Assembly: GCA_937896905.1 (NCBI GenBank)
Contig: CALBOE010000002.1
Span: 56,954 to 120,953, forward strand
Reading direction: 5' to 3'
DNA: 64,000 bases
DNA from: an uncultured Clostridia bacterium
GTDB taxonomy: Bacteria; Bacillota; Clostridia; Christensenellales; UBA1242
Shown: positions 1 to 64,000 of the stretch, one piece after another
How positions within the stretch are numbered: position 1 is the stretch's first letter
How the letters are laid out: each line of letters begins with the position of its first letter
Made by a program: the position numbers and the translations under genes
Notes under the pieces: model-generated
Databases searched by the model: none
What the model was told of the DNA's origin: nothing
Seen by the model: only the letters and a program-made list of their open reading frames with translations

Positions 1-596
1 CAAGAAATTTCACAAATATTGTGCTTATGGGTAGTGGCGAGCCGTTTGATAATTACGACAATGTTGTTAATTGGTTAGAACTAATAACGGCAGAAAGTAG
101 CTTTAATTTAAGCGAAAGAAATATTTCAATTTCAACTTGTGGCTTGGTTAATAAAATAGACGAATTTTCTAAACTTAACCACAACATAACGCTTTGCTTA
201 TCGCTTCATGCAACCACCGATGAAAACCGCAAACAAATTATGCCAATTGCCAACAGATATTCGATAGATGAAGTTATGAATGCATTAAAAAGATACGTTA
301 AAGAAAATTCAAGGCGAGTTGTGCTGGAATATTGTTTAATAAAGGACGTTAACAATACAGACGAAGACGTTGCAAGGTTAAAGAACTTAACTCGCGGGTT
401 AAAGTGCCATATTAATGTTATATGCCTAAATCCAAACGGGGGAAGTTTAAAGGCAACCACAAAAACCGAAGCGCATCAATTTGTTGCAAAACTTAACGAG
501 GCGGGGCTTTCTGCAACCTTAAGAAGAAGCCAAGGAAGCGATATTGAAGGCGCGTGCGGAATGTTGCGAGCTAAAACTTTAAAACAACACAAATAA
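1..596 (+). CDS. rlmN: Radical-SAM rRNA/tRNA adenine-C2 methyltransferase RlmN, C-terminal part (5' end outside window)
   Basis: Frame open from nt 3 (NIVLMGSGEPFDNY...). C-terminal SQGSDIEGACGML motif typical of RlmN/Cfr. Hairpin terminator follows. Confidence 0.85.
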   Translation, partial: RNFTNIVLMGSGEPFDNYDNVVNWLELITAESSFNLSERNISISTCGLVNKIDEFSKLNHNITLCLSLHATTDENRKQIMPIANRYSIDEVMNALKRYVKENSRRVVLEYCLIKDVNNTDEDVARLKNLTRGLKCHINVICLNPNGGSLKATTKTEAHQFVAKLNEAGLSATLRRSQGSDIEGACGMLRAKTLKQHK

Positions 597-599
597 AAA

Positions 600-625
600 T
601 TGGGGCAAACCCCAATTTCTTTTTT
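600..625 (+). terminator. Intrinsic terminator after rlmN
   Basis: TTGGGG-caaa-CCCCAA hairpin followed by TTTcTTTTTT. Confidence 0.8.
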
Positions 626-710
626 ATTTTAAAGGAATAAAATTCTGTTATTTGTTGCAATTTGTTTTAAAATATTTTTTATTTGTGTTATAATACATCT
701 AGGAGAATTT

Positions 711-1370
711 ATGCGTAAAGTTGTTGTTTCGGCATCTAGCTTGCCAGCAGGCAGAAATATGTCTGCCCAAATTGAATATTTGGAAAGAGTGGGAACGTAT
801 GGTGCAGATTTGTATCACTTAGATGTAATGGATGGCCAGTATGTTAAATATAAAACCGTAGATAGCACATATTTAGAGCAACTTAAAGAAAAATCAACCT
901 TATTGTTTGATGTTCACTTAATGGTTAAAAATCCAGAAAAAGTTGTTGCTAAATATATAAAGGCTGGCGCTAACATTATAACCATACACTACGAAGTTTT
1001 TGAAAATGAAGAAAAATTGATTGATCTTTTAAAATACATAAAGTCGAAGGGCGTTATGGCTGGTTTGGCCATAGACCAAGAAACAAAAATCGAAGTGGTG
1101 GAGAAGTTGTTGCCACTTTTAGATTTGGTGCTTGTTTTGTGCGTTAAGGCAGGAAAAGGCGGGCAAGAATTTAATAAAAATGCCTTGCAAAAAATTAAAT
1201 ATATTCGTTCGCTAGATGAAAATGTTCTAATTGAAGTGGACGGTGGCATTAACGATAAAACGGGTGCGCAGTGTGTTCGCGCAGGGGCGGACATTTTGGT
1301 TAGTGGTAGTTACATTTATAATAACGACACTTTCCTTGCAATTCAAAAGTTAAAAGGCAAAAATGGATAA
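711..1370 (+). CDS. rpe: Ribulose-phosphate 3-epimerase (divergent)
   Basis: HLDVMDGQYV, FDVHLMV and EVDGGIN motifs. AGGAG RBS at 701-705. The usual PGFGGQ loop reads KAGKGGQ. Confidence 0.75.
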   Translation: MRKVVVSASSLPAGRNMSAQIEYLERVGTYGADLYHLDVMDGQYVKYKTVDSTYLEQLKEKSTLLFDVHLMVKNPEKVVAKYIKAGANIITIHYEVFENEEKLIDLLKYIKSKGVMAGLAIDQETKIEVVEKLLPLLDLVLVLCVKAGKGGQEFNKNALQKIKYIRSLDENVLIEVDGGINDKTGAQCVRAGADILVSGSYIYNNDTFLAIQKLKGKNG

Positions 1371-2061
1371 TAGATATTTCTTCCAAACCTCACAAGCAAA
1401 TAAGGTTATATTCAATGGGCAAGAAGCTCAGCATCTTTCACGCGTTAGAAGGTGCAAAGTTGGCGATGAAATTGTTGCATTTAATGGTGATGGGTTAGAT
1501 TATCACCTTAAAATTACAGAAATAACCAAGCAAACAGTTGAGGCGGAAATTGTTAAAAAAACTGCCAACAGAGCAATGGAAGAAAAAAGCAATATAACCG
1601 TTTATTTGGCAAGTTTAAAGAATGATGCACTTTTAACAGCAATAGATAATCTTGCAGAACTTAACGTTAAACAAGTTAAAATTTTTAAGGCAGATTTTAG
1701 TGTTGCCGTGTTAGACAAAAAGAAGTTGGAAAAGCTTAATAATGTTGCAATTCAAGCCAGCAAACAATGTGAGCGGGCAGACATTATGAAAATTTCTTTA
1801 ATAGAAAAAAAGGATATCAAGGCTGATTGTAAGCACCTTAAAAGTTGCTTTTTTGCTTATGAAGACGCTAACACTGCTCCACAAAATTTTGGCGGGGATT
1901 TTGCTGTTGTTATTGGCCCGGAAGGCGGGTTTTCGCCGGCAGAGGTGGAACAGTTTTCAAGTTTTGCAAAAACAATCAGCTTGGGTAAAACAATTTTAAG
2001 GGCAGAAGTTGCTTGTGTTGCAAGTGTTGCAATGTTAAAGGCGGTGAATTATGAAAGCTAG
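1363..2061 (+). CDS. rsmE: 16S rRNA m3U1498 methyltransferase RsmE
   Basis: HLSRVRRCKVGDEI N-terminal domain. SPOUT C-terminus VVIGPEGGFSPAE...LGKTILRAE. Lies in rsmE-mtaB synteny. Confidence 0.85.
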   Translation: MDNRYFFQTSQANKVIFNGQEAQHLSRVRRCKVGDEIVAFNGDGLDYHLKITEITKQTVEAEIVKKTANRAMEEKSNITVYLASLKNDALLTAIDNLAELNVKQVKIFKADFSVAVLDKKKLEKLNNVAIQASKQCERADIMKISLIEKKDIKADCKHLKSCFFAYEDANTAPQNFGGDFAVVIGPEGGFSPAEVEQFSSFAKTISLGKTILRAEVACVASVAMLKAVNYES

Positions 2062-3295
2062 TGTTGTAACACTTGGTTGCAAAGTTAATGAATATGAAAG
2101 CCAATCTATTATGGCGCAACTAAAAGAAGAAGGGTATGAAATTTTTGAAGGATTAGTTCCGGCAGATGTCTATGTTGTTAACACCTGTGCTGTAACTAAC
2201 ACTGGGGAGAAAAAATCTCGCCAAATGCTTGCAAAAATAGAAAAACTAAACCCAAACGCAAAAATTGTTGTTGTTGGTTGTGCTGTTCAAAACAACCCTG
2301 CAAAATTTTTAACAAACAAAAATGTTATTGCATTAGCGGGTAACTATGGTAAGCACGATATTATTAATTTTATAAACAAACAAAACAAAGTTTTGCCTGA
2401 ACTGGAACATAATAAGTTTATTAACATGAAAAAGCCAATAGAAACCAGAACCAGGCAATACGTAAAAATTCAAGATGGTTGTAACTATTTTTGCACCTAT
2501 TGTTTAATTCCATATTTAAGGGGAAGAAGCCGAAGCAGAGATATGGCCGACATTTTGCAAGAAATTAAGAGTATGCAAGCAAATGAAATTGTTTTAACTG
2601 GCATTAATATGAGCGACTATCGCATTAATGGCGAGCTTGCCTTAAAAACTCTTGTTGAAGAAATTGATAAATTAAACAAAAGGTTTAGAATTTCTTCCAT
2701 AGAATGTAATGTTTTAACCGAAGAAATGTTAACAACACTTAAAAACTGTAAAAACTTTTGCCCACACTTTCATTTAAGTTTGCAGTCGGCCTGCGACGAA
2801 ACCTTAAAGCGTATGAATAGGCGTTATTCAATAGAGCAATTTAAACAAGTGGTTAAAAATATTAAAAAGATATTCCCAAATGCGTTTATTGCAACTGACG
2901 TAATTGTTGGCTTTAAAGGCGAAACCGACCAAGAGTTTGAAACAACTTTTAACAACCTAAAAGAAATAGGGTTCGATTTTATGCACATATTTCCATACAG
3001 TGAAAGGGCAGGAACCGTGGCGGAAAAATTGGGCGGAGATGTTAAAAAAGAAGTTGTTAAAAAGCGAGAAGAAAAATTAATAGAACTAAATAAGTTAAAC
3101 ATTAAAAAGTGCTATAACAAGAATTTAAACACAATGCACGCAGTGTTAATTGAAGAAGCTAATGAAAAAATGAGTTATGGCTACACAGAAAACTATATTT
3201 ACACGCAAATAAAAGGGAATTATCAGGTTGGCGAAGTTGTGAAAGTTAAACTAAAAGATGTTTGCCAAAATGGTATGATTGGGGAGGTTATTTAA
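2051..3295 (+). CDS. mtaB: tRNA t6A37 methylthiotransferase MtaB (radical SAM)
   Basis: N-terminal TLGCKVNEYES. Radical-SAM CNYFCTYCLIP. C-terminal TRAM-like region. Confidence 0.85.
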   Translation: MKASVVTLGCKVNEYESQSIMAQLKEEGYEIFEGLVPADVYVVNTCAVTNTGEKKSRQMLAKIEKLNPNAKIVVVGCAVQNNPAKFLTNKNVIALAGNYGKHDIINFINKQNKVLPELEHNKFINMKKPIETRTRQYVKIQDGCNYFCTYCLIPYLRGRSRSRDMADILQEIKSMQANEIVLTGINMSDYRINGELALKTLVEEIDKLNKRFRISSIECNVLTEEMLTTLKNCKNFCPHFHLSLQSACDETLKRMNRRYSIEQFKQVVKNIKKIFPNAFIATDVIVGFKGETDQEFETTFNNLKEIGFDFMHIFPYSERAGTVAEKLGGDVKKEVVKKREEKLIELNKLNIKKCYNKNLNTMHAVLIEEANEKMSYGYTENYIYTQIKGNYQVGEVVKVKLKDVCQNGMIGEVI

Positions 3296-3630
3296 TGGAA
3301 GATTGCGTATTTTGCAAAATTAGAAGAGGAGAAATTCCAAGCACAACGTTGTATAAAGACGACGACTTTATGATTATTAAGGATATTAATCCTCAGGCGA
3401 AAGTTCATTTGGTGGCAATTCCAACAGAGCACGTGCCACATATTGATATGTTAACAGAAGAGGGTGCGGCGTTGTTGGGTAAGATTATGAGCAAAATTTC
3501 CCATATGCAAATCGAACTTGGCTTATTAAATGGATACCGCCTTTTAATTAATCAGGGCAAAGATGCTGGGCAAACTGTTCACCATTTGCACATTCACATT
3601 TTGGGCGGCGAAAAACTTAAGGAGTTTTAA
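3295..3630 (+). CDS. HIT-family nucleotide hydrolase/transferase
   Basis: Histidine triad HHLHIHILGG. Start trimmed to the ATG overlapping the mtaB stop (taATG), with GGGGAGG RBS at 3281-3287. Confidence 0.85.
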   Translation: MEDCVFCKIRRGEIPSTTLYKDDDFMIIKDINPQAKVHLVAIPTEHVPHIDMLTEEGAALLGKIMSKISHMQIELGLLNGYRLLINQGKDAGQTVHHLHIHILGGEKLKEF

Positions 3631-3691
3631 TTCTTTTTCCTTGTAAGTTGTTTTAAAAATAAACTTTTAACAAACAATTTGGCAAAATCTC

Positions 3692-3720
3692 TTGACAATA
3701 TTATTTTTATCCTTTAAAAT
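3692..3720 (+). promoter_or_regulatory. SigA-type promoter of rpsU
   Basis: TTGACA (3692-3697), 17 bp, TAAAAT (3715-3720). Confidence 0.7.
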
Positions 3721-3754
3721 ATAGAAGAATTTAGAACTAAAAGTGGGTGAAGAT

Positions 3755-3943
3755 ATGACAACCGTTCGTTGTGGAGAAAATGAATCAGTTGAAAGCGCAT
3801 TAAAGCGTTTTAAACGTAAATGCCAAAAAGACGGCATTATTGGTGACTTGAAAAAGAAACAAGAATACGTTAAGCCAAGTGTTGCCAAAAAAGAAAAACA
3901 AAAAGCTGCAAGAAAACGTGCTATGAAAAAAGGACGTTATTAA
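3755..3943 (+). CDS. rpsU: 30S ribosomal protein S21
   Basis: MTTVRCGENESVESALKRFKRKC matches the S21 family. Start trimmed from the GTG at 3743 to the ATG at 3755. Confidence 0.9.
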   Translation: MTTVRCGENESVESALKRFKRKCQKDGIIGDLKKKQEYVKPSVAKKEKQKAARKRAMKKGRY

Positions 3944-3949
3944 AAACTT

Positions 3950-3975
3950 CACTAGCGTTTGCTAGTGTTTTTTTT
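3950..3975 (+). terminator. Intrinsic terminator after rpsU
   Basis: CACTAGC-gttt-GCTAGTG followed by T8. Confidence 0.85.
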
Positions 3976-4059
3976 GCTGTTTTTGCGGTGGGTATTGAAA
4001 ATAAAAAAAGCATAAAAAATAGAAATTTAATTTAAATGAGTTTTAAAAAGTTTAAATGC

Positions 4060-4088
4060 TTGCACGCAAACTTTTTATTTGATATAAT
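4060..4088 (+). promoter_or_regulatory. SigA-type promoter of pcrA (leaderless geometry)
   Basis: TTGCAC, 17 bp containing TGa, TATAAT (4083-4088). The ATG lies 6 nt after the -10 box. Confidence 0.65.
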
Positions 4089-4094
4089 CTAACT

Positions 4095-8334
<4,240 letters not shown>

Positions 8335-8402
8335 GTTGCACAAGTTATGGTTTGATGTTGCTAAAAATAAATAAAACTTTCTTTAATTTGTGTTAATTTA
8401 AT

Positions 8403-8431
8403 TTGGCAAATTGTTGCTTTTTTGGTATAAT
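8403..8431 (+). promoter_or_regulatory. SigA-type promoter of smc
   Basis: TTGGCA, 17 bp containing TGg, TATAAT (8426-8431). About 90-nt leader. Confidence 0.65.
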
Positions 8432-8520
8432 ATGCAGTATATGGGGTTTTGTGGATATTAATTTGCGCAAAAACCAAAAGCAGAGTATTATTTGGCTCTG
8501 CACACACAAATGGGGAAATT

Positions 8521-11500
8521 ATGATTACTTTTAAAGAAATTGAAATGATTGGGTTTAAATCGTTTGCCGATTCCACAAAAATTAGTTTTGATGGGGGCAT
8601 AACGGCTATAGTTGGGCCTAACGGGTGTGGGAAGTCGAATGTAAGCGACGCTATTCGTTGGGTTTTAGGTGAACAATCAAGCAAGGCGTTGCGTGGTAAA
8701 AGCATGCAGGACGTTATTTTTGCCGGAAGTGAAAAACGTAAAAAACTTAGTTATTGCGAAGTTTCCCTTGTGTTTGATAACAGCCAAAAGTGGTTTAACA
8801 TAGAGTACGACGAGGTTGTTTTAACCCGTAAATTATACAGAAGTGGCGAAAGCGATTATATGATTAATCGCAAACCTTGCCGATTGAAAGATATTAGAGA
8901 TATTTTGTACGATAGCGGCATTGGTAAAGACGGTTATTCTATTATTGGGCAAGGCAGGGTGGAAGAAATTATTCAATCTAAGCCGGAAGAACGCCGTGCC
9001 ATTTTTGAAGAAGCGGCAGGAATTGCAAAATATAAAGCCCGCAAAACCGAAACCGAAAATCGCCTTGCACGTGTTAGGGATAATTTAGAGTTGTTTGGCG
9101 TAAAAATGTCTGAAGTTGAACGCAGGTTAGGGCCATTAAAACGTCAAAGTGAAGACGCTAAAAAATATTTAGAATATAGGGATATTTTAAAACAACTTGA
9201 AATTAATGCCTATATTTATCAATTTGAACACGCAGCACAAACCAAACAAGATATTAACGTTAAATTGCAAGGATATAACGACAATTTAAGAATTTTAACC
9301 ACCAGTTTGGAAGCCGAGCAGGCAAAGTATGATAAATCTTTAAACGAAATCAATCAGTTAGATAAAAAATCCAACGAACTACACGAAAAGGTTTTAACGT
9401 CAACCATTGCTTTGGAAAAACAACAGAGCGATAGCCGTCTTTTAAGCCAACAAACTCAGCATTTGAAAGAACAAATGGACAGAATTGCCGACCAATTAAA
9501 TGCAAGCACAATGGATTTAAATCAGCGCACTGCATTTATAAACTCTGCAAAGGCGGTTCATGCAGAAGAAACTGCCAATTTAAATGCTTTGTATAGCCAA
9601 ATGCAAGAGGCAACAGCTCAGTACCTAGCATTAATAGACGAAATAACAAAAAGCGAGGGTGAAAAAGAAGAAAATCACCGTGCTATAATTGATAATTTAT
9701 CTAAGCTCACCGACATAAAATCTAACCTTTCTGCATATATGGCAAAACGCGACACTTTGCAAGAAAACATTCACACAGATCAAGAAAAATTGCAACAACT
9801 AACAGCGGAAAAGGGTAAGTTAGATGCAACAATATTAGACCTTGAAAATGAAGTTGCCTTGCTGAATAAAGGCATGGTTGAAAAGCAAAATAGTTGTGCA
9901 AGCTTAACAAAACAAGTGAAAGAATTAACCGAAACAGTTGAAAAACTTAACACTCAAATTTATGCAACAAAAACAAGTTTAAGTAACGATATAAACAGAA
10001 AAAATATTCTATCTAACTTGCAAGCAGATTTTGAAGGATATCAATTTGCGGTTAAACGTCTGCTTCAAGACGGCAAAACAAACTCCACACTTAACAGTGC
10101 AATTAAAGGCGTTGTTGGAAATATAATTTCGGTTGAAAGCAAATTCCAAACAGCAATAGAAATAGCTTTAGGTGGCAGTATTCAAAACATTGTTACCAAA
10201 GACGAAAACGATGCAAAAACCCTAATAAATTACCTTAAAGATAAGCATATGGGGCGTGCAACATTCTTGCCAATTAGTGCAGTTAAACCAAGAAGCATAA
10301 GTGCGGCAGATAGGCTATATCTTAATGCATCAGGGTGCTTAGGTGTTGCTAATAATTTGGTTAAGACCGAACCTCAATTTAAACCTGTTATTGATAGTTT
10401 GTTAGGCAGCACTGTGGTTTGTGATACGCTTGATAATGCAGTTGCACTTGCAAGAAAAAGCGGATTTGCGTTTAAAATTGTAACGCTAGAAGGTGATGTG
10501 CTTTCTCCACAAGGAAGTATGTCGGGCGGAAGCAAGAAAAGCAATGATAGTTCACTGCTTTCTAAGGAAAACGAAATTAAGGCTTTAACTAAAACCATTG
10601 AAGAAAAGTCACGAGAGATTGCAACGCTTTCTGCAAAACTTTCACAGGCAAGCAACAACCTTGCAAATGCTAAACAGGCATTAGAAAAAGAAAATGTAGA
10701 ACTTCAAATAATAAGCAACAACTATTATTCTGCAAACAGCAGGTTAGATGGTTTCAAATTAACTGACGAACAGTTTAATCAAGAAATTTTTGCATTGAAT
10801 AGTCAACTTTATATTGCCAAAAATATTGTTAAAGAGTTGGAAGAAAAAATTAATTCTATTGACCAACTTGAATTAGACTTTAACTCTTCGCAAGTTAAGG
10901 CAGACGAATACACAGCAAGCACCAAATCTGCTTATGAAGAGCTTAAACAAAAAAGAGATAAGCACCAGGAAATTTTAACGGCATCTAAGGTTAAAATTGC
11001 TTCAACCGAAGAAAAAATTAGAGCATTAAATAAGGATATTGAAACCTATTCGCAAGAAATTGAAACACTAAAAGCGTCTATTGAAAAATTAACAGCAGAA
11101 TATGAAAGCCAGCAAAAAGTGTATAGCCAAGCAATGCAAATTAATAAGGAAAAAGCGCAGCACGACAAATCTACCGATTTAGTTGCAGAACTGCACGACC
11201 TTAACACAAAAATTGCTCAGTTCGACGAATTTAAGCAAACTTTGATGAGGGAGTTAAAAGATACTGACGACAAAAAGCAAGAAATAACCAATGAAATTTC
11301 TCGTTTAAACAATAAAATATATCAGGAAGAAACAAAACTTCAAAAGGTTGATATTGATATTGAAAATATGCAAGAACGCATATATGAAGAGTATGAGTTA
11401 ACTTATAACGATTGCTTACCATTCAAAGACCAAGACGAAAACTTCGACATTAAAGAAACCCTAATTAAAATAAGCAGAACTAAGGGGCAAATAACTTCAT

Positions 11501-12120
11501 TGGGCTTCGTTAACGTTAACGCCATAGAGGAATATAAAACAGAGGGCGAGCGTTACGACAAAATGTTAACCGACGTTGAGGATTTAAGAAGAGCAGAAGA
11601 AGACGCAGTTAAAATTATTAAAGATTTATCGGCAGAAATGTTAGAAAAATTTAATGCAGAATTTGTTAAAATACAAGCAAACTTCTCAAAGGTGTTTAAA
11701 GAATTATTTGGTGGCGGGGAAGCAAGTTTACAACTTCTTCCAAGCGAAGATCCATTAACAGCAGGTGTTGAAATTATTGCTCAACCACCAGGAAAGAAAT
11801 TAAGCAACATAACACTTTTAAGCGGTGGCGAAAAAACAATGACAGCAATTGCAATTTTGTTTGCAATTTTAAAACTTAAACCAATGCCTTTCTGCTTCCT
11901 AGACGAAATAGAGGCAGCATTAGACGACGCGAATATTGATAGATATGCTAACTACCTAAAACGTTTTAGCAACGAAACACAATTTATTGTTATTACGCAC
12001 AGAAAACCAACAATGGAAGTTGTTGATGCACTATACGGTGTTACAATGGAAGAAAAGGGCGTTAGTAAAATTGTGTCGGTTAAACTTGCCGAGGCGGTTA
12101 AAGCAGTTGATGGCGAATAA
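8521..12120 (+). CDS. smc: Chromosome partition protein Smc
   Basis: Start trimmed to MITFKEIEMIGFKSF. GPNGCGKSN Walker A, long coiled coils, hinge, LSGGEK signature, FCFLDEIEAALD Walker B. Confidence 0.95.
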   Translation: MITFKEIEMIGFKSFADSTKISFDGGITAIVGPNGCGKSNVSDAIRWVLGEQSSKALRGKSMQDVIFAGSEKRKKLSYCEVSLVFDNSQKWFNIEYDEVVLTRKLYRSGESDYMINRKPCRLKDIRDILYDSGIGKDGYSIIGQGRVEEIIQSKPEERRAIFEEAAGIAKYKARKTETENRLARVRDNLELFGVKMSEVERRLGPLKRQSEDAKKYLEYRDILKQLEINAYIYQFEHAAQTKQDINVKLQGYNDNLRILTTSLEAEQAKYDKSLNEINQLDKKSNELHEKVLTSTIALEKQQSDSRLLSQQTQHLKEQMDRIADQLNASTMDLNQRTAFINSAKAVHAEETANLNALYSQMQEATAQYLALIDEITKSEGEKEENHRAIIDNLSKLTDIKSNLSAYMAKRDTLQENIHTDQEKLQQLTAEKGKLDATILDLENEVALLNKGMVEKQNSCASLTKQVKELTETVEKLNTQIYATKTSLSNDINRKNILSNLQADFEGYQFAVKRLLQDGKTNSTLNSAIKGVVGNIISVESKFQTAIEIALGGSIQNIVTKDENDAKTLINYLKDKHMGRATFLPISAVKPRSISAADRLYLNASGCLGVANNLVKTEPQFKPVIDSLLGSTVVCDTLDNAVALARKSGFAFKIVTLEGDVLSPQGSMSGGSKKSNDSSLLSKENEIKALTKTIEEKSREIATLSAKLSQASNNLANAKQALEKENVELQIISNNYYSANSRLDGFKLTDEQFNQEIFALNSQLYIAKNIVKELEEKINSIDQLELDFNSSQVKADEYTASTKSAYEELKQKRDKHQEILTASKVKIASTEEKIRALNKDIETYSQEIETLKASIEKLTAEYESQQKVYSQAMQINKEKAQHDKSTDLVAELHDLNTKIAQFDEFKQTLMRELKDTDDKKQEITNEISRLNNKIYQEETKLQKVDIDIENMQERIYEEYELTYNDCLPFKDQDENFDIKETLIKISRTKGQITSLGFVNVNAIEEYKTEGERYDKMLTDVEDLRRAEEDAVKIIKDLSAEMLEKFNAEFVKIQANFSKVFKELFGGGEASLQLLPSEDPLTAGVEIIAQPPGKKLSNITLLSGGEKTMTAIAILFAILKLKPMPFCFLDEIEAALDDANIDRYANYLKRFSNETQFIVITHRKPTMEVVDALYGVTMEEKGVSKIVSVKLAEAVKAVDGE

Positions 12121-12196
12121 GTGCGCCTTACAAAATAAATGGTGCATAAACCAATAACAACACAACATACAGAAATTAGGAGGATTTAACTAAACT

Positions 12197-13060
12197 ATGG
12201 GAATATTTAAAAAATTCTTTGAAAAGCTGAAATATGCATTTAAAAGAACCGAACTTAATGAAGATTTTTACGACGAACTAGAATCTCTTCTTGTTTCTAG
12301 CGATATGGGTGTTGAAACCGCTATGGACATTATGGACGAACTTCGTGCGGTGTGCAAGGCAAAACTAATTAAAGATGTGGAGCGTGCCCAAAACGAATTA
12401 GAGCAACTTCTAATAAACAAACTAGCAGTTGAACCAGTTGAATTTACCTACCCGTTAATCATCACAGTTGTTGGTATTAATGGGGTGGGCAAAACAACCA
12501 CCATTGCCAAAATGGCAAAGCATTTTATAAAACAAAAAAAGAATGTTCTTTTAGCAGCGGGCGACACCTTCCGTGCAGCGGCAACTGAGCAGCTTAATAT
12601 GTGGGCAGACCGTTTAAAAGTTAAAATTGTTAAGCAAGGCGAAGGTGCTGATAGTGCTTCTGTGGTGTTTGATGCAATTGCAAGCATGAAAGCCAAGCAA
12701 AATGATGTGCTTATTGTTGATACGGCTGGCAGATTGCACACCAAAACCAACCTTATGAAAGAGTTGGAAAAAATTAATAACATTGTAAACAGGGAATATC
12801 CAGAAGCTAAAAAACTTAACCTAATTGTTTTAGATGCTTCTATTGGGCAAAATTCCATTGCGCAAGTTAAGGCTTTTAAAGACAGCGTAAACATAGATGG
12901 CATTGTTTTAACAAAACTAGATGGAACTGCAAAAGGCGGAGTTGTTTATCCTATTATTAACGAACTTAAAGTTCCAATCATATTCACAGGATTTGGCGAG
13001 TCGGTGGACGATTTAGCCGTGTTTGATGCCAAGAATTTTGTAAACAAAATTTTGATGTAG
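12197..13060 (+). CDS. ftsY: Signal recognition particle receptor FtsY (NG domain only)
   Basis: GINGVGKTTTIAK, DTAGRLH and LTKLDGTAKGG. AGGAGG RBS. Confidence 0.95.
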   Translation: MGIFKKFFEKLKYAFKRTELNEDFYDELESLLVSSDMGVETAMDIMDELRAVCKAKLIKDVERAQNELEQLLINKLAVEPVEFTYPLIITVVGINGVGKTTTIAKMAKHFIKQKKNVLLAAGDTFRAAATEQLNMWADRLKVKIVKQGEGADSASVVFDAIASMKAKQNDVLIVDTAGRLHTKTNLMKELEKINNIVNREYPEAKKLNLIVLDASIGQNSIAQVKAFKDSVNIDGIVLTKLDGTAKGGVVYPIINELKVPIIFTGFGESVDDLAVFDAKNFVNKILM

Positions 13061-13069
13061 GAGTAGTTT

Positions 13070-13270
13070 ATGGATAAAAAAATCGTTTCTATTGTATACA
13101 CAAATTGGAAAGGTGTAACTTCAGAACGCAATATTATTCCCAAAAACATTTTTTGGGGTTCAACAGAATGGCATAAAGAAGAACAATGGCTTTTAAATGC
13201 CTTTGATGTAGACAAACAAGAGGATAGAGCATTTGCATTAAAAGACATAACATCTTGGAAGGCGATTTAA
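13070..13270 (+). CDS. Small hypothetical protein, WYL-like fold suspected
   Basis: 66 aa. TAGGAG RBS overlaps the ftsY stop. The pattern IVYTNWKG..SERNIIP....WLLNAFD.....RAFALKDI resembles a WYL-domain core. Confidence 0.55.
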   Translation: MDKKIVSIVYTNWKGVTSERNIIPKNIFWGSTEWHKEEQWLLNAFDVDKQEDRAFALKDITSWKAI

Positions 13271-13274
13271 AATT

Positions 13275-13592
13275 ATGAACATAGAAGAAAGAGTAAACTT
13301 TGCCATTTTGGTTAAATATTATGGCAATATGCTAACAGAAAGGCAACGAAACATTATCAAAATGTATGTAGATAACAACCTTTCGCTTGCTGAAGTTAGC
13401 GAAGAACTTAAAATATCTCGTCAGGCAGTTAAAGATGCATTAGATACAGCCCTAAACTCGCTTAACAATATGGAAGAAAAGTTGCAATTCATAGCAAGAG
13501 ATAACAAAATAAAAGAAATTATAGACAACACAACTTTACAACAAATGGACATTGCAACCAAACTGCAATTAATAACAATTTTGGAGGATTAA
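13275..13592 (+). CDS. ylxM: UPF0122 / YlxM putative HTH protein of the ffh operon
   Basis: YYGNMLTERQRNII..NLSLAEVSEELKISRQAVKDAL (sigma-70 region 4-like). Conserved position directly upstream of ffh. Confidence 0.85.
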   Translation: MNIEERVNFAILVKYYGNMLTERQRNIIKMYVDNNLSLAEVSEELKISRQAVKDALDTALNSLNNMEEKLQFIARDNKIKEIIDNTTLQQMDIATKLQLITILED

Positions 13593-13593
13593 A

Positions 13594-14940
13594 ATGGCAT
13601 TTTTTAGCAACCTAAGCGAACGACTAAACCACATTTTTAGCAAAATGACAAAGCGCGGGAAGTTAACCGCTTTAGAAATTAAAGAAGCAATGAGGGAAAT
13701 TCGAATTGCGCTTTTAGAGGCAGACGTTAACTATTCTGTTGCAAAAAACTTCATTAATAAAGTTAGCGAACTTGCAGTTGGTGAAGAAATTTTAAAAAGT
13801 TTAACCCCAACACAACAAGTTATTAAAATTGTTAGGGACGAATTAACTGCTTTAATGGGTGGGGAAAATCAAAAACTAATTGTTAGCCCAAAACCACCAA
13901 CAGTAATTATGATGTGTGGCTTGCAAGGTAGTGGTAAAACAACCATGTGCGGGAAGTTGGCACTTAAACTGAAAAAGGAAGGTAAGAAACCACTTTTAGT
14001 TGCGTGCGACATCTACCGCCCAGCGGCAATAGACCAACTTAAAGTGCTTGGAAAATCAATTAATATAGATGTGTTTGAACGAGGCTCGCAGGCACCAACC
14101 AAAACTGTTAAAGAAGCGGTTGCTTATGCCGAAAAGTTTGCGCTAGATACAGTTATTATAGACACCGCTGGACGACTTCAAATAGACGAAAAACTAATGG
14201 AAGAACTTAAAGATGTTAAAAAGGTTATTAATCCAACCGAAATTCTGTTAGTTATAGATGCCATGATTGGGCAGGAAGCCGTGGCAGTTTCCACCGCCTT
14301 TAACGACGCCCTTGACGTTACAGGTGTTGTGTTAACCAAAACAGATGGTGACACTCGTGGCGGTGCGGCACTTTCAATTCGTTCTGTTATTGGCAAGCCA
14401 ATTAAATTTGTTGGCGTTGGCGAAAAGTTAACCGACCTTGAACCATTCTATCCGGACCGTATGGCGTCTAGAATTTTAGGCATGGGAGACGTTTTAACTC
14501 TTATAGACAAAGCGCAAGAAGCGGTAGACGAAAAAATGGCAAAAGAAATGGAACGAAAATTCCGTGAAAACAGTTTCGACCTTAACGACTATATTGAACA
14601 ACTTAATTCTCTCAAAAAAATGGGCGGGCTTAAATCTGTTTTAGGAATGTTGCCAGGCATCGGTGGCAAACTTAAACAAATAGAGGATCAAATAGACGAA
14701 AAACAGTTAGAAAAAAATAAAGCCATAATTCAAAGTATGACGGCAAAAGAAAGGGCAAACCCCGATATTATTAACGGAAGTCGCAGGGCAAGAATTGCAA
14801 AAGGCAGTGGCACGCAAGTTAGCGATGTTAACCAACTTCTAAAACAATTTAATCAATCCAAAGAAATGATGCGTATGATGAAAAACCCAAAAGCACATGG
14901 CGGAAAGATGGCAATGATACGCAAACTTATGGGTGGCTAA
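13594..14940 (+). CDS. ffh: Signal recognition particle protein Ffh
   Basis: GLQGSGKTT, DTAGRL, TKTDGDTRGGAALS and a Met-rich M domain. Confidence 0.95.
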   Translation: MAFFSNLSERLNHIFSKMTKRGKLTALEIKEAMREIRIALLEADVNYSVAKNFINKVSELAVGEEILKSLTPTQQVIKIVRDELTALMGGENQKLIVSPKPPTVIMMCGLQGSGKTTMCGKLALKLKKEGKKPLLVACDIYRPAAIDQLKVLGKSINIDVFERGSQAPTKTVKEAVAYAEKFALDTVIIDTAGRLQIDEKLMEELKDVKKVINPTEILLVIDAMIGQEAVAVSTAFNDALDVTGVVLTKTDGDTRGGAALSIRSVIGKPIKFVGVGEKLTDLEPFYPDRMASRILGMGDVLTLIDKAQEAVDEKMAKEMERKFRENSFDLNDYIEQLNSLKKMGGLKSVLGMLPGIGGKLKQIEDQIDEKQLEKNKAIIQSMTAKERANPDIINGSRRARIAKGSGTQVSDVNQLLKQFNQSKEMMRMMKNPKAHGGKMAMIRKLMGG

Positions 14941-14997
14941 CGCCAATGGGCGTTTGGCAAAAGCTTCATCATACAAATAGCGGACACGCTATGAGCC

Positions 14998-15061
14998 GAT
15001 GAAAAACCCAAAAGCACAAGGCGGCAAGATGGCAATGATACGCAAACTTATGGGTGGCTAG
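14998..15061 (+). repeat. Ghost direct copy of the last 20 codons plus stop of ffh
   Basis: 61/64 identical to 14877-14940, offset 121 nt. All 3 differences are at third codon positions. Confidence 0.9.
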
Positions 15062-15083
15062 TAGTTTTAAATTAAAAAAATTA

Positions 15084-15107
15084 ATGGGAATTTAATCCCA
15101 TTTTTTT
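15084..15107 (+). terminator. Intrinsic terminator after the ffh ghost copy
   Basis: ATGGGA-atttaa-TCCCAT followed by T7, preceded by an A-run. Confidence 0.8.
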
Positions 15108-15118
15108 GTTTTTAACTA

Positions 15119-15147
15119 TTGAAATCCTAAAATCGGTGTGCTATAAT
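15119..15147 (+). promoter_or_regulatory. SigA-type promoter of the two-gene orphan cassette
   Basis: TTGAAA, 17 bp containing TGc, TATAAT (15142-15147). Confidence 0.7.
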
Positions 15148-15171
15148 CCAAATAAACTATAGGAGAAAGTT

Positions 15172-15540
15172 ATGGAATTTGAAACGAGATACATAGTTTG
15201 GTTTTATGTAGATAATGGCAATTTGCTTTTGCCCGTGGTAATAATCCCTGTATCAACAAAAAGAACAGTTGTTGTAAATTTAAATAACTCTAAAAGGTTT
15301 GTGATTGATGCAAATAAAATGGAAATTATACAAGAGTTAAAAGAAAGAATAAAAAGACAATGCAATGTTGAAACAATAAACTGTGATTACACCATCACAA
15401 TGTTAAGACGATTTGGAAATTTGCTACCTGAAGAAAAGGATTTATTGTTTAAAAGCAGTTTTAGTGCACAAGAAATAAAAATGTTAAAAACCCGTTTTGG
15501 ACAAAATATAAAAAACAACGAGCAGACAAATAACTTTTAA
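15172..15540 (+). CDS. Hypothetical protein (122 aa)
   Basis: AGGAGA RBS at 15161-15166 and its own promoter. No recognisable family. Weakly similar to the next ORF. Confidence 0.6.
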   Translation: MEFETRYIVWFYVDNGNLLLPVVIIPVSTKRTVVVNLNNSKRFVIDANKMEIIQELKERIKRQCNVETINCDYTITMLRRFGNLLPEEKDLLFKSSFSAQEIKMLKTRFGQNIKNNEQTNNF

Positions 15541-15549
15541 GGAGGGATT

Positions 15550-16029
15550 ATGTTAAAAAAATTACTGGTTAAAAAAATTTCAAAAGCTGATTTTGGCGAA
15601 AATAACCAAGTGGACTTATCTAAATTATTTTGGGTTTATGCAAAAGATGGTAATTTTATTAAACCAATATTTTTTGCAGATGGCTTATCTTTAATAATAC
15701 CAACCGACAAATTTGCAGCAGAAGTTGGAACCAGCAGCGCAAAAACCCCACCAAACGCAAAGAACCTTCAAACCCTTTTAAGTATTGTTAAAGAACAATA
15801 CAATTTGCAAGAATTGCCAAGGTTGGGCACCACACAAGTTATGATAAATAACCTATCTAAGGGGTTGTCTCACGAATTGGTGCGAGAAGTTAAACAAAAA
15901 TTGCAACAAGTTGAATTGGGGAAATGTAGCACAATAACAACAGAAGAGTTGCAACAAATTAGTAAAATCTTTTCAAAAAATCTAAAAAATGTAAGCACAT
16001 TGAACAAGGTTGAAGCATTTTCCGTTTAG
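15550..16029 (+). CDS. Hypothetical protein (159 aa), possible paralog of the preceding ORF
   Basis: AAGGAGGG RBS. Shared blocks with the upstream ORF: LFWVYAKDGNFIKP vs YIVWFYVDNGNLLLP, and ELQQISKIFSKNLKN vs EIKMLKTRFGQNIKN. Confidence 0.6.
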   Translation: MLKKLLVKKISKADFGENNQVDLSKLFWVYAKDGNFIKPIFFADGLSLIIPTDKFAAEVGTSSAKTPPNAKNLQTLLSIVKEQYNLQELPRLGTTQVMINNLSKGLSHELVREVKQKLQQVELGKCSTITTEELQQISKIFSKNLKNVSTLNKVEAFSV

Positions 16030-16065
16030 TTGCCCATAAAAAAATAAAAAATCTTATTAAAACCC

Positions 16066-16094
16066 TTGACAAGTGTTTAGGATTGATATATAAT
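16066..16094 (+). promoter_or_regulatory. SigA-type promoter of rpsP operon
   Basis: TTGACA, 17 bp, TATAAT (16089-16094). Confidence 0.75.
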
Positions 16095-16154
16095 GTAAAG
16101 TGAAATTGCTTTACAGCCCTTGGGCTAGTGAAGAAAATATAATAAGGAGAAATT

Positions 16155-16448
16155 ATGTCAGTTAAAATTAGATTAACTCGTTTGGGAGATAAAAAATCAC
16201 CATTCTATCGTGTTATTGTTGCAGACAGCAGAGTTGCAAGAGATGGCAAGTACATTGAACAAATTGGAACTTACAATCCACTAACAAACCCAGCTGAAAT
16301 CAAAATTAACACCGAATTGGCTACCAAATGGCTTAAAAACGGCGCTCAACCAACCGAAACTGCAAAAACACTTCTTCAAAAAGTTGGTGTTTTAGAAGTT
16401 AAGGGAAACAGCGTTGCAAAAACAAATAACAAGAAAAAGAAAGCATAA
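16155..16448 (+). CDS. rpsP: 30S ribosomal protein S16
   Basis: [26 protein letters not shown] matches the S16 family. AAGGAG RBS. Confidence 0.95.
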
Positions 16449-16458
16449 GGAGTGAACT

Positions 16459-16689
16459 ATGCAAGAAATGTTGGAATACATTGTTAAAAATCTTGTATCT
16501 GCTCCTAACGACGTTGAAATTGTTGCAGAAAGCCAAGGCAAAACTAAGGTTTTTAAGGTTAGAGTAAGCAAAAAAGATATTGGCAGTGTTATTGGTAGAG
16601 GCGGTTGCATTGCAAATGCTATTAGAACAGTTGTTAAATCAACCATTGATGGCAAAGAACGCATTGTAATTAAATTTGATGAAAAATAA
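16459..16689 (+). CDS. khpA: KH-domain RNA-binding protein (YlqC/KhpA, UPF0109)
   Basis: 76 aa with the KH core IGSVIGRGGCIANAIRTV. Conserved position between rpsP and rimM. Confidence 0.85.
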   Translation: MQEMLEYIVKNLVSAPNDVEIVAESQGKTKVFKVRVSKKDIGSVIGRGGCIANAIRTVVKSTIDGKERIVIKFDEK

Positions 16690-16697
16690 TCATTGTT

Positions 16698-16730
16698 GGC
16701 GGATATTATGTCCGCCGCTTTGCTTTTTTT
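16698..16730 (+). terminator. Possible terminator after khpA
   Basis: GGCGGA-tattatg-TCCGCC, then GCTTTGCTTTTTTT (T-tract not contiguous with the stem). Confidence 0.45.
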
Positions 16731-16781
16731 AAACTTTTTGCTATAATAATACTAATCATATAACAATAAAAGGGAAAAAAT

Positions 16782-17279
16782 ATGGAAAATTTATTAGAAG
16801 TTGGAAAAGTTGCTCGCCCACATGGAGTTAGAGGTGCAGTTAAAGTTTTGTGCTATATTGAAATCGGTTTGAATAATATTAAACAAGTTTATGTTGGCAG
16901 CAAACTAACGGCATATAATGTTAAGCAAGTTCAGGCATTGAATAATGATGCTTTCATTTTAACGTTAAAAGAAATTGCCACAGTTGAACAGGCGGACAAA
17001 CTAAGAAATTTATCTGTTTACATTAAAAGAGATGAAACAGAAGAGTTTAAAGATAAATTATATTTAAGCGATTTGTTAGGTAAGCAAGTGATTAACGAGA
17101 AAGGCGAAAAGTTGGGCGAGTTGGTAGATTATGAGGATTATGGTGCCAGCGTTATACTAACCATTCGCTGTGGGGTTGTTTCTTATTCCATTCCTTATGT
17201 TGATGGAATTATTGATTACAGTGAACAAGCAGATGCGTTTGTTATTAATGAACAAACATTTAAGGATATGCGCGTATGA
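16782..17279 (+). CDS. rimM: 16S rRNA processing protein RimM
   Basis: VGKVARPHGVRGAVKV N-terminus and a PRC-barrel C-terminus. rimM-trmD overlap. Confidence 0.9.
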   Translation: MENLLEVGKVARPHGVRGAVKVLCYIEIGLNNIKQVYVGSKLTAYNVKQVQALNNDAFILTLKEIATVEQADKLRNLSVYIKRDETEEFKDKLYLSDLLGKQVINEKGEKLGELVDYEDYGASVILTIRCGVVSYSIPYVDGIIDYSEQADAFVINEQTFKDMRV

Positions 17280-17944
17280 GAATAGACATTTTAACCCTTT
17301 TTCCAGAAATGTTTGCGCCACTTAAAGAAAGCATAATAAAAAGAGCAACAGAAGATGGTAAAATTGAAATTAACATAATAAACATAAGAGATTATGCCAA
17401 CCCACCACACTTTAAATGTGACGACGAACCTTTTGGTGGCGGTGCGGGAATGGTTATGCTTTGCGAGCCACTTTTTAAAGCAATAGAAGCAATGCAAACA
17501 GACGAATGCCAAATTTATTATATGAGCCCAAGAGGAGTGGTGTTTAACCAGGGAATAGCAAAACAGTTAAGCCAACAAACTCATATAATTTTAATTTGCG
17601 GGCATTACGAGGGAATAGACCAACGTGTTATAGATTATTTTAACATTAAAGAACTTTCTATTGGCGATTATGTTTTAACAGGTGGCGAACTTCCAGCAAT
17701 GGTGGTGGCGGATAGTGTAATTCGTTTGCTTCCTGGGGTTATAAGGGCAGAAAGCACAGCAGAAGAAAGTTTTTCCAATAACCTTTTGGAATATAATCAA
17801 TACACTCGCCCAAGCAATTTCCGTGGGCTTGTTGTGCCAGAAGTTTTATTAAGCGGAAATCATAAAAAAATTGCAGAATTTCGCGCACAACAATCGCTGG
17901 AAATAACACAAAAAAATCGCCCAGATTTATTGAATAAGCACTAA
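17276..17944 (+). CDS. trmD: tRNA (guanine37-N1)-methyltransferase TrmD
   Basis: MRIDILTLFPEMF, GGGAGMVM, CGHYEGIDQRV and LTGGELPAMV. Confidence 0.95.
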   Translation: MRIDILTLFPEMFAPLKESIIKRATEDGKIEINIINIRDYANPPHFKCDDEPFGGGAGMVMLCEPLFKAIEAMQTDECQIYYMSPRGVVFNQGIAKQLSQQTHIILICGHYEGIDQRVIDYFNIKELSIGDYVLTGGELPAMVVADSVIRLLPGVIRAESTAEESFSNNLLEYNQYTRPSNFRGLVVPEVLLSGNHKKIAEFRAQQSLEITQKNRPDLLNKH

Positions 17945-17984
17945 TTTTTGTGCTAGAATATTAAAGATTAAAAGAGAGTGAGTT

Positions 17985-18818
17985 ATGATAAATTGGTTCC
18001 CGGGGCATATGAACAAAACCTTAAAACAAATGCAAAATGATAGCAAGCTTTGCGATTGTTTTGTGTATGTGGTAGATGCTAGATGTCCACAAAGTTGCAT
18101 AAATCCAGAATTTATTAGGGTTATTAAAGGTAAACCTATAATTTTTGTGTTAAGCAAGGCAGATTTGGTGCAAAAAACCGACATTATTAAAGCCAAAGAG
18201 CATTTTATTAACCAAGGGCACAGCTGTGTGGAACTTAACGCCACAATAAGTGGAAGTGCAAAAGTTATAACTGCCGAAATTAAAAAGATTTTTGCTGTAC
18301 GCCTAAAACAAAATGCCGAAAAGCAAGTTAACTTTATAACTCGTGCAATGGTGTTGGGAGTTCCAAATTCTGGCAAAAGCACCATAGTAAATAACTTGTG
18401 TGGAAGTGGTAGGGCAGTAACAGGCAATAAGGCAGGCGTAACTAGAAGTAAACAGTGGATTAAAGTTGATGGCAACATAGAGTTTATGGACACACCTGGT
18501 GTGCTTCTTCCTAACTTTGAAAAGGACGAAACCGCATACAACCTTGCATTTGTTGGCAGTGTTAAAGACGACATTTTGCCGTTGCCTGAAGTTGCTTGCG
18601 AATTAATAGGAAGATTGAACAGCATTAATGGCGACATTTTGAAATCTAAATATGGTGTTGATAGTGCAAATTACACACACAATGTTGAAATTTTGGAAGC
18701 AATTGGTAAAAAGCGTGGTTGTATGATTAAAGGTGGCGAAATAGATTACGAGCGTGCTGCAAAAATTCTGTTAACCGAATTTCGTGCAGGTAAACTTGGG
18801 AAGATTTGCCTAGAGTAG
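17985..18818 (+). CDS. rbgA: Ribosome biogenesis GTPase A (YlqF/RbgA, circularly permuted)
   Basis: WFPGHMNK, permuted G motifs (LSKADL ... GVPNSGKST ... DTPG). Confidence 0.9.
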   Translation: MINWFPGHMNKTLKQMQNDSKLCDCFVYVVDARCPQSCINPEFIRVIKGKPIIFVLSKADLVQKTDIIKAKEHFINQGHSCVELNATISGSAKVITAEIKKIFAVRLKQNAEKQVNFITRAMVLGVPNSGKSTIVNNLCGSGRAVTGNKAGVTRSKQWIKVDGNIEFMDTPGVLLPNFEKDETAYNLAFVGSVKDDILPLPEVACELIGRLNSINGDILKSKYGVDSANYTHNVEILEAIGKKRGCMIKGGEIDYERAAKILLTEFRAGKLGKICLE

Positions 18819-18822
18819 GCTT

Positions 18823-19004
18823 GAAGAATTACCATTCGCTTAACGCTTCGCTAATCCGCTCAGGTAAACACTTCTCGCCTTTAGGATGGAGGTTCTATTA
18901 TCAATGGTGAGCTCAAAGAATTACCATTCGCTTAACGCTAACATTAATCCGCCTGAACCAATCAACCCTGCCTTTAAATGTCATTCTGAATGAGCGAAGC
19001 GAGT
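18823..19004 (+). repeat. Degenerate tandem repeat, period about 92 nt (2 units plus a partial third from 19005)
   Basis: AAGAATTACCATTCGCTTAACGCT at 18824 and 18916 (24/24; the preceding base differs, G vs A). Further shared blocks TAATCCGC and GCCTTTA. Third start GAAGAATC at 19005. Confidence 0.8.
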
Positions 19005-19043
19005 GAAGAATCTAAAAGATGTTTCGCTTCGCTCAACATGACA
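18979..19043. repeat. Imperfect palindrome / REP-like hairpin
   Basis: GAGCGAAGCGA (18992-19002) pairs with TCGCTTCGCTC (19024-19034). Outer stem TGTCAT/ATGACA. No T-tract follows. Confidence 0.8.
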
Positions 19044-19089
19044 CAAAAGAACGTGATATGTGTGCGGTGAAAGACCTAAAAGGAAAAAT

Positions 19090-19740
19090 ATGATAGACAC
19101 TTTAAAAACTTTTGAACACGATAAACAACTGCTAACCGAAAACATAACAACCATTGCAGGCATAGACGAGGTTGGGCGTGGCCCACTTGCGGGCCCGGTG
19201 GTTACGGCTTGTGTTATAATGCCCTACAGCGAAATGCTAAACGGAGTTTATGATAGTAAAAAGGTAACAAAAAAGAATAGAGATAAATTATACAACGAAA
19301 TTCTAAACAAAGCAATTAGCGTTTCCATTGCCATTAAAAACGAACAAGTTATTGACGAAATTAACATATTAAACGCAACCAAAGAAGCAATGAAGGAGTG
19401 TTATTTAAACAGCAAAATAAAGCCTGATTTGTTGCTTGTTGATGCTGTTAAACTAGATATTGCACCAAACGAAAAAGCAATTATTAAAGGAGATGCAACA
19501 AGCTACGCTATTGCGTGCGCATCTATTGTTGCAAAGGTTTATAGGGACAAATTAATGGAAGAATATGCTTTAACCTATCCGCAGTACGACTTTGAAAACA
19601 ATGTTGGCTATGGCACAAAAAAACATATAGAAGCCATTAAACAATTTGGAATAACACCAATTCACAGGCTAAGTTTTTTAAAAAACATAATAGGGGAAGA
19701 ACAGTGCAAAAAAATACATTTGGAAAGGCAGGCGAAATAA
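19090..19740 (+). CDS. rnhB: Ribonuclease HII
   Basis: Start trimmed to MIDTLKTF. IAGIDEVGRGPLAGPVV and DSKK motifs. Confidence 0.9.
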   Translation: MIDTLKTFEHDKQLLTENITTIAGIDEVGRGPLAGPVVTACVIMPYSEMLNGVYDSKKVTKKNRDKLYNEILNKAISVSIAIKNEQVIDEINILNATKEAMKECYLNSKIKPDLLLVDAVKLDIAPNEKAIIKGDATSYAIACASIVAKVYRDKLMEEYALTYPQYDFENNVGYGTKKHIEAIKQFGITPIHRLSFLKNIIGEEQCKKIHLERQAK

Positions 19741-20051
19741 TTGCGTGCAACTATCTTAAACAAAAGGGTTACAAAATAATTGGCACAAATGTTAAAAACC
19801 TAATTGGAGAAATAGACATTATTGCAAAGGATAATAAAACCCTTATTTTTGTGGAGGTTAAAACTAGGGCAAGCAATGCGTTTGGAAGTCCACTTGAAGC
19901 CATAGACCAACGAAAACAGCACAAAATTAGACAGGTTGCAACAATGTGGCAAAAACAACACAAACAACTAGAAGCACCCAGCAGATTTGACGCCATTTCA
20001 ATTGTTGGATTTGAAGAACCAGAAATAACGCATATTATTGATGCATTTTAA
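19704..20051 (+). CDS. yraN: UPF0102 YraN-family endonuclease-like protein
   Basis: GTG start overlapping the rnhB end. GKAGEIIACNYLKQKGYKII..GEIDIIAK....FVEVKTR matches the YraN pattern. Confidence 0.8.
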   Translation: MQKNTFGKAGEIIACNYLKQKGYKIIGTNVKNLIGEIDIIAKDNKTLIFVEVKTRASNAFGSPLEAIDQRKQHKIRQVATMWQKQHKQLEAPSRFDAISIVGFEEPEITHIIDAF

Positions 20052-20079
20052 AAAATTACATCTTTTTTCATAAAAATAC

Positions 20080-20108
20080 TTGCAAATATATTAATTGTGT
20101 GTTATATT
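20080..20108 (+). promoter_or_regulatory. SigA-type promoter of rplS
   Basis: TTGCAA, 17 bp containing TGt, TATATT (20103-20108). Confidence 0.65.
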
Positions 20109-20111
20109 GTA

Positions 20112-20165
20112 AAAGTTGTCAGCGGTCCGCTACGGTCCAACGCAAGAACGCTGAATTAGGAGGTA
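20112..20165 (+). promoter_or_regulatory. Structured rplS 5' leader (possible L19 autoregulatory leader)
   Basis: CAGCG...CGCTG stem enclosing GGTCCGCTACGGTCC, directly before the AGGAGG RBS. An L19 leader element is known in low-GC Gram-positives. I cannot verify the assignment by covariance here. Confidence 0.35.
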
Positions 20166-20168
20166 AGT

Positions 20169-20510
20169 ATGAATATTATCGACCAAATCGAGAAAGAACA
20201 ATTACGCAACGACCTTGCTCCTTTCAATGTTGGAGATACTGTAAGAGTGTCAGTTAAGGTCAAAGAAGGCGACAAGGAACGTATCCAAGCCTACGAAGGT
20301 GTTGTAATTGCAAAAAAAGGTGCAGGCGTTAGAGAAACCTTCACCGTTCGCCGTGTTTCGTTTGGCATTGGCGTTGAAAGAACATTCCCAATGAACAGCC
20401 CAAGAATTGATAAAATTGTTGTGGTTCGTAAGGGTAAAGTTCGTAGAGCAAAAATTTATTATGTTCGCAATCTTTCTGGTAAAGCCGCTAAAATCAAAGA
20501 AGACCGTTAG
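20169..20510 (+). CDS. rplS: 50S ribosomal protein L19
   Basis: [33 protein letters not shown] matches the L19 family. Confidence 0.95.
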
Positions 20511-20520
20511 GTCTTTTTTT
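20497..20520 (+). terminator. Intrinsic terminator overlapping the rplS stop (module A)
   Basis: AAGAC-cgttag-GTCTT followed by a T-run. Confidence 0.7.
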
Positions 20521-20581
20521 AGAGGATAGAACGGAAAGTTGCGAAACTCCTGCTAAGTAATTCTAATTACAGCAGATGTTA

Positions 20582-20635
20582 AATCTTTCTGGTAAAGCCG
20601 CTAAAATCAAAGAAGACCGTTAGGTCTTTTTTTAG
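20582..20635 (+). repeat. Exact 54-nt copy of the rplS 3' end plus terminator (module B)
   Basis: 54/54 identical to 20469-20522, offset 113 nt. Confidence 0.9.
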
Positions 20636-20652
20636 GCTTTACCCATGCAAAT

Positions 20653-20702
20653 GCTAAAGCCGCTAAAATTAAAGAAGACAGATAGTGTCTTCTTTTTTAG
20701 GC
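20653..20702 (+). repeat. Diverged copy of the rplS 3' end plus terminator (module C)
   Basis: Reads [10 protein letters not shown]-stop with ATC>ATT and CGT>AGA. Its own compensated hairpin GAAGACA-gatag-TGTCTTC followed by T6. Confidence 0.85.
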
Positions 20703-20735
20703 AGTCACTCGTCGAACATATGTTTGATAAATTAA

Positions 20736-20764
20736 TTGACAAATTTTTCTAATTGGTGTAGTAT
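20736..20764 (+). promoter_or_regulatory. SigA-type promoter of comM
   Basis: TTGACA, 17 bp, TAGTAT. Confidence 0.55.
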
Positions 20765-20776
20765 GAGGGAAAGAAG

Positions 20777-22315
20777 GTGCGTATGTTAGCAAAAATTTTA
20801 TCTTTTGGTTTAAATGGAATTTCGGGATACCCTGTTCAAATTGAGTTGGATATTAACTCTGGTTTGCCAGCTTATGATGTGGTTGGGCTTGCCGACACTG
20901 CCATTAAGGAAAGTAAATCTCGTGTTAAGGCTGCAATTAAAAACAGTGCCTTTAACTACCCAATTAACAAAATTATAGTCAATCTTGCTCCGGCAGACAC
21001 TAAAAAAGAAGGTAGTATGTACGACCTTCCTATTGCGCTTGCCATTTTAACCGCTCAGATGGACATTCCGCACCAAGCAATTAAAGATTATGTTGTGTTG
21101 GGCGAATTAAGTTTAGATGGCGAAATTAGAAAACTTAATGGTATTATGCCAATGTTAATTTCTGCCAAACAGTTGGGTTATAAAAAATTTATAATCCCAA
21201 AACACAATGCTGCTGAAGCAGGGTTTATTGATGGCATTGAAGTTTATGCAATGGAAAGTTTAAAACAAGCAGTTAAATTTTTAAAAGGCGAAGAAACAGT
21301 TGAAAAAGTTAATTGTAAAACCTATGAATCCGCTTTCAAAAAGCATAATTACAAGCACGATTTTGCCTATGTTCGTGGGCAAGCAAGTGCAAAAAGGGCA
21401 ATGGAAATTGCAGCGGCAGGCGGGCATAACATTTTACTTATTGGCCCACCTGGGGCGGGAAAAACAATGATGGCTAAGTGTTTTCCTTCAATATTACCAA
21501 ATTTAACGTTTGAAGAAAGCTTAGAAGTTACCAAAATTCATAGTGTGGCAGGAGTTTTGGATAGTTCAACAGGCATAGTTATTGAAAGACCATTTAGAAC
21601 CCCTCACCACACAGCAACATTAATCGCTTTAACGGGTGGCGGAAACAAAGCAAAACCGGGAGAAATTAGTTTGGCGCACAATGGTGTTTTGTTTTTAGAC
21701 GAAATGCCAGAATATGCAAGAACCACCATAGAAACCTTGCGTCAACCAATGGAAGATGGATACATAACTGTTTCAAGGAATGCTTTAACGGTGCAATATC
21801 CTGCAAATTTTGTTTTAGTGGCAAGTATGAACCCGTGCCCATGCGGTTATTACGGAAGCACCACAAAAGAGTGTAAGTGCAGCCCCAACGCAATTCATAA
21901 CTACCTTTCTAAAATAAGCGGGCCATTGCTAGATAGAATTGATTTGCACATTGAAGTTGATAGCATTAGTTATGACGACCTAACAGAAACGAGGTTGGAA
22001 GAGCCAAGTTCGGAAATTAAAAAGCGAGTTGATAAAGCAAGGCAACTGCAACTTGAAAGATTTAAAGATGGCAAAATTTATTCCAACAGCAAAATGGGAG
22101 AAAGGGAATTTAAACAGCATTGCACATTAAATAAAGATTGCACAGATTTGTTAGAATATGCGTTTAAAAAATTAAACCTTTCCGCAAGGGGATATAATCG
22201 CATTTTGAAAGTTGCCAGAACTATTGCGGATCTTGATGGTAAAGAAAACATAGAAAAACAACACATATTGGAAGCTATTCAATATCGTTCGTTAGATAAA
22301 AAGTATTCGGTGTGA
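20777..22315 (+). CDS. comM: Mg-chelatase-like AAA+ protein ComM/YifB
   Basis: GTG start (an ATG at 20783 is also possible). Lon-like N-terminus, GPPGAGKTMMA Walker A, VLFLDEMPE Walker B. Confidence 0.9.
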   Translation: MRMLAKILSFGLNGISGYPVQIELDINSGLPAYDVVGLADTAIKESKSRVKAAIKNSAFNYPINKIIVNLAPADTKKEGSMYDLPIALAILTAQMDIPHQAIKDYVVLGELSLDGEIRKLNGIMPMLISAKQLGYKKFIIPKHNAAEAGFIDGIEVYAMESLKQAVKFLKGEETVEKVNCKTYESAFKKHNYKHDFAYVRGQASAKRAMEIAAAGGHNILLIGPPGAGKTMMAKCFPSILPNLTFEESLEVTKIHSVAGVLDSSTGIVIERPFRTPHHTATLIALTGGGNKAKPGEISLAHNGVLFLDEMPEYARTTIETLRQPMEDGYITVSRNALTVQYPANFVLVASMNPCPCGYYGSTTKECKCSPNAIHNYLSKISGPLLDRIDLHIEVDSISYDDLTETRLEEPSSEIKKRVDKARQLQLERFKDGKIYSNSKMGEREFKQHCTLNKDCTDLLEYAFKKLNLSARGYNRILKVARTIADLDGKENIEKQHILEAIQYRSLDKKYSV

Positions 22316-22316
22316 T

Positions 22317-23399
22317 ATGACAGTTAAAGATAAAAACATTTTGTGGTTAGACACCTTTGCATTTTTAACCTATCAAAAAAAGATTAAACTTTTAAGCGTT
22401 TTTAATGTTGAGCAGGACATTAAAGCGTTTTTCGCATCGAATAGCAAAATTTATGAAATTTTAACGCAAGATGAAGTGTCTAAAATGCAAGCAGGATTAA
22501 ACAATGAGTTGCTAGAACGAACCATTCAAGATTATGAAAAGCAAGGCATTAAAACAATAACAATTTATAATGAAAACTACCCAACCATTTTAAAGGAAAT
22601 TCCATCACCGCCGCTTTGCCTATATTGCAAAGGCAACGTTCAACTGCTAAACACAGAGGCTATTGCAATTGTTGGAACAAGGAAGCCAACAGATTATGGC
22701 ATTGTTACAACAAAACAGTATGCAAAAGAGTTTTGCGGGAATGATATAACAATAATTTCTGGAATGGCAATAGGTGTGGATACAATTGCCCATAAAACTG
22801 CATTGGAAGAAAATGGAAATACTATTGCAGTGTTGGCTGGTGGGTTTAATCACATTTATCCTTTAAGCAATATGCAGTTATTCAACAAATTAACAGAAAA
22901 CAATCTTGTTATAAGTGAAAACTGCCCAAGTATACTGCCGGCGCTGTATCATTTCCCAATAAGAAACCGCATCATTGCAGGTCTTTCTAGGGGTGTTTTA
23001 ATAACTGAAGCAGGTGCAAAAAGCGGTTCGCTTCACACTGCGAACTATGCCAACGATTTTAACAGAGAGGTTTTTTCCGTGCCCGGAAAAATTTCTTCTC
23101 CACAATCGGCTGGAACAAATGCAATTATTAAACAAAATATGGCAAATATCACTTTAAGCCCAGAAGATGTTTTAACTAATTTAGGGCTAAAAAATAGCAA
23201 ACCAGAAAAAAAGTGTTTCGTTCAACTTGACATTAAACACCAACTTGTATTAAATTATATTCAAACTGAAAAACGAACATTTCAAGAAATTGCCGATGAA
23301 ACTAAACTTTCGGCACAAGAGTTAAATTCCATTTTGCTGATGCTTGAAATGGACGGTTTAGTTCTTAAACTTGCAAACAACAGTTACATTTCAGCGTAA
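22317..23399 (+). CDS. dprA: DNA processing protein DprA (Smf)
   Basis: IVGTRKPTDYG and GMAIGVDTIAH Rossmann-like core. C-terminal winged-helix region. Confidence 0.9.
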   Translation: MTVKDKNILWLDTFAFLTYQKKIKLLSVFNVEQDIKAFFASNSKIYEILTQDEVSKMQAGLNNELLERTIQDYEKQGIKTITIYNENYPTILKEIPSPPLCLYCKGNVQLLNTEAIAIVGTRKPTDYGIVTTKQYAKEFCGNDITIISGMAIGVDTIAHKTALEENGNTIAVLAGGFNHIYPLSNMQLFNKLTENNLVISENCPSILPALYHFPIRNRIIAGLSRGVLITEAGAKSGSLHTANYANDFNREVFSVPGKISSPQSAGTNAIIKQNMANITLSPEDVLTNLGLKNSKPEKKCFVQLDIKHQLVLNYIQTEKRTFQEIADETKLSAQELNSILLMLEMDGLVLKLANNSYISA

Positions 23400-23407
23400 G
23401 GAGAATT

Positions 23408-25474
23408 ATGAAGTTAGTATTTATCGAAGGTCCGGGTAAACAATCTACCATAGAAAAATATTTAGGCAAAGATTATATTGTTTTCCCAACAAAAGGGCAC
23501 ATTCGAGATTTGGCGGCAAAAAGTTTTGCCATTGATATAGAAAACAATTACGAACCTGAATACGAAATTATAGCAGAAAAAAAAGGTTTAGTAGCCAACC
23601 TTAAAAAACAGGCTGAAAAAGCGGAAGCCATATACCTTGCAACCGACCCGGATAGGGAAGGAGAAGCAATGGCTTGGCACATTGCAACAATAATTGGGTT
23701 GCCAGAGGGTGCGGCGGTTAGAACAGCCTTTAATGAAATTAGCAAAAAAGCGGTTAACGAAAGCATTGCAAATCCAAGACCACTCAACTACGATTTAGTT
23801 AATGCTCAACAAGGAAGACGAGTTTTAGATAGAATTATGGGATACAAATTAAGTCCTCTTCTTTCAAAAAAAATTCATGGCAAACTGTCGGCTGGGCGTG
23901 TTCAAAGTGTTACTTTAAAACTTATTGTTGATAGAGAAAAGGCAATATCAAACTTTGTTCCAGAAGAATATTGGAACGTTTTTGCTCACCTAAATAAAGG
24001 CGGAGCAGCATTTAAGGCAGAATTGGTGCAATTTGAAGATAAGAAAATAGAGCCAACCAGCAAGGAGCAAGTTGATGAGATTCTTGCTAACATAGAAACG
24101 GCAGAATTTAAAGTGGAAACGGTTAAAAGGCAGGTTTCTTTTTCAAAACCGCTAGCACCATATATAACTAGTACCCTACAACAAGATGCCATCAAAAAAC
24201 TTAAAATGACCTTGAATTCCTACACTAAATGCGCACAATCGCTATATGAAGGTGTTATGATTGCAGGCGAGGGCAAAACTGCGCTTGTAACTTACATTAG
24301 AACAGATAGCACACGTGTTAGCACAGATGCGCAATTTATGGCAAGGGAATATATCCTTTCTAATTATGGTAAGGATTATCACCCAGGCAAATTTAATGAG
24401 TTTACAAGCAAAAACACCGCTCAAGACGCTCACGAAGCTATTCGCCCTATTAATTTAAAATACACTCCAGAATATTTAAAGGGCAAGGTTGAAGACCAAT
24501 ATTTAAAGCTTTACACACTTATTTTTAAACGCTTTGTGGCAAGCCAAATGGCTTATGCTAAATACGACACTTTGGCAGTGGATATAACCGCAAATAAGTA
24601 TAGGTTCCGCTCAACGGGCAGAGCACTTATTTTTGATGGTTACACTAAGGTGTATAAAGTGCAAGACGATGAAAAGAATGGAATTAACATTCCAGATTTA
24701 AACGAAGGAGAAGTTGTTGCAAAAGACAAAATAGAAACACAACAAAAATTCACAAAACCACCACAACGTTTTGCGCAGGATACAATTGTTAAGGAAATGG
24801 AAGTTCAAGGCATTGGTAGACCATCAACTTACGCTGCAACTGTTATGACGTTGTTTAATAGAGAATATATTAAAACGGAAAAAAATTATCTGGTGCCAAC
24901 CGAACTAGGAGTTCAAGTTACTGAATATTTAGAAGAATATTTCAAACACGAAATGGACGTTAAGTTTACGGCAGAAATGGAACAACAATTAGACGATGTT
25001 GAATTAGGAAAGGTTAAATGGCAAGATATTGTTGATAGTTTCTATAAACCTTTTGAACAACGCCTAGCTTATGCCAGTGAACAAATGGGGGTTAGCATGC
25101 CAAAAGCCCCACCAAAACCAAGTGACATCAAATGCGATAAGTGTGGCTCTATGATGGTTTATAGAGAGGGTAAATTTGGTACATTCCTAGCTTGCTCTAA
25201 TTTCCCACAATGCAAAAACACAAAAAATATTAATCAACCTCAAGATTTAGGAGTTTGCCCAACTTGTGGCGGAGTTGTTAGTGCAAAGCACTCTAAACGC
25301 GGAAAACTTTTCTTTGGTTGCGATAACTACCCAAAATGTAATTACGTTTCTTGGGATTTACCGCTAGAAGAAAAATGCCCAAAATGCAATGAAAGGTTGT
25401 TTAAAAAATATAATGCCAAATCAACAACTATTCTATGCAATAATAAGGGGTGCACCTATGTTAAAGAAAATTAA
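23408..25474 (+). CDS. topA: DNA topoisomerase I
   Basis: Toprim ATDPDREGEA. Active-site Tyr context VTYIRTDSTR. Three C-terminal Cys4 zinc ribbons. Confidence 0.95.
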   Translation: MKLVFIEGPGKQSTIEKYLGKDYIVFPTKGHIRDLAAKSFAIDIENNYEPEYEIIAEKKGLVANLKKQAEKAEAIYLATDPDREGEAMAWHIATIIGLPEGAAVRTAFNEISKKAVNESIANPRPLNYDLVNAQQGRRVLDRIMGYKLSPLLSKKIHGKLSAGRVQSVTLKLIVDREKAISNFVPEEYWNVFAHLNKGGAAFKAELVQFEDKKIEPTSKEQVDEILANIETAEFKVETVKRQVSFSKPLAPYITSTLQQDAIKKLKMTLNSYTKCAQSLYEGVMIAGEGKTALVTYIRTDSTRVSTDAQFMAREYILSNYGKDYHPGKFNEFTSKNTAQDAHEAIRPINLKYTPEYLKGKVEDQYLKLYTLIFKRFVASQMAYAKYDTLAVDITANKYRFRSTGRALIFDGYTKVYKVQDDEKNGINIPDLNEGEVVAKDKIETQQKFTKPPQRFAQDTIVKEMEVQGIGRPSTYAATVMTLFNREYIKTEKNYLVPTELGVQVTEYLEEYFKHEMDVKFTAEMEQQLDDVELGKVKWQDIVDSFYKPFEQRLAYASEQMGVSMPKAPPKPSDIKCDKCGSMMVYREGKFGTFLACSNFPQCKNTKNINQPQDLGVCPTCGGVVSAKHSKRGKLFFGCDNYPKCNYVSWDLPLEEKCPKCNERLFKKYNAKSTTILCNNKGCTYVKEN

Positions 25475-26768
25475 TATTATTGGTGGCGGCTTGGCGGGAA
25501 GCGAAGCTGCATTATATCTTGCCAATTTAGGGCACAAAGTTAATTTGTACGATATTAAAGGTCAATTTTTAACTCCAGCACATCACAGCAATAACTTTGC
25601 TGAAATTGTGTGTAGCAACTCATTAAAAAGCGATGACGAAAACACAGCGTCTGGCTTGTTTAAAAGGGAACTAACTCAACTTGGCAGCAGCTTGCTAAAG
25701 GTGGCATATTCTTGCCGGGTTCCTGCCGGGCAAGCGTTGGCGGTTGACCGAGAACTTTTTGCAAGCCGAGTTACCGAACTTATTAAATCAAACAAAAACA
25801 TAACCATATATTCGCAAGAAGTCGATTCGTTTGAGCAAAACGCAATAACAATCCTTGCAACTGGGCCATTAACAACCAACAAAATGTGCAATGCCCTAAA
25901 AGAAAAAATTGGGCAGGGTTTTTTGTATTTCTATGACGCAGCTGCGCCAATTATTGCTGCAAGTTCAATAGATATGAACAAAGCATTTTTTGCTTCTCGT
26001 TACGATAAGGGAGACGCAGATTATTTAAACTGTGCAATGGATAAGGAAGAATATCTAAAATTTTATAATGAACTTATTAATGCAGAAACAGTGCAACTAC
26101 ATTCGTTTGAGAAAAACAACATTTTTGAAAGTTGCATGCCAATAGAAATTATGGCAAAGCGAGGAGAAGATTCAATTCGATTTGGCCCACTAAAGCCAGT
26201 TGGAATTAGAAATCCACACAAAGAGGGCAAACCATATGCTGTTGTTCAGCTTAGAAAAGAAAATGAATACGCCACAATGTACAATATGGTTGGGTTTCAA
26301 ACAAACTTAACCTTCCCAGAACAAAAGCGCATATTTTCGCTTATTCCAGGGCTTGAAAATGCAGAATTTTTAAGGTATGGTGTTATGCACACCAACAATT
26401 TTGTTAATTATCCAAAATGCTTAGATGAATATTCTAGGCTTAAAGTTAACAATAATATTTTCATAGCGGGCCAACTAAGCGGCGTTGAAGGCTATGTTGA
26501 AAGCATTGCAAGTGGGCTTTATTGCGCAATAAACGTGGATAGAATTTTAAACGGCAAACAGCCAATTACATTTTCTGCAAACACAATTATTGGCGGGCTT
26601 TATAACTATCTTGTTAATGCAGACGTTAATCATTTTCAACCAATAAATGCAAATTTTGGCATTTTAAACCCAACTAATGAACGGGACAAACAAAAACGTT
26701 ACGAACAATATAAAATTCGTGCCTTGGCAGAAATGGAACAAAAATCTAAGGAAATTAAGGAGAGATAA
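25458..26768 (+). CDS. trmFO: Folate-dependent tRNA U54 methyltransferase TrmFO (Gid)
   Basis: Start trimmed to MLKKINIIGGGLAGSEAA (FAD-binding motif). Overlaps the topA end. Confidence 0.9.
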   Translation: MLKKINIIGGGLAGSEAALYLANLGHKVNLYDIKGQFLTPAHHSNNFAEIVCSNSLKSDDENTASGLFKRELTQLGSSLLKVAYSCRVPAGQALAVDRELFASRVTELIKSNKNITIYSQEVDSFEQNAITILATGPLTTNKMCNALKEKIGQGFLYFYDAAAPIIAASSIDMNKAFFASRYDKGDADYLNCAMDKEEYLKFYNELINAETVQLHSFEKNNIFESCMPIEIMAKRGEDSIRFGPLKPVGIRNPHKEGKPYAVVQLRKENEYATMYNMVGFQTNLTFPEQKRIFSLIPGLENAEFLRYGVMHTNNFVNYPKCLDEYSRLKVNNNIFIAGQLSGVEGYVESIASGLYCAINVDRILNGKQPITFSANTIIGGLYNYLVNADVNHFQPINANFGILNPTNERDKQKRYEQYKIRALAEMEQKSKEIKER

Positions 26769-27301
26769 TGGAACAATTTAGAGGAACAACCATCGTTGCA
26801 GTTAAAAAAGATGGAAAAACGGTTATAGCAGGCGATGGCCAAGTAACAATGGGGCAACAGGTTATATTTAAGGGCAAAGCGCACAAGGTGCGTAGATTGT
26901 TTGACGGCAAAGTTGTTGTTGGGTTTGCCGGTGGCACAGCAGATGCTTTTGCAATGTGCGAAGAATTTGAAAAAATGCTTAACAAATACAGCGGAAGTTT
27001 AATGCGTAGTGGTGTTGAGTTTGCAAAAAGTATTCGTTCGGCAGGGCGCAACAATGGTGAAGCACTTATGATTGTTGCAGATAAATCCACATTGCTAATT
27101 TTAACAAGCGCAGGCGATGTTATTGAGCCAGACGATGGGGTTTGTGCAATTGGCAGTGGTGGAAACTATGCACTTTCGGCTGCCAAAGCTTTAATTAAAA
27201 ACACAAACTTAGATGCAAGAGAAATTGCGCTTAAAGCAATGGAAATTGCAACAGAAATTTGCGTTTTCACAAACGGAAATTATGTTGTGGAGGAGGTGTA
27301 G
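26768..27301 (+). CDS. hslV: ATP-dependent protease subunit HslV
   Basis: MEQFRGTTIVAVKKDG (N-terminal Thr nucleophile) and GSGGNYALSAA. Confidence 0.95.
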   Translation: MEQFRGTTIVAVKKDGKTVIAGDGQVTMGQQVIFKGKAHKVRRLFDGKVVVGFAGGTADAFAMCEEFEKMLNKYSGSLMRSGVEFAKSIRSAGRNNGEALMIVADKSTLLILTSAGDVIEPDDGVCAIGSGGNYALSAAKALIKNTNLDAREIALKAMEIATEICVFTNGNYVVEEV

Positions 27302-27305
27302 TTAT

Positions 27306-28613
27306 ATGATGACTTGTAAAGAGATTGTTAACAATTTAGACGGCTACATTATTGGTCAAGCCAAAGCAAAAAGAGCGGTTGCAATTGCACTTCGTAATCG
27401 TTATAGAAGAAGCAAACTAACCAAAGAAGTTAGTGACGAAATAACACCAAAGAACATCATTTTGAAGGGGCCAACAGGTGTTGGTAAAACTGAAATTGCA
27501 AGGCGTCTTGCAAAACTTGTTAACGCACCTTTCGTTAAGGTGGAAGCAACCAAATACACAGAAGTGGGCTATGTGGGAAGAGATGTTGAAAGCATGGTTA
27601 GAGATTTGGTGGAGGCATCTGTTCGTATTGTTCGCCAAGAGCAAATGGATAAAATTAAAGATAGGGCAAGTGTGGTGGTAGATAAAAAAATAACCGACAT
27701 TTTGTATCCTTTAAAGAAAGAGCACAAGCCAGAAGGTGTTGACACAGAAACATTCCGTCATCAGTTTTATGCAGATTATAGGGCTGGCAAGTTTAATAAA
27801 GACAGCATAGACATTGACGTTAAAGAACAGCCAAAACAAATTAATATGTTAGACGGAATTGGGGCGGAAATTAACATTGGTCAAATTATGGGTGGAATGA
27901 TTAAGGCTCCACGCAAATTAAAGAAAATGACAGTTGAACGAGCAAAGGAACTTTTGCTTGAAGAGGAGTGCGAAAAATTAATCGACCCAGATGCACTTAA
28001 CAAAGAAGCAATTTTCAGGGCAGAACAAGAGGGGATTATTTTCATTGACGAAATTGATAAAATAGCAGCAAAGAAAAATCATGGGCAAGATGTTTCACGT
28101 GAAGGTGTGCAAAGGGACATTCTTCCAATTGTTGAAGGCAGCGTTGTCAACACTAAATATGGTGTAGTTCACACAGATTATATCCTATTTATAGCAGCGG
28201 GTGCATTCCATATTGCAAGTGTTAGCGACCTTATTCCAGAACTTCAAGGGCGTTTTCCAATTCAAGTGGAGTTAGACAGTTTGAATAAAGACGACTTTAA
28301 AAAGATTTTAACAATTCCGCACAACGCAATAACAAATCAATATCAACAACTTTTGAAAGTGGATAATGTTAATTTAATATTTATCGACGAAGCCATAAAC
28401 ACAATTGCAGAACTGGCAGAAACCGAAAACGAAACAAGAGAAAACATTGGGGCAAGAAGATTGCAAACCATAATGGAAACATTGCTTGAAGATATTTCCT
28501 TTAACGCAAGCGACAACAATCCTATGGTTGATGTTGTTATAGATAAACCTTTTGTGCTTAACGCAATGAAAACTGTTATCCACACGCACGACTTTAAAAA
28601 GTATGTTTTGTAA
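27306..28613 (+). CDS. hslU: ATP-dependent protease ATPase subunit HslU
   Basis: Start trimmed to MMTCKEIV with GGAGGAGG RBS. GPTGVGKTEIARRLA and IIFIDEIDKI. Confidence 0.95.
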   Translation: MMTCKEIVNNLDGYIIGQAKAKRAVAIALRNRYRRSKLTKEVSDEITPKNIILKGPTGVGKTEIARRLAKLVNAPFVKVEATKYTEVGYVGRDVESMVRDLVEASVRIVRQEQMDKIKDRASVVVDKKITDILYPLKKEHKPEGVDTETFRHQFYADYRAGKFNKDSIDIDVKEQPKQINMLDGIGAEINIGQIMGGMIKAPRKLKKMTVERAKELLLEEECEKLIDPDALNKEAIFRAEQEGIIFIDEIDKIAAKKNHGQDVSREGVQRDILPIVEGSVVNTKYGVVHTDYILFIAAGAFHIASVSDLIPELQGRFPIQVELDSLNKDDFKKILTIPHNAITNQYQQLLKVDNVNLIFIDEAINTIAELAETENETRENIGARRLQTIMETLLEDISFNASDNNPMVDVVIDKPFVLNAMKTVIHTHDFKKYVL

Positions 28614-28659
28614 TTTAATTAGCTAAACCTTGCAGTTGGGATAATGGTAAAGGGAGTGT

Positions 28660-29352
28660 ATGGCGCAAAATTTGGAATATTTAAATAGATTTTCTTTAAT
28701 GCTTAATGAAGAACAGTTAAGCAAAATTTTGCGTGCTAAAATTATTGTTTTTGGTGTTGGCGGTGTTGGTTCGGCGTTGTGTCACTTTTTGGTTAGAAGT
28801 GGAGTTCAAAATTTAGATGTTGTTGATTTCGACACAATTGACGTAACCAACGTTAATCGTCAACTTGTTGCAAATCTAAACAATGTTGGCAGGCTTAAAG
28901 TGGAAGAATTAAAAGCACAGTTACAAGAAATTAATCCGTATTTAAACATTAACATTTTTCCAATTAAATATAGCCAACAAACTGCAGAACAAATAGATTT
29001 GAATAACTATGATATAATTGTAGATTGTATTGACGACATTAAAGCCAAGCAGCACTTAATTTTGCAGGCAAAGGAATTAAACAAATACATTCTTTGTGCC
29101 ATGGGTGCAGGCAATAGATTTGAACAAATTCCGCAATTTGAAATTGCAGATATTAAAAAAACAAGTTACGATGCAATTGCAAAAATTTTAAGAAAGTTTT
29201 GTGCGGTGCAGGGCATAAACAAATTAGAAGTGTGCTACACCAAGCAAAAAGCCATAAAATTTGATTGCAAAACCATTGGAAGTGTGGTATACTATCCGGT
29301 AAGTATGGCAACAATTATGTGTGCTAGAATAATTCAAAAAATCATTAATTAG
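28660..29352 (+). CDS. tcdA: ThiF/E1-like protein, tRNA t6A dehydratase TcdA family
   Basis: VFGVGGVGS nucleotide-binding loop and DFDTIDVTNVNRQ. Size fits TcdA/CsdL. Confidence 0.75.
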   Translation: MAQNLEYLNRFSLMLNEEQLSKILRAKIIVFGVGGVGSALCHFLVRSGVQNLDVVDFDTIDVTNVNRQLVANLNNVGRLKVEELKAQLQEINPYLNINIFPIKYSQQTAEQIDLNNYDIIVDCIDDIKAKQHLILQAKELNKYILCAMGAGNRFEQIPQFEIADIKKTSYDAIAKILRKFCAVQGINKLEVCYTKQKAIKFDCKTIGSVVYYPVSMATIMCARIIQKIIN

Positions 29353-29363
29353 GGGAGAGTTAA

Positions 29364-29693
29364 ATGAGAGTTATTAATAGTAACAATTTTGACGAAATAA
29401 TCAATAGTGAGCAAATGACTGTTGTAGATTTTTCTGCAACTTGGTGTATGCCTTGCAGAATGTTAAAACCAATTTTGGAACGTGTGGAAGAAAAATTGCC
29501 AGAAATTCCATTCTATAATTTGGATATAGATGACAGCGAAGATATTGCTAAAAGGTATCGTATTTTTAGTGTTCCAACGGTAGTTTGTTTCCGTGCGGGT
29601 AAAAAGATAGACAGCATTGTTGGGCTAAATTCATTCGACGATATGCTTAACTTTGTTTCTCGTTGCACGTATATGAACCCAAATGAAGATTAA
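29364..29693 (+). CDS. trxA: Thioredoxin
   Basis: 109 aa. Active site WCMPC. FSVPTVV cis-Pro region. Confidence 0.85.
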   Translation: MRVINSNNFDEIINSEQMTVVDFSATWCMPCRMLKPILERVEEKLPEIPFYNLDIDDSEDIAKRYRIFSVPTVVCFRAGKKIDSIVGLNSFDDMLNFVSRCTYMNPNED

Positions 29694-29700
29694 CACATGG

Positions 29701-29725
29701 AAATCGCCTTCTGTGGCGATTTTTT
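29701..29725 (+). terminator. Intrinsic terminator after trxA
   Basis: AAATCGCC-ttctgt-GGCGATTT followed by a T-run. Confidence 0.8.
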
Positions 29726-29764
29726 CATGCTAAAAATCGTTAGATGTTTATATAAATATAACTA

Positions 29765-29793
29765 TTGACAAATTTATTAATATGTGCTAAATT
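29765..29793 (+). promoter_or_regulatory. SigA-type promoter of nifS
   Basis: TTGACA, 17 bp containing TGc, TAAATT. Confidence 0.65.
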
Positions 29794-29810
29794 CAAAGTG
29801 GAGAAATTTT

Positions 29811-31007
29811 ATGGAAAGAATATATTTAGACAATGCTTCTACCACAAGTTTGAGTGCCGAAGTTTTAAATGCCATGATGCCTGTTTTAACCGACAATTTT
29901 GGAAACTCTTCTTCAATTCATTCTTTTGGCAGAGATGCAGCAAATTTAATAGACCACAGCAGAGATATTATTGCAGATTCCATTAATGCAAAATCAAATG
30001 AAATTTATTTTACTGCAAGTGGAAGTGAGGCTAATTCCTGGGCAATAATTGGGCTGGCAAATGCCAATCGCCTTCATGGAAATCACATTATAACAAGCAA
30101 AATAGAACATCCATCGGTTTTGGAAGCGTGCAAGTATTTGGAAAACAATGGCTTTAAAGTTACATATTTAGATGTGGACCACAATGGCTTTGTAAATTTT
30201 GCACAGTATTTAAGTGCGCTATCTTCTAACACTGTTTTGGTTTCTATTATGTGTGCCAACAATGAAATTGGAACAATTCAAAACATTAAGGCACTTGCTC
30301 AAACTGCTCACGAAAAAGGCATAATTTTTCACACAGACGCAGTGCAACTTTATGGCAATATGGTGATTGACGTGCAGGATTTAGGAATAGACGCAATGAC
30401 AATTTCTGCACACAAAATTTATGGGCCTAAAGGCGTGGGTTGTTTGTATGTTTCTAACAAGTTAAAATTAGATCCTATTGTTTTTGGTGGCAACCAAGAA
30501 CGTGGGAAAAGGGGCGGAACAAGTAATACAGCTGGAATTGTTGGCTTTGCTAAGGCGGCAGAAATTGCAACAACTCACATGAGAGCCAACAACAATAAAA
30601 TTAGAGCATTAAGTGAATATTTCCTTACTAAACTAACCCATTTGGTAGAAAACATAACAATTAATGCGAAAGTTAAACAAAAACTTCCACACATAATTTC
30701 GGTTTCGTTCACAGGTATTGACGGCACAAGTTTATTAACAAAACTAGATTTGAATGGGGTTGCAGTGTCGGCTGGAAGTGCATGCACAAGCAACAGTTTG
30801 TCAATTTCGCACGTAATTTCTGCCATTGGTGCTAATAATGATGTGGCAAGAAGCACAGTTCGTTTTAGTTTGGGCAAAAATAATACATACGAAGAAATAG
30901 ATGCGGCAGTTGCCATAATTAAGCGATCAGTTGACGAACTTCGTGCATATTCTTCAACTTATGGCTTAAAAATTCGTAAGAGAAAGGGGGACGGCAAAGA
31001 TGTATAG
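29811..31007 (+). CDS. nifS: Cysteine desulfurase NifS/IscS family
   Basis: Start trimmed to MERIYLDNASTT. PLP lysine in SAHKIYGPKG. Active-site Cys in SAGSACTS. Confidence 0.9.
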   Translation: MERIYLDNASTTSLSAEVLNAMMPVLTDNFGNSSSIHSFGRDAANLIDHSRDIIADSINAKSNEIYFTASGSEANSWAIIGLANANRLHGNHIITSKIEHPSVLEACKYLENNGFKVTYLDVDHNGFVNFAQYLSALSSNTVLVSIMCANNEIGTIQNIKALAQTAHEKGIIFHTDAVQLYGNMVIDVQDLGIDAMTISAHKIYGPKGVGCLYVSNKLKLDPIVFGGNQERGKRGGTSNTAGIVGFAKAAEIATTHMRANNNKIRALSEYFLTKLTHLVENITINAKVKQKLPHIISVSFTGIDGTSLLTKLDLNGVAVSAGSACTSNSLSISHVISAIGANNDVARSTVRFSLGKNNTYEEIDAAVAIIKRSVDELRAYSSTYGLKIRKRKGDGKDV

Positions 31008-31602
31008 CAAGGTTGTTTTAAATTTATTTTCAAACCCTAAAAATGCTGGCAGAATTTCAAAACCAGATGGAATTGCATCTCTTAGCAATGCGGACGAAAG
31101 CGCACATGTGGAGTTTTCCCTTAGAATAGATATGGGAATTATTATGAACTGCCAATTTAGGGCACAAGCAAACCCATACATTATTGCAATTTGTTCAACA
31201 ATAACCGAAATGGTAAAAGGCAAAATGATTGCAATGTTGTTTTTAGATGAAACAAGTGTTAAAAAAGCCTTGGGAGATGAAAGCGACATTGACATAAATT
31301 TCTGTATAGACTGCATTAAGTTGGCGGTGGCAGACTACAAAGAAAAGTTGGAAAAAGCAAACACCATAATAGATCCAACCAAGCCAAGAAGAGGTAGAAA
31401 ACCAAAAAATTTGGCACAGGACTCACATGATAACTTAAACGAAGAGGCAGAGGTTGTTTTAGACGACAATGTATTAAATGCTACCGAGTTTTTAGTTGAT
31501 ATGAACGAAGATGATGAAGATGCATTTAATGAAAGCGACGAAAACACATCTGGCGAAGTGGATTTTGACGATTTTGATGATGACGATTTTGGCGTGTATT
31601 AA
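31000..31602 (+). CDS. Degenerate IscU/NifU-like protein with AT-hook-like motif and acidic tail
   Basis: IscU-like N-terminus (MYSKVV..NPKNAG, EMVKGK), but the CGD and GCG cluster-ligand sites read ESA and ANP. PRRGRKPK motif. Tail is DFDDFDDDDF. Confidence 0.7.
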   Translation: MYSKVVLNLFSNPKNAGRISKPDGIASLSNADESAHVEFSLRIDMGIIMNCQFRAQANPYIIAICSTITEMVKGKMIAMLFLDETSVKKALGDESDIDINFCIDCIKLAVADYKEKLEKANTIIDPTKPRRGRKPKNLAQDSHDNLNEEAEVVLDDNVLNATEFLVDMNEDDEDAFNESDENTSGEVDFDDFDDDDFGVY

Positions 31603-31684
31603 AGTTGGTAAAATTTAGCAATTTCTCACCACAAATTTCCACATAATTTAACAAATTCTACAAATAATAAGCGTAGGAGGAGTT

Positions 31685-31864
31685 ATGAAAGAGTTATTGA
31701 TAGGAATGGGCATTGGCTTTATGGTTGGAGCCATAACTTGCAAATGCAATAAACCTTTTGCAGAAGCAATTGAAAAGGGAGTTGATAAAAGCAAAGAAAT
31801 TATTGAAGATATCAGCGACGAAGTTAAGGCGCAAGCCAACAAAGCAAAGAAACAAAATGATTAA
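31685..31864 (+). CDS. Small membrane-anchored protein (59 aa, below the ORF-track cutoff)
   Basis: AGGAGG RBS at 31676-31681. Reads MKELLIGMGIGFMVGAITC, then a charged helix. A strong terminator follows immediately. Confidence 0.5.
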   Translation: MKELLIGMGIGFMVGAITCKCNKPFAEAIEKGVDKSKEIIEDISDEVKAQANKAKKQND

Positions 31865-31870
31865 AATTTA

Positions 31871-31906
31871 AAATCTCTAAGCCGTAAAGTTTAGAGATTT
31901 TTTTGT
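31871..31906 (+). terminator. Intrinsic terminator after the small ORF
   Basis: AAATCTCTAA-gccgtaaagt-TTAGAGATTT followed by T-run. Confidence 0.85.
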
Positions 31907-31934
31907 TGAAAAACAAAATCGCTTATTTTTTTAT

Positions 31935-31963
31935 TTTACAATAATCATTTTTTTTGCTAATAT
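31935..31963 (+). promoter_or_regulatory. SigA-type promoter of ruvX (leaderless geometry)
   Basis: TTTACA, 17 bp containing TGc, TAATAT (31958-31963). The ATG lies 6 nt downstream. Confidence 0.6.
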
Positions 31964-31969
31964 ATTAAT

Positions 31970-32380
31970 ATGAAAGCAATGGGGATTGATTTTGGGCTGG
32001 CAAGAATTGGTGTTGCGTTTTCTGACGACACAAAAGTTTTGGCGTCGCCACATAAAACTTACCACAGAAAAAATTTGCAGGACGACATACAGTATTTTTG
32101 CAATTTAATAACAGAACAAAAGGTAGACGAAATTGTTTGCGGGCTTCCAATGAATATGATGGGGCAGGAGCAAGAAATAGCTCAAAAAACCAGAGCATTT
32201 ATGGCAGAACTAACCGCAAAAACTGCAATATCTGTTAATTTTGTTGACGAGCGTCTTTCTTCTGTTATGGCCGAAGAGTTTTTGAAACAAACCGAACGAG
32301 ATTGGAAAAAACGCAAGGAAAAGTTAGATAGTGTATCCGCTTCAATCATATTGCAGGATTACTTAGATTTAAGGAGATAA
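31970..32380 (+). CDS. ruvX: Putative pre-16S rRNA nuclease / Holliday junction resolvase-like YqgF (RuvX)
   Basis: MKAMGIDFGLARIGVAFSD and DERLSS motifs. Confidence 0.9.
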   Translation: MKAMGIDFGLARIGVAFSDDTKVLASPHKTYHRKNLQDDIQYFCNLITEQKVDEIVCGLPMNMMGQEQEIAQKTRAFMAELTAKTAISVNFVDERLSSVMAEEFLKQTERDWKKRKEKLDSVSASIILQDYLDLRR

Positions 32381-32383
32381 TAA

Positions 32384-32722
32384 ATGAACAATACAAACAA
32401 AAAAACCACAAAAGTTAAAGCAAAAAATCCAATTAAGCAACTTTTAGACGAAAATAATAACGACAACATCATTTTGTTTGACGATGACGGCAACAAAATT
32501 GAGTTCGAGCAAGTGGCATTAATTCCGCTAGAAGAAACAAATGTTACCTATGCAATTTTAATTCCAATAACACCAATGCAAGGCGTTGAAGACGGCGAAG
32601 GAGTTTTGTTTGCCCTAGACGAAGAAAACGAGCAGTTGGAAGTAATTAACGACGAAAAAATCATAGATAAAGTTTTAACAATATATCAACAACTTATTGA
32701 AGAAGGCGAAGGAAATAATTAA
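32384..32722 (+). CDS. DUF1292 family protein (YrzB-like)
   Basis: The pattern DDDGNKIEFEQVALIP...YAILIP and the conserved position after ruvX. Confidence 0.8.
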   Translation: MNNTNKKTTKVKAKNPIKQLLDENNNDNIILFDDDGNKIEFEQVALIPLEETNVTYAILIPITPMQGVEDGEGVLFALDEENEQLEVINDEKIIDKVLTIYQQLIEEGEGNN

Positions 32723-32729
32723 AAACAAC

Positions 32730-32760
32730 TGTAAAGTAAAAAATCTTTACAATATTTTTA
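32730..32760 (+). terminator. Possible terminator after the DUF1292 gene
   Basis: TGTAAAG-taaaaaat-CTTTACA, then an interrupted T-tract. Confidence 0.45.
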
Positions 32761-32768
32761 ATATATTG

Positions 32769-32797
32769 TTGACAAAACTGTTATTGTTTGATAAACT
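32769..32797 (+). promoter_or_regulatory. SigA-type promoter of rpsB-tsf
   Basis: TTGACA, 17 bp containing TGa, TAAACT. A leader of about 100 nt follows, with CCCAT...ATGGG and TTGCTT/AAGCAA pairings. Confidence 0.6.
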
Positions 32798-32902
32798 AAT
32801 ATAGTTCATGAAAAAAGCACCCATTATGATTGCTTCACTGTTGCCCTTGGGTTAAAAAGCAAAATGATTGATGGGGAAGACACAAACAGGAGGATTAAAA
32901 TT

Positions 32903-33718
32903 ATGTCAGTTATTTCAATGAAACAATTATTAGAAGCTGGTTGCCATTTTGGTCATCAAACAAGAAAATGGAACCCAAAAATGAAGAAGTTCATCTTCAC
33001 AGATAGAAATGATATTCACATTCTTAACTTGGAAGATACTTCTAAACAAATCGACGCAGCATACGTTTTCGTTAAAGAAAAAGTGCTTGCAGGTGCAAAC
33101 GTGCTTTTCATTGGCACAAAGAAACAAGCTAGCGAAACAGTTAAACAAGAAGCTGAACGTTCTGGAATGTTCTATGTTAACTCTCGTTGGTTGGGCGGAA
33201 CATTAACCAATTTCGTTACAATCCGTAAGAGAATTGACAGAATGAACAAACTAAACAACATGGAAGCTCTTGGAGATTTCGACTTGCTACCTAAAAAAGA
33301 AGTTATTAAACTTAGAGCAGAAAGAGATAAACTTGCAAACAACCTTTTGGGTATTAAGGATATGACATCTCTTCCAGGGTTGATTATTTTAGTAGACCCA
33401 CACACAGAACACATTGCAGTTCAAGAAGCTAAACGTTTAGGAATTCCAACTGTTGGTATTGTTGACACAAACGGAGATCCTGATGATGTTGACGTATGCA
33501 TTCCAGCAAATGACGATGCTATTGGCTCTGTAAAACTTATTATTAGTGCTTTAACAGACGCTATTTTAGAAGCAAAGGGTGGAGTTGTTCTTCACGACTT
33601 AACCGCTAACGACGAAGACGTTTCTATGGAAGCTATGGTTTCTGGCGAAGTTGCAAAAGATGAAGAAAAAGCAGCTGCAAAAACTCGTAAACCAGCAAAA
33701 AAAGAAGTTAAAGAATAA
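32903..33718 (+). CDS. rpsB: 30S ribosomal protein S2
   Basis: Start trimmed to [27 protein letters not shown] with AGGAGG RBS. Confidence 0.95.
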
Positions 33719-33758
33719 TATTAATTCAATAACTTGTTAATTAAAAAGGAGAAAGTAT

Positions 33759-34418
33759 ATGAATATTACAGCAAAAGATGTTGCTAATTTAAGAGATCTT
33801 ACCGGTGCAGGTATGATGGACTGCAAAAAAGCTCTTGTTGAAGCAGACGGAAACGTAAACAAAGCAGTTGAAATTTTACGTGAAAGAGGAATTGCTAAAG
33901 CTGCTAAAAAAGAAGGCAGAATTGCAGCAGAAGGTTTTGTAGATAGTTACGTTCACGGTGGTGGAAGTTTTGCTTCTTTGGTTGAATTTAACACCGAAAC
34001 CGACTTTGCAGCAAAGAACGAAGAACTACGTGAATTTGCTCATAACGTTGCAATGCAAGTTGTTGCATCTCGTCCAATTTGTGTAAGTATTGAAGAATTG
34101 CCACAAGATGTTGTTGCAAAAGAAAGAGAAATCAATCGTGCTCAACTTCTTAACGAAGGTAAGCCAGAAGCAATGGTAGACCGCATTGTTGAAGGCAAAA
34201 TGAACAAATATTATGAAGAAGTTGTTTTGCTAGAACAAACATATATTAAAGACCCAGATGGCAAAAAGAAAGTTAAAGACGTTTTAACTGCTCTTATTGC
34301 AAAAATTGGTGAGAAAATTACAATTCGCCGTTTCCACCTTATGGTTATGGGCGAAGGTTTAACAAAACGTAATGACGATTTCGCAGCAGAAGTTGCAGCG
34401 CAATCCCAAATGAAGTAG
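33759..34418 (+). CDS. tsf: Elongation factor Ts (short form)
   Basis: [19 protein letters not shown]-like N-terminus. Confidence 0.95.
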
Positions 34419-34460
34419 AAGTTAAAAAACTTTGCAAGAAACCTCGAACTTGTTGAGAGC

Positions 34461-34500
34461 TTTCGCAGCCGAAGTTGCAGCACAATCTCAAATGAAATAA
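34461..34500 (+). repeat. Ghost copy of the last 12 codons plus stop of tsf
   Basis: 35/40 identical to 34379-34418. All 5 differences are synonymous third-position changes (including TAG>TAA). Confidence 0.9.
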
Positions 34501-34511
34501 TATTTAGAGGG

Positions 34512-34542
34512 AATAGCAAGTAAATTACTTGCTATTTTTTTT
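34512..34542 (+). terminator. Intrinsic terminator after the tsf ghost copy
   Basis: ATAGCAAGT-aaat-(T)ACTTGCTAT followed by T8. Confidence 0.85.
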
Positions 34543-34622
34543 CAATTTAGTTATTATAAATTTGGATTATGCTGTAAAAGTGTATTTTTTGCTTTTAACT
34601 AGTGTTTCCTTAAGGAGATTAA

Positions 34623-35189
34623 ATGAACGAAAAAGTAGAAATGGCTCTTATGGAGTTTGAAGAAAGTTTAGACAAGCACTTTAATAGATTAATAGACGAA
34701 TTAATGTTAATTCGTGTTGGCAGGGCAAACCCTAAAATGATTGAAAACATTAAAGTTGATTATTATGGAACAAGAACACCAATTAATCAAACATCAAACA
34801 TTATGGTTCAAGATGCAAGAATGTTGGTTGTTTCGCCTTGGGACGCATCAACCTTGCGCGCAATTAGAAATGGAATAGAAGCTGCTAATTTAGGAGTTTC
34901 TGTTAGCGACGACGGAAAAATTATACGTGTTAATTTCCCAATGTTAACCGAAGAAAGGAGAAGGGAATACACAAAAGATGCTAAAAAACTTTTGGAAGAA
35001 GCAAAAATTGCAATGCGTAATGCACGCAGAGATTGCTTAGATGTTTTTAAAGCGCTAAAGAAAAACAGTGAAATTAGTGAAGACGATTATGCTACCCTTG
35101 AAAAAGATGTACAAAAACAATTAGATTCTTATACTGCTAAGGCTGATACAAGTTGCGAAAAGAAAATTGTTGAAATTATGGAGGTTTAG
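34623..35189 (+). CDS. frr: Ribosome recycling factor
   Basis: LIRVGRANPKMIENIKVDYYG and RNARRD motifs. AAGGAG RBS. Confidence 0.95.
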   Translation: MNEKVEMALMEFEESLDKHFNRLIDELMLIRVGRANPKMIENIKVDYYGTRTPINQTSNIMVQDARMLVVSPWDASTLRAIRNGIEAANLGVSVSDDGKIIRVNFPMLTEERRREYTKDAKKLLEEAKIAMRNARRDCLDVFKALKKNSEISEDDYATLEKDVQKQLDSYTAKADTSCEKKIVEIMEV

Positions 35190-35190
35190 T

Positions 35191-35910
35191 TTGAATATTG
35201 AAAAATTAAAAACTGATCCTCGCATGCCAAAGCACATTGGTCTTATTATAGATGGAAATGGTAGATGGGCAAAAAAACGTGGGCTTGCTAGAAGCGTGGG
35301 ACACAAACATGGGTTTGATAATTTAGAAAATCACATTCAGTTTGTGCAGGAATTAGGTATTAAAAATCTTTCCATTTATTGTTTCTCTAAACAAAACTGG
35401 AATAGACCACAGGCAGAAGTGGATTATTTAATGGCATTGTTCGACAAAATGCTTGATAAATTTAAAGCAGAATACCTAAATAAGGATATTCGTGTTATTA
35501 TTTCTGGCGATATGGAAGACGAACAGTTACCACTAATTGTTAGGCAGAAAGCAAAAGAAATTATGGAACTAACAAAGCATAAAACAGGTTTTATACTTAA
35601 CCCTTGCATAAACTATGGAGGCAGAGAAGAAATTGTTAATGCGGTTAATAAAATTCTGCAAAGTGGCGAAACGAACATAGACGAAAAGAAATTTGAAAAA
35701 TATCTCTACACTGCAGATATGTTGCCGTTAGACTTTGTTATTAGAGCTTCTGGCGAACAAAGAACAAGCAACTTCCTTCCTTGGCAAAGCACATACAGCG
35801 AGTGGTGTTTTCCAAAACCACTTTGGCCAAGTTTTTCTAAAAACGACTTAATTAAGGCATTAAAGAACTTTATGAAAAGAAATAGACGATTTGGTGCAAT
35901 AAAGGAATAA
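35191..35910 (+). CDS. uppS: Undecaprenyl diphosphate synthase
   Basis: TTG start 6 nt after the GGAGG RBS. HIGLIIDGNGRWA and SGEQRTSNFLPWQ motifs. Confidence 0.9.
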   Translation: MNIEKLKTDPRMPKHIGLIIDGNGRWAKKRGLARSVGHKHGFDNLENHIQFVQELGIKNLSIYCFSKQNWNRPQAEVDYLMALFDKMLDKFKAEYLNKDIRVIISGDMEDEQLPLIVRQKAKEIMELTKHKTGFILNPCINYGGREEIVNAVNKILQSGETNIDEKKFEKYLYTADMLPLDFVIRASGEQRTSNFLPWQSTYSEWCFPKPLWPSFSKNDLIKALKNFMKRNRRFGAIKE

Positions 35911-35911
35911 A

Positions 35912-36808
35912 ATGAAACAAAGAACGATTACTAGTATATTTATAGCATTAACAGCCATTTTATTGGTGGCTGGCAAATTTTTACCACTAAACATTGGAAC
36001 ATACATTTTTGACGTGTTTGTGGTTGTTGTTGCAATGGTTTCAGTTTTGGAAATGTGCAACATAATGGAAAAGGGCAATGCTTCAACAAGCAAACACATG
36101 TCGGTGGCGTATCCCATAATTAATTACGTTGTGTTTTTATGCACACGGCAATTGGTTTCGTATAAATTTTGGGGATTATTGCAACTTTTAACACTTATTG
36201 TGTACTTTTTAATAATTCTTATTGCCGAAAACAATCATTATAGGCAAACACAGGAAAAGCACACTTTAAAAATTGGACTAAACACCTTAAAAGTTTGCTT
36301 TTATCCAGGATTATTGTTCAGTTTATTTCTGAATTTAAACCACATAGATTATTATTCTAATGTTGGAAATTTAAGCATTATTTTAATAGTTAGTGTGCTT
36401 GTTGTTACATTCTTAACCGACACATTTGCATACCTGGTTGGATGTGCTGTGCGTGGGCCAAAACTTGCGCCTAAAATAAGCCCAAATAAAACAATAAGCG
36501 GTGCAATTGGCGGATTGTTTGGCGGTGTTGCAGGTGCGGTTTTAGTGTTCACAATTTTAAGTAATATTGGTGCATTTAAGCTTGCCTTTGCCACTTATAA
36601 TCTTGCTTGGTGGCAGTTTGTGCTTGTTGGATTGTTTGGTTCTGCATTGGGTCAATGTGGAGATTTGTTAGAAAGCAAACTAAAACGTTGGGCAGGGGTT
36701 AAAGATAGTGGCAAATTATTCCCTGGCCATGGCGGAATGTTGGATAGAATTGATGCAATGATGCTGGTTGTTGCTTATGTTTTTCTTGTAACATTAATTA
36801 TTTTGTAA
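35912..36808 (+). CDS. cdsA: Phosphatidate cytidylyltransferase
   Basis: Polytopic membrane protein. Signature SKLKRWAGVKDSGKLFPGHGGMLDRIDAM. Confidence 0.9.
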   Translation: MKQRTITSIFIALTAILLVAGKFLPLNIGTYIFDVFVVVVAMVSVLEMCNIMEKGNASTSKHMSVAYPIINYVVFLCTRQLVSYKFWGLLQLLTLIVYFLIILIAENNHYRQTQEKHTLKIGLNTLKVCFYPGLLFSLFLNLNHIDYYSNVGNLSIILIVSVLVVTFLTDTFAYLVGCAVRGPKLAPKISPNKTISGAIGGLFGGVAGAVLVFTILSNIGAFKLAFATYNLAWWQFVLVGLFGSALGQCGDLLESKLKRWAGVKDSGKLFPGHGGMLDRIDAMMLVVAYVFLVTLIIL

Positions 36809-36872
36809 TGAAACCGTTGTTTTTGCTTAGCTGTAAAAAGAATAAATTAGCTGGTTTGGCAATAAAATTAAT

Positions 36873-38057
36873 ATGATGAATTGTTTATTAAGCGTAGCTT
36901 CTGTTTTTAAGTATATTGGCTATATTTTTATAGCCATTCTTGTTTTATTGCTAATGGTGCTAATTCATGAATTGGGGCATTATGTGGCTGGCAAAATTCT
37001 TAAATTTAAAATTAACGAGTTTAGCGTTGGCTTTGGCCCTAAAATTTTACAAAAAACCAAAAAGAATGGAGAAAAAATTTCACTAAGAGCTTTCCCGCTT
37101 GGCGGATATTGTGCCTTTGAAGGTGAAGACGAGCATGGGAACGCGTCGCCACAAGCGTTCAACAATCAAAAGCCATGGAAACGATTAATTGTCTTATTTT
37201 CTGGTGCATTTTTCAACTTTCTAAGCGCCATAATATTTTCTTTTATTTTGCTTCTATCTAATGGATACGATTTAGTTCAAGTTAATACAATTTCTGCCTC
37301 TTCAATAAACTACCAAGTTGTTAATGGATTGCAAGAAAACGATGTGATTTATGGCGTTGAAGGGCAAAAAATCGACTTTGTTAAAGATAAATACCTAACA
37401 ACATTAATTACTGACGGTATTTTAGAAAGATATGGAGATTACATTGGTGATGACATAGCTTTGGAGCAAAACACATTTGAACAAAATGGTAAAACCTACT
37501 ATATGGTGCTTTGTGAACTCACTTTTAACGTGGAAAGGGACAATAAGAAAACAAATTCAATTGCTAACATTAATGTAATTTATAATCAACAGGGTGAATA
37601 TGCGGGTTGGAGTATGCTTTCTCACAACGATGCAACTGAAAATGAATTTTCTTTTAAAACATACAAATATTCCTTTGGCGAAGCATTGTTACAAGCCGTG
37701 CCATTCACATGTAAATGGGCATGGAAAGTTTTGGTGATTTTTGGGCAGTTAATAACGGGCCAACTTTCAATAACTTCGTTAGGTGGGCCTGTAACAACAA
37801 TAAATATGATTGCAACAAGCACGCAAACAAATGCTTTAAACGTTTTAATTCTTTTGCCTGTTATTGCTGTTAATTTGGCTGTGTTTAATCTTCTTCCTAT
37901 TCCCGCACTGGACGGTTTTCAAATGATATTTGTAACCATTGAATGGATACGAAAAAAGCCAATTAAAAGAGAAATTATTAATGCTATTAACAATATTGGA
38001 CTTATTGTGTTGTTAGGTTTTGTGATTGTGGTGGACATACTGCAGTTTGTTCTGTAA
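36873..38057 (+). CDS. rseP: Site-2 (M50) zinc metalloprotease RseP/RasP
   Basis: HELGHY zinc motif and NLLPIPALDG. Multi-pass membrane protein. Confidence 0.85.
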   Translation: MMNCLLSVASVFKYIGYIFIAILVLLLMVLIHELGHYVAGKILKFKINEFSVGFGPKILQKTKKNGEKISLRAFPLGGYCAFEGEDEHGNASPQAFNNQKPWKRLIVLFSGAFFNFLSAIIFSFILLLSNGYDLVQVNTISASSINYQVVNGLQENDVIYGVEGQKIDFVKDKYLTTLITDGILERYGDYIGDDIALEQNTFEQNGKTYYMVLCELTFNVERDNKKTNSIANINVIYNQQGEYAGWSMLSHNDATENEFSFKTYKYSFGEALLQAVPFTCKWAWKVLVIFGQLITGQLSITSLGGPVTTINMIATSTQTNALNVLILLPVIAVNLAVFNLLPIPALDGFQMIFVTIEWIRKKPIKREIINAINNIGLIVLLGFVIVVDILQFVL

Positions 38058-38079
38058 CCTAAAATTTCTATAAATTTAC

Positions 38080-38106
38080 AAATTGGGTATTGACAGCCCA
38101 ATTTTT
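38080..38106 (+). terminator. Terminator-like hairpin after rseP, with the next -35 box in its loop
   Basis: AAATTGGG-tattgacag-CCCAATTT, then TTc. Confidence 0.55.
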
Positions 38107-38118
38107 CTATGCTATACT
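38090..38118 (+). promoter_or_regulatory. SigA-type promoter of the orphan gene at 38151
   Basis: TTGACA, 17 bp containing TGc, TATACT. Confidence 0.7.
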
Positions 38119-38150
38119 TTGAGTATCCAAAACGGGAAAGGGAGAGTATT

Positions 38151-38813
38151 ATGGGAAATTTAATTGTAACAAGAGAACAAGAAAAACTTATTGAAAAAGT
38201 AAGAAAGTACGAAGGCGAACCAAGCGGAAAAGTTGTGGTTGAAGTTATTCAATCCAACTGTGCAGAAGCAATTTACTGGTTAACTTTCAAATCAAAATCA
38301 AATTACGACTTATTGATTGATGCCATGATTGAAACAGGAAGCGTAAAATGGATTTCTCAACTTGCATGGGCAAACAAAAACCTATCGATGGAGCAATTTA
38401 ACAAATTGCAAGATGCTTTATGTGCTTTGGCTGTTAAAGGTCAAACAAGCCACAAGATATTGGCAGAAAATTTATTTAACCTTGCAAATAACAACATTCG
38501 TCCAGCAAACATTAAACAAATTGCAGAAGCTTGGGCTCACTTGAATTTGTCTAAAACTAATGCAGAAGCATTCTTAGATTGGGTTGATTCAACTGAACAC
38601 ATTAAACTTTCTAGAGAAGAAAGAAGCAGTGCTGTCAATGCAATGTTAGATCAAATTTGTGAAACAGCAAAACAAACAGGATTTATCAATCCATTATTAG
38701 GCGCACAAAAATTCTGCAGAAAAAAAGGCATGGATAAACAATCTGCAAAAATAGATTGCTTAATTAAAGAAATTAAAGAAGAAAACCAAAAAGAAGCTGG
38801 AACAACAGTTTAA
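38151..38813 (+). CDS. Hypothetical protein (220 aa, predicted helical)
   Basis: Start trimmed to MGNLIV after the GGGAGAG RBS. Has its own promoter and terminator. No family recognised. Confidence 0.6.
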   Translation: MGNLIVTREQEKLIEKVRKYEGEPSGKVVVEVIQSNCAEAIYWLTFKSKSNYDLLIDAMIETGSVKWISQLAWANKNLSMEQFNKLQDALCALAVKGQTSHKILAENLFNLANNNIRPANIKQIAEAWAHLNLSKTNAEAFLDWVDSTEHIKLSREERSSAVNAMLDQICETAKQTGFINPLLGAQKFCRKKGMDKQSAKIDCLIKEIKEENQKEAGTTV

Positions 38814-38825
38814 TTTTAAAATTAG

Positions 38826-38860
38826 AAAAATCGAGAGGGTTGACATTCTCGATTTTTTTT
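38826..38860 (+). terminator. Intrinsic terminator, with the next -35 box in its loop
   Basis: ATCGAGA-gggttgacat-TCTCGAT followed by T8, preceded by an A-run. Confidence 0.8.
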
Positions 38861-38868
38861 GTTATATT
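38840..38868 (+). promoter_or_regulatory. SigA-type promoter of the PolC-like exonuclease gene (leaderless geometry)
   Basis: TTGACA, 17 bp containing TGt, TATATT (38863-38868). The ATG lies 6 nt downstream and there is no SD. Confidence 0.65.
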
Positions 38869-38874
38869 TTTTTC

Positions 38875-40398
38875 ATGAATGATAAACTATTAATACTAGA
38901 TAAACTTTTCGATGGGCTAAAATTTAAAGATGCGGTTTATAGCGAAAAATCTGGCGTTTGCACGGTTAATTTTCTATATAATCCAATGTCATTTAAACCC
39001 GAAGAGGATAATAAAGAAAAAATTTTTAAAACGCTAAATGAAGTTATTGGAAACTTTGTTAAATACGACTTAAAGTTTACAAGTTGCCCGTTAGATAAGC
39101 GAACGATTTCTAATTATATTTACACAACCGTTGCCAACAATTTCCCGGCAATTTCTAAAGATTTTACTTATGAGGACATTTCTGTTGAAATTGACCACTT
39201 GTTAGTTAACACAACCTTAAAATTGGCACCGTCGGCTTATGAATATGCCAGCGAGTTTAACCGCGAGGAGTTTATTGCGGAAAAATTAAAAGAAAGTTTT
39301 TACTCGGATTTTATAGTAAAATTTGAAAAAAAAGACATGCCTGCACAAACAAACACAAGTTTTATTGAAAGCAACATGGAGTTTATGCAAAGCATTAAGC
39401 AGGCAGAACAAAAAACAGTTTTCACTTTAACCAACATTGCTGATATTATTGGCAAAACAGAGGGAAGTGTGGCAACCGATTTTAGCAAGGTTACAGCTCC
39501 AGTTGAAAACGTTCTTATATGTGGCGAAGTGGTTTCTAACCAACGCAAAAGTTACAAGAGAAAATACACTAAAAACGGGGTGGAAACAGAAATTGAAAAG
39601 GCGTTTTATAATTTTGCCATTAGGTGCGAAAATAAAACGATGTATTGTTCAATTTTCCCACGTCAGGCAGACGAGGTTAAAGGCGACATTATAGAACCAG
39701 GAATGAAAGTTTGCTGTTATGGCTCATTTAGAGAATTTAATGGCAAATTAAATTTTACAGCCAACACCATTGCAAGATGCGAATTCACTAAGGAAGAAAT
39801 TAAAAGCAAATCCAAAGGGGTTAATGACAATTATCACACCGTATTCCCCAAAGAATATATCGATTACGAACAAAAAGGATTGTTTGACGAAGACGATAAA
39901 ACCTTTCCTGGAACTTATGTTGTGTTCGACCTTGAAACTACGGGTTTAGAAAGTGCAAAAGACGAAATTATTGAAATTGGTGCGTGCAAAGTTGTAGAAG
40001 GGCAAATAACAGAAGTGTTTTCAACCTTTGTTAAGCCTTCTAAGCCTATACCTAAAGAAATCACCAACTTAACAGGAATAACTGACGACATGGTTAAAGA
40101 TGCTCCAAGCATAAACTATGTTATGCCAGATTTCTATAAATTCTGCTATGGTTCAACTTTGGTTGCGCACAATATTTCGTTCGACATAGGGTTTGTGTAT
40201 GCCGCAGCAAAGAAATTATCCTATAATTTCGATAATCCGCTTAAAGACACCATTGAAATGGCAAGGCAAACGCTTCCTGGTTTAAAGAACTATAAACTTG
40301 GAACAGTTATAGAGCGCTTAAACATTGTGCTTGAAAATGCACACAGAGCGGTTAACGACGCTACAGCGACAGCAAAAGTGTTTGTTAAATTAATGTAG
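38875..40398 (+). CDS. PolC-like N-terminal/OB-fold plus DEDDh 3'-5' exonuclease protein, without PHP or polymerase domains
   Basis: ExoI FDLETTGL, ExoII VAHNISFDIGF, ExoIII HRAVNDATA. OB-like segment ICGEVV...PGMKVCCYGSFREFNGKLNF. Sits at the position polC occupies in Bacillus-type synteny. Confidence 0.8.
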   Translation: MNDKLLILDKLFDGLKFKDAVYSEKSGVCTVNFLYNPMSFKPEEDNKEKIFKTLNEVIGNFVKYDLKFTSCPLDKRTISNYIYTTVANNFPAISKDFTYEDISVEIDHLLVNTTLKLAPSAYEYASEFNREEFIAEKLKESFYSDFIVKFEKKDMPAQTNTSFIESNMEFMQSIKQAEQKTVFTLTNIADIIGKTEGSVATDFSKVTAPVENVLICGEVVSNQRKSYKRKYTKNGVETEIEKAFYNFAIRCENKTMYCSIFPRQADEVKGDIIEPGMKVCCYGSFREFNGKLNFTANTIARCEFTKEEIKSKSKGVNDNYHTVFPKEYIDYEQKGLFDEDDKTFPGTYVVFDLETTGLESAKDEIIEIGACKVVEGQITEVFSTFVKPSKPIPKEITNLTGITDDMVKDAPSINYVMPDFYKFCYGSTLVAHNISFDIGFVYAAAKKLSYNFDNPLKDTIEMARQTLPGLKNYKLGTVIERLNIVLENAHRAVNDATATAKVFVKLM

Positions 40399-40416
40399 AA
40401 AATTTATTTAAAACCC

Positions 40417-40445
40417 TTGATTTATTTATTCTTGTGTGGTACAAT
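40417..40445 (+). promoter_or_regulatory. SigA-type promoter of the rimP-nusA-infB operon
   Basis: TTGATT, 17 bp containing TGg, TACAAT. Confidence 0.6.
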
Positions 40446-40456
40446 AAAGTAACGGA

Positions 40457-40491
40457 TTAGGAGTGGCAGAGCCACTCCTAACTTAGTTTTT
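40457..40491 (+). promoter_or_regulatory. Leader hairpin, candidate weak (NusA-sensitive?) attenuator
   Basis: TTAGGAGTGG-cagag-CCACTCCTAA, then cttagTTTTT, immediately before the AGGAG RBS of rimP. Confidence 0.35.
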
Positions 40492-40500
40492 AGGAGAAAT

Positions 40501-40953
40501 ATGAAAATTGCAGATTTAGTTTTTGAAAGCATTTCACCATTATTTAAAGGCGAGATTCGCTTGGTGGAAGTGGAATATTTAAAAAAGGTAGATGGTATGC
40601 ACTTGGTGGTGTATATCGACAAGGCAAATGGCATAACACTAGACGACTGTGTTTCTGTTAGCCGCATGCTAGACACTGTTTTAGACGACCTTAACCCAAC
40701 CAACGACGAAACATATGCTTTAGATGTTTCGAGTTACGGATTAGATAAACCACTTAAATTCGATTGGCAATTTAAAAAATACTTAAATCAGAAAGTTCAA
40801 GTTAAGCTGTATCGTAAATTAAACGATAGAAAAGAGTTTGTGGCAACCTTGCTTGCAAGAGATGAACAAAGCACTCAATTTAATTTGGAAAACGAAAATA
40901 TCACAATACAGAATGCGGACATTGCGCATATTACACCATATATAGAGTTTTAA
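40501..40953 (+). CDS. rimP: Ribosome maturation factor RimP
   Basis: Family-typical size and position upstream of nusA. Contains LVEVEYLKKVDGMHLVVYIDK. Confidence 0.9.
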   Translation: MKIADLVFESISPLFKGEIRLVEVEYLKKVDGMHLVVYIDKANGITLDDCVSVSRMLDTVLDDLNPTNDETYALDVSSYGLDKPLKFDWQFKKYLNQKVQVKLYRKLNDRKEFVATLLARDEQSTQFNLENENITIQNADIAHITPYIEF

Positions 40954-40962
40954 GGAGAAATT

Positions 40963-42090
40963 ATGATAAATAAAGATTTTTTTGAAGCATTAAAGGATTT
41001 AGAGGCAGAAAGAGGAATTGACGAAGGAACATTTGTTGCGGCACTAGAACAAGCATTAACAGCAGCATATAAGAAAGTTTACGGAATGGCAAAAAATGCG
41101 CAAGTTAAACTAAGCCCAGAAAAACACACCATTAAGGTTTATTCTTATCGCACAGTTGTTGAAACCGTTGAAGATGAAGAAAAAGAAATTTCATTAGAAG
41201 AAGCTAAACAAATTAAACGTAGTTACAAACTTGGCGATATGGTTATGAACGAAGAAACCACAAAGGACTTTAACAGAATTGCAGTTCAAACCGCAAAACA
41301 AGTTATAACACAAAAAATTAAAGAAATTGAAAAACAATCCATTTATAAGGACATTGCAGAAAAAGAGGGCAAATTGATTGTTGCAAATGTTAAGCGTTTA
41401 GATTTAGACAATGTTTACCTAGAAATTGGTGGCACAACGCTTGAAGGATTGTTAACAAAACGAGATATGTTGCCAAACGACAATTTAAAACCTGGCGACC
41501 GTGTTAAGGTTTATGTTCGCCACATTAAAGACGATTTTAGAGGCGCGGTTGTTCAAGTTACAAGAACTCACCCAAATTTTGTTAAATTATTGCTAGAAAT
41601 GGAAGTTCCAGAATTAACAAATGGAGATGTTAAAATTGTTTCAATTTCTCGTGAGGCTGGTTTAAGAACTAAAATTGCTGTTTCCACAACAGTTCCAAAC
41701 CTAGATGCTGTTGGTGCGTGCATTGGAAACAAGGGGGCAAGAATTAATTCGGTTATTAACGAACTTAAAGGCGAAAAAATTGATATTGTTAATCACAGCG
41801 AAAACCCAGCAGATTACATTGTTGCAGCGCTTAGCCCAGCAGAAGTTAGTGAAATTACAGTTGATACGGTTGCAGGAATTGCAAACGTTCTTGTTCCAGA
41901 AAACAAACTTTCGCTTGCAATTGGTAAGGGAGGACATAATGTTCGCCTTGCAGCAAAGTTAACCGGTTATAAAATTGATGTTAAAGCAAGCCAAGCGCAA
42001 GCGGCAGAGAAAAAGGTTAATGATGTTGTTAGCACAACTAGCGCAAGCATTATTTTAGATGACGACTTCTTTAACGATATAGATGAGTAG
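40963..42090 (+). CDS. nusA: Transcription termination/antitermination factor NusA
   Basis: N-terminal domain, S1 domain and two KH domains (GACIGNKGARINSV, LAIGKGGHNVRLAAKLTG). Confidence 0.95.
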   Translation: MINKDFFEALKDLEAERGIDEGTFVAALEQALTAAYKKVYGMAKNAQVKLSPEKHTIKVYSYRTVVETVEDEEKEISLEEAKQIKRSYKLGDMVMNEETTKDFNRIAVQTAKQVITQKIKEIEKQSIYKDIAEKEGKLIVANVKRLDLDNVYLEIGGTTLEGLLTKRDMLPNDNLKPGDRVKVYVRHIKDDFRGAVVQVTRTHPNFVKLLLEMEVPELTNGDVKIVSISREAGLRTKIAVSTTVPNLDAVGACIGNKGARINSVINELKGEKIDIVNHSENPADYIVAALSPAEVSEITVDTVAGIANVLVPENKLSLAIGKGGHNVRLAAKLTGYKIDVKASQAQAAEKKVNDVVSTTSASIILDDDFFNDIDE

Positions 42091-42095
42091 GTGTT

Positions 42096-42353
42096 ATGCA
42101 CACAAAATTTGAACGCAGATGTGTTGCTTGCAGAGCAAACAAACAGCAAAATGAAATGCTACGAATTGCAAAGCTAGAAAATGAGTTTTTAATAGATTTA
42201 ACACACAAAATTGGCGGTCGTGGTGCATATATTTGTAAAGACAAGGCGTGTTTAGCACAAACCATAAAAAAGCGATTACTAAATAAAGCCTTTAAAATGA
42301 ATGTTGGTGAAAACATTTATAGCAGGTTGGTGGAATATGAACAAAATAGTTAG
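42096..42353 (+). CDS. ylxR: YlxR (DUF448) RNA-binding protein
   Basis: RRCVACRANK...GRGAYIC motif. Conserved position after nusA. Confidence 0.85.
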   Translation: MHTKFERRCVACRANKQQNEMLRIAKLENEFLIDLTHKIGGRGAYICKDKACLAQTIKKRLLNKAFKMNVGENIYSRLVEYEQNS

Positions 42354-42627
42354 TTATTTGGGCTTTGCCATAAAAGCGAACAAAATAGTTGTAGGTCAAT
42401 CTGCAATTAAGCGCACATTAAAACAACTGCATTTAATTATGGTTTGTTCAACGGCAAGTCAAAATTTAAAGGATCTTGCAAAAAATGTTGCAGCAAAACA
42501 AAAATGTGCTTGCATAGAAAGCCAGCAACAGTTAGACAGTTTAACACACCTTGAAAACATTAAAATTCTTGCTTTAACCGACGAAAGTTTAAGTAAAGCA
42601 ATAATAAATGAATATTCATTAAAATAA
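42337..42627 (+). CDS. ylxQ: L7Ae-family protein YlxQ
   Basis: Start trimmed to MNKIVSYLGFAIKANKIVVG. Conserved position between ylxR and infB. Confidence 0.75.
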   Translation: MNKIVSYLGFAIKANKIVVGQSAIKRTLKQLHLIMVCSTASQNLKDLAKNVAAKQKCACIESQQQLDSLTHLENIKILALTDESLSKAIINEYSLK

Positions 42628-42651
42628 ACCCAGAGTAAGGAGAATTTTATC

Positions 42652-45243
42652 TTGGCAAACGAAATAAAAAATCAAGAATTTAATAAGGCAATTAAACAGT
42701 TGCAAGCAATGGTAAAGGACAAACTGTTCATTTCCCTTGCAGAAAAGGTTTATAACCTTAAAAATGAAATGAGCAGTTTAACACGTGCGGTTAAGGAAAA
42801 GGAAAGCCAAATTATGCTTAGCCAAGCACAAAAACTTGCAGAAAAACCAGAGGTTAAGAAGGAAGAATTGCCTTCTGTTGTTTCAGTGCCAAACGAAACT
42901 CCTATTAATCTTGCCGTTGAACAAAAGCCTCAACAACCAGCTCAAAACAGACCTCAAAACGGCAAAAATCAAGGGCAAAATGCTAATTTCCGCAATCAAA
43001 ATGGGGAGGGCAGAAGCCAAAACAATCAAAACCGCCCATACAATTCTAAATATCCAAATAATAATCGTCAGGGAGGATTTAATAATCAAAGTAACTACAA
43101 TAATGGACAAAGAAAGCCATATCAGCAAAACGATCAAGCGAATGGGCAAAACAGATATCAACAAAATGGTCAAAATCGTCCATTTAACAATAATTATAAA
43201 CCAAATCAAGCAAATGTCAAACCCGGTGTTCGCCCAGCAATGAGTAAGGAAGCAACTAAGCGACCATCAATTAACTATGCTCAACCAATTATAACTGCAA
43301 GTCCAACACGTAATTTTGGAAATAAAAAGAAAACTGGCGAACATTTTGAAGAGAAGAAGGGCTATTCCAAGCGTGACTTATTAAAGAGAGGAATGATAAC
43401 AGAGGGTGGCGAAGAAGATAGAATTATCAATCGCAAACTTCGCTCTAAAAAGAAAGATAACGCTCCTGTGGTTGTTGAAAAACCACAAGGCCCAGCAGTT
43501 ATTACCACCGAAAACATAACAATTAAATTACTTTCAGAAATAACGGGCAGACCTGTTAGTGAAATTATTAAAAAGTTTATGCTATTAGGTATGATGGTTA
43601 CAATTAACTCGGCGGTAGATTTCACCACGGCTGAACTTATTTTGGCAGAAATGGGCATTGAACTTGTGCAGAAATTAGACAAAACCAGTGAAGAAAAATT
43701 GCAAGAAGTTCAAAACACTATTCGTTCTTATAACGAGGCAGAAGCTATAACCCGTTCGCCAATTGTAACTGTTATGGGGCACGTAGACCATGGTAAAACA
43801 AGTTTGTTAGACTACATTAGAAAAACCAAAGTAACCTTGGGCGAAGCGGGCGGAATTACACAAGCCATTGGTGCTTACAGAGTTAATGTAGATAATAAAT
43901 ACATTACATTTATTGATACTCCTGGACACGAAGCATTTACAGCAATGCGTGCAAGGGGCGCAAGCGTTACCGATATTGCAATTTTAATTGTGGCAGCAGA
44001 CGATGGAATTATGCCGCAAACTGTTGAAGCAATAAGCCACATTAAATCTGCAAACATTCCTATGATTGTTGCAATTAATAAAATGGATAAATTTAATGCA
44101 GATCCAGATAGAATTATGCAACAACTTGCAGAACACAATGTTCTTCCTGAAGCGTGGGGTGGCGATGCAATTATATGTAAAATTTCTGCACACACAGGCG
44201 AAGGCATTGATAAACTTTTAGAAACTATCCTTTTAGTTGCAGATATGCAAGACCTTAAAGCAAATCCAGATGTTCCAGCAATGGGAACGATTATGGAGGC
44301 CAAGTTGGATAAGGGCCGTGGTGCGATTGCCTCACTTATTGTTAGCGATGGTTCATTACACATTGGCGATACCATTATTTCAGGCACAAGCATATGCAAA
44401 GTTAAAGCAATGATAGACGAAAACAACCGCCCACTTAAAGTTGCAACACCGTCAATGCCTGTTACAGTTTTAGGATTTAACGAAGTTCCAAGTGCTGGCG
44501 AAACCTTCACCGTGGTAGATGAAAAACTTTCTAAACAAATTGTTGAAGAAAGAAAAGCAAAAATTAAAGAAAACTTAATTAAAGGCAGTGGCGGAAGCAC
44601 TCTTGAAGATTTATTGCAAAAATCTAGTGAAAAAGATAAGAAGATTCTTAATATTGTGCTTAAAACAGACGTTAATGGCTCGTTAGAGGCACTAAAATCT
44701 TCAATAATGAAGCTTGTTAATGAAGAAGTTGCAATTAACATTCTTCACAGCGGAGTGGGAGCAATTAACGAAAGCGACCTTATTCTTGCAAACGCATCAA
44801 ATGCAATGATGCTTGCATTTAACGTTAGCCAAGATAGCAAAGTTAAAACTCTTGCAGAAAGAATGAAAATTAAAATCTATTCTTATAAAATTATTTACGA
44901 ACTTTTAGACGAAATTGAAAGAGTTGTTAAAGGTATGAAAGAACCTAAATATGAAGAAGTGTATTTAGGAAGAGCTCAAGTTATGATGGTATTTAAACTA
45001 TCTAATGCGGGCATTGTTGCTGGTTCTATGGTTATGGACGGCAAAATTGTGCGCGGAGAACACGCAAAAATTTATCGTGGCGAGGAACTTGTTGCAACAA
45101 CCGAAATTAAATCTTTAAAAATTGTTAAAGATGACGTTAAAGAAGCTGGCAAGGATAGAGAATGTGGAATTAAAACCACCTTTGACGAAATTGCTGTTGG
45201 CGACAGAATTGAATGTTACACGCTAAAAAGGATTGAAGAATAA
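42652..45243 (+). CDS. infB: Translation initiation factor IF-2
   Basis: TTG start 9 nt after the AAGGAG RBS. GHVDHGKTSLLD, DTPGHEAF and NKMD motifs. N-terminal Q/N-rich low-complexity region. Confidence 0.95.
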   Translation: MANEIKNQEFNKAIKQLQAMVKDKLFISLAEKVYNLKNEMSSLTRAVKEKESQIMLSQAQKLAEKPEVKKEELPSVVSVPNETPINLAVEQKPQQPAQNRPQNGKNQGQNANFRNQNGEGRSQNNQNRPYNSKYPNNNRQGGFNNQSNYNNGQRKPYQQNDQANGQNRYQQNGQNRPFNNNYKPNQANVKPGVRPAMSKEATKRPSINYAQPIITASPTRNFGNKKKTGEHFEEKKGYSKRDLLKRGMITEGGEEDRIINRKLRSKKKDNAPVVVEKPQGPAVITTENITIKLLSEITGRPVSEIIKKFMLLGMMVTINSAVDFTTAELILAEMGIELVQKLDKTSEEKLQEVQNTIRSYNEAEAITRSPIVTVMGHVDHGKTSLLDYIRKTKVTLGEAGGITQAIGAYRVNVDNKYITFIDTPGHEAFTAMRARGASVTDIAILIVAADDGIMPQTVEAISHIKSANIPMIVAINKMDKFNADPDRIMQQLAEHNVLPEAWGGDAIICKISAHTGEGIDKLLETILLVADMQDLKANPDVPAMGTIMEAKLDKGRGAIASLIVSDGSLHIGDTIISGTSICKVKAMIDENNRPLKVATPSMPVTVLGFNEVPSAGETFTVVDEKLSKQIVEERKAKIKENLIKGSGGSTLEDLLQKSSEKDKKILNIVLKTDVNGSLEALKSSIMKLVNEEVAINILHSGVGAINESDLILANASNAMMLAFNVSQDSKVKTLAERMKIKIYSYKIIYELLDEIERVVKGMKEPKYEEVYLGRAQVMMVFKLSNAGIVAGSMVMDGKIVRGEHAKIYRGEELVATTEIKSLKIVKDDVKEAGKDRECGIKTTFDEIAVGDRIECYTLKRIEE

Positions 45244-45614
45244 TGAAAAGTGTAAGAATGGAAAGAATTAATAGTGAGCTTGCAAAAGTTATTTCATATG
45301 TTGTAGATCACGAACTTAGAGATCCACAAATAAACGCTATGGTTAGTGTGTGTGGTGTTGAAGTTACACCAGATTTGGGTTATGCGCGCGTTTATATAAC
45401 ATCTATGGGTACAACGCCGCCAGAAGAAGTTTTGGCAAGAATTAAGGGTGCTGGTGGGTTTATTAGGCGAGAAGTTTCGCAAAGAATTAAGTTGCGTGCC
45501 ACACCAAGATTGGAGTTTATGCTAGATACAAGCAGCGCTTATTCTGCTCAAATAGATAGCGTTTTAAAAACCATAACTTATGCTACACAGCCAGACGAGG
45601 AAAGCGATGCTTAA
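45243..45614 (+). CDS. rbfA: Ribosome-binding factor A
   Basis: RINSELAKVISYVV..ELRDP and VEVTPDLGYARVY. Confidence 0.9.
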   Translation: MKSVRMERINSELAKVISYVVDHELRDPQINAMVSVCGVEVTPDLGYARVYITSMGTTPPEEVLARIKGAGGFIRREVSQRIKLRATPRLEFMLDTSSAYSAQIDSVLKTITYATQPDEESDA

Positions 45615-46455
45615 AGGAGTGTTGCCAATAAATAAGCCGGCAGGTTGGACTAGTTTTGATGTCGTTAACAAGGTTAAACACACATTAAAGATGCAAAAAG
45701 TGGGGCATTTGGGAACGTTAGACCCAATGGCAACAGGTGTTTTGCTCGTAACTTTAGGCAAGGCAACAAAGCTGTTCGACATAATGCAAGAAAAAACTAA
45801 AACCTACGTTGCAACATTCGAGTTTGGAAAAACAACAAACACTTTAGATGCTACAGGTGAAGTAACTGAAACAAGCAGCATAGTTCCCACCAAAGAACAA
45901 ATAGAGCAGATTTTGCCAAAATTTATTGGGGAAATTGAACAAATTCCACCCAAATATAGTGCAAAAAGTATTAATGGAAAACGTGCTTACGATTTGGCAC
46001 GAGAGAATAAAGAATTTGAACTTAAGCCAAGCAAAGTCAATATTAACGAAATTCAATTAATTTCTTATGAAAATGGCATTTTAACATTAACAATTAACTG
46101 TGGCAGTGGAACATATATTCGTTCCATTGGTAGGGATTTAGCCGCAGCGCTTAATACTGTTGCAGTTATGACAAGTTTGGTTAGAATTTCGGTTGGCAAC
46201 TTTAAATTAGAGAACTGCCACGACATAACAGAAATTTCAACTGAAAACATACAAGAAAAAGTTGTTATAATTAAAAATGTTTTAAATGTAAATGAAATTA
46301 AATTAAACGCAAACGAACAAGCAAAAATTTTAAATGGGCAAACCTTACAGATTAATGCAGAAGATGGAATTTATGCTTTAAATGACGAGTTCGACACGGT
46401 TGCGCTAATAAAAGTTTGTAAATTAAATGCCAAAATGTACCTTTTCTTAGGCTAA
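45607..46455 (+). CDS. truB: tRNA pseudouridine-55 synthase TruB
   Basis: Start trimmed to MLKGVLPINKPAGWTS. Catalytic Asp in GHLGTLDPMATGVL. Confidence 0.9.
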   Translation: MLKGVLPINKPAGWTSFDVVNKVKHTLKMQKVGHLGTLDPMATGVLLVTLGKATKLFDIMQEKTKTYVATFEFGKTTNTLDATGEVTETSSIVPTKEQIEQILPKFIGEIEQIPPKYSAKSINGKRAYDLARENKEFELKPSKVNINEIQLISYENGILTLTINCGSGTYIRSIGRDLAAALNTVAVMTSLVRISVGNFKLENCHDITEISTENIQEKVVIIKNVLNVNEIKLNANEQAKILNGQTLQINAEDGIYALNDEFDTVALIKVCKLNAKMYLFLG

Positions 46456-46459
46456 TAAG

Positions 46460-46488
46460 TTGGCAAAATATAAAAGTTATGATATAAT
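46460..46488 (+). promoter_or_regulatory. SigA-type promoter of efp
   Basis: TTGGCA, 17 bp containing TGa, TATAAT. Confidence 0.7.
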
Positions 46489-46511
46489 TATACAGTTAAG
46501 GAGAAAATTTT

Positions 46512-47090
46512 ATGATTCAAGCAGGAGATATTAGAAAGGGTGTTATTTTTGATGACGGCACATCAACCGACCCTAAAAAACCAAGTTTATTTTTGGTTGT
46601 AGATTTCCAACACGTTAAACCAGGAAAAGGCGCAGCGTTTGTTAGAACAACACTAAAAAGCGTTATAACAGGTAAAGTTATTGAACGTACCTACAATCCA
46701 AGTGAAAAAATTAACGACATTTCTATTGAAAGAAAGGAAATGATGTATCTTTACAATGAAGGTGGTTTGTACTACTTTATGGATAATGAAACCTACGACC
46801 AAATTCCTTTCAACTATGATAGCGTTAAAGACGCACTTAACTTTGTTGTGGAAAACACAAACTGCAACGTTCAGTTCTACAATGGTCAACCAATTAGCGT
46901 TGAACCACCAATCTTCGTGGAATTAACCATTGCAAAGGCAGAACCAGGCGTTAGGGGCGACACTGTTAAAACAGGTGGCAAACCAGCAACATTAGAAACA
47001 GGTTATGTTATTCAAGTTCCTTTATTTGTTAACGAAGGCGACCGTGTTCGTGTTGACACAAGAACAGGCGAATATATGGAAAGGTTATAA
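46512..47090 (+). CDS. efp: Elongation factor P
   Basis: [15 protein letters not shown] loop and three OB/KOW-like domains. AAGGAG RBS. Confidence 0.95.
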
Positions 47091-47115
47091 TATAGTTAGT
47101 AAAATAAAAGTCGAA

Positions 47116-47149
47116 AAAGCAGTACTCTTGAGGTATTGCTTTTTTTTTG
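47116..47149 (+). terminator. Intrinsic terminator after efp
   Basis: AAAGCAGTAC-tcttgag-GTATTGCTTT followed by a T-run. Confidence 0.8.
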
Positions 47150-47183
47150 TAATTTAAAAGAGTGTTAAATAATAATTTTTAAT

Positions 47184-48092
47184 ATGTTAAAGGATTATTT
47201 AGAAAGAGATATTTATAACGCAATTATTAAATCTTTTAGTTTTAGCAACATAACTGAAATTAGAATGAGAGCAAACGAAAACATTATAATTGTGGTTAAA
47301 AACAAGAAGTTTTATTTAATTGGGGAAGATGGTAATCCAATTAAAGCTAGCCGTATAACCATTGATAATTTTGTTAGAAGAATAAGTGAAAACTCGCTTT
47401 ATGCATTTAACGATAATATCATTAATGGATTTATAACTCTGCCACACGGCATAAGGGTGGGGCTTTGCGGAACAGTTGTTACAGATGGCAACAACACAGT
47501 TACCATGAAAGATTTTCAAGCAGTAAACATAAGAATTCCGCACTTTATCAAAAATTGCAGTGTTCCTTCGCTTGATTATTTAATTAACGGAGATGAAGTT
47601 GAAAACACCTTAATAATTTCGCCACCAGGGGCAGGGAAAACCACATTTATAAAAGATTTTGTTTATCAACTTAGTGAAAGAAAACTAAGCAAAAATGTGT
47701 TGTTGGTGGACGAACGAAGTGAAATTTGCTCGGTTATTGACGGCACGCCCGCAATTCCTTTGGGTGGCTTTTGTGATGTTATAACTAATTCTAGCAAGCA
47801 ATTTGCCTTTAATAACGCAATTAGAAGCATGCGGCCAGATATTATTGTAACAGACGAATTAGATTTAACACGTGACCTAAACAGCATTTTGCAAGCTATT
47901 AATTCTGGAGTTAAAGTGGTTGCCACAATTCATGCAAAAGATATCAACCAATTAAAGCGCAAACCATGTTTTGACCAAGTTTTAAATGAAAAGTATTTTT
48001 CCAGATTTGTTGTTTTGTCTAACGACGATGGCCCCGGCACGTTAAATTATATTTTCGACGACAAACTTAACTGTGTTTATTGCAGAGGTTAG
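47184..48092 (+). CDS. spoIIIAA: Stage III sporulation protein AA (ATPase)
   Basis: SPPGAGKTT Walker A, and VTDELD Walker B-like motif. First gene of an 8-gene spoIIIA-like operon. Confidence 0.85.
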   Translation: MLKDYLERDIYNAIIKSFSFSNITEIRMRANENIIIVVKNKKFYLIGEDGNPIKASRITIDNFVRRISENSLYAFNDNIINGFITLPHGIRVGLCGTVVTDGNNTVTMKDFQAVNIRIPHFIKNCSVPSLDYLINGDEVENTLIISPPGAGKTTFIKDFVYQLSERKLSKNVLLVDERSEICSVIDGTPAIPLGGFCDVITNSSKQFAFNNAIRSMRPDIIVTDELDLTRDLNSILQAINSGVKVVATIHAKDINQLKRKPCFDQVLNEKYFSRFVVLSNDDGPGTLNYIFDDKLNCVYCRG

Positions 48093-48093
48093 T

Positions 48094-48567
48094 ATGAAAA
48101 TAATGCTTATTTGCGTTTTAATTTGCGTGGTTATGTTAATTGCTTTTTCGCTTTCCAACCAGTATGGCGAGAAATTAGATTTTTACACAAACCTTAAACA
48201 AATGTTAGAGCAATATAAAATTAATGTGTCGTTTAAACAGGAAAAGATTAAAGAGTTTTTAGAGAACACAAAGGCAAAGAGGCAATTTAAGTTGTTTATT
48301 GAAGAATATAAAAACTTTTTAACAACAAACGAATTAAAATTAAATAAAATTGACGTTTTAGATTTAGACGAAAAACAGCAGCTGGAAACTATTGTTCGTT
48401 CGTTGGGTCAATATGACGTAAAAAATGAAATGGGGCAAATATCTTCATTTATTGCTCAAATTGAGGACAAACTAACCAAAGCCAAAGAAGAAAAAAACAA
48501 GTTTTGCCCACTAATAATAAAACTATCACTTTTGTTTGCGGTGGGATTAGGTATTTTATTAATTTAG
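48094..48567 (+). CDS. spoIIIAB: Stage III sporulation protein AB
   Basis: Start trimmed to MKIMLIC after the GAGG RBS. N- and C-terminal TM segments. Operon position. Confidence 0.7.
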   Translation: MKIMLICVLICVVMLIAFSLSNQYGEKLDFYTNLKQMLEQYKINVSFKQEKIKEFLENTKAKRQFKLFIEEYKNFLTTNELKLNKIDVLDLDEKQQLETIVRSLGQYDVKNEMGQISSFIAQIEDKLTKAKEEKNKFCPLIIKLSLLFAVGLGILLI

Positions 48568-48576
48568 GTGAGTTAT

Positions 48577-48765
48577 ATGGAAATTATTTTTAAACTTGCT
48601 GGCATTGGAATTATAACTTCTATGGTGAACCAAATTTTAAAGCATTTTGGCAAGGAAGAGATTGCGTCTATAACCACACTGGCAGGTTTGGTTATTAGCT
48701 TGCTTGTTGTTATAGATTTGGTTGAACAACTTTTCACAACAATAAAAAATTTATTTCTAATTTAA
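48577..48765 (+). CDS. spoIIIAC: Stage III sporulation protein AC
   Basis: Two-TM, about 62 aa. IFKLAGIGIITSMVNQILKHFGKEE resembles SpoIIIAC. ATG after the AGGTGA RBS (a GTG at 48568 is also possible). Confidence 0.8.
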   Translation: MEIIFKLAGIGIITSMVNQILKHFGKEEIASITTLAGLVISLLVVIDLVEQLFTTIKNLFLI

Positions 48766-48772
48766 GGATTTT

Positions 48773-49159
48773 ATGGCAGAACTAATTAAAATTATAGCCA
48801 TTGCATTGCTAACTGTGCTTTCAACAATGATTGTTAAACAAATTAAGCCTGAAATTGCAATGTTAATTACTCTTGCTGGCAGTATTTTAATTATAACAAT
48901 GACAGTTAACACTCTTAGTTCTGTTGTATCATATTTTTATGGAATTTTTAAAACAACAGGTGTAGATTCAAACTTGATTGCACCGCTTATTAAGATTATT
49001 GCAATTGGCTATATTGCCGAGTTTGGTGCAAACATTTGTGTTGATGCTGGGGCAAGCAGTTTGGCAGATAAAATTTTGTTTGTTGCAAAACTTGTGGTGC
49101 TTATGGTTGCATTGCCCATTGTAACAACCGTCATAAATATGATTATGGAGTTGTTATGA
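48773..49159 (+). CDS. spoIIIAD: Stage III sporulation protein AD
   Basis: IKIIAIGYIAEFGANICVDAGASSLADKI matches the SpoIIIAD core. Confidence 0.8.
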   Translation: MAELIKIIAIALLTVLSTMIVKQIKPEIAMLITLAGSILIITMTVNTLSSVVSYFYGIFKTTGVDSNLIAPLIKIIAIGYIAEFGANICVDAGASSLADKILFVAKLVVLMVALPIVTTVINMIMELL

Positions 49160-50367
49160 TTAGGCGAAAAGAAAAAAATAAAACTCTAACAATTATGCTT
49201 GTGGCAATTATTGCTATGTTTTCTGCTATAAGCCCTTTGCAAACCTTTTGTGCAACCAATGAAGTTGTGCAAATAAGCGAAGATTTAAACTCTTCGGTTC
49301 TAGACGAATTGAATCAAATTGATTTTTCTGGATTTAACGAAATTGTTGCAACGTTTCAAGAATCGGGTACTAATATTTTTGCCTTATCTAATGTTAAGGA
49401 TAAGGTTTACGACATTATATCTGGCAACAACGCAATTTCATACTCATCGCTACTAGCAACCATATTTTCGGGCATTATTGATATGTTTATTAGATATTTG
49501 CCCATATTGTCTATTATTGTGGCAATTGGAGTGATAAGCAATATGCTAAGCGGGGTTAAAAGCAAGTTTAACGAAAAATCAACTAACGATTTGATTAATC
49601 TTGTGTGCTTGTTTGCGGTTGTTATTTTGATTATTGGAGCAATAACAAGCATAACAAGCAGTGTAAATAAATCGGTTGGCAATATGGTTAATCAAATGAA
49701 CATTACCTTTCCAATTTTGTTAACCCTAATGATAGGGTTAGGGGCAAAAGCAAGTGTGGGAGTGTTTCAACCCATTGTGGCAATTTTAACTACTTATGTT
49801 GCCGATTTCTTTTCTTATTTTATTGTTCCGTTGTTTATGATAAGTTTTGTGTTTGGAATTATTTCCAACATATCAACGAGCGTTAAATTAGATAAGTTTA
49901 ATGCATTTATATCTAGCTTATTTAAATGGTCGGTGGGTTTGGTGTTCACACTCTTTTTTGCAGTTTTCACCATTCAAGGTATTTCAGCAGGAACATTCGA
50001 CAGTGTTAGCTTAAGAACCACCAAATACACAATTAAAAGCTATGTTCCTGTTATGGGTGGGTATTTAGCCGACGGAATGGATTTAATTATGGCAAGCACC
50101 ATTTTAATTAAAAACTCTGTTGGTTTGGTTGGTATATTGCTTATTGCTTCTACTATTCTTTCTCCTTTGCTAGAAATAATTATGTTTAGTTTGGTTTTAA
50201 AGCTGCTTTCGGCAATCTTGCAACCTATGGGCAACAGCCAAATTTCTAATTTTTTATCTAGCACGTCAAAGTCGGTTACAATGCTTTCTAGCAGTATTTT
50301 AGCGGTTGGGTTTATGTATTTAATTTCAATTGGGTTGATTATGACAACCAGCAATGTGGTGGTATGA
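49156..50367 (+). CDS. spoIIIAE: Stage III sporulation protein AE
   Basis: About 400-aa polytopic membrane protein with a signal sequence. Operon position and size. Confidence 0.8.
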   Translation: MIRRKEKNKTLTIMLVAIIAMFSAISPLQTFCATNEVVQISEDLNSSVLDELNQIDFSGFNEIVATFQESGTNIFALSNVKDKVYDIISGNNAISYSSLLATIFSGIIDMFIRYLPILSIIVAIGVISNMLSGVKSKFNEKSTNDLINLVCLFAVVILIIGAITSITSSVNKSVGNMVNQMNITFPILLTLMIGLGAKASVGVFQPIVAILTTYVADFFSYFIVPLFMISFVFGIISNISTSVKLDKFNAFISSLFKWSVGLVFTLFFAVFTIQGISAGTFDSVSLRTTKYTIKSYVPVMGGYLADGMDLIMASTILIKNSVGLVGILLIASTILSPLLEIIMFSLVLKLLSAILQPMGNSQISNFLSSTSKSVTMLSSSILAVGFMYLISIGLIMTTSNVVV

Positions 50368-50840
50368 TGAGCGGATATATTTTAAGTGTTTTAGGTATAG
50401 TTTTGGCGGGAGTTTTAATAGACATAATAATCCCTAATGGGGCAATTAACAAATATATTAAAAGCATTTATTCAATTTTCGTTGTGGCTGTGTTGCTAAG
50501 CCCAGCAATTAATTACATAAGCAAAGCAAAGAATATTACATTGCAATATCAAAACGTGCAAATTAACACACAACTTTTAAATCACATTGCAAAACAGCAA
50601 GTTTCTACTAAACAAAAAAATATTGAAAACGACCTTAAGCAGCAAGGCTTTAACGGAGTGAGCGTAATTCTTGAATATTCCTTAAAAAACGATGATATTA
50701 GCATAATTTCTTGCACAGTTAATTTGGAAAACTTGTCAATAAGCTCGTCCAACAAGCATATAAATAAATATGAATTCATAAGCAAGGTGGTGAATAATCA
50801 CACAAATCTAAATGGCGGAGAAATAGTGTTTAATGAGTGA
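50364..50840 (+). CDS. spoIIIAF: Stage III sporulation protein AF
   Basis: Two N-terminal TM segments. Overlapping starts and stops. Called from operon position. Confidence 0.65.
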   Translation: MMSGYILSVLGIVLAGVLIDIIIPNGAINKYIKSIYSIFVVAVLLSPAINYISKAKNITLQYQNVQINTQLLNHIAKQQVSTKQKNIENDLKQQGFNGVSVILEYSLKNDDISIISCTVNLENLSISSSNKHINKYEFISKVVNNHTNLNGGEIVFNE

Positions 50841-51282
50841 AAAAGAAAAAAAACCCACGTTCAAATGGCTTGAAAAATTAAAAAGGGTGAAGCATATTGA
50901 AATTTATGTTGCTGTAATTTTCGTGGTTATTTTGCTATTAATATATTTCTCTGGGGGCTCAAACAAAAAAAATGTGGAAACTTCGCCAGAAGCAAATGAA
51001 TTAACAATAACCGCTTATGTAAGCAATTTAGAAAGCAACCTTGAAAACATTTTATGTAACATTGGGGGTGTGTCGAATGTGAACATTATGATAACATTAG
51101 ATATGAGCCAAGCAACAGTGGAAAACTCGCAATTAACCCTAAACAAATTTCCACCCATTAAAGGTATTATTGTTACAGCAAAGGGGGTTAATAACACCAC
51201 AGCCAGAATGAAAGTGTTGCATGCAATACAAGCGGTTGTAGACGTTTCAAATGGAAGTATTGAAATTTTATGTAGTGATTAA
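50833..51282 (+). CDS. spoIIIAG: Stage III sporulation protein AG
   Basis: Single TM segment plus a ring-building-like C-terminus (GGVSNVNIMITL, IKGIIVTAKG). Operon position. Confidence 0.7.
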   Translation: MSEKEKKPTFKWLEKLKRVKHIEIYVAVIFVVILLLIYFSGGSNKKNVETSPEANELTITAYVSNLESNLENILCNIGGVSNVNIMITLDMSQATVENSQLTLNKFPPIKGIIVTAKGVNNTTARMKVLHAIQAVVDVSNGSIEILCSD

Positions 51283-51291
51283 GGAGGATTT

Positions 51292-51777
51292 ATGAAAACA
51301 TTAACAAAAAGAAAAAAAATTATAATTTTATCTGTAATGATTGCCTTATTGTTAGTAACCGGGTTTGTGAATGTGGCATTAAACAGTTCAATTTCTAGCG
51401 GAGTTACAACACAAACATCTGGGGCAACTGCAAATTTTTACGTAACCTACCGAACAGAACGAGAAGCAACCAGAACACAAGAAATTCAGTTTTACGACTC
51501 TATAATTGCAAGCGCAAGTTCGTCTGACGAAGCCAAACAAGAAGCAAGCGAAAATAAATTGAAATTGATTGCTCAAATGGAAAAGGAATTAGTAACAGAA
51601 GGGATAATTCGAGGCAAAGGGTTTTCAGATGCAATTGTAACCTCTTCTAGTTCAAACGTTAACGTTTTTGTTCAGTCGGCCGAATTAACTGGGGCAGAAG
51701 TGGCACAAATAACATCTGTGGTTACCGAACAATTAGGCGTAGAGATTGATAAAATTATTATTATTCCGTCAGAATAA
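51292..51777 (+). CDS. spoIIIAH: Stage III sporulation protein AH
   Basis: Single N-terminal TM segment and an extracellular domain. AAGGAGG RBS. Last gene of the operon. Confidence 0.65.
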   Translation: MKTLTKRKKIIILSVMIALLLVTGFVNVALNSSISSGVTTQTSGATANFYVTYRTEREATRTQEIQFYDSIIASASSSDEAKQEASENKLKLIAQMEKELVTEGIIRGKGFSDAIVTSSSSNVNVFVQSAELTGAEVAQITSVVTEQLGVEIDKIIIIPSE

Positions 51778-51806
51778 TTGCTAAATTAATTTCTTTGTGA
51801 TATAAT
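51778..51806 (+). promoter_or_regulatory. SigA-type promoter of asp23-nusB
   Basis: TTGCTA, 17 bp containing TGa, TATAAT. Confidence 0.6.
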
Positions 51807-51825
51807 AAACGCAGAGGGAATTATT

Positions 51826-52185
51826 ATGGCACAATTAAAAAATTTTAATGGCGATAGCGATACAATTGTAAATAAATCCATGGTGGTGTCTAGCATCACG
51901 CTTGCCACAAAAGAAATTGAAGGCGTTATAGATGTTTATAAATCTAAAAAACTTTTCTTTAGCAAGTTCTTTGACAAAAACGTTGGTAATGGCGTTAAAG
52001 TTAAATACACAAACTTAGGTGTGTTAATAGATATTTACGTAATTGTTGCGGCCGACTGCGAAGTTAACGACGTGGTGTATAGAATTCAACAAAACGTTAA
52101 AAACAGCCTTGCATCTTTGTTGCCAATAAACATTAAGGCAATTAACGTGCATATTAAAGATGCCGAAAAACGACCTCTCAAATAG
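51826..52185 (+). CDS. Asp23/Gls24-family (alkaline shock) protein
   Basis: Contains VVSSITLATKEIEGVIDV. Family size, and the typical position before nusB in sporeformers. Confidence 0.75.
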   Translation: MAQLKNFNGDSDTIVNKSMVVSSITLATKEIEGVIDVYKSKKLFFSKFFDKNVGNGVKVKYTNLGVLIDIYVIVAADCEVNDVVYRIQQNVKNSLASLLPINIKAINVHIKDAEKRPLK

Positions 52186-52243
52186 AGAGAGTTTTTCTGT
52201 TTTATGCAGAAGTTTTAAAGAAAAACCATATAAGGAGCACATA

Positions 52244-52615
52244 ATGAAAAGAACAGAAATGCGGGAATTGGCATTTAAAACCATATACTCTAAATTTTTC
52301 AACCAACAAGAAGATGACATTTTAGAAACGGCAGATAAAGATGGTTTAGAATTTGTTGGCAAAATTTTAAATCATTTTGCAAAAAACTATAATGAAATTA
52401 ACGAAACCATTTCATCTAAGTTGAAAGGTTACACTCTAGAAAGGGTTTATAAAATAGACCTTGCCATTATTATTTTGGCGGTTATTGAACTTAACTATGT
52501 TAAAGAAAATCCGAAACAGGTTATAATTAACGAAGCGGTGGAACTTGCAAAGAAGTTTTCAACCGAAAAAAGCCCTAAATTTATTAATGGCATTTTAGCA
52601 GACATAGTTAAATAA
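52244..52615 (+). CDS. nusB: Transcription antitermination factor NusB
   Basis: Start trimmed to MKRTEMRELAF after the AAGGAG RBS. INEAVELAKKF...FINGIL. Confidence 0.9.
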   Translation: MKRTEMRELAFKTIYSKFFNQQEDDILETADKDGLEFVGKILNHFAKNYNEINETISSKLKGYTLERVYKIDLAIIILAVIELNYVKENPKQVIINEAVELAKKFSTEKSPKFINGILADIVK

Positions 52616-53803
52616 ATGAAAGTTTTTACAGTTAGCCAAATCAATAGAATAATTAAAGATTTAATAGACAATGAGGTTGTGCTAGAAGATATTACTATAA
52701 CTGGCGAGTTGTCTAGTTTTTCTGTAACCAGAAACGTTGCATATTTCACGCTTAAGGATAATGACAATCTTTTAAGTTGTGTTCAATTTGGGGCAAAACA
52801 AGAATTCTGCGTTGGCGATATGGTTGAATGCAGAGGAAACATTAAATACTATCCCAAAGGTGGCAAACTTTCTTTGAATACTTTTTCTGTTCAATTGTGT
52901 GGGCAGGGGGAGTTATATCAACAATTCCTTAAAATGAAAGCAAAGTTACAAGAAGAGGGTTTGTTTAACGAAGAACATAAAATTCCACTGCCGAGATTTA
53001 TTTCTTCGGTTGGTGTTGTAACTAGCAAAACCGGTGCGGTGTTGCAAGACATTAAAAATGTTAGTTCAAGGCGAAATCCTAATTTAGACCTTTATGTATA
53101 TGATGCGCAGGTGCAAGGTAAGTATGCGGTTGCGCAAGTTATTGAGGGCATATCGTATTTTGACAATTTTACAGATGTAGATGTAATAATTGTTGCAAGA
53201 GGCGGTGGCAGTTTAGAAGATTTAATGCCTTTTAACGACGAAGAATTGGCAAGAGTGGCATTTTATTGTAACAAACCGCTAATTAGTGCAGTGGGGCATG
53301 AAACCGACTTTTCTATTTTAGATTTTGTTGCTGATTTGCGAGCACCAACACCAAGTGCGGCAGCAGAACTTGTAACATACAGTCAACAAGATGTTATTAA
53401 TTATGTTAAGGACCTTTTAAATGGCATTGCTAGCAGGGTTGAAACTAATTTTGAAAGCTTGCTTAACACGGTTAACTATTCAATGCTTAATATAGAAAGG
53501 CAAACAAACGAACTAATTGCGGACGAAAACCTATACATTCATTCATTGCTTAACAGAATGGATAAATCGATTGATAACAAATTAAACACAACAAAATACA
53601 GTGTTGATTTGGCAGTTAACACACTAGATAAACTAAGTCCAACAAAACTATTGATGAGCGGATATTCTTATGTTACGCAAAACAATAAACCAATAACCAG
53701 TTCTGTTAAGGTTGGAGATTTGGTGGAAATAACCACTCAAAACACAAAACTTAAAGCAGAAATTAAAGAAAAGGAGAAGTTTAATGTTAGAACAAAACGT
53801 TAA
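52616..53803 (+). CDS. xseA: Exodeoxyribonuclease VII large subunit
   Basis: N-terminal OB fold (VTGELSSFS...HAYFTLKD-like) and RGGGSLEDLMPFNDE. Confidence 0.9.
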   Translation: MKVFTVSQINRIIKDLIDNEVVLEDITITGELSSFSVTRNVAYFTLKDNDNLLSCVQFGAKQEFCVGDMVECRGNIKYYPKGGKLSLNTFSVQLCGQGELYQQFLKMKAKLQEEGLFNEEHKIPLPRFISSVGVVTSKTGAVLQDIKNVSSRRNPNLDLYVYDAQVQGKYAVAQVIEGISYFDNFTDVDVIIVARGGGSLEDLMPFNDEELARVAFYCNKPLISAVGHETDFSILDFVADLRAPTPSAAAELVTYSQQDVINYVKDLLNGIASRVETNFESLLNTVNYSMLNIERQTNELIADENLYIHSLLNRMDKSIDNKLNTTKYSVDLAVNTLDKLSPTKLLMSGYSYVTQNNKPITSSVKVGDLVEITTQNTKLKAEIKEKEKFNVRTKR

Positions 53804-53981
53804 AAGATTGGAAGAAATAACCAAAAGCTTGGAAGAAGGGCTGCCGCTTGACGAGAGTTTGAAACTCTACGAAGAAGGTTGCAAGTTGGCAAAAACCTGC
53901 TTAAAAGAGTTGGAAAAAGCCAAAGGGAAGATTATACTAATAAAAAAAGAATTTGAAGAAAAGGAAACGAACAATGGATAA
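53784..53981 (+). CDS. xseB: Exodeoxyribonuclease VII small subunit
   Basis: 65 aa. LEEITKSLEEGLPLDESLKLYEEG. Confidence 0.85.
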   Translation: MLEQNVKRLEEITKSLEEGLPLDESLKLYEEGCKLAKTCLKELEKAKGKIILIKKEFEEKETNNG

Positions 53982-55398
53982 ACAATTTGTAAATGATATT
54001 GCAGATATTAACACTAATTTTGCGCAATGGTACACAGACGTTGTGCTAAAAACTGATATGGTAGATTATGGCCCGGTTAAAGGCACAATGATTATTAAAC
54101 CTTATGGTTATGCCGTTTGGGAAAACATACAACACTATATGGACAAGGAATTTAAAAAAGTTGGCGTACAAAATGCTTATTTCCCACTATTAATTCCAGA
54201 AAGTTTTTTAATGAAAGAAGCGGAACACGTTGAAGGTTTTGCACCTGAGGTGGCAGTTGTAACCCATGCGGGCGGGGAAGAGCTTGCAGAAAAATTAATC
54301 ATTCGCCCAACCAGCGAAACCATTATTTGTGATAGTTTTGCAAAATGGATTAAATCGTATAGAGATTTACCAATGGTTATGAACCAATGGTGCAACGTTT
54401 TAAGGTGGGAAAAAACAACTCGACCATTCTTAAGAACAAGCGAGTTTTTGTGGCAAGAAGGGCACACTGTTCAAGCAACACCACAAGATGCCGAAAAAGA
54501 CACTCAAAAGATGCTTAAAATTTATGCCGACTGTTTGAAGAATTTAATGGCAATTCCAACTTTAACCGGCAGAAAAACAGAAAACGAAAAGTTTGCCGGC
54601 GCAGTTGCAACTTATGGAATGGAAGCCATTATGAAAGACGGCAAATGCTTGCAAGCAGGAACAACTCATGATTTGGGTCAAAACTTTGCAAAAGCAAGCG
54701 GAATTCGCTTTTTAAATGCTGAAGGTGAATTGGAATATGGTTACTCAACCAGCTGGGGAGTGTCAACTCGTTTAATTGGTGCGCTTGTTATGGTGCATGG
54801 TGATGAGCGTGGGTTAAGAATGCCACCAAATGTTGCTCCAATTCAAACGGTTATAATACCAATTGCCAGCAAGAAAGAGGGCGTGCTTGAAAAGTGTGAA
54901 GAAGTTAAATCTCAATTGGAAATGGCAGATTTGCGCATCAAACTAGACAATTCCAATAACACGCCAGGTTGGAAGTTTAACGAATATGAAATGAAAGGTG
55001 TTCCATTACGTTTAGAAATTGGCCCAAGAGATATCGAAAATGGCGTTGCAACAGCGGTAAGAAGAGACACTCACGAAAAAGTGCAACTTCAACTTAACAA
55101 CATTGTGGAAGAGGTTAAAAATCTTCTTGCAGACATTCAAAGCAATATGTATGCGCAAGCAGAAGAAAACCTAAATAAATCCATTGTTGAAACAAACGCT
55201 TATAACGAAATGGTGGATGCGGTTAATAACAAAAAGGTGGTGCTAGCATATCACTGCGGAAACAGCGATTGTGAAGAAGAAATTCGCCAAAATTCGGGCA
55301 TTAAAACTAGAGTTATTCACACCGACTCAAACGAAAACAAGTGCATTTACTGTGGCAAACCTAGCCGTTATCGTTTGTATTTTGGCAAACAATATTAA
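53974..55398 (+). CDS. proS: Proline--tRNA ligase (archaeal/eukaryote-like type with C-terminal Zn domain)
   Basis: Start trimmed to MDKQFV. Class II motifs (IRPTSET, FLWQEGHT). C-terminal CxxC...CIYC and a terminal Tyr. Confidence 0.9.
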   Translation: MDKQFVNDIADINTNFAQWYTDVVLKTDMVDYGPVKGTMIIKPYGYAVWENIQHYMDKEFKKVGVQNAYFPLLIPESFLMKEAEHVEGFAPEVAVVTHAGGEELAEKLIIRPTSETIICDSFAKWIKSYRDLPMVMNQWCNVLRWEKTTRPFLRTSEFLWQEGHTVQATPQDAEKDTQKMLKIYADCLKNLMAIPTLTGRKTENEKFAGAVATYGMEAIMKDGKCLQAGTTHDLGQNFAKASGIRFLNAEGELEYGYSTSWGVSTRLIGALVMVHGDERGLRMPPNVAPIQTVIIPIASKKEGVLEKCEEVKSQLEMADLRIKLDNSNNTPGWKFNEYEMKGVPLRLEIGPRDIENGVATAVRRDTHEKVQLQLNNIVEEVKNLLADIQSNMYAQAEENLNKSIVETNAYNEMVDAVNNKKVVLAYHCGNSDCEEEIRQNSGIKTRVIHTDSNENKCIYCGKPSRYRLYFGKQY

Positions 55399-55415
55399 AT
55401 TTTTGAAGGAGTTGA

Positions 55416-56413
55416 ATGATGATATTATTAACTGGTGGATTAGGGTATATAGGAAGCCACACTGCAGTGGAATTGCTAAATCGTGGCGAAGAGATAATCA
55501 TTGCGGACGATTTATCCAACAGCCAAATTGAGGTTTACGATAAAATTAAACAAATAACAGGTAAAAACTTTAAATTTGTTGAAGTTGATTTAAAAGACTA
55601 TAACAAAACAAGAGATTTATTTAAAGAAACAACATAGATGCCGTTATTCACTTTGCTGGATATAAAGCGGTGGGAGAGTCCGTTAACAAGCCAATTATGT
55701 ATTACGAAAACAATATAATGACCACCCTAAATCTTCTAAAATGCATGGAAGAATTTGGAGTTTGCAATTTTGTGTTTTCCTCTTCTGCAACAGTGTACGG
55801 CACCAACGAACAAATGCCGCTTAAAGAGGATTTCCCAACCGGGGCAACAAACCCTTATGGCAGAACCAAATTGTTTATTGAAGAGATACTAAAAGATGCC
55901 CACGTTGCTAACAAAAACTTAAATGTGGTAATTTTAAGATATTTTAACCCAATTGGAGCACACGAATCTGGCCTTATTGGCGAAAATCCTAATGGAATTC
56001 CAAACAACCTTATGCCATACATAACTAAGGTTGCAACAGGGAAGTTGAAGCAATTATCCATTTTTGGCAACGACTATCCAACCAAAGACGGCACAGGTGT
56101 TAGGGATTACATTCATGTTTGTGATTTAGCCTTAGGGCATGCTTTGGCGCTTAAAAAGCTTAAAGCAGACGGCGGTTTACATATTTATAATTTAGGCACA
56201 GGCAAAGGTTACAGCGTGTTAGAAATTGTTAACACCTTTAATGAGGTGAATGGCAATTTGGTTAAATATGTGTTTGCGCCAAGGCGACCTGGCGACATTG
56301 CCACTTGCTATGCCGACACAACCAAAGCAAAAACCGAACTAAATTTCACGGCAGAGCATACGCTTAAAGATATGTGTAAATCTAGTTACGAATTTGAAAA
56401 GAACAATAACTAA
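55416..56413 (+). pseudogene. galE: UDP-glucose 4-epimerase GalE, interrupted by a 1-nt frameshift near 55629-55632
   Basis: N-terminal part GGLGYIGSH...LFKETT-stop (55416-55637). It continues in the +2 frame as NIDAVIHFAGYKAVGES...YGRTK. One missing A in AAACAACAT restores a single ORF. Confidence 0.85.
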
Positions 56414-56427
56414 CATAAAGGAAAAGT

Positions 56428-56931
56428 ATGGCAAAATCGGATAAGCAACCTCAATATACAAAAAAGTTTTTTGGCTCTCACAGAGAAGCGATAGATGTTT
56501 TGGTTCAACTTGAAAAATGTGACCTTGTTTCTGGGTTAACGCCACAAGACGAGGCGGTGCAATTTTGTGTTAAAGTGCTAGAAATTTTAACGCAATCTCA
56601 AAAATTAAATTTTAAAGACGCCAAATTTTTGGCGGTGTATGATTCCTTGCTAAAATATTATGGCTGTGTAACATATAATCAAGCTAGTTCAAAGCATATT
56701 TTAATGCCAAGGGCAATGATGCGCGACACATTTGTTCCAAACAACATTCAATTTGCCTTGCATGTGTTTACAAAGTTGTTTAACGATGGCGCGCGTGGCT
56801 ATGATTTTATAATGAGCGAAGAGGGCAGTGCATTGCTAGATAAATGGTTAGAGATTCAATATAAAGCACACCCAGAACTTAAGCTCAAACCAAAACAGAG
56901 CGCAAATAATGAAAAAAGCACATCAATATAA
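56428..56931 (+). CDS. Hypothetical protein (167 aa)
   Basis: AAGGAAAAG RBS. Its terminator hairpin overlaps the stop. No family recognised. Confidence 0.6.
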   Translation: MAKSDKQPQYTKKFFGSHREAIDVLVQLEKCDLVSGLTPQDEAVQFCVKVLEILTQSQKLNFKDAKFLAVYDSLLKYYGCVTYNQASSKHILMPRAMMRDTFVPNNIQFALHVFTKLFNDGARGYDFIMSEEGSALLDKWLEIQYKAHPELKLKPKQSANNEKSTSI

Positions 56932-56942
56932 TGTGCTTTTTT
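56914..56942 (+). terminator. Intrinsic terminator of the 167-aa ORF
   Basis: AAAAGCACAT-caatata-ATGTGCTTTT followed by TT. The stop codon lies in the loop. Confidence 0.8.
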
Positions 56943-56971
56943 ATATAGCTTGTTTAAAAGGTTATATAAAA

Positions 56972-56996
56972 GAAAAAACACTTCATAGGGAAGTGC
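56972..56996 (-). terminator. Intrinsic terminator of rpsT (minus strand)
   Basis: 6-bp stem (GCACTTC/GAAGTG region) with T6 on the minus strand. Confidence 0.6.
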
Positions 56997-57002
56997 TTTT
57001 TG

Positions 57003-57257
57003 TTACTTGGTGTAAGAACTTAATCTAGATTTCTTTCTGTTAGCGGTTGCTTTTTGCATAATGCCTTTGCTTACAGCAGAATCGATATATGAGAAAGTTT
57101 CGCTTAATAGTTTAGCAGCGTTTTCGGTTTCTCCATTATCAACAGCAAGTTTATATTTTTTAACATAAGTTGCAATTTTAGATTTGTATGACTTATTTTC
57201 TAAAGCTTGCCTTTCAATAACATTAATGCGTTTTTTTGCAGATTTAATATTAGCCAT
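57003..57257 (-). CDS. rpsT: 30S ribosomal protein S20
   Basis: MANIKSAKKRINVIERQALENK matches the S20 family. GGAGG RBS. Confidence 0.95.
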   Translation of the reverse strand: MANIKSAKKRINVIERQALENKSYKSKIATYVKKYKLAVDNGETENAAKLLSETFSYIDSAVSKGIMQKATANRKKSRLSSYTK

Positions 57258-57351
57258 CTAAAAACCTCCATTTCAAGTCATAGTATAACAAATAACTTCA
57301 CAAATTGCAAGCGGTTTCACACAAAATTTTGCTAAAATCATAAATTATTAT

Positions 57352-58026
57352 ATGTTAAATAAATTAAAACCAACCTTGGCTATTGTTGATAGTGGATTTG
57401 GCGGAATTAGTGTTTTGCGAAGGTTTATAAAGAAGTATGGTTGTGGTAATTATATTTATTATGCAGATAATCAATTTATGCCTTATGGCACTAAGAATAA
57501 AGAAGTTTTAATTAACCGTTTAAACGAAATAATTGCAAAGTTGAATGAGCAATATAAACCAGATAAAATTATAGTTGCCTGTAACACTGCGTCCTGTGTT
57601 TTAATTGGCAACAAACCAGCAGAAAATGTGATTTTAATGCCGTTTAACAAACACAAAACCTATTTAACCACAACACTAACGGCAAAGCGGTTAACAAATA
57701 GCAAATGCATTCCCTTGAAAAATTTGGCAAAACTAATTGAAAGGAACCTAGAAAATAAAAACACTATACACAAAATTGTTAAAACCTATGTTAAACTCTA
57801 TAAATTATATAATTATAAGGAATTAGTGTTAGGGTGCACACATTTTGAATTGGTTGCCGACGAATTTAAGAAGATTTGCCCAAATACTTGTTTTGTTCAT
57901 AATTCGGATTTGCTTTTAAAAAACTTACATTTTTCACCAAAAGATAACGCCTTAACAGTGATGTTTTTAACTTCTAAATTAGACGAGAAATACGTTGAAA
58001 CTTTAAGAACTCTTGCTTTTAACTAA
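57352..58026 (+). CDS. murI: Glutamate racemase (short form)
   Basis: VDSGFGGISVL, catalytic Cys motifs ACNTAS and GCTHFELV. Only 224 aa. Confidence 0.8.
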   Translation: MLNKLKPTLAIVDSGFGGISVLRRFIKKYGCGNYIYYADNQFMPYGTKNKEVLINRLNEIIAKLNEQYKPDKIIVACNTASCVLIGNKPAENVILMPFNKHKTYLTTTLTAKRLTNSKCIPLKNLAKLIERNLENKNTIHKIVKTYVKLYKLYNYKELVLGCTHFELVADEFKKICPNTCFVHNSDLLLKNLHFSPKDNALTVMFLTSKLDEKYVETLRTLAFN

Positions 58027-58037
58027 ATAGTGCACCG

Positions 58038-60293
58038 CTAAACCGACCAACGTTTTTTGCCATTTAAAATTTCTAAATTTAAAGTGTTAATTAAAAACTC
58101 TTTAGGTTTTATAGTAACATAATTGGAAGATGTGCCAGTTTCGTCCACCAAGAAATACGTTATTTCGTCGTGCGTGAAAACGTTGTTGTCCTCAAATTCC
58201 ACCAAGCCAGATTTTTCGTTAATGCAAGCAATTTCCACTTGCTTATTAATTGTTTTTTTAACAATTGAATATTCCTTATACTTAACAGCTTCAAATGCTA
58301 AGGTTGCTCCAAACTTATCAATTTTGGCTGTTAAGTTTAGTTCTGATTCCGCAAGCGCTGGTTGTGGCGGGAATTCTGTTTTAAAATAGTCGTAAGAAAC
58401 ATATCTCTCTTTAGAACTAGATGGAGCAGTTATAATGTGGCGAGTTTGGGCAATTAAATTGTCGTACGCCATTTTTTCAACAGTATTTGGCTTTACAAAA
58501 TCGTTAATAGGATTATCGTATAATTCATTTAAAATTCTCTTATTAATTTCTGTTGGTTGCACAGAACTGATCAATCCAGAAGGCAGAACAATGTCTTTGT
58601 TGCAAGCAATCCAACTTAATGTAGTGTGTTGTGGCGTGTAGGCAACGTTATATAGGTCAGTAACGCCATCATTGTTAGATGCTGTTCCTGTTTTGCTTGC
58701 AACTGGCAAGTTTAAACTATCTAAACGCTTTGCCGTGCCTTCGCTTGCAGTTGTTTTAAGCATATCATTAACAAGGAAACAATCTTCTTGCTTAAAAACT
58801 TGCTGAGAAAAATGTTCATTTTCATAAATTACCTTTCCATTCGAATCCAAAATTTTACTAATAAAGGTTAAGTCGTATTTGTTGCCCAAATTTGCAAGGG
58901 TAGCATAGGAGGAGGTTAGGTCAAGTAAACTTACTCCTTGCGTTAGGGCTCCCAATGCCAAACTTAAATTTAAATCGTTTTCCATTATGTTAATGCCGAA
59001 CCTTTCTATCGAGCTTTTTGCTTTATCTAAACCTACAAATTCAAGAGCTTTAACTGCTGGAATGTTGAGTGAGTGAGCAAGAGCATGGCGAGCACTAACA
59101 TACCCGTTAAATGCGCCGTTGGCATTTTGCGGTTTAAAGCCATTGTAATTTATAGGTTCGTCTAAAATTTGTGTTGCTGGTGTCAATATATTGTTTTCAA
59201 TGCACGGCAAGTACACAACCAGTGGTTTTAAAAGAGACGCTGGCTGACGCTTCATATTATGTAAGTTATATTGACTGTTAGCATAGTAGGCAACGATTTC
59301 ACCACAATTATTAACAACAATGCTTAATCCGTCTAAACTTGTTTGTGTGGCTTTTTCCGCTTCGCCTAATACCTCATTATTAATTTTAACAACGGCATTT
59401 TGAATGTGGTCGTTTTTATTGGTTATGATTTGATATTTCCTATTAATTAGTTCACGTTCGGTTAGGTTTAAAAGTTGGCATGCTTCGTAAATGGCTTCTT
59501 GTTCATATCCAAAATCAATCTCGCTTTTTTCGCAAAACTTTATTTCAGAATTAACTATTGAATAATGTTCGTTTTTAGTTATGTTGTTTTGCTCTAACAT
59601 CGCATTTGCCACAACATTTCTTCTTTTTATGCAGTTACTATAATTTTGTTTTGGTGAATATTTGCTTGGTGACTTTATCATTCCTGCCAAACAACAAGCC
59701 TCGCTTATACTCAACTCTTTGGCTGATTTATTAAAGTAAATTTGGCTTGCATTTTCAATGCCATAGGCATTAGAGCCAAAATAGATAGTGTTTAAATACA
59801 TTTCTAAAATTTCTTTTTTAGAAAACTTTTTTTCCATTTGTACGGCCAAAACAATCTCTTTAATTTTTCTTTCGTAGGTTTTTTCGTTGCTTAAAAGGGC
59901 ATTTTTAATTAGTTGTTGGCTTATTGTAGATGCTCCTTGCGATTTACTGTTGGTTGCGATGTTAACAAAGCCCGCCTTAATAATTCTTAGTGGATCAAAT
60001 CCGTTGTGGGTGTAGAATCGTTTGTCCTCCACATCAATAAACGCATTTAAAACGTAATTGGGCAGGGTTTCTATTTCAATAATAGAGCGATTGGTATTAT
60101 AAAGTGTGCTATCAGTTCCACTAGCCGAAGAAACCTTAATTCCGTTGTTTAAACTTGTTAGGGCATTAACATCTAGATGATATTTATTAAAAAAGTGTGC
60201 AACTGTAACTGCGCAGGCAACAAAAAACAAACTTAAAAATAAGCATATAATTAAAACAACCTTTTTGGCTCTGTTGTGCCGAGTTTTTGTCAT
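58038..60293 (-). CDS. Class A penicillin-binding protein (glycosyltransferase plus transpeptidase)
   Basis: GT51 motifs EDKRFYTHNGFD, GASTISQQ and RKIKE. Transpeptidase motifs SLLK, SLN and KTG. N-terminal TM anchor. Confidence 0.9.
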   Translation of the reverse strand: MTKTRHNRAKKVVLIICLFLSLFFVACAVTVAHFFNKYHLDVNALTSLNNGIKVSSASGTDSTLYNTNRSIIEIETLPNYVLNAFIDVEDKRFYTHNGFDPLRIIKAGFVNIATNSKSQGASTISQQLIKNALLSNEKTYERKIKEIVLAVQMEKKFSKKEILEMYLNTIYFGSNAYGIENASQIYFNKSAKELSISEACCLAGMIKSPSKYSPKQNYSNCIKRRNVVANAMLEQNNITKNEHYSIVNSEIKFCEKSEIDFGYEQEAIYEACQLLNLTERELINRKYQIITNKNDHIQNAVVKINNEVLGEAEKATQTSLDGLSIVVNNCGEIVAYYANSQYNLHNMKRQPASLLKPLVVYLPCIENNILTPATQILDEPINYNGFKPQNANGAFNGYVSARHALAHSLNIPAVKALEFVGLDKAKSSIERFGINIMENDLNLSLALGALTQGVSLLDLTSSYATLANLGNKYDLTFISKILDSNGKVIYENEHFSQQVFKQEDCFLVNDMLKTTASEGTAKRLDSLNLPVASKTGTASNNDGVTDLYNVAYTPQHTTLSWIACNKDIVLPSGLISSVQPTEINKRILNELYDNPINDFVKPNTVEKMAYDNLIAQTRHIITAPSSSKERYVSYDYFKTEFPPQPALAESELNLTAKIDKFGATLAFEAVKYKEYSIVKKTINKQVEIACINEKSGLVEFEDNNVFTHDEITYFLVDETGTSSNYVTIKPKEFLINTLNLEILNGKKRWSV

Positions 60294-60345
60294 ATTTTTA
60301 GTATTTGCAAAAATAATAGATTAATTACTTTTGTGTAAATTTTAG

Positions 60346-60374
60346 TTGAAAAATATTTAATATTATACTATAAT
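60346..60374 (+). promoter_or_regulatory. SigA-type promoter of miaB (leaderless geometry)
   Basis: TTGAAA, 17 bp, TATAAT (60369-60374). The ATG lies 6 nt downstream and there is no SD. Confidence 0.65.
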
Positions 60375-60380
60375 ATTAAC

Positions 60381-61715
60381 ATGATTAATTTTGAAAATAA
60401 ATTTTACCACATAACCACCTATGGTTGCCAAATGAACGTGCACGAAAGTGAAAAAATTCGTGGCATATTGTCATCTATTGGAATGGCTGAAACAGACGAT
60501 ATTTCGCAAGCAACGCTTGCAGTTTTTAACACCTGTTGCATACGTGAGGGGGCAGAAGACAGGGCATATAGCAACATATCGGCATTAAAAAAATGGAAAG
60601 AAGAAAAAGCTGGCAGAACAATTGTTATATGTGGTTGTATGCCTCAACAAAAAAACGGCAAATATAACCTTAAAACTCGCCTAAAATTGGTAGATATTGT
60701 TATTGGAACACATAACATTAATATGCTAGCAAAATATTTAGAACAGTTTGGCAAAACAGAAAAACGCATTTACGATATTATAGACAGTCCAACGCAGAGC
60801 ATGGACGAGGCAACCTGCATTAGGGACGATAAAACAAATGCATACGTTAACATAATTTACGGTTGCAACAAGTTTTGCACCTACTGCATTGTTCCTCATG
60901 TAAGGGGAAGAGAAAAAAGCAGGCCAACCATAGAAATTTTTAACGAGGTAAAAAAGTTAGTTCAACAAGAGGGTTATAAATATATAACTTTACTAGGGCA
61001 AAATGTTAATTCCTATGGTAAGGATTTGGAAGAAAAAACCACTTTTGCAGAACTTTTAACTTCACTTTGCAAAATAGAAGGTGATTTTAAAATTAAATTT
61101 ATGACCTCGCACCCAATGGACTTCGACAAAAGTATTGTTAAAGTAATGAAAACAGAGCCCAAAATTGCCAAAGCATTGCACTTACCTGTGCAATCTGGTA
61201 GCACTCCAATTCTAGCAAAAATGAACAGACACTACACTGCTAAAGAATATATGCGTAAAATTAGAATGGTTAAACGTGCAATTCCAAACATTTCACTTTC
61301 AACAGACATTATTGTTGGCTTCCCGGGGGAAACAGAAAAGGACTTTAATCAAACAATGAAATTGATGAAAAAAGTGCAGTACGACCAAGTTTTTGCATTT
61401 ATGTATTCTGTTAGAAGTGGAACCCCTGCTGCAACGTTCGAAGATCAAGTGCCAGAAAAAGAAAAAAATGTTAGGGTTAACAAACTTTTGCGTTTGCACA
61501 AGGTTATTCAAAAAGAGCAAGTTAAAAAATGCTTTAACAAAACCTACGATTGCTTAATTCAACACAAAAATGGGGTAGCCGTTGGATTAACAGATGGTGG
61601 CAGAGAAATTTATATTCCAACCTATAAATTTAGCAATCACAACTTCTTTGCAAAAGTTAAGGTGGAAGAAATTAGAAATCATAAACTATCGGGAGTTATA
61701 AGTAATGAGCGCTAA
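60381..61715 (+). CDS. miaB: tRNA i6A37 methylthiotransferase MiaB
   Basis: ITTYGCQMNVHESE, radical-SAM CNKFCTYCIVP and a TRAM C-terminus. Confidence 0.9.
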   Translation: MINFENKFYHITTYGCQMNVHESEKIRGILSSIGMAETDDISQATLAVFNTCCIREGAEDRAYSNISALKKWKEEKAGRTIVICGCMPQQKNGKYNLKTRLKLVDIVIGTHNINMLAKYLEQFGKTEKRIYDIIDSPTQSMDEATCIRDDKTNAYVNIIYGCNKFCTYCIVPHVRGREKSRPTIEIFNEVKKLVQQEGYKYITLLGQNVNSYGKDLEEKTTFAELLTSLCKIEGDFKIKFMTSHPMDFDKSIVKVMKTEPKIAKALHLPVQSGSTPILAKMNRHYTAKEYMRKIRMVKRAIPNISLSTDIIVGFPGETEKDFNQTMKLMKKVQYDQVFAFMYSVRSGTPAATFEDQVPEKEKNVRVNKLLRLHKVIQKEQVKKCFNKTYDCLIQHKNGVAVGLTDGGREIYIPTYKFSNHNFFAKVKVEEIRNHKLSGVISNER

Positions 61716-64000
61716 AGAAAAAGAAAGTTCACCAATAATTAAACAATACTGGGCCATTAAAGAACAATATAAAGATTGTATATTGTTTTTTAGGCTTGGC
61801 GATTTTTATGAACTGTTTTTTGAAGATGCGATTATTTGCAGTAAAGAGTTAGATTTAACCCTAACTGGAAAAACTTGCGGAATGGAAGAACGTGCGCCAA
61901 TGTGCGGGGTTCCATTTCACGCCTACGAAAGCTATGCCCAAAAACTTATTGAAAAGGGCTACAAGGTGGCAATTTGTGAGCAAACTGGCGAAATGGTTAA
62001 CAAAGTTATGCAAAGGGACGTTGTGCGCATTATTACGGCAGGCACGGTTATGGAAAGTACCATGTTACAAGACGCTTCAAATACCTATATAATGTGTATT
62101 TATAAAAATAAAAACACAATATCTTATGCGTATGCGGATTTATCTACCGGCGAAATGAATGTTGCAGAATATTCTGGTGATAATGTTAAGGGTTATATTA
62201 ACGATCAAATTGTTAGGGTTATGCCAAGCGAAATTATATGCAATGAAGAAATGAAGCATTTTTCAAAGCAGCTTCCTTGTGTTATGGCAGATGATAAAAT
62301 TCGTTTCAGCCAATATCACGATTGGGCTTTTGCTATTGGCAACTCAGAAAAAATTATTTGTAAACAATATGGTTTAAGGTCGGTTAAAGGTTACGATTTC
62401 GATAGTTCAAATTGTTTAAGTGCAGTTGGTGCTTTGCTTGAATACTTTAAAGAAACTCAAAAAAGAGATTTAAAACACCTTTCCTTGCCGAGAGTTTTGC
62501 AAGACAATCAATATATGTATATCGACACCAACACAAGGCGTAACCTTGAAATAGAGCAAACCATGCGAACCGGCTCTAAATATGGCACTTTGCTTTGGGT
62601 GTTGGATAACACTTGCACAGCTGGCGGTGCTAGATTGCTAAAAAACTGGGTAAGGCAACCACTTCAAAACAAAAAAGAAATAGACGCCCGCCTAGAAATG
62701 GTGGAAGATTTAGCAACAAACACACTTATTAGAGTAGAACTAAAAAAAGCGTTGCAAGGAATTCAAGATATTGAACGTTTGGTTGGTAAAATTTCATATG
62801 GCAACTTAATGCCAAAGGACTGTAACGCATTGGCAACATCGTTAAGGCAAACCTTAAATGTTAAGAACATTGTTAGTATGTGTAACAACAGCGGATTAAA
62901 AACACTTGCTAACAATATTGAGGATACAACTTCAATTTCCAACTTTATTAATGCCACCATTGCAGACGAGCCACCAGCGCTTATGAAAGACGGCGGCTAT
63001 ATTAGAGATGGATTTAACCCAGCTTTGGATAGAGCACGAAGCATTAAAACAAACGCCGAGGGCTACATTCTTCAAATGCAACAGCAAGAACGCGATGAAA
63101 CGGGCATTAAAAACCTTAAAATTGGATATAACAAGGTGTTTGGGTACTATATTGAAGTGAACAAATCAATGAGCGAGCAAGTGCCTTTCCGCTATATTAG
63201 AAAACAGACCATTTCTAATAACGAGCGCTATATAACCGAGGAACTTAAAAAATTTGAAGAAGAAGTTTTAACATCTAAAGAGCAGGCGTTAAAACTAGAA
63301 AATGAAATTTTTGCAGAATTTAAAGCGCAGTTGCTAAAAAATGCGGCCGTTATGCAAAAAGTGGCAAGTATAGTTGCTGTGCTAGATTGTTTGTTTTCTT
63401 TGGCAGAAGTTGCTGTTAGAAACGACTATTGCAAACCAAACATTGTAACAAACGGTGAAATTAACATTGTTGCTGGCAGACACCCAGTTGTTGAAAAAGT
63501 TGGAAAGAGCGAGGACTTTATTCCTAACGATTGCTTGCTTAACCACGAAGAACAACGAACAATAATATTAACCGGCCCAAATATGGCAGGTAAATCTACA
63601 TATATGCGCCAAGTTGCATTAATAACCTACATGGCACACATTGGAAGTTTTGTTCCAGCCCAAACTGCAAATGTTTGTTTGGTTGATAGAATTTTTACAA
63701 GAATTGGTGCAAGTGACGACCTTTCTGTTGGGCAATCTACCTTTATGGTGGAAATGATTGAAGTTGCAAATATCTTAAACTTTGCAACAAATAACAGCTT
63801 AATAATTTTAGACGAAGTGGGCAGGGGCACCTCAACCTTCGATGGGCTTTCAATTGCTTGGTCGGTGGTGGAATATCTTTCTAAAAAACTGAATGTTAAA
63901 ACATTATTTGCCACACACTATCACGAATTAATGCAATTAGAGGGCTTATACGAAGGCGTTAAAAATTATTGCATATCCATTAAAGAAATAGGCGGCAAGC
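61705..64000 (+). CDS. mutS: DNA mismatch repair protein MutS (3' end outside window)
   Basis: Not in the ORF track because no stop falls in the window. Reads MSAKEKESSPIIKQYW..FFRLGDFYELFFEDA, GPNMAGKSTYMRQ and LDEVGRGTSTFDG. The ATG overlaps the miaB end. Confidence 0.9.
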   Translation, partial: MSAKEKESSPIIKQYWAIKEQYKDCILFFRLGDFYELFFEDAIICSKELDLTLTGKTCGMEERAPMCGVPFHAYESYAQKLIEKGYKVAICEQTGEMVNKVMQRDVVRIITAGTVMESTMLQDASNTYIMCIYKNKNTISYAYADLSTGEMNVAEYSGDNVKGYINDQIVRVMPSEIICNEEMKHFSKQLPCVMADDKIRFSQYHDWAFAIGNSEKIICKQYGLRSVKGYDFDSSNCLSAVGALLEYFKETQKRDLKHLSLPRVLQDNQYMYIDTNTRRNLEIEQTMRTGSKYGTLLWVLDNTCTAGGARLLKNWVRQPLQNKKEIDARLEMVEDLATNTLIRVELKKALQGIQDIERLVGKISYGNLMPKDCNALATSLRQTLNVKNIVSMCNNSGLKTLANNIEDTTSISNFINATIADEPPALMKDGGYIRDGFNPALDRARSIKTNAEGYILQMQQQERDETGIKNLKIGYNKVFGYYIEVNKSMSEQVPFRYIRKQTISNNERYITEELKKFEEEVLTSKEQALKLENEIFAEFKAQLLKNAAVMQKVASIVAVLDCLFSLAEVAVRNDYCKPNIVTNGEINIVAGRHPVVEKVGKSEDFIPNDCLLNHEEQRTIILTGPNMAGKSTYMRQVALITYMAHIGSFVPAQTANVCLVDRIFTRIGASDDLSVGQSTFMVEMIEVANILNFATNNSLIILDEVGRGTSTFDGLSIAWSVVEYLSKKLNVKTLFATHYHELMQLEGLYEGVKNYCISIKEIGGK

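Follow-up and report, generated by a model that had tools for sequence, protein, structure and literature searches.

Recurrent displaced 3' ends of ffh, rplS and tsf in an uncultured Clostridia bacterium: an unusual pattern that recombination can explain

Displaced tails at three conserved genes

How does a conserved housekeeping gene come to be followed by copies of its own 3' end? The question is raised by a stretch of 64,000 nucleotides from an uncultured gut Clostridia bacterium (GCA_937896905.1 CALBOE010000002.1:56954-120953; positions 13,594–34,500 are shown), referred to here as the window. The ffh, rplS and tsf genes are each followed, 42–59 nt downstream and 5' of the original terminator, by their own last 11–23 codons in one or two further copies of the same orientation. 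Throughout the lineage such displacement recurs, builds stacks and differs from strain to strain; it is unusual, yet recombination can explain it. The three genes and their tails, spacers, junctions, displaced copies ("ghosts") and terminators are all on the plus strand.

A first-pass annotation of the sequence had described displaced ends at these three genes. All were found where it placed them and the pattern is stronger than first noted; a third copy of the rplS tail had been missed. The annotation had also proposed a scan of ORF ends for ghosts. When each of the 68 plus-strand ORF ends in the window was compared with the next 400 nt at the DNA level, ffh, rplS and tsf scored 57, 52 and 27, with a control maximum of 17; at the protein level they scored 98, 63 and 55, with a control maximum of 37. 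Ghost tails follow 5 of 294 ORF ends in the window and its close relatives, versus no true cases among 1987 ORF ends in distant genomes (Fisher P = 3e-5). The displaced-tail architecture is enriched in this clade.

The ffh gene (13594–14940 in the ORF list) encodes a protein of 448 aa that is 92% identical to SRP54-family proteins found in a homologue search. Its last 21 codons and stop are the current functional tail, the first copy of the repeat (14877–14940, MKNPKAHGGKMAMIRKLMGG, stop TAA). A spacer of 57 nt (14941–14997) separates this tail from the ghost (14998–15061, MKNPKAQGGKMAMIRKLMGG, stop TAG), which is 3' of the ffh stop codon and out of frame with ffh. The two copies, 14877–14939 and 14998–15060, differ at 3 of 63 nt, all of them third codon positions. 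An intrinsic terminator, starting at 15083 and ending at 15102 or 15110, follows the ghost. Within the spacer, TTCATCATAC (14965–14974) is the inverse of GTATGATGAA at 14873–14882 (p=0.002 for the inverted copy), and the sequence ATAGCG-GACA-CGCTAT forms a junction hairpin at 14977–14992 (p=0.003).

Three copies of the tail are found at rplS (20169–20510, 113 aa), which was assigned to the L19 family through the orthologues of relatives. The functional tail, copy 1 (20469–20522), includes its own terminator, with the stem AGACC-GTTA-GGTCT and a T run. The 59-nt spacer (20523–20581) contains GAAAGTTGCGAA (20534–20545), the inverse of TTCGCAATCTTTC in the gene (p=0.016 for the inverted copy), as well as a hairpin at 20550–20575 (p=0.008) and a long-range stem (z=-5.0); it has no match elsewhere in the window or among the related loci retrieved. 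Copy 2 (20582–20635) is identical to copy 1 at 54 of 54 positions, terminator included, and identical copies fit local duplication equally well as import. A short junction read from the sequence (20636–20652, GCTTTACCCATGCAAAT), which includes GCTTTACC, the inverse of the GGTAAAGC with which the repeated tail starts, leads to copy 3 (20653–20697), an older, diverged allele with a stop, the codon changes ATC>ATT and CGT>AGA and a compensated terminator stem, GAAGACA-GATAG-TGTCTTC. Copy 3 is probably the original end of the gene, because its terminator resembles those of relatives.

The tsf gene (33759–34418) encodes an EF-Ts family protein of 219 aa. Its functional tail (34379–34418, stop TAG) and its ghost (34461–34500) encode the same peptide and have 5 differences, all synonymous. 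Identity between the ghost and the native tsf end of one relative (L007) is 97%, and the native tsf ends of relatives are less similar to the functional tail than to the ghost; the functional tail is the newcomer allele. The terminator (ATAGCAAGTAAATTACTTGCTAT and a T run, 34506–34542) is conserved directly behind the native tsf end in relatives. The origin of the 42-nt spacer (34419–34460) was not found, as it matched no sequence searched, and neither an inverted copy nor a hairpin was significant in it.

Differences between tail copies

In 11 pairs of tail copies, 33 of the 39 differences were at third codon positions (binomial P = 6e-11). Thirty of the codon changes, CGT/AGA arginine switches included, were synonymous and five were non-synonymous; the non-synonymous variants, with a terminal Gln or Asn, occur elsewhere as functional alleles. 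The first-pass annotation had counted 8 of 8 ghost substitutions in ffh and tsf at third positions. The count is correct, though two of the eight are in stop codons and one is non-synonymous (CAT>CAA, His>Gln). Its further claim, that divergence took place while the ghosts were real coding alleles, is supported, and two within-species comparisons show directly that the ghost is the resident allele.

Insertions in related genomes

The same architecture was found in Candidatus Onthoplasma / Christensenellaceae relatives, in many independent assemblies, with up to three tails at ffh and up to four at tsf. Stacks have 2–4 tails, every one of which begins at the same conserved block, and they mix very different tail types, for example A-B-C and A-D-A' at ffh. 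The same cassettes are found in more than one species background. Two loci are plain tandem repeat arrays (L119 and L121); the 33-nt repeats of L121 show variation at synonymous sites, with no difference between its two 46-nt spacers. In another species, a 45-nt duplication of a terminator is polymorphic.

Comparisons within species demonstrate an insertion polymorphism and place its boundaries. Relative to the empty site in L104, whose native ffh is D-type and 451 aa long, L084 has a precise 124-nt insert consisting of an A-type tail, a stop and a spacer, with 96–99% identity in the flanks on both sides. The insert is flanked by an imperfect 18-mer repeat (GATGAAGAATCCAAAAGC / GATGAAAAACCCAAAAGC). 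The two Ffh proteins are identical over 438 residues, and their differences are confined to the tail. Likewise, L094 has a 277-nt insert of two stacked cassettes relative to the empty site in L122 (flanks 97–99% identical). Here the ghost of L094 is the functional end of L122, and the last residue is the sole difference between the proteins. The left boundary of the inserts falls in a conserved ffh block. The right boundary of the 124-nt insert is the 18-nt imperfect repeat, which runs on into the homologous tail, so that homologous recombination suffices for the reconstructed transfers.

Spacers and junctions

The modules are 80–130 nt long and contain no ORF, only a spacer of 42–84 nt. For two spacers a match was found in the native 3'UTR of that gene in ghost-free lineages, for the L063 spacer in L111 (p=0.001) and for the L119 spacer in L002 (p=0.0005). 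The suggestion of the first-pass annotation that spacers might match DNA downstream of orthologues thus holds for these two, but the rplS and tsf spacers of the window are without a match. The ffh spacer of the window is homologous to the ffh spacers of L063 and L085 (p=0.0005). Spacers are single-copy.

Seven of eight spacers have an inverted copy of the start of the tail (p 0.002–0.016), and within spacers direct fragments of the spacer's own tail alternate with inverted ones. The inverted pieces are 10–24 nt long and more diverged than the direct copies. A strong hairpin is found 0–8 nt 5' of the ghost at 10 of 14 junctions, and near-perfect palindromes with 3-nt loops occur at junctions. 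The hairpin stems vary between lineages by paired compensatory changes (4 pairs between L132 and L085), and their arms appear to be derived from the gene itself. Both ffh and tsf are broken at the same place, to within ~10 nt, by independent cassettes whose spacers are unrelated. No sequence motif is common to the junctions of ffh, rplS, tsf and an ORF in L063.

Mobile-element genes and competence genes

A Pfam search of the ORFs scanned across 1–42 kb of the window found housekeeping genes only, with no integrase, recombinase, transposase or reverse transcriptase, and for this interval the earlier statement that no integrase or transposase is nearby holds. No recombinase, transposase or reverse transcriptase adjoins any of the related loci. 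In ~65 related ffh loci from 9 lineages, no larger element lies between tail copies. Some strains have variable cargo genes downstream of ffh; all extra ffh tails in these ~65 loci are within the immediate stack, with none past the cargo, and L104 has cargo behind its native tail and no ghost. Contigs in IMG/VR, the sole collection scanned, had no match to degenerate patterns for the ffh and tsf tails. Two competence genes are present in the window, as the first reading had noted: comM (20777–22315) and dprA (22317–23399).

Several known sources of repeats were set aside. The target-site duplication of a transposon, which would begin as identical repeats free of coding constraint, is not supported, given the distinct alleles and tail types and the excess of third-position differences. 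A diversity-generating retroelement, whose variation would be confined to adenines of the template repeat, is contradicted by the lack of a reverse transcriptase in the 1–42 kb scanned and by the tsf differences, which include C/A and T/C in both directions. For a CRISPR array, the synonymously varying repeats and identical spacers of L121 do not fit, and no cas genes were found in the ORFs scanned in 1–42 kb.

Origin of the displaced tails

With moderate confidence, we attribute the displaced tails to cassettes imported from other strains by recombination and inserted in the 3' ends of conserved genes. A cassette of ~80–280 nt would insert into the 3' end of such a gene, each unit consisting of a replacement tail (the last 11–23 codons and stop) and 42–84 nt of 3'UTR-like DNA, in most cases with a hairpin at its end; longer cassettes would be two units. 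With its reading frame completed by the new tail, the gene still functions. Displaced downstream, ahead of its own terminator, the resident tail would persist as an untranslated fossil, and repeated rounds would stack such fossils. Each replacement tail would be an allele of another strain or lineage, so that tail copies differ almost solely at synonymous sites. Once formed, a cassette could spread between genomes by ordinary homologous recombination, with the gene body as left arm and the conserved first 15–30 nt of the displaced tail as right arm, most likely after natural transformation, the route of DNA entry that we infer. For the first cassette at each gene we propose homologous recombination on one side; the non-homologous 3'UTR end of the donor, protected or primed by a hairpin, would then have been joined through template switching at microhomology near the start of the resident tail. 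No founding event was found with donor, recipient and product together.

This account is close to one of four offered in the first-pass annotation, the import of a donor 3' end by homology-facilitated illegitimate recombination. The exchange of tails on otherwise identical proteins, the two spacers matching 3'UTRs and the presence of comM and dprA agree with it. Both crossovers are homologous in the reconstructed transfers, however, so an illegitimate join applies by inference to founding events only. Simple import does not predict the inverted copies, the junction hairpins or the breakpoints that recur within ~10 nt.

The inverted copies and hairpins are what a local origin would explain, by polymerase template switching or slippage in situ at 3'UTR hairpins, giving small tandem-inversion or tandem duplications whose copies become different alleles later, as homologous recombination with other strains replaces the functional one. 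Tandem inversion duplications were reportedly treated by Kugelberg and Roth in 2010. Short-range template switching is documented to create hairpins from local sequence (PMC8794818, PMC7954356). The direct-inverted-direct order of tail fragments and the near-perfect junction palindromes have this form, and the identical rplS copies, the true tandem arrays of L119 and L121 and the polymorphic terminator duplication also speak for it. We nevertheless think a local origin unlikely. Duplication in situ cannot yield stacks of very different tail types, the direct copies are different alleles (foreign in several stacks), and two spacers carry the 3'UTR of other lineages. The short inverted pieces have diverged more than the direct copies. 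Nor are these simple tandem duplications, since a second copy of the spacer is missing behind the ghost at most loci. It is more doubtful still that a dedicated enzyme encoded elsewhere acts in trans to install or shuffle hairpin-bearing tail mini-cassettes, for instance an integron-type integrase or an HUH nuclease working on single-stranded hairpins. Hairpins just before most ghosts, compensatory changes in their stems and breakpoints that recur in ffh and tsf despite unrelated spacers would suit such an enzyme, but the junctions share no motif, the spacers are single-copy, the hairpin arms look gene-derived, no candidate gene was found in 1–42 kb or beside related loci, and homologous recombination is enough for the transfers seen.

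Phages, ICEs and islands that integrate in the 3' ends of tRNA or protein genes follow the same logic, with incoming DNA that supplies a replacement end, a target gene left intact and the old end kept as a direct repeat (attL/attR). Scars of such elements, later deleted, were another of the four earlier proposals, and the variable cargo behind ffh could be taken as a trace of them. This is highly improbable: no integrase was found in 1–42 kb, no element body lies between tail copies in ~65 ffh loci, the inserts are 80–280 nt, the repeats are allelic instead of an identical core, extra tails in those loci never lie beyond the cargo, the ghost-free L104 has cargo behind its native tail, and no IMG/VR contig has these tails. 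Three or four independent deletions would be needed, each leaving <85 nt. The least probable explanations are the two others proposed at first, an assembly artefact of mixed strains and an insertion mechanism making unusually long target duplications, here taken as 40–70 bp. All sequences are metagenome assemblies and strain mixtures exist in these samples, but the same arrays with their unique spacers recur in many independent samples and in the output of several assemblers (SPAdes, MEGAHIT, Logan, scaffolds), and array-bearing and array-free alleles were both recovered many times. Nor are the copies target duplications, since they represent different alleles and the repeat that actually flanks the insert is the imperfect 18-mer.

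Comparison with described systems

The first-pass annotation knew of no described system with this pattern; an analogue, and the closest described architecture, is found at CDI and Rhs toxin loci in their displaced "orphan" 3' ends. According to PMC4927057 (citing Poole 2011 and Koskiniemi 2014), orphan cdiA-CT/cdiI and rhs-CT/rhsI modules lie downstream of the toxin genes: a newly acquired 3' end integrates and the old end is displaced downstream in the same orientation, with tandem arrays resulting from reiteration. By the same account, the orphans keep junction sequence that is conserved and homologous to the gene upstream, through which recombination can re-fuse them, and they form a fossil record of past transfers. 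The window and its relatives likewise have an old end displaced in the same orientation, a conserved junction and arrays of 2–4 tails. CDI and Rhs loci, however, encode polymorphic toxins in modules of kilobases, whereas the present genes are essential housekeeping genes and their 80–130 nt modules have no toxin domain, no immunity gene or other gene, and no associated transposase or integrase. Because tail replacement leaves the tsf and rplS proteins unchanged, it has no obvious selective basis.

Homology-facilitated illegitimate recombination is known from natural transformation in Acinetobacter, Streptococcus pneumoniae and Pseudomonas stutzeri (PMC3240628). There, too, one end is anchored in a conserved gene, and foreign sequence past the region of homology enters with it. 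The 124-nt and 277-nt inserts, with flanks of 96–99% identity, have a junction in extended homology. The process is expected in naturally competent bacteria; the window has the competence genes comM and dprA. It differs in that both ends are homologous in the reconstructed transfers, a microhomology joint being invoked for cassette origin only, and it predicts neither the inverted copies nor the junction hairpins.

Like the inserts seen in L094/L122 and L084/L104, the Neisseria minimal mobile elements (Saunders and Snyder 2002, from the account in PMC3787668) are variable inserts between conserved flanks, present or absent in close relatives and without mobility genes; they move by transformation and homologous recombination. 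They are whole-gene cassettes between two different conserved genes, whereas here a gene tail with UTR is inserted and duplicated sequence of that gene makes up the right flank.

Duplicated gene ends in the window

Three genes in the window, ffh, rplS and tsf, are each followed by a displaced copy of their own 3' end, exactly where the first-pass annotation had placed them. Here a tail is the last 11–23 codons of a gene with its stop, the in-frame copy is the functional tail, and the displaced downstream copy is the ghost. The ffh gene ends at 14940, and its last 63 nt recur with three differences at 14998–15060, after a spacer of 57 nt; the terminator (15083) is downstream of the ghost. The rplS gene ends at 20510, and its last 42 nt and terminator recur unchanged at 20582–20635. 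A third, older copy at 20653–20697 has the changes ATC>ATT and CGT>AGA and a compensated terminator stem. The tsf gene ends at 34418, and its last 40 nt recur at 34461–34500 with five synonymous differences. The terminator behind this ghost is the one directly behind the native tsf end in relatives. Exact look-ups of the window's Ffh, L19 and EF-Ts proteins found no second assembly of the same strain. The hexamer TTCGCA is at or beside the start of the duplicated segment in tsf (34379–34390 in the window, 10622 in the related locus L121) and in rplS (20460–20470), which may be coincidence given the few cases.

A scan of ORF ends for downstream copies had been proposed in the first-pass annotation. 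When each ORF end was compared with the following 400 nt, ffh, rplS and tsf scored 57, 52 and 27, above every control (maximum 17), and at the protein level they scored 98, 63 and 55 (control maximum 37). No further ORF stands out across the 64 kb. In the window and 22-kb stretches of seven close relatives taken together, ghosts were found at 5 of 294 ORF ends, versus no true ghosts at 1987 ORF ends in 71 distant genomes (Fisher P = 3e-5).

Recurrence in related genomes

Related loci from other assemblies (L numbers) were obtained via TopA and via exact-protein look-ups of Ffh and EF-Ts variants; the variant proteins, and the strain groups or species that carry them, have P numbers. The displaced-tail pattern is a property of the lineage. 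Six of the ten lineages examined have two or three stacked ffh tails (the window, L132, L007, L063, the P0007 group and the P0021 group), and the layouts are conserved – for example A, spacer, D, spacer, A', where A and D are types of ffh C-terminal tail. The A-D-A' layout, with a spacing of 272–277 nt, is found in 17 independent contigs from differing samples and assemblers. This recurrence excludes for practical purposes a strain-mixture artefact, one of the four explanations originally put forward.

Two tsf tails are present in L119 and L120, and L121 (GCA_947584775.1; 10622–10930) has four tsf 3' ends in an array with a period of 79 nt. The 33-nt tail copies of this array differ at third codon positions only, while its two full 46-nt spacers are identical, so the spacers look younger than the tails that they separate. 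A CRISPR-like reading of the array was rejected, as the repeats vary while the spacers are identical. An unrelated 233-aa ORF in L063 likewise has a ghost. There are no rplS ghosts in 15 related rplS loci, and in the species best sampled for tsf (P0126) only the terminator is duplicated, with no ghost of the tail.

Small 3'UTR duplications vary in the clade even without any tail ghost. Within one species, the tsf terminator unit is tandemly duplicated (45 nt) in some strains and not in others (L133, L138 and L141 versus L134–L137, L139, L140 and L142).

Coding constraint and tail replacement

Eleven pairs of functional and ghost tails from ffh, tsf, rplS and the L063 ORF were compared. Third codon positions hold 33 of the 39 nucleotide differences (P = 6e-11), and 30 codon changes are synonymous versus 5 non-synonymous, with two CGT/AGA arginine switches. 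The rare residue changes between copies, such as a terminal Gln or Asn, are functional alleles in other strains. Neutral decay following a local duplication would not give such a third-position bias, and the substitution pattern indicates that the tail copies were functional alleles of different genomes until recently.

Comparisons of closely related loci show that a cassette – a new tail, its stop and a spacer, placed ahead of the resident tail – is gained or lost as a unit within otherwise near-identical sequence. The native ffh of L104 is of D type (451 aa), and a convergent HTH gene overlaps its end. L084 is 96–99% identical to L104 on either side and longer by 124 nt, an insert made up of an A-type tail, a stop and a 60-nt spacer ending in GATGAAAAACCC and flanked by the imperfect repeat GATGAAGAATCCAAAAGC / GATGAAAAACCCAAAAGC. 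The displaced D tail in L084 still overlaps the HTH gene. Similarly, L094 is 97–99% identical to L122, which has a single tail, and is longer by 277 nt, made up of two cassettes; the ghost of L094 is the functional end of L122. The same cassette is present in differing backgrounds, and the ghost is the resident tail. Among the proteins, P0007 and P0066 share 438 identical residues and differ in the tail only, and the final residue is the sole difference between P0021 and P0023. These comparisons indicate that the tail, not the gene, is the unit of change and that the ghost is the resident allele. The earlier conclusion that the ghosts diverged as real alleles holds.

In 120 Ffh relatives (P0001–P0120; 88–92% identity), the 24-residue C-terminal tail is of A type (...KMAMIRKLMGQ, 448 aa), D type (...KFKMMKNLLNGGGF, 451 aa) or hybrid. 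The polymorphism looks as if tails had been swapped independently of the body, and would match expectation from cassette exchange.

Spacers and junctions

Some spacers appear to be DNA from the 3'UTR of the same gene in a different lineage. In the ghost-free A-type strain L111, the nucleotides immediately after the stop match the ffh spacer of L063 (p = 0.001), and a 37-nt match links the tsf spacer of L119 to the native tsf 3'UTR in L002 (p = 0.0005). In the window, the ffh spacer is one of a family that includes those of L063, L007, L085 and L094 (p = 0.0005), and the rplS and tsf spacers match no available sequence. The suggested comparison of spacers with regions behind orthologues was positive for L063 and L119 and negative for rplS and tsf of the window. 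Spacers are single-copy.

Seven of eight cassette spacers contain an inverted copy (10–24 nt) of the start of the repeated tail (p 0.002–0.016 each), giving long-range stems that enclose the functional tail (z = -5.0 in rplS). Of 14 junctions, 10 have a strong hairpin of 9–12 bp, in many cases perfect, that ends 0–8 nt before the ghost (p <= 0.008 each). Homologous junction hairpins vary between lineages by paired changes, four pairs between L132 and L085. The hairpins have no motif in common, and were rejected as DNA-uptake sequences. Several spacers consist in part of direct and inverted pieces of their own tail in alternation; as complete mosaics of local tail fragments, spacers were significant in only 4 of 11 cases, and that reading was rejected.

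Just past the ffh stop of L005 (about 245–300), ATGTAAAAAACCAAATTTTCAA resembles the locus's own ATGTTAAAAAATCCGAAGGCAAAC, and the tsf 3'UTR of L002 has a loose resemblance to its own tail. By sequence, these 'ghost-free' 3'UTRs look like decayed ghosts, and spacers may in part be old ghosts.

Origin and spread of the cassettes

The ORFs scanned over 1–42 kb of the window either fall in housekeeping families or lack a Pfam match; no integrase, transposase, reverse transcriptase or cas gene is among them. The original remark that no integrase or transposase is nearby holds over that range. None of these genes was called beside any related locus, and no IMG/VR contig had an ffh or tsf tail. All extra ffh tails lie within the immediate stack, with none beyond the variable downstream cargo genes, and in ghost-free strains the cargo sits behind the native ffh tail. 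The proposal that the ghosts are scars of excised elements is unsupported, as no recombinase was found over 1–42 kb and no extra ffh tail lies beyond the cargo. Long target duplications are unsupported because the copies are different alleles. A DGR reading was rejected, since the differences are not adenine-specific and a reverse transcriptase is absent from the scanned ORFs. A far-reaching reading, considered improbable, is that gene-tail mini-cassettes (a replacement 3' end, an inverted target copy and a hairpin) are a true class of mobile DNA, placed at a defined point in conserved genes by a trans-acting, hairpin-dependent enzyme encoded elsewhere – a single-strand recombinase, HUH nuclease or reverse transcriptase – or that stacked tails are selected as reserve alleles, re-fusable by deletion.

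The remaining proposal, import of a donor 3' end after transformation, is the best of the four, subject to two amendments. Cassettes would spread by ordinary homologous recombination, the gene body serving as the left arm and the conserved beginning of the displaced tail as the right. In L084 the functional copy contains a recipient-type block and the ghost opens with a donor-type one, the reciprocal hybrid pattern that two-arm homologous recombination predicts. Because comM and dprA are present, transfer was probably by natural transformation. The ghost would thus be more than a scar: as a homology arm it could admit the cassette wherever a genome has a related tail, and this would account for the spread of insertions within coding tails specifically. 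The second amendment is the junction hairpin and inverted-copy signature, which points to template switching. More speculatively, a cassette may originate by one-sided homologous recombination with a diverged donor, whose non-homologous 3'UTR end, protected or self-primed by its own hairpin, would be attached through a template switch at a microhomology close to where the resident tail begins; the joint would keep an inverted fragment and the hairpin. The main rival for this origin is local template switching or slippage, which clearly operates too, as seen in the tandem arrays of L119 and L121 and the 45-nt terminator duplication in the P0126 species.

In architecture, the closest described counterparts are the CDI/Rhs orphan modules (cdiA-CT/cdiI and rhs-CT), in which acquired 3' ends enter a gene and displace the old ends downstream; reiteration builds arrays, and a conserved junction is kept that permits re-fusion (PMC4927057). 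Displacement works alike here. Unlike those modules, the cassettes have no toxin, immunity or mobile-element genes, are ~100 nt long and lie in essential host genes; the displaced tails are not members of that class. Neisseria minimal mobile elements have the same flank-homology logic without mobility genes (PMC3787668), homology-facilitated illegitimate recombination shares the one-sided anchoring (PMC3240628), and template switching shares the junction signatures (PMC8794818). A limited full-text literature search turned up no account of housekeeping genes followed by stacked, coding-constrained ghost tails.

If this account is true, essential and highly conserved genes can hold a legible fossil record of recombination as stacked old alleles of their last codons, and gene-free DNA can spread among strains simply by bringing in, as a homology arm of its own, the start of the tail that it displaces. 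The genes ffh, tsf and rplS, which are not under toxin or immunity selection, would show the 'orphan' logic of toxins in miniature. These genes are standard phylogenetic markers, and the arrays mislead gene calling, 3'UTR and terminator prediction, and strain-level marker-gene typing. They are also natural markers of the rate and direction of recombination in uncultured gut Christensenellaceae, and the signature at their junctions may show how one-sided recombination intermediates resolve in vivo.

Genomic setting

The window is a conserved housekeeping stretch of low GC (35%) with nearly all genes on one strand, in the order pcrA, ligA, smc, ftsY, ylxM, ffh, two unknown ORFs, rpsP, khpA, rimM, trmD, rbgA, rnhB, yraN, rplS, comM, dprA, topA ... 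rpsB, tsf, frr, uppS. The nearest Ffh proteins are 92% identical to the window's, and their named bearers are Candidatus Onthoplasma (Christensenellaceae), a taxon represented by gut metagenome bins. The window has no tRNA or tmRNA genes, and no Rfam family reached the gathering threshold across it; a permissive Rfam search of the ffh and rplS loci (14700–20800, short of tsf) gave sub-threshold noise only. Scanning JGI metagenomes for the motif conserved in ffh spacers yielded just three matches, all by chance and in unrelated high-GC genes.

The gap between ffh and rpsP is a hotspot of variable cargo (15172–16029 in the window; downstream of ffh in L084 and L104). In the window it holds two ORFs of 122 and 159 aa without Pfam match; in other strains it contains an HTH_3 gene along with a small ORF and a 406-aa ORF of unknown function, and in others nothing. 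ORFs of 406–407 aa near ffh and rplS in relatives, and a 407-aa ORF in the window, were considered as a transposase and rejected: the three proteins are unrelated to one another, that of the window being a class-V aminotransferase (NifS-like) and the other two lacking mobile-element features.

A ~270-nt insert lies between the rbgA stop and the rnhB start (18819–19089). These genes abut or overlap in most relatives examined, and two relatives have other inserted DNA there. The insert contains a 29-nt direct repeat (18819–18847 and 18911–18939, 93% identical) and a hairpin rich in GC, GAGCGAAGCGA...TCGCTTCGCTC; the insert as such matches no Rfam family and is found nowhere else in the window or the fetched loci. 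At 33759–35189, frr directly follows tsf, without pyrH between them. The window's tsf is short (219 aa), and rpsB (32864–33718) encodes a Lys-, Ala- and Glu-rich extension of ~50 aa at the C terminus.

Follow-up and report, generated by a model that had tools for sequence, protein, structure and literature searches.

Arrays of silent gene-end copies behind rplS, ffh and tsf in a gut Clostridia bacterium and its relatives

The window analysed here, a stretch of 64,000 nucleotides from a gut Christensenellales-like Clostridia clade, is occupied throughout by housekeeping genes: pcrA, ligA, smc, ftsY, ffh, rpsP-rimM-trmD, rbgA, rnhB, rplS, comM and dprA, and further topA, hslUV, rpsB-tsf-frr, nusA-infB, the spoIIIA operon, xseA and mutS. 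No tRNA gene is found in it. In most bacteria rplS is adjacent to trmD; here it is set apart from trmD, after rbgA-rnhB-yraN (17276-20510), with its own promoter region and directly 5' of comM. The order rbgA-rnhB-yraN-rplS-comM is common to the relatives L004, L005, L008, L162 and L166 (the loci compared are designated by L numbers). Directly after the rbgA stop codon, a 29-nt non-coding repeat that is not a gene tail, GCTYRAAGAATTACCATTCGCTTAACGCT, occurs in two copies (18819-18939; 93%, 92 nt apart), and is followed by an inverted repeat, GAGCGAAGCGA/TCGCTTCGCTC. On the other side of rplS, just 5' of the predicted comM promoter (TTGACA-17-TAGTAT, 20736-20764), stands a palindrome resembling a LexA (Cheo) box, CGAACATATGTTTG, at 20713-20726. 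As this LexA-like box is kept in L163, L166, L004, L005 and L008, SOS control of comM-dprA is suggested.

The rplS coding sequence (ribosomal protein L19; 20169-20510, plus strand; PF01245, with a 100% self match and relatives up to 93%) ends with a TAG stop codon (20508-20510) that is located inside the loop and 3' arm of its terminator. The last 14 codons and this terminator make up module A (20469-20522, plus strand), the stem of which joins 20500-20505 to 20510-20515, with a T-run to 20520. An earlier note on this DNA had proposed that the gene end and its terminator occur three times in tandem, and all three modules could be located in the assembled sequence. Module B (20582-20635, plus strand) is a silent copy of A, terminator included, and is exact over 54 of 54 positions as had been claimed; the 59-nt spacer between them, I1 (20523-20581, plus strand), contains the hairpin that had been pointed out (CTGCT..GTAATT-ct-AATTAC..AGCAG, 20550-20575, plus strand), which we recovered at -8.0 kcal/mol (z -3.6) and which stops 6 nt short of module B. 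After a second spacer, I2, comes module C (about 20653-20702, plus strand), also silent, which aligns with module A at 69% over its full length. Its coding part, said to be still intact despite divergence, reads AAA GCC GCT AAA ATT AAA GAA GAC AGA TAG at 20656-20685, that is, KAAKIKEDR-stop with the expected ATT and AGA codons. It is followed by an ancestral-type terminator, GAAGACA-GATAG-TGTCTTC and then a T-run, the compensated stem of which (GAAGACA/TGTCTTC, vs AAGACC/GGTCTT in A and B) agrees with the description given earlier; the reading of the sequence thus bears out that C keeps both the peptide and the hairpin. A 24-nt core of the module, AAAGCCGCTAAAATYAAAGAAGAC, has three occurrences in the window with up to 3 mismatches, vs 0.00 expected over 100 shuffles, and 0 matches were returned by an exact scan of metagenomes.

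According to RNA folding, each of the modules A, B and C has the hairpin and U-tract of a predicted intrinsic (Rho-independent) terminator. The three hairpins have the same computed stability, -11.4 kcal/mol, matching that of the live rplS terminators of the relatives L166 and L163 (-11.0 and -11.5 kcal/mol), and a T-run is present in all three; the stem arms of module C are at 20671-20680 and 20686-20695. Modules A and B are, in addition, each enclosed by an outer stem of their own. Around A, TTCGCAATCTTTC (20463-20475) pairs with an inverted arm in I1, GAAAGTTGCGAA (20534-20545, plus strand), for a fold of -33.1 kcal/mol (z -5.9). Around B, GGTAAAGCC (20591-20599) pairs with a second inverted arm, GGCTTTACC (20635-20643, plus strand), over an exact 9 bp that 6 of 5000 shuffles reach, for a fold of -24.2 kcal/mol. 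The z-scores of these outer stems are about -5 to -6, and that of the entire array region is -5.9. Rfam gave nothing credible in the region, at gathering or at permissive thresholds. The best reading of these three equally stable predicted terminators, placed in series between rplS and the LexA-box promoter of comM-dprA, is that they are a by-product of the array.

When every ORF tail of the window was aligned to its own downstream region, ffh and tsf were found as well. Like rplS, they are highly expressed translation genes that close a transcription unit. At ffh (gene 13594-14940, plus strand), the live tail, formed by the last 21 codons (14877-14940), opens an array that extends over 14877-15061; its silent cassette (14998-15061) differs by 2 mismatches plus TAA>TAG, and the 57-nt spacer contains a hairpin and an inverted arm, TTCATCATAC. 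At tsf (gene 33759-34418, plus strand), the array (34380-34500) consists of a live tail of 12 codons (34380-34418) that is found again at 34462-34500 after 43 nt, with 5 nucleotide differences, all of them synonymous or stop-to-stop. It looks like a plain tandem duplication, without inverted arm. The true tsf terminator comes after the second copy and, more generally, the internal copies of ffh and tsf are without terminator, the last copy alone having one. Stop-codon read-through or ribosomal hopping was discarded as an explanation of the copies, since they are out of frame (offsets of 113, 121 and 82 nt), and so was their translation as mini-ORFs, given that in-frame ATGs are inconsistent and a Shine-Dalgarno sequence is missing. 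Pfam returned nothing above threshold for the small ORFs next to the arrays, in the window and in relatives. Two ORFs of 122 and 159 aa without Pfam match (15172-16029) separate the ffh array from rpsP; other cargo ORFs occupy this interval in L001, L002, L007 and L010, so that it behaves as a variable islet between conserved genes.

Comparable arrays are found in relatives, which are labelled Ca. Onthoplasma or "Christensenella sp.". The earlier note had advised aligning the regions downstream of rplS in related genomes, and this alignment revealed arrays with two or three modules depending on the strain. In a second species, the L19 protein of which is 93% identical to that of the window, the rplS tail and terminator are arranged in 107-nt units, with two modules in L163 and L172, three in L162 and at least three in L165, from different samples and assemblers; the extra modules of L162 and L163 carry an in-frame stop. 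At ffh, there are three cassettes in L003 and L010, and two in L006 and in L162/L163; L001, L002, L007 and L008 have no ffh array, and an ordinary terminator instead. At tsf, L173/L174 have two units and L175 has four cassettes, with different unit boundaries. Also 3' of tsf (about 3160-3300), a terminator-containing unit, gttgatattaatggaaacttttgagtttttgctcagaagtttttt, is present twice in L176 and once in L177-L180, all of one species. As background, 5519 ORFs were scanned across 162 sequences, and comparable tail duplications outside the clade were seen only in L069 and L031, in unrelated Clostridia genes: a membrane-protein tail in the former (16790-17050, minus strand; copies of at least 89 nt, possibly about 115, with a gap of about 40-60 nt) and the tail of a 192-aa ORF in the latter (9650-9820). 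A metagenome scan based on Ffh, which returned distant relatives only (up to 69% identity), also served as background. No arrays were seen at some 18 neighbouring genes across about 10 species, and the same three genes were hit repeatedly. By mean amino acid identity over twelve genes, the L166 species is the closest to the window (80.5%), and L162/L163 are at about 74%, like the rest; the idea that the L162/L163 species is the sister was dropped on these identities. The rplS leader of the window (20099-20168), which has no match in Rfam (no L19 leader, for example), is closer to that of L163 than to that of L166, hinting at mosaic ancestry. A homology between the L163 rplS spacer and I1 was also considered and rejected, the similarity not being significant (p=0.24), and the rplS arrays of the two species may therefore be independent events.

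Could the array be produced by the assembly? The earlier note had cautioned that a 54-nt exact repeat equals k-1 for k=55, and a de Bruijn loop at such a node could have created A-spacer-B from a genome with a single A-type module. The exact length and perfect identity of the A/B repeat speak for this, as does the presence of the window's L19 on one contig only in the collection: exact-protein look-ups with L19, YraN, RnhB and RbgA found no second contig of the source species, ComM being the sole protein that gave one. However, a graph loop needs real junction k-mers, from A to the spacer and from the spacer to A. Module C is not identical to A, and the ffh and tsf copies are non-identical, so that they cannot be de Bruijn loops. 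In other species, assemblies made with IDBA, SPAdes, MEGAHIT and CLC-type programs show the same architecture, with two or three modules depending on the strain. Moreover, a Logan contig from an independent run (L081, SRR32406220) matches 20606-20782 with one SNP and reproduces the junction B(3')-I2-C-comM in the source species. Its first base lies 30 nt, exactly k-1 for k=31, ahead of the end of repeat B. A unitig must end at this point if the module has two right-hand continuations, and such a start in an independent sample fits a repeated module. This position is only suggestive, and contig-end arguments are soft, as Logan contigs also end at times near single-copy rplS terminators (L170). 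The repeats are thus neither absent from independent data nor confined to exact k-1 repeats. We consider an assembly artefact very unlikely, the least probable of the readings discussed here; the caution is largely lifted by the sibling arrays, the other assemblies and L081, and it stands for the number of [I1+B] units, which is given as assembled.

The spacers have a particular anatomy. In the ffh arrays and in both rplS spacers of the window, the sequence from, or just after, the stop codon repeats the 5' part of the cassette before it in reverse complement. The first ffh spacer of L010 thus opens with TAAGCTTTTGGATT, the reverse complement of AATCCAAAAGCTTA at 14 of 14 positions, and in the second ffh spacer of L003, 29 nt repeat the start of cassette 2 in inverted orientation. 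In the window, the ffh arm TTCATCATAC is the reverse complement of GTATGATGAA, the rplS I2 arm that of its partner in module B (9/9), and the I1 arm approximates that of TTCGCAA(T)CTTTC (20463-20475, at the left edge of A). Shuffling gave p values of at most 0.014 for all seven ffh spacers, 0.026 and 0.014 for I1 and I2 of the window, 0.006-0.010 for the two identical tsf spacers of L175, and 0.11-0.16, hence weakly significant, for the rplS spacers of L162/L163; the tsf spacers of the window and of L173 have no inverted arm (p 0.3-0.4) and correspond to plain tandem duplications. The mean score of inverted matches was 19.7, vs 12.5 in a control reversed but not complemented. At ffh, the arm is present in the four genomes with arrays, out of four, and in none of the four without (p 0.44-0.76), so it belongs to the rearrangement and is not an ancestral feature of the 3'UTR. 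A shared mobile "TCATCAT" element, suspected in the ffh spacers, turned out to be the reverse complement of the ATGATGA of the tail. The recognisable inverted copy covers 9-30 nt of each spacer, and spacers end in a small hairpin a few nucleotides ahead of the next cassette. The rest of I1, hairpin included, has no source in the window, perhaps because it has diverged or arose differently, and no other copy of I1, or of the other spacers, was found in the window or in loci L001-L080.

We then compare silent and live copies over the rplS, ffh and tsf arrays. They differ by 33 synonymous and 4 non-synonymous changes, when the synonymous share is expected to be about 20% at random and about 33% if the silent copy alone drifts (P<=2e-8 even against 45%). 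Silent copies therefore do not appear to decay neutrally. Three scenarios, which are non-exclusive, could generate this pattern: homologous recombination could bring conspecific alleles into the live gene; the array could undergo internal gene conversion, with selection on the live copy; or it could turn over, deletions promoting silent cassettes and duplications rebuilding it. Only at ffh do the tails differ in peptide, with an F type (...KFAVMKKLM.GQF) and a Q type (...KMAMIKKLMGQ). In L003, an F-spacer-Q segment is silent behind a live Q-type tail, and the F cassette is the live end in L162/L163; between the live F cassette of L162/L163 and the silent one of L003, five codons differ, four of them synonymously.

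The history of module C can be examined in the same way. That it was once a functional rplS end, as had been proposed, is upheld by its Arg codon, stem and loop, which match the live tails of L166 and L181 (...GAAGACAGATAATGTCTTC). In these two loci the tail is single and of the C type (...AAA GTT AAA GAA GAC AGA TAA TGTCTTC TTTTTTT), and stems of the GAAGACA type are also present in the distant relatives L001, L003 and L005, which makes C the ancestral tail type. The suggestion that it came from a different allele or lineage is not supported: C shares with A and B the lineage-specific Ile codon (ATT/ATC), at an L19 site where Ile is specific to the window and 119 other close L19 proteins have Val, as well as the Ala codon GCT, which is GCA in the relatives whose DNA was read (L166 and L163). 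The two halves of C thus differ: the 5' half has the window-specific states common to A and B, and the 3' half those of the ancestral tail. Judging from these states, C appears to be the older tail of its own lineage, not a foreign one, and A and B would be the derived form. In the most parsimonious history, C would have been the live end, a duplication would have given B-I2-C, the live copy would have changed (AGA>CGT, TAG, and a stem pair from A-U to C-G), and A-I1-B would have come later, by a new event or by conversion, with A=B. Measured against the closest relative, silent C has departed less than the live tail, an oddity if the copies had simply diverged in place. The changes clustered in the live terminator give it a likeness to the tail of L163 (CGTTAGG), and import of an allele is one possible source of them; no recombination breakpoint was resolved inside rplS.

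Taken together, these observations lead us to favour, as the probable reading, a local tandem array of tail cassettes that would have originated by template switching and would remain dynamic through recombination. Each cassette is composed of the last rplS codons and the terminator overlapping the stop codon. A replication error at the terminator hairpin would start the duplication: the nascent strand would leave its template after the stop codon, copy a stretch of the tail in reverse complement, turn at a hairpin and re-enter upstream, yielding a direct-inverted-direct duplication of the tail, a layout which is what replication template switching produces. A terminator hairpin over the stop codon of a heavily transcribed gene seems to us a plausible site for stalling and switching. 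At rplS at least two events would be needed, a first one giving B-I2-C and silencing the original tail C, and a later one giving A-I1-B. With the stop codon inside the duplicated unit, the gene is left whole; such duplications being tolerated, survivors would sit at gene ends. The array would then behave as a minisatellite, with unequal exchange altering copy number and deletion between copies able to turn a silent cassette into the live gene end, while gene conversion and/or allelic recombination would keep the silent copies gene-like. The template-switch origin, the order of events, the conversion and any benefit from the terminators are all inferred. The direct-inverted-direct order is found at rplS and ffh, and is missing at tsf in the window and in L173. 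Two further observations do not fit easily. The identity of A and B suggests a young event, yet for most of I1 the window holds no match, and gene conversion is invoked to account for this; and recurrence at the same three genes is not what purely random error would predict and calls for a hot-spot or a selective explanation. Given the tsf and L163 spacers, plain tandem duplication may be the more general process.

Alternatively, duplications could be retained chiefly for a function of the RNA, with long 3' stems and terminators in tandem insulating downstream operons or stabilising abundant mRNAs. The three terminators at -11.4 kcal/mol ahead of the LexA-box promoter of comM-dprA, the outer stems at -33 and -24 kcal/mol (z about -5 to -6, and -5.9 for the whole region), and the high expression of three genes that each end a transcription unit are in line with this proposal. 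It does not explain why the internal ffh and tsf copies lack a terminator, nor why divergence is specifically synonymous, as a constraint on RNA structure is not codon-aware, and a single terminator suffices in most relatives; we regard it as unlikely, although it is the least unlikely of the alternatives. Selection could also act on the cassettes as a reservoir, silent tails serving as donors to switch the C-terminal tail or terminator, perhaps to escape the targeting of gene ends. An expression site is indeed accompanied by partial copies that have no promoter, species differ in whether a given cassette is silent or live, the silent copies are kept coding-like (33:4 in favour of synonymous changes), and arrays recur at the same three genes. 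Yet most cassettes encode the peptide of the live tail, so that switching changes nothing, the extra rplS modules of L162/L163 have an in-frame stop, a dedicated recombinase is absent, and the synonymous bias would also arise from mere homologous recombination between the live gene and incoming conspecific alleles, which makes a selected reservoir rather improbable. The same low probability is given to the stronger proposal that the arrays at ffh, rplS and tsf are inherited stores of silent gene ends, from which cassettes are actively moved into the live position, as a housekeeping analogue of pilS/vls or of Rhs orphans. Were it true, the arrays might have been selected because conserved gene ends are hot targets (for nucleases, collisions or integrating elements), a spare tail with its terminator allowing repair or switching with no loss of the gene.

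Another scenario is that of integration scars: elements inserted at gene 3' ends would have brought replacement tails, and their decay would have left attL/attR-like repeats. In its favour, integration at the end of a gene classically leaves direct repeats of the gene's 3' end; relatives carry variable cargo ORFs between ffh and rpsP and between rplS and comM; and ffh tails of the divergent F and Q types are found together in arrays. Nevertheless, the spacers begin with inverted copies of the adjacent tail and not with foreign DNA; integrase, transposase and RT are absent from the 64 kb, and the cargo ORFs have no recombinase domain; no occupied site, in the form of a large element bounded by tail repeats, exists among 181 loci; and a scan of viral contigs for the Ffh-tail pattern gave 0 matches. 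Furthermore, arrays grow by duplication of whole units (L162 vs L163), and module C has lineage-specific states. We therefore tend to set this scenario aside as improbable, slightly more so than the reservoir. Diversity-generating retroelements (VR/TR) were rejected, in the light of the missing RT and of mismatches that are of all types at third codon positions and not adenine-specific, and so were readings as integron attC, as dif/Xer sites or as CRISPR-like repeats.

The favoured array of tail cassettes can be compared with known systems. Tandem inversion duplications have reportedly been described in Salmonella (Kugelberg/Roth). Related rearrangements are covered by the four-point model of short template switches (Loytynoja & Goldman 2017, PMC5453318), by the inverted triplications of ODIRA (PMC11790251), and by the finding that template switches create perfect hairpins (PMC8794818). 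The arrays have in common with such rearrangements the direct-inverted-direct order, a reverse-complemented piece of adjacent sequence, hairpins at the turnarounds, no need for a recombinase, and remodelling by deletion or unequal exchange. They differ by their size, about 100 nt and not kilobases, with an inverted remnant of 9-30 nt, and by the fact that they recur at specific gene ends, persist across species and stay coding-like, tsf being moreover without inversion. Displaced 3' gene fragments are said, from the work of K. P. Williams, to lie at integration sites of islands and prophages (tRNA, tmRNA and protein-gene 3' ends). As in that case, gene-end copies follow each other 3' of an intact gene, the oldest farthest, whereas here no element, integrase or foreign DNA separates them, the spacers are tail-derived, and whole units duplicate in tandem. 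In silent-cassette systems such as Neisseria pilE/pilS and Borrelia vlsE (PMC2632889, PMC11499132), as in Rhs/CdiA orphan arrays, one expressed copy is flanked by promoterless partial copies, and a cassette can become the expressed end, as with the F and Q types of ffh. The arrays present such an expression site with promoterless copies, and diversified protein segments are absent from them: the genes concerned encode cytoplasmic housekeeping proteins, nearly all variation is synonymous, and no sign of diversifying selection or of dedicated machinery is seen. Finally, the three hairpin-plus-U-tract units after a strongly expressed gene recall tandem intrinsic terminators, except that each predicted unit also holds the last 10-14 codons and the stop.

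A literature search found no paper on arrays of silent gene-tail copies at housekeeping genes. By analogy, the array would be a small-scale counterpart of template-switch or tandem duplication arrays that evolve in concert. In practice, a repeat of suspect "k-1" length at a universal marker gene is here very probably real biology, and this matters for the quality control of MAGs, as several short-read contigs break exactly at arrays (L081, L164). For the biology of this clade, the arrays point to natural, recurrent and species-spanning direct-inverted-direct rearrangements of about 100 nt in bacteria, and offer material for the study of template switching, of concerted evolution at a micro-scale, and of the turnover of terminators and of C-terminal tails of essential genes. 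Silent tails that vary only synonymously and swap with the live end across species form an unusual and testable pattern and, if the arrays are selected, they would represent a new way to protect or insulate the ends of highly expressed genes.

Follow-up and report, generated by a model that had tools for sequence, protein, structure and literature searches.

A silently diverged ghost of the tsf 3' end in an uncultured Christensenellales bacterium: a probable recombination scar

Introduction

Repeated 3' ends of genes are familiar from sites of chromosomal integration. At integration hot spots, the attL/attR sites of prophages, ICEs and genomic islands contain repeats of partial 3' ends from tRNA or protein genes, and elements that integrate into the 3' ends of housekeeping genes bring a substitute end, which may differ at silent sites. 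Replication slippage produces tandem duplications with a head-to-tail geometry. One-sided homologous plus illegitimate recombination is an established route by which short segments beside conserved DNA are replaced (PMC3240628, PMC2884548): a conserved gene provides the homologous anchor, and a non-homologous flank is joined by one illegitimate junction, at which the known system has 3-10 bp of microhomology. Deletion of recipient DNA is the usual outcome of such homology-facilitated illegitimate recombination (PMC3240628), to which dimorphic small variable segments have been attributed (PMC3240628; PMC2884548).

Here we analyze a 64,000-nt stretch of DNA (the window) from an uncultured Christensenellales bacterium, whose relatives by Ffh include Candidatus Onthoplasma. 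In the window, the last codons of tsf recur, displaced, behind the functional gene. This displaced copy, which we call a ghost, is one instance of recurrent ghost 3' ends and is best classed as a variant form of the recombination scars already known, not as a new functional element or molecular system; the literature describes the general mechanism, and our search of it did not find the specific ghost 3'-end pattern.

Anatomy of the tsf ghost

The window carries rpsB (32906-33718), tsf (33759-34418) and frr (34623-35189) on the + strand. The tsf product, elongation factor Ts, is 219 aa long, matches Pfam PF00889 (EF_TS) at 2.7e-38 and has 740 homologues; its gene ends in TAG. As a side observation, frr follows tsf directly, without pyrH between them, whereas the common order is rpsB-tsf-pyrH-frr; the related loci have the same order as the window.

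Four + strand segments succeed one another at the 3' border of tsf. Copy A, the functional end (34379-34418), consists of a T, 12 codons and TAG; spacer S (34419-34460, 42 nt) is dissimilar to the post-ghost sequence, to the tsf 3' UTRs of relatives and to the rest of the window, and has no significant fold (z = 0.08); copy A', the ghost (34461-34500), holds 12 codons and TAA in frame +1 with respect to tsf; and segment X (34501-34560), the native tsf 3' UTR, contains an intrinsic terminator (stem 34506-34542) and a promoter-like site (34529-34557) ahead of frr. The real end reads TTC GCA GCA GAA GTT GCA GCG CAA TCC CAA ATG AAG TAG (34380-34418) and the ghost TTC GCA GCC GAA GTT GCA GCA CAA TCT CAA ATG AAA TAA (34462-34500), a recurrence at an offset of 82 nt, and therefore out of frame, that the initial annotation had described and that we locate at both places. 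From real end to ghost the differences are A>C, G>A, C>T, G>A and G>A, all five at codon position 3 and none changing an amino acid, so that the claim of wholly synonymous divergence, stop codon included, is borne out. Equally correct are the abrupt start of the shared sequence at TTTCGCAG (34379 / 34461), upstream of which the bases do not match at offset 82, and the spacer length of 42 nt (34419-34460), counted from the stop to the first shared base; 43 nt separate the stop from the TTC codon of the ghost. Exact matches between the copies run to at most 11 nt.

A scan of 32700-35300 finds a single terminator-like site on the + strand, at 34506-34542, which confirms that the only strong terminator follows the ghost. 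It begins 6 nt past the ghost stop, folds at -16.3 kcal/mol (z = -6.9) and has, at 34512-34542, a perfect 12-bp core and a T run. Because transcription ends only at this terminator, the ghost is carried in the tsf 3' UTR.

When five random substitutions were simulated in the real tsf end, the probability that all were synonymous was 3.4e-4, and that all fell at third positions, 2.6e-3; the ghost of contig L161, the third ghost of contig L165 (both from related lineages) and rplS ghost 2 of the window, all described below, give P values similar to the former. These figures bear on the plainest account, a replication-slippage duplication followed by neutral decay, in which the synonymous pattern would be a matter of chance. 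Short duplications across a gene 3' end are harmless, and the head-to-tail geometry of slippage products fits both rplS ghost 1, which is a perfect copy of 54 nt, and the unit of L161, which repeats in true tandem over 94 nt. The tsf copies of the window are unlike such duplications in that they have unrelated flanks and differ only at silent sites: the spacer is no copy of the post-ghost sequence (z = -0.18), and the whole-unit head-to-tail repeat seen in L161 and its companion contig L162 does not occur here. Taken with the simulated probability for the window alone, this leaves slippage and decay with almost no claim on the tsf ghost.

Two flanks behind one gene

The 60 nt past the ghost have strongly matching counterparts (z 6.4-11) in four related loci, L163, L166, L168 and L170, where they make up the tsf 3' UTR, the terminator and the frr promoter region. 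The spacer shows no significant similarity to the tsf 3' UTRs of relatives, and it serves as the native tsf flank in none of the sampled lineages; a blastn-short search of the window and the fetched loci, a search of the kind proposed in the initial annotation, returned only chance 12-13-mers. Since the post-ghost flank is native and the spacer matchless, the locus contains two different 3' flanks and is not a plain tandem repeat. It can be written as [tsf...A + unrelated flank] followed by [A' + clade-native flank], with one novel joint at 34460|34461: the sequence at 34419-34460 lacks a counterpart in the post-ghost flank, the relatives and the window, and homology restarts at 34461, the pattern of a single illegitimate junction. 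The locus resembles the products of homology-facilitated illegitimate recombination in having a conserved gene in the position of the homologous anchor, a non-homologous flank joined by one illegitimate junction, and a short, apparently foreign segment in intergenic DNA beside a core gene.

Which copy is the older is a separate matter. Comparison of tsf 3' ends among relatives, proposed in the initial annotation as a way to polarise the copies, succeeds in identifying the post-ghost sequence as the clade-native flank and does not establish polarity, on which contiguity arguments cut both ways. The data that speak to it are weak: the ghost equals the real tsf tail of L163 over the last 15 nt, of which the window real end matches 12/15, and over the full 39 nt the L163 real end is matched at 36/39 positions by the ghost and at 31/39 by the window real end. 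The 24-nt conserved block is too short for phylogenetic placement of either copy. Sliding identity along rpsB-tsf against 7 relatives reveals no mosaic boundary, which would in any case be invisible at the 88% identity of the nearest of them. Profiles of GC3 and codon usage are likewise uninformative.

Within this clade, the junction on the 3' side of tsf varies between strains and between species. In a group of contigs from related species (L177-L186; 10660-16846), the tsf-frr gap carries a variable island of ~6 kb that encodes a large LRR_5 protein and two glycosyltransferases, and in L174 (2151-3082) a desulfoferrodoxin gene lies between tsf and frr on the opposite strand. L161 (to 1813) and L162 (to 1183) are identical over 1183 nt of rpsB-tsf-ghost sequence that takes in both repeat units, and then continue into wholly different DNA, a sharp strain-level breakpoint where the tsf 3' UTR ends.

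Insertions into the tsf-frr gap of relatives mark it as a hot spot, and this invites a further account, namely that the ghost is the scar of a site-specific integrative element (a prophage, ICE or IME) that entered the tsf 3' end carrying a replacement end and was later mostly deleted. The resemblance to attL/attR pairs is close, comprising direct repeats of a 3' end, an upstream copy that completes the gene, downstream copies that are displaced fossils, and the occurrence of stacks. Unlike attachment sites, the ghosts come without an element, an integrase or a kilobase-scale insert, and their spacers are only 42-59 nt long and mutually unrelated; at tsf, just 42 nt separate the copies, with neither an ORF nor an element remnant. 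The islands in L177-L180 and L174 have no tsf-end repeat at their far ends, and no phage copy of the tsf end was found among 2.9 million viral contigs, in which a degenerate tsf-end motif has 0 matches. Such a history would moreover have to invoke three separate, nearly fully deleted elements within 21 kb, and we consider it very unlikely.

Ghosts in related lineages

The closest tsf lineage, P0002 (93% aa identity), is represented by L161 and L162, which come from two samples and two assemblers. Both contain one ghost, EVAAQSKMN*, within a 94-nt tandem unit, and its differences from the real end are silent third-position changes in 3/3 cases. The next lineage, P0003 (88%; contig L165 of the NCBI MAG GCA_947584775.1), has three ghosts with a period of 79 nt, which show 1, 1 and 5 silent differences (7/7), the most diverged ghost abutting the terminator; decayed partial units lie beside the real tsf stop. 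Pooled over the window, L161/L162 and the three copies of L165, all 15 of the 15 differences in tsf ghosts are at third positions and synonymous. This uniformity and the two different flanks support the proposal of the initial annotation that an incoming allele displaced the original gene end, or the reverse, rather than that a random duplication decayed.

The tsf ghost is absent from seven further lineages at 82-87% (P0004, P0005, P0006, P0007, P0009, P0010 and P0015) and from ~160 more distant tsf loci. Scans of genomes and metagenomes added only one close relative (L001, 82% aa, no ghost), besides distant loci that served as background, and exact-protein look-ups of the Tsf and L19 of the window returned no other contig. 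In 826 kb of scanned loci only two unrelated tail repeats were encountered. The only comparable tail repeat outside the clade is at L045 2841-2923, on a contig labelled as an archaeon MAG, where EKVGTLVGG* repeats 52 nt downstream without a stop. The sampled lineages include neither a sister genome free of the duplication nor a donor lineage. In the Tsf tree, ghost-bearing lineages make up three of the four members of one subclade, a distribution from which it may be that a single old array has undergone turnover. Across the retrieved Tsf homologues the DFAAEVAA tail is nearly invariant, and the residues after it vary: SQMK in both copies of the window, and SKMN, SK or SKM in close lineages.

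These relatives also bear on the suspicion that the window is an assembly chimera, with two co-occurring strains that differ by synonymous variants of the tsf end stitched together. The window is probably a metagenome contig, the differences resemble strain variants and many related contigs break just past tsf. The longest exact match of 11 nt is, on the other hand, far below assembler k-mers, and the spacer|ghost junction has no sequence in common with tsf; with so small a shared k-mer and a unique junction, a graph path through the junction needs real reads. Furthermore, the same architecture is present in L161 and L162, independent assemblies of different samples, and in L165, and three genes on the same contig have ghosts. 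A chimera is accordingly improbable.

Ghost ends of other genes in the window

Searched as a whole for direct repeats at short range, the window yields four families, all on the + strand and all at or just past gene 3' ends. When every ORF tail was compared with its downstream 350-450 nt, at the DNA and the peptide level, only the tsf, ffh, rplS and rbgA-adjacent cases emerged, and none in controls. This recurrence, at ffh and rplS in the window and at tsf in sister lineages, had escaped the initial annotation.

The ffh (SRP54) gene occupies 13594-14940 on the + strand. Its functional 3' end, the last 21 codons and TAA (14877-14940), is followed 121 nt downstream by a ghost (14998-15061, + strand) with 3 third-position differences: CAT to CAA (His to Gln), GGA to GGC (Gly, silent) and TAA to TAG. 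The Gln was seen in 0/120 real Ffh tails. Between the copies lies a 57-nt spacer (14941-14997) that, at 51% GC, ranks in the top 2% of intergenic 50-mers and is the only ghost spacer of odd composition. The sole terminator (15083-15102) is behind the ghost. At the window ffh and tsf, and in L165, the distal ghost thus abuts the terminator, and the real end is followed by terminator-less filler. Two ORFs of 122 and 159 aa without a Pfam match lie at 15172-16029, between the ffh ghost and rpsP. As ffh and rpsP are usually neighbours, this pair may be an inserted cassette at another variable junction.

The rplS (L19) gene (20169-20510, + strand) has two ghosts. Its functional 3' end (20469-20522, + strand) includes a terminator hairpin that overlaps the stop codon. 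Ghost 1 (20582-20635, + strand), a 54-nt copy of gene end and terminator, is 100% identical and sits behind a 59-nt unrelated spacer. Ghost 2 (20644-20697, + strand) encodes KAAKIKEDR* (20656-20685) and has its own terminator hairpin; it differs by ATC to ATT and by CGT to AGA, an Arg-to-Arg switch that takes two base changes, both replacements being synonymous, and the hairpin is kept through compensatory changes. Silent changes combined with a compensated hairpin have the look of orthologous functional sequences. The gene that follows the rplS ghosts, at 20777-22315, belongs to the ComM/YifB-type Mg-chelatase family, which has been linked to natural transformation.

The fourth family is a 29-nt direct repeat (18819-18847 and 18911-18939, + strand; 27/29 identical, spaced 92 nt), whose first copy lies directly past the rbgA stop. 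Read in another frame, both copies give ...E(E/K)ELPFA*, and their flanks have TAATCCGC and GCCTTTA in common at equal spacing. They may be former RbgA tails, to judge from the RbgA proteins of B. subtilis and S. aureus, which run 5-16 residues past the aligned end. The tsf, ffh, rplS and rbgA-adjacent spacers have no common motif and no source in the window or the fetched loci, and on these grounds a common mobile element behind the ghosts was rejected.

Functional readings of the ghost

If the ghost were translated, its silent divergence could reflect selection in place: a local tandem duplication would be kept because ribosomes reinitiate past the tsf stop and make a peptide with the EF-Ts C-terminal helix. 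The synonymous nature of all differences and the near-invariance of the DFAAEVAA tail agree with this idea, and around each tsf ghost a small frame is open that has a potential start (a TTG 14 nt past the stop in the window and L161, an ATG in every unit of L165). In the window, stops at 34411-13 (TGA) and 34423-25 (TAA) close the ghost frame, which hence cannot be entered from tsf; it is open over 34426-34500, where TTG codons at 34432, 34450 and 34453 are its only starts. None of these has a Shine-Dalgarno sequence, in contrast to the strong ones of tsf and frr, and the candidate starts of the other lineages lack one as well. From one lineage to another the small ORFs begin with unrelated N-terminal sequences, ffh and rplS, with tails that bear no resemblance to one another, show the same pattern, and the tsf ghost is missing from seven related lineages and accompanied by decayed units. 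Because there is no route to translation, the small-ORF N-termini are unrelated, three unrelated proteins are affected, the distribution is patchy, units have decayed and the ffh ghost has acquired a Gln, selection in place is implausible, and we give a translated ghost very little credence.

Several other candidates were rejected. A conserved translated small ORF is at odds with TTG starts lacking a Shine-Dalgarno sequence and with the absence of the tsf ghost from seven related lineages; Pfam has no match for the ghost ORF or for minus-strand ORFs. A known structured RNA was dismissed on the lack of any Rfam match in the window and on folding, only the terminator being significant. Programmed recoding (frameshift, readthrough or bypass) is blocked by the stops in the ghost frame; in-frame readthrough of the TAG would add an unrelated peptide, and a hop would make the same protein. 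A diversity-generating retroelement is ruled out by mismatches that are not confined to adenines and by the fact that no amino acid is changed, CRISPR-like off-target integration by the anatomy and by repeat lengths that vary from 30 to 63 nt, and decay of a paralogue by the anatomy.

A probable recombination scar between alleles

We posit, with a probability of roughly 65%, that the tsf ghost is a recombination scar, formed when two alleles that had diverged as working ends in different genomes were joined. Divergence at silent sites only, the Arg switch between CGT and AGA and the hairpin restored by compensatory changes indicate that each copy was in use as a gene end during the time of divergence. 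Two tsf 3' ends would have diverged in this capacity in different, related genomes and would then have met through an exchange with homology on one side and, on the other, a single illegitimate joint at 34460|34461. On this scheme, tsf...A and spacer S would have been contiguous in one parent, and A', the terminator and frr in the other; the first copy would preserve an intact tsf, and the second would ride along as untranslated, neutral tsf 3' UTR. Equally compatible is a two-step variant, in which a short local duplication would come first and one copy would later be replaced by homologous import of a diverged allele. Young copies also arise, as shown by rplS ghost 1, which is perfect, and by the L165 units, which are nearly identical.

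The persistence of the diverged tsf copies probably reflects their longest match of 11 nt, too short for efficient recombinational deletion. Identical copies would be easily lost by recombination or slippage and diverged ones kept, and the observed set is therefore likely to be biased towards heteroallelic pairs. Ghosts are patchy and lineage-specific, with differing junctions and spacers, and this patchiness, together with the decayed L165 units and the His-to-Gln change at ffh, points to a neutral fate after formation.

Several considerations weigh against the scar. The sequence comparisons offer no mosaic boundary, and no donor, duplication-free sister or native occurrence of the spacer among the sampled lineages; the confinement of ghosts to one small subclade leaves room for a single old array with turnover; the SQMK tail of both tsf copies would demand a donor with the same tail; and classical one-sided recombination mostly deletes, its known products having lost recipient DNA of similar size, whereas tsf duplicates 39 nt and the ghosts in general 30-63 nt. 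A different and rather unlikely reading is that ghosts are the output of a frequent, lineage-specific process that repeatedly places a new copy of a core-gene 3' end and a little of its flank behind the coding sequence and ahead of the resident end, former ends becoming stacked before the terminator. One example would be recombination or repair machinery that works during DNA uptake at terminators close to stop codons; if so, the stacks would be a fossil record of successive allele replacements.

Should the recombination-scar reading hold, each ghost would be a natural and datable footprint of an allele replacement at a core gene of this uncultured gut lineage, keeping the last codons and the flank of the previous (or incoming) allele, and ghosts would show that the 3' border of a conserved gene is where recombination tracts tend to stop. 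Ghosts are also a trap for annotation, through spurious small ORFs and misjudged 3' UTRs, and for assembly, where contigs break past tsf.

Two further features of the window may be recorded. The crude gene calls are on the + strand in 61 of 62 cases, and the NifU-like protein encoded at 31000-31602 has a long, very acidic C-terminal extension.
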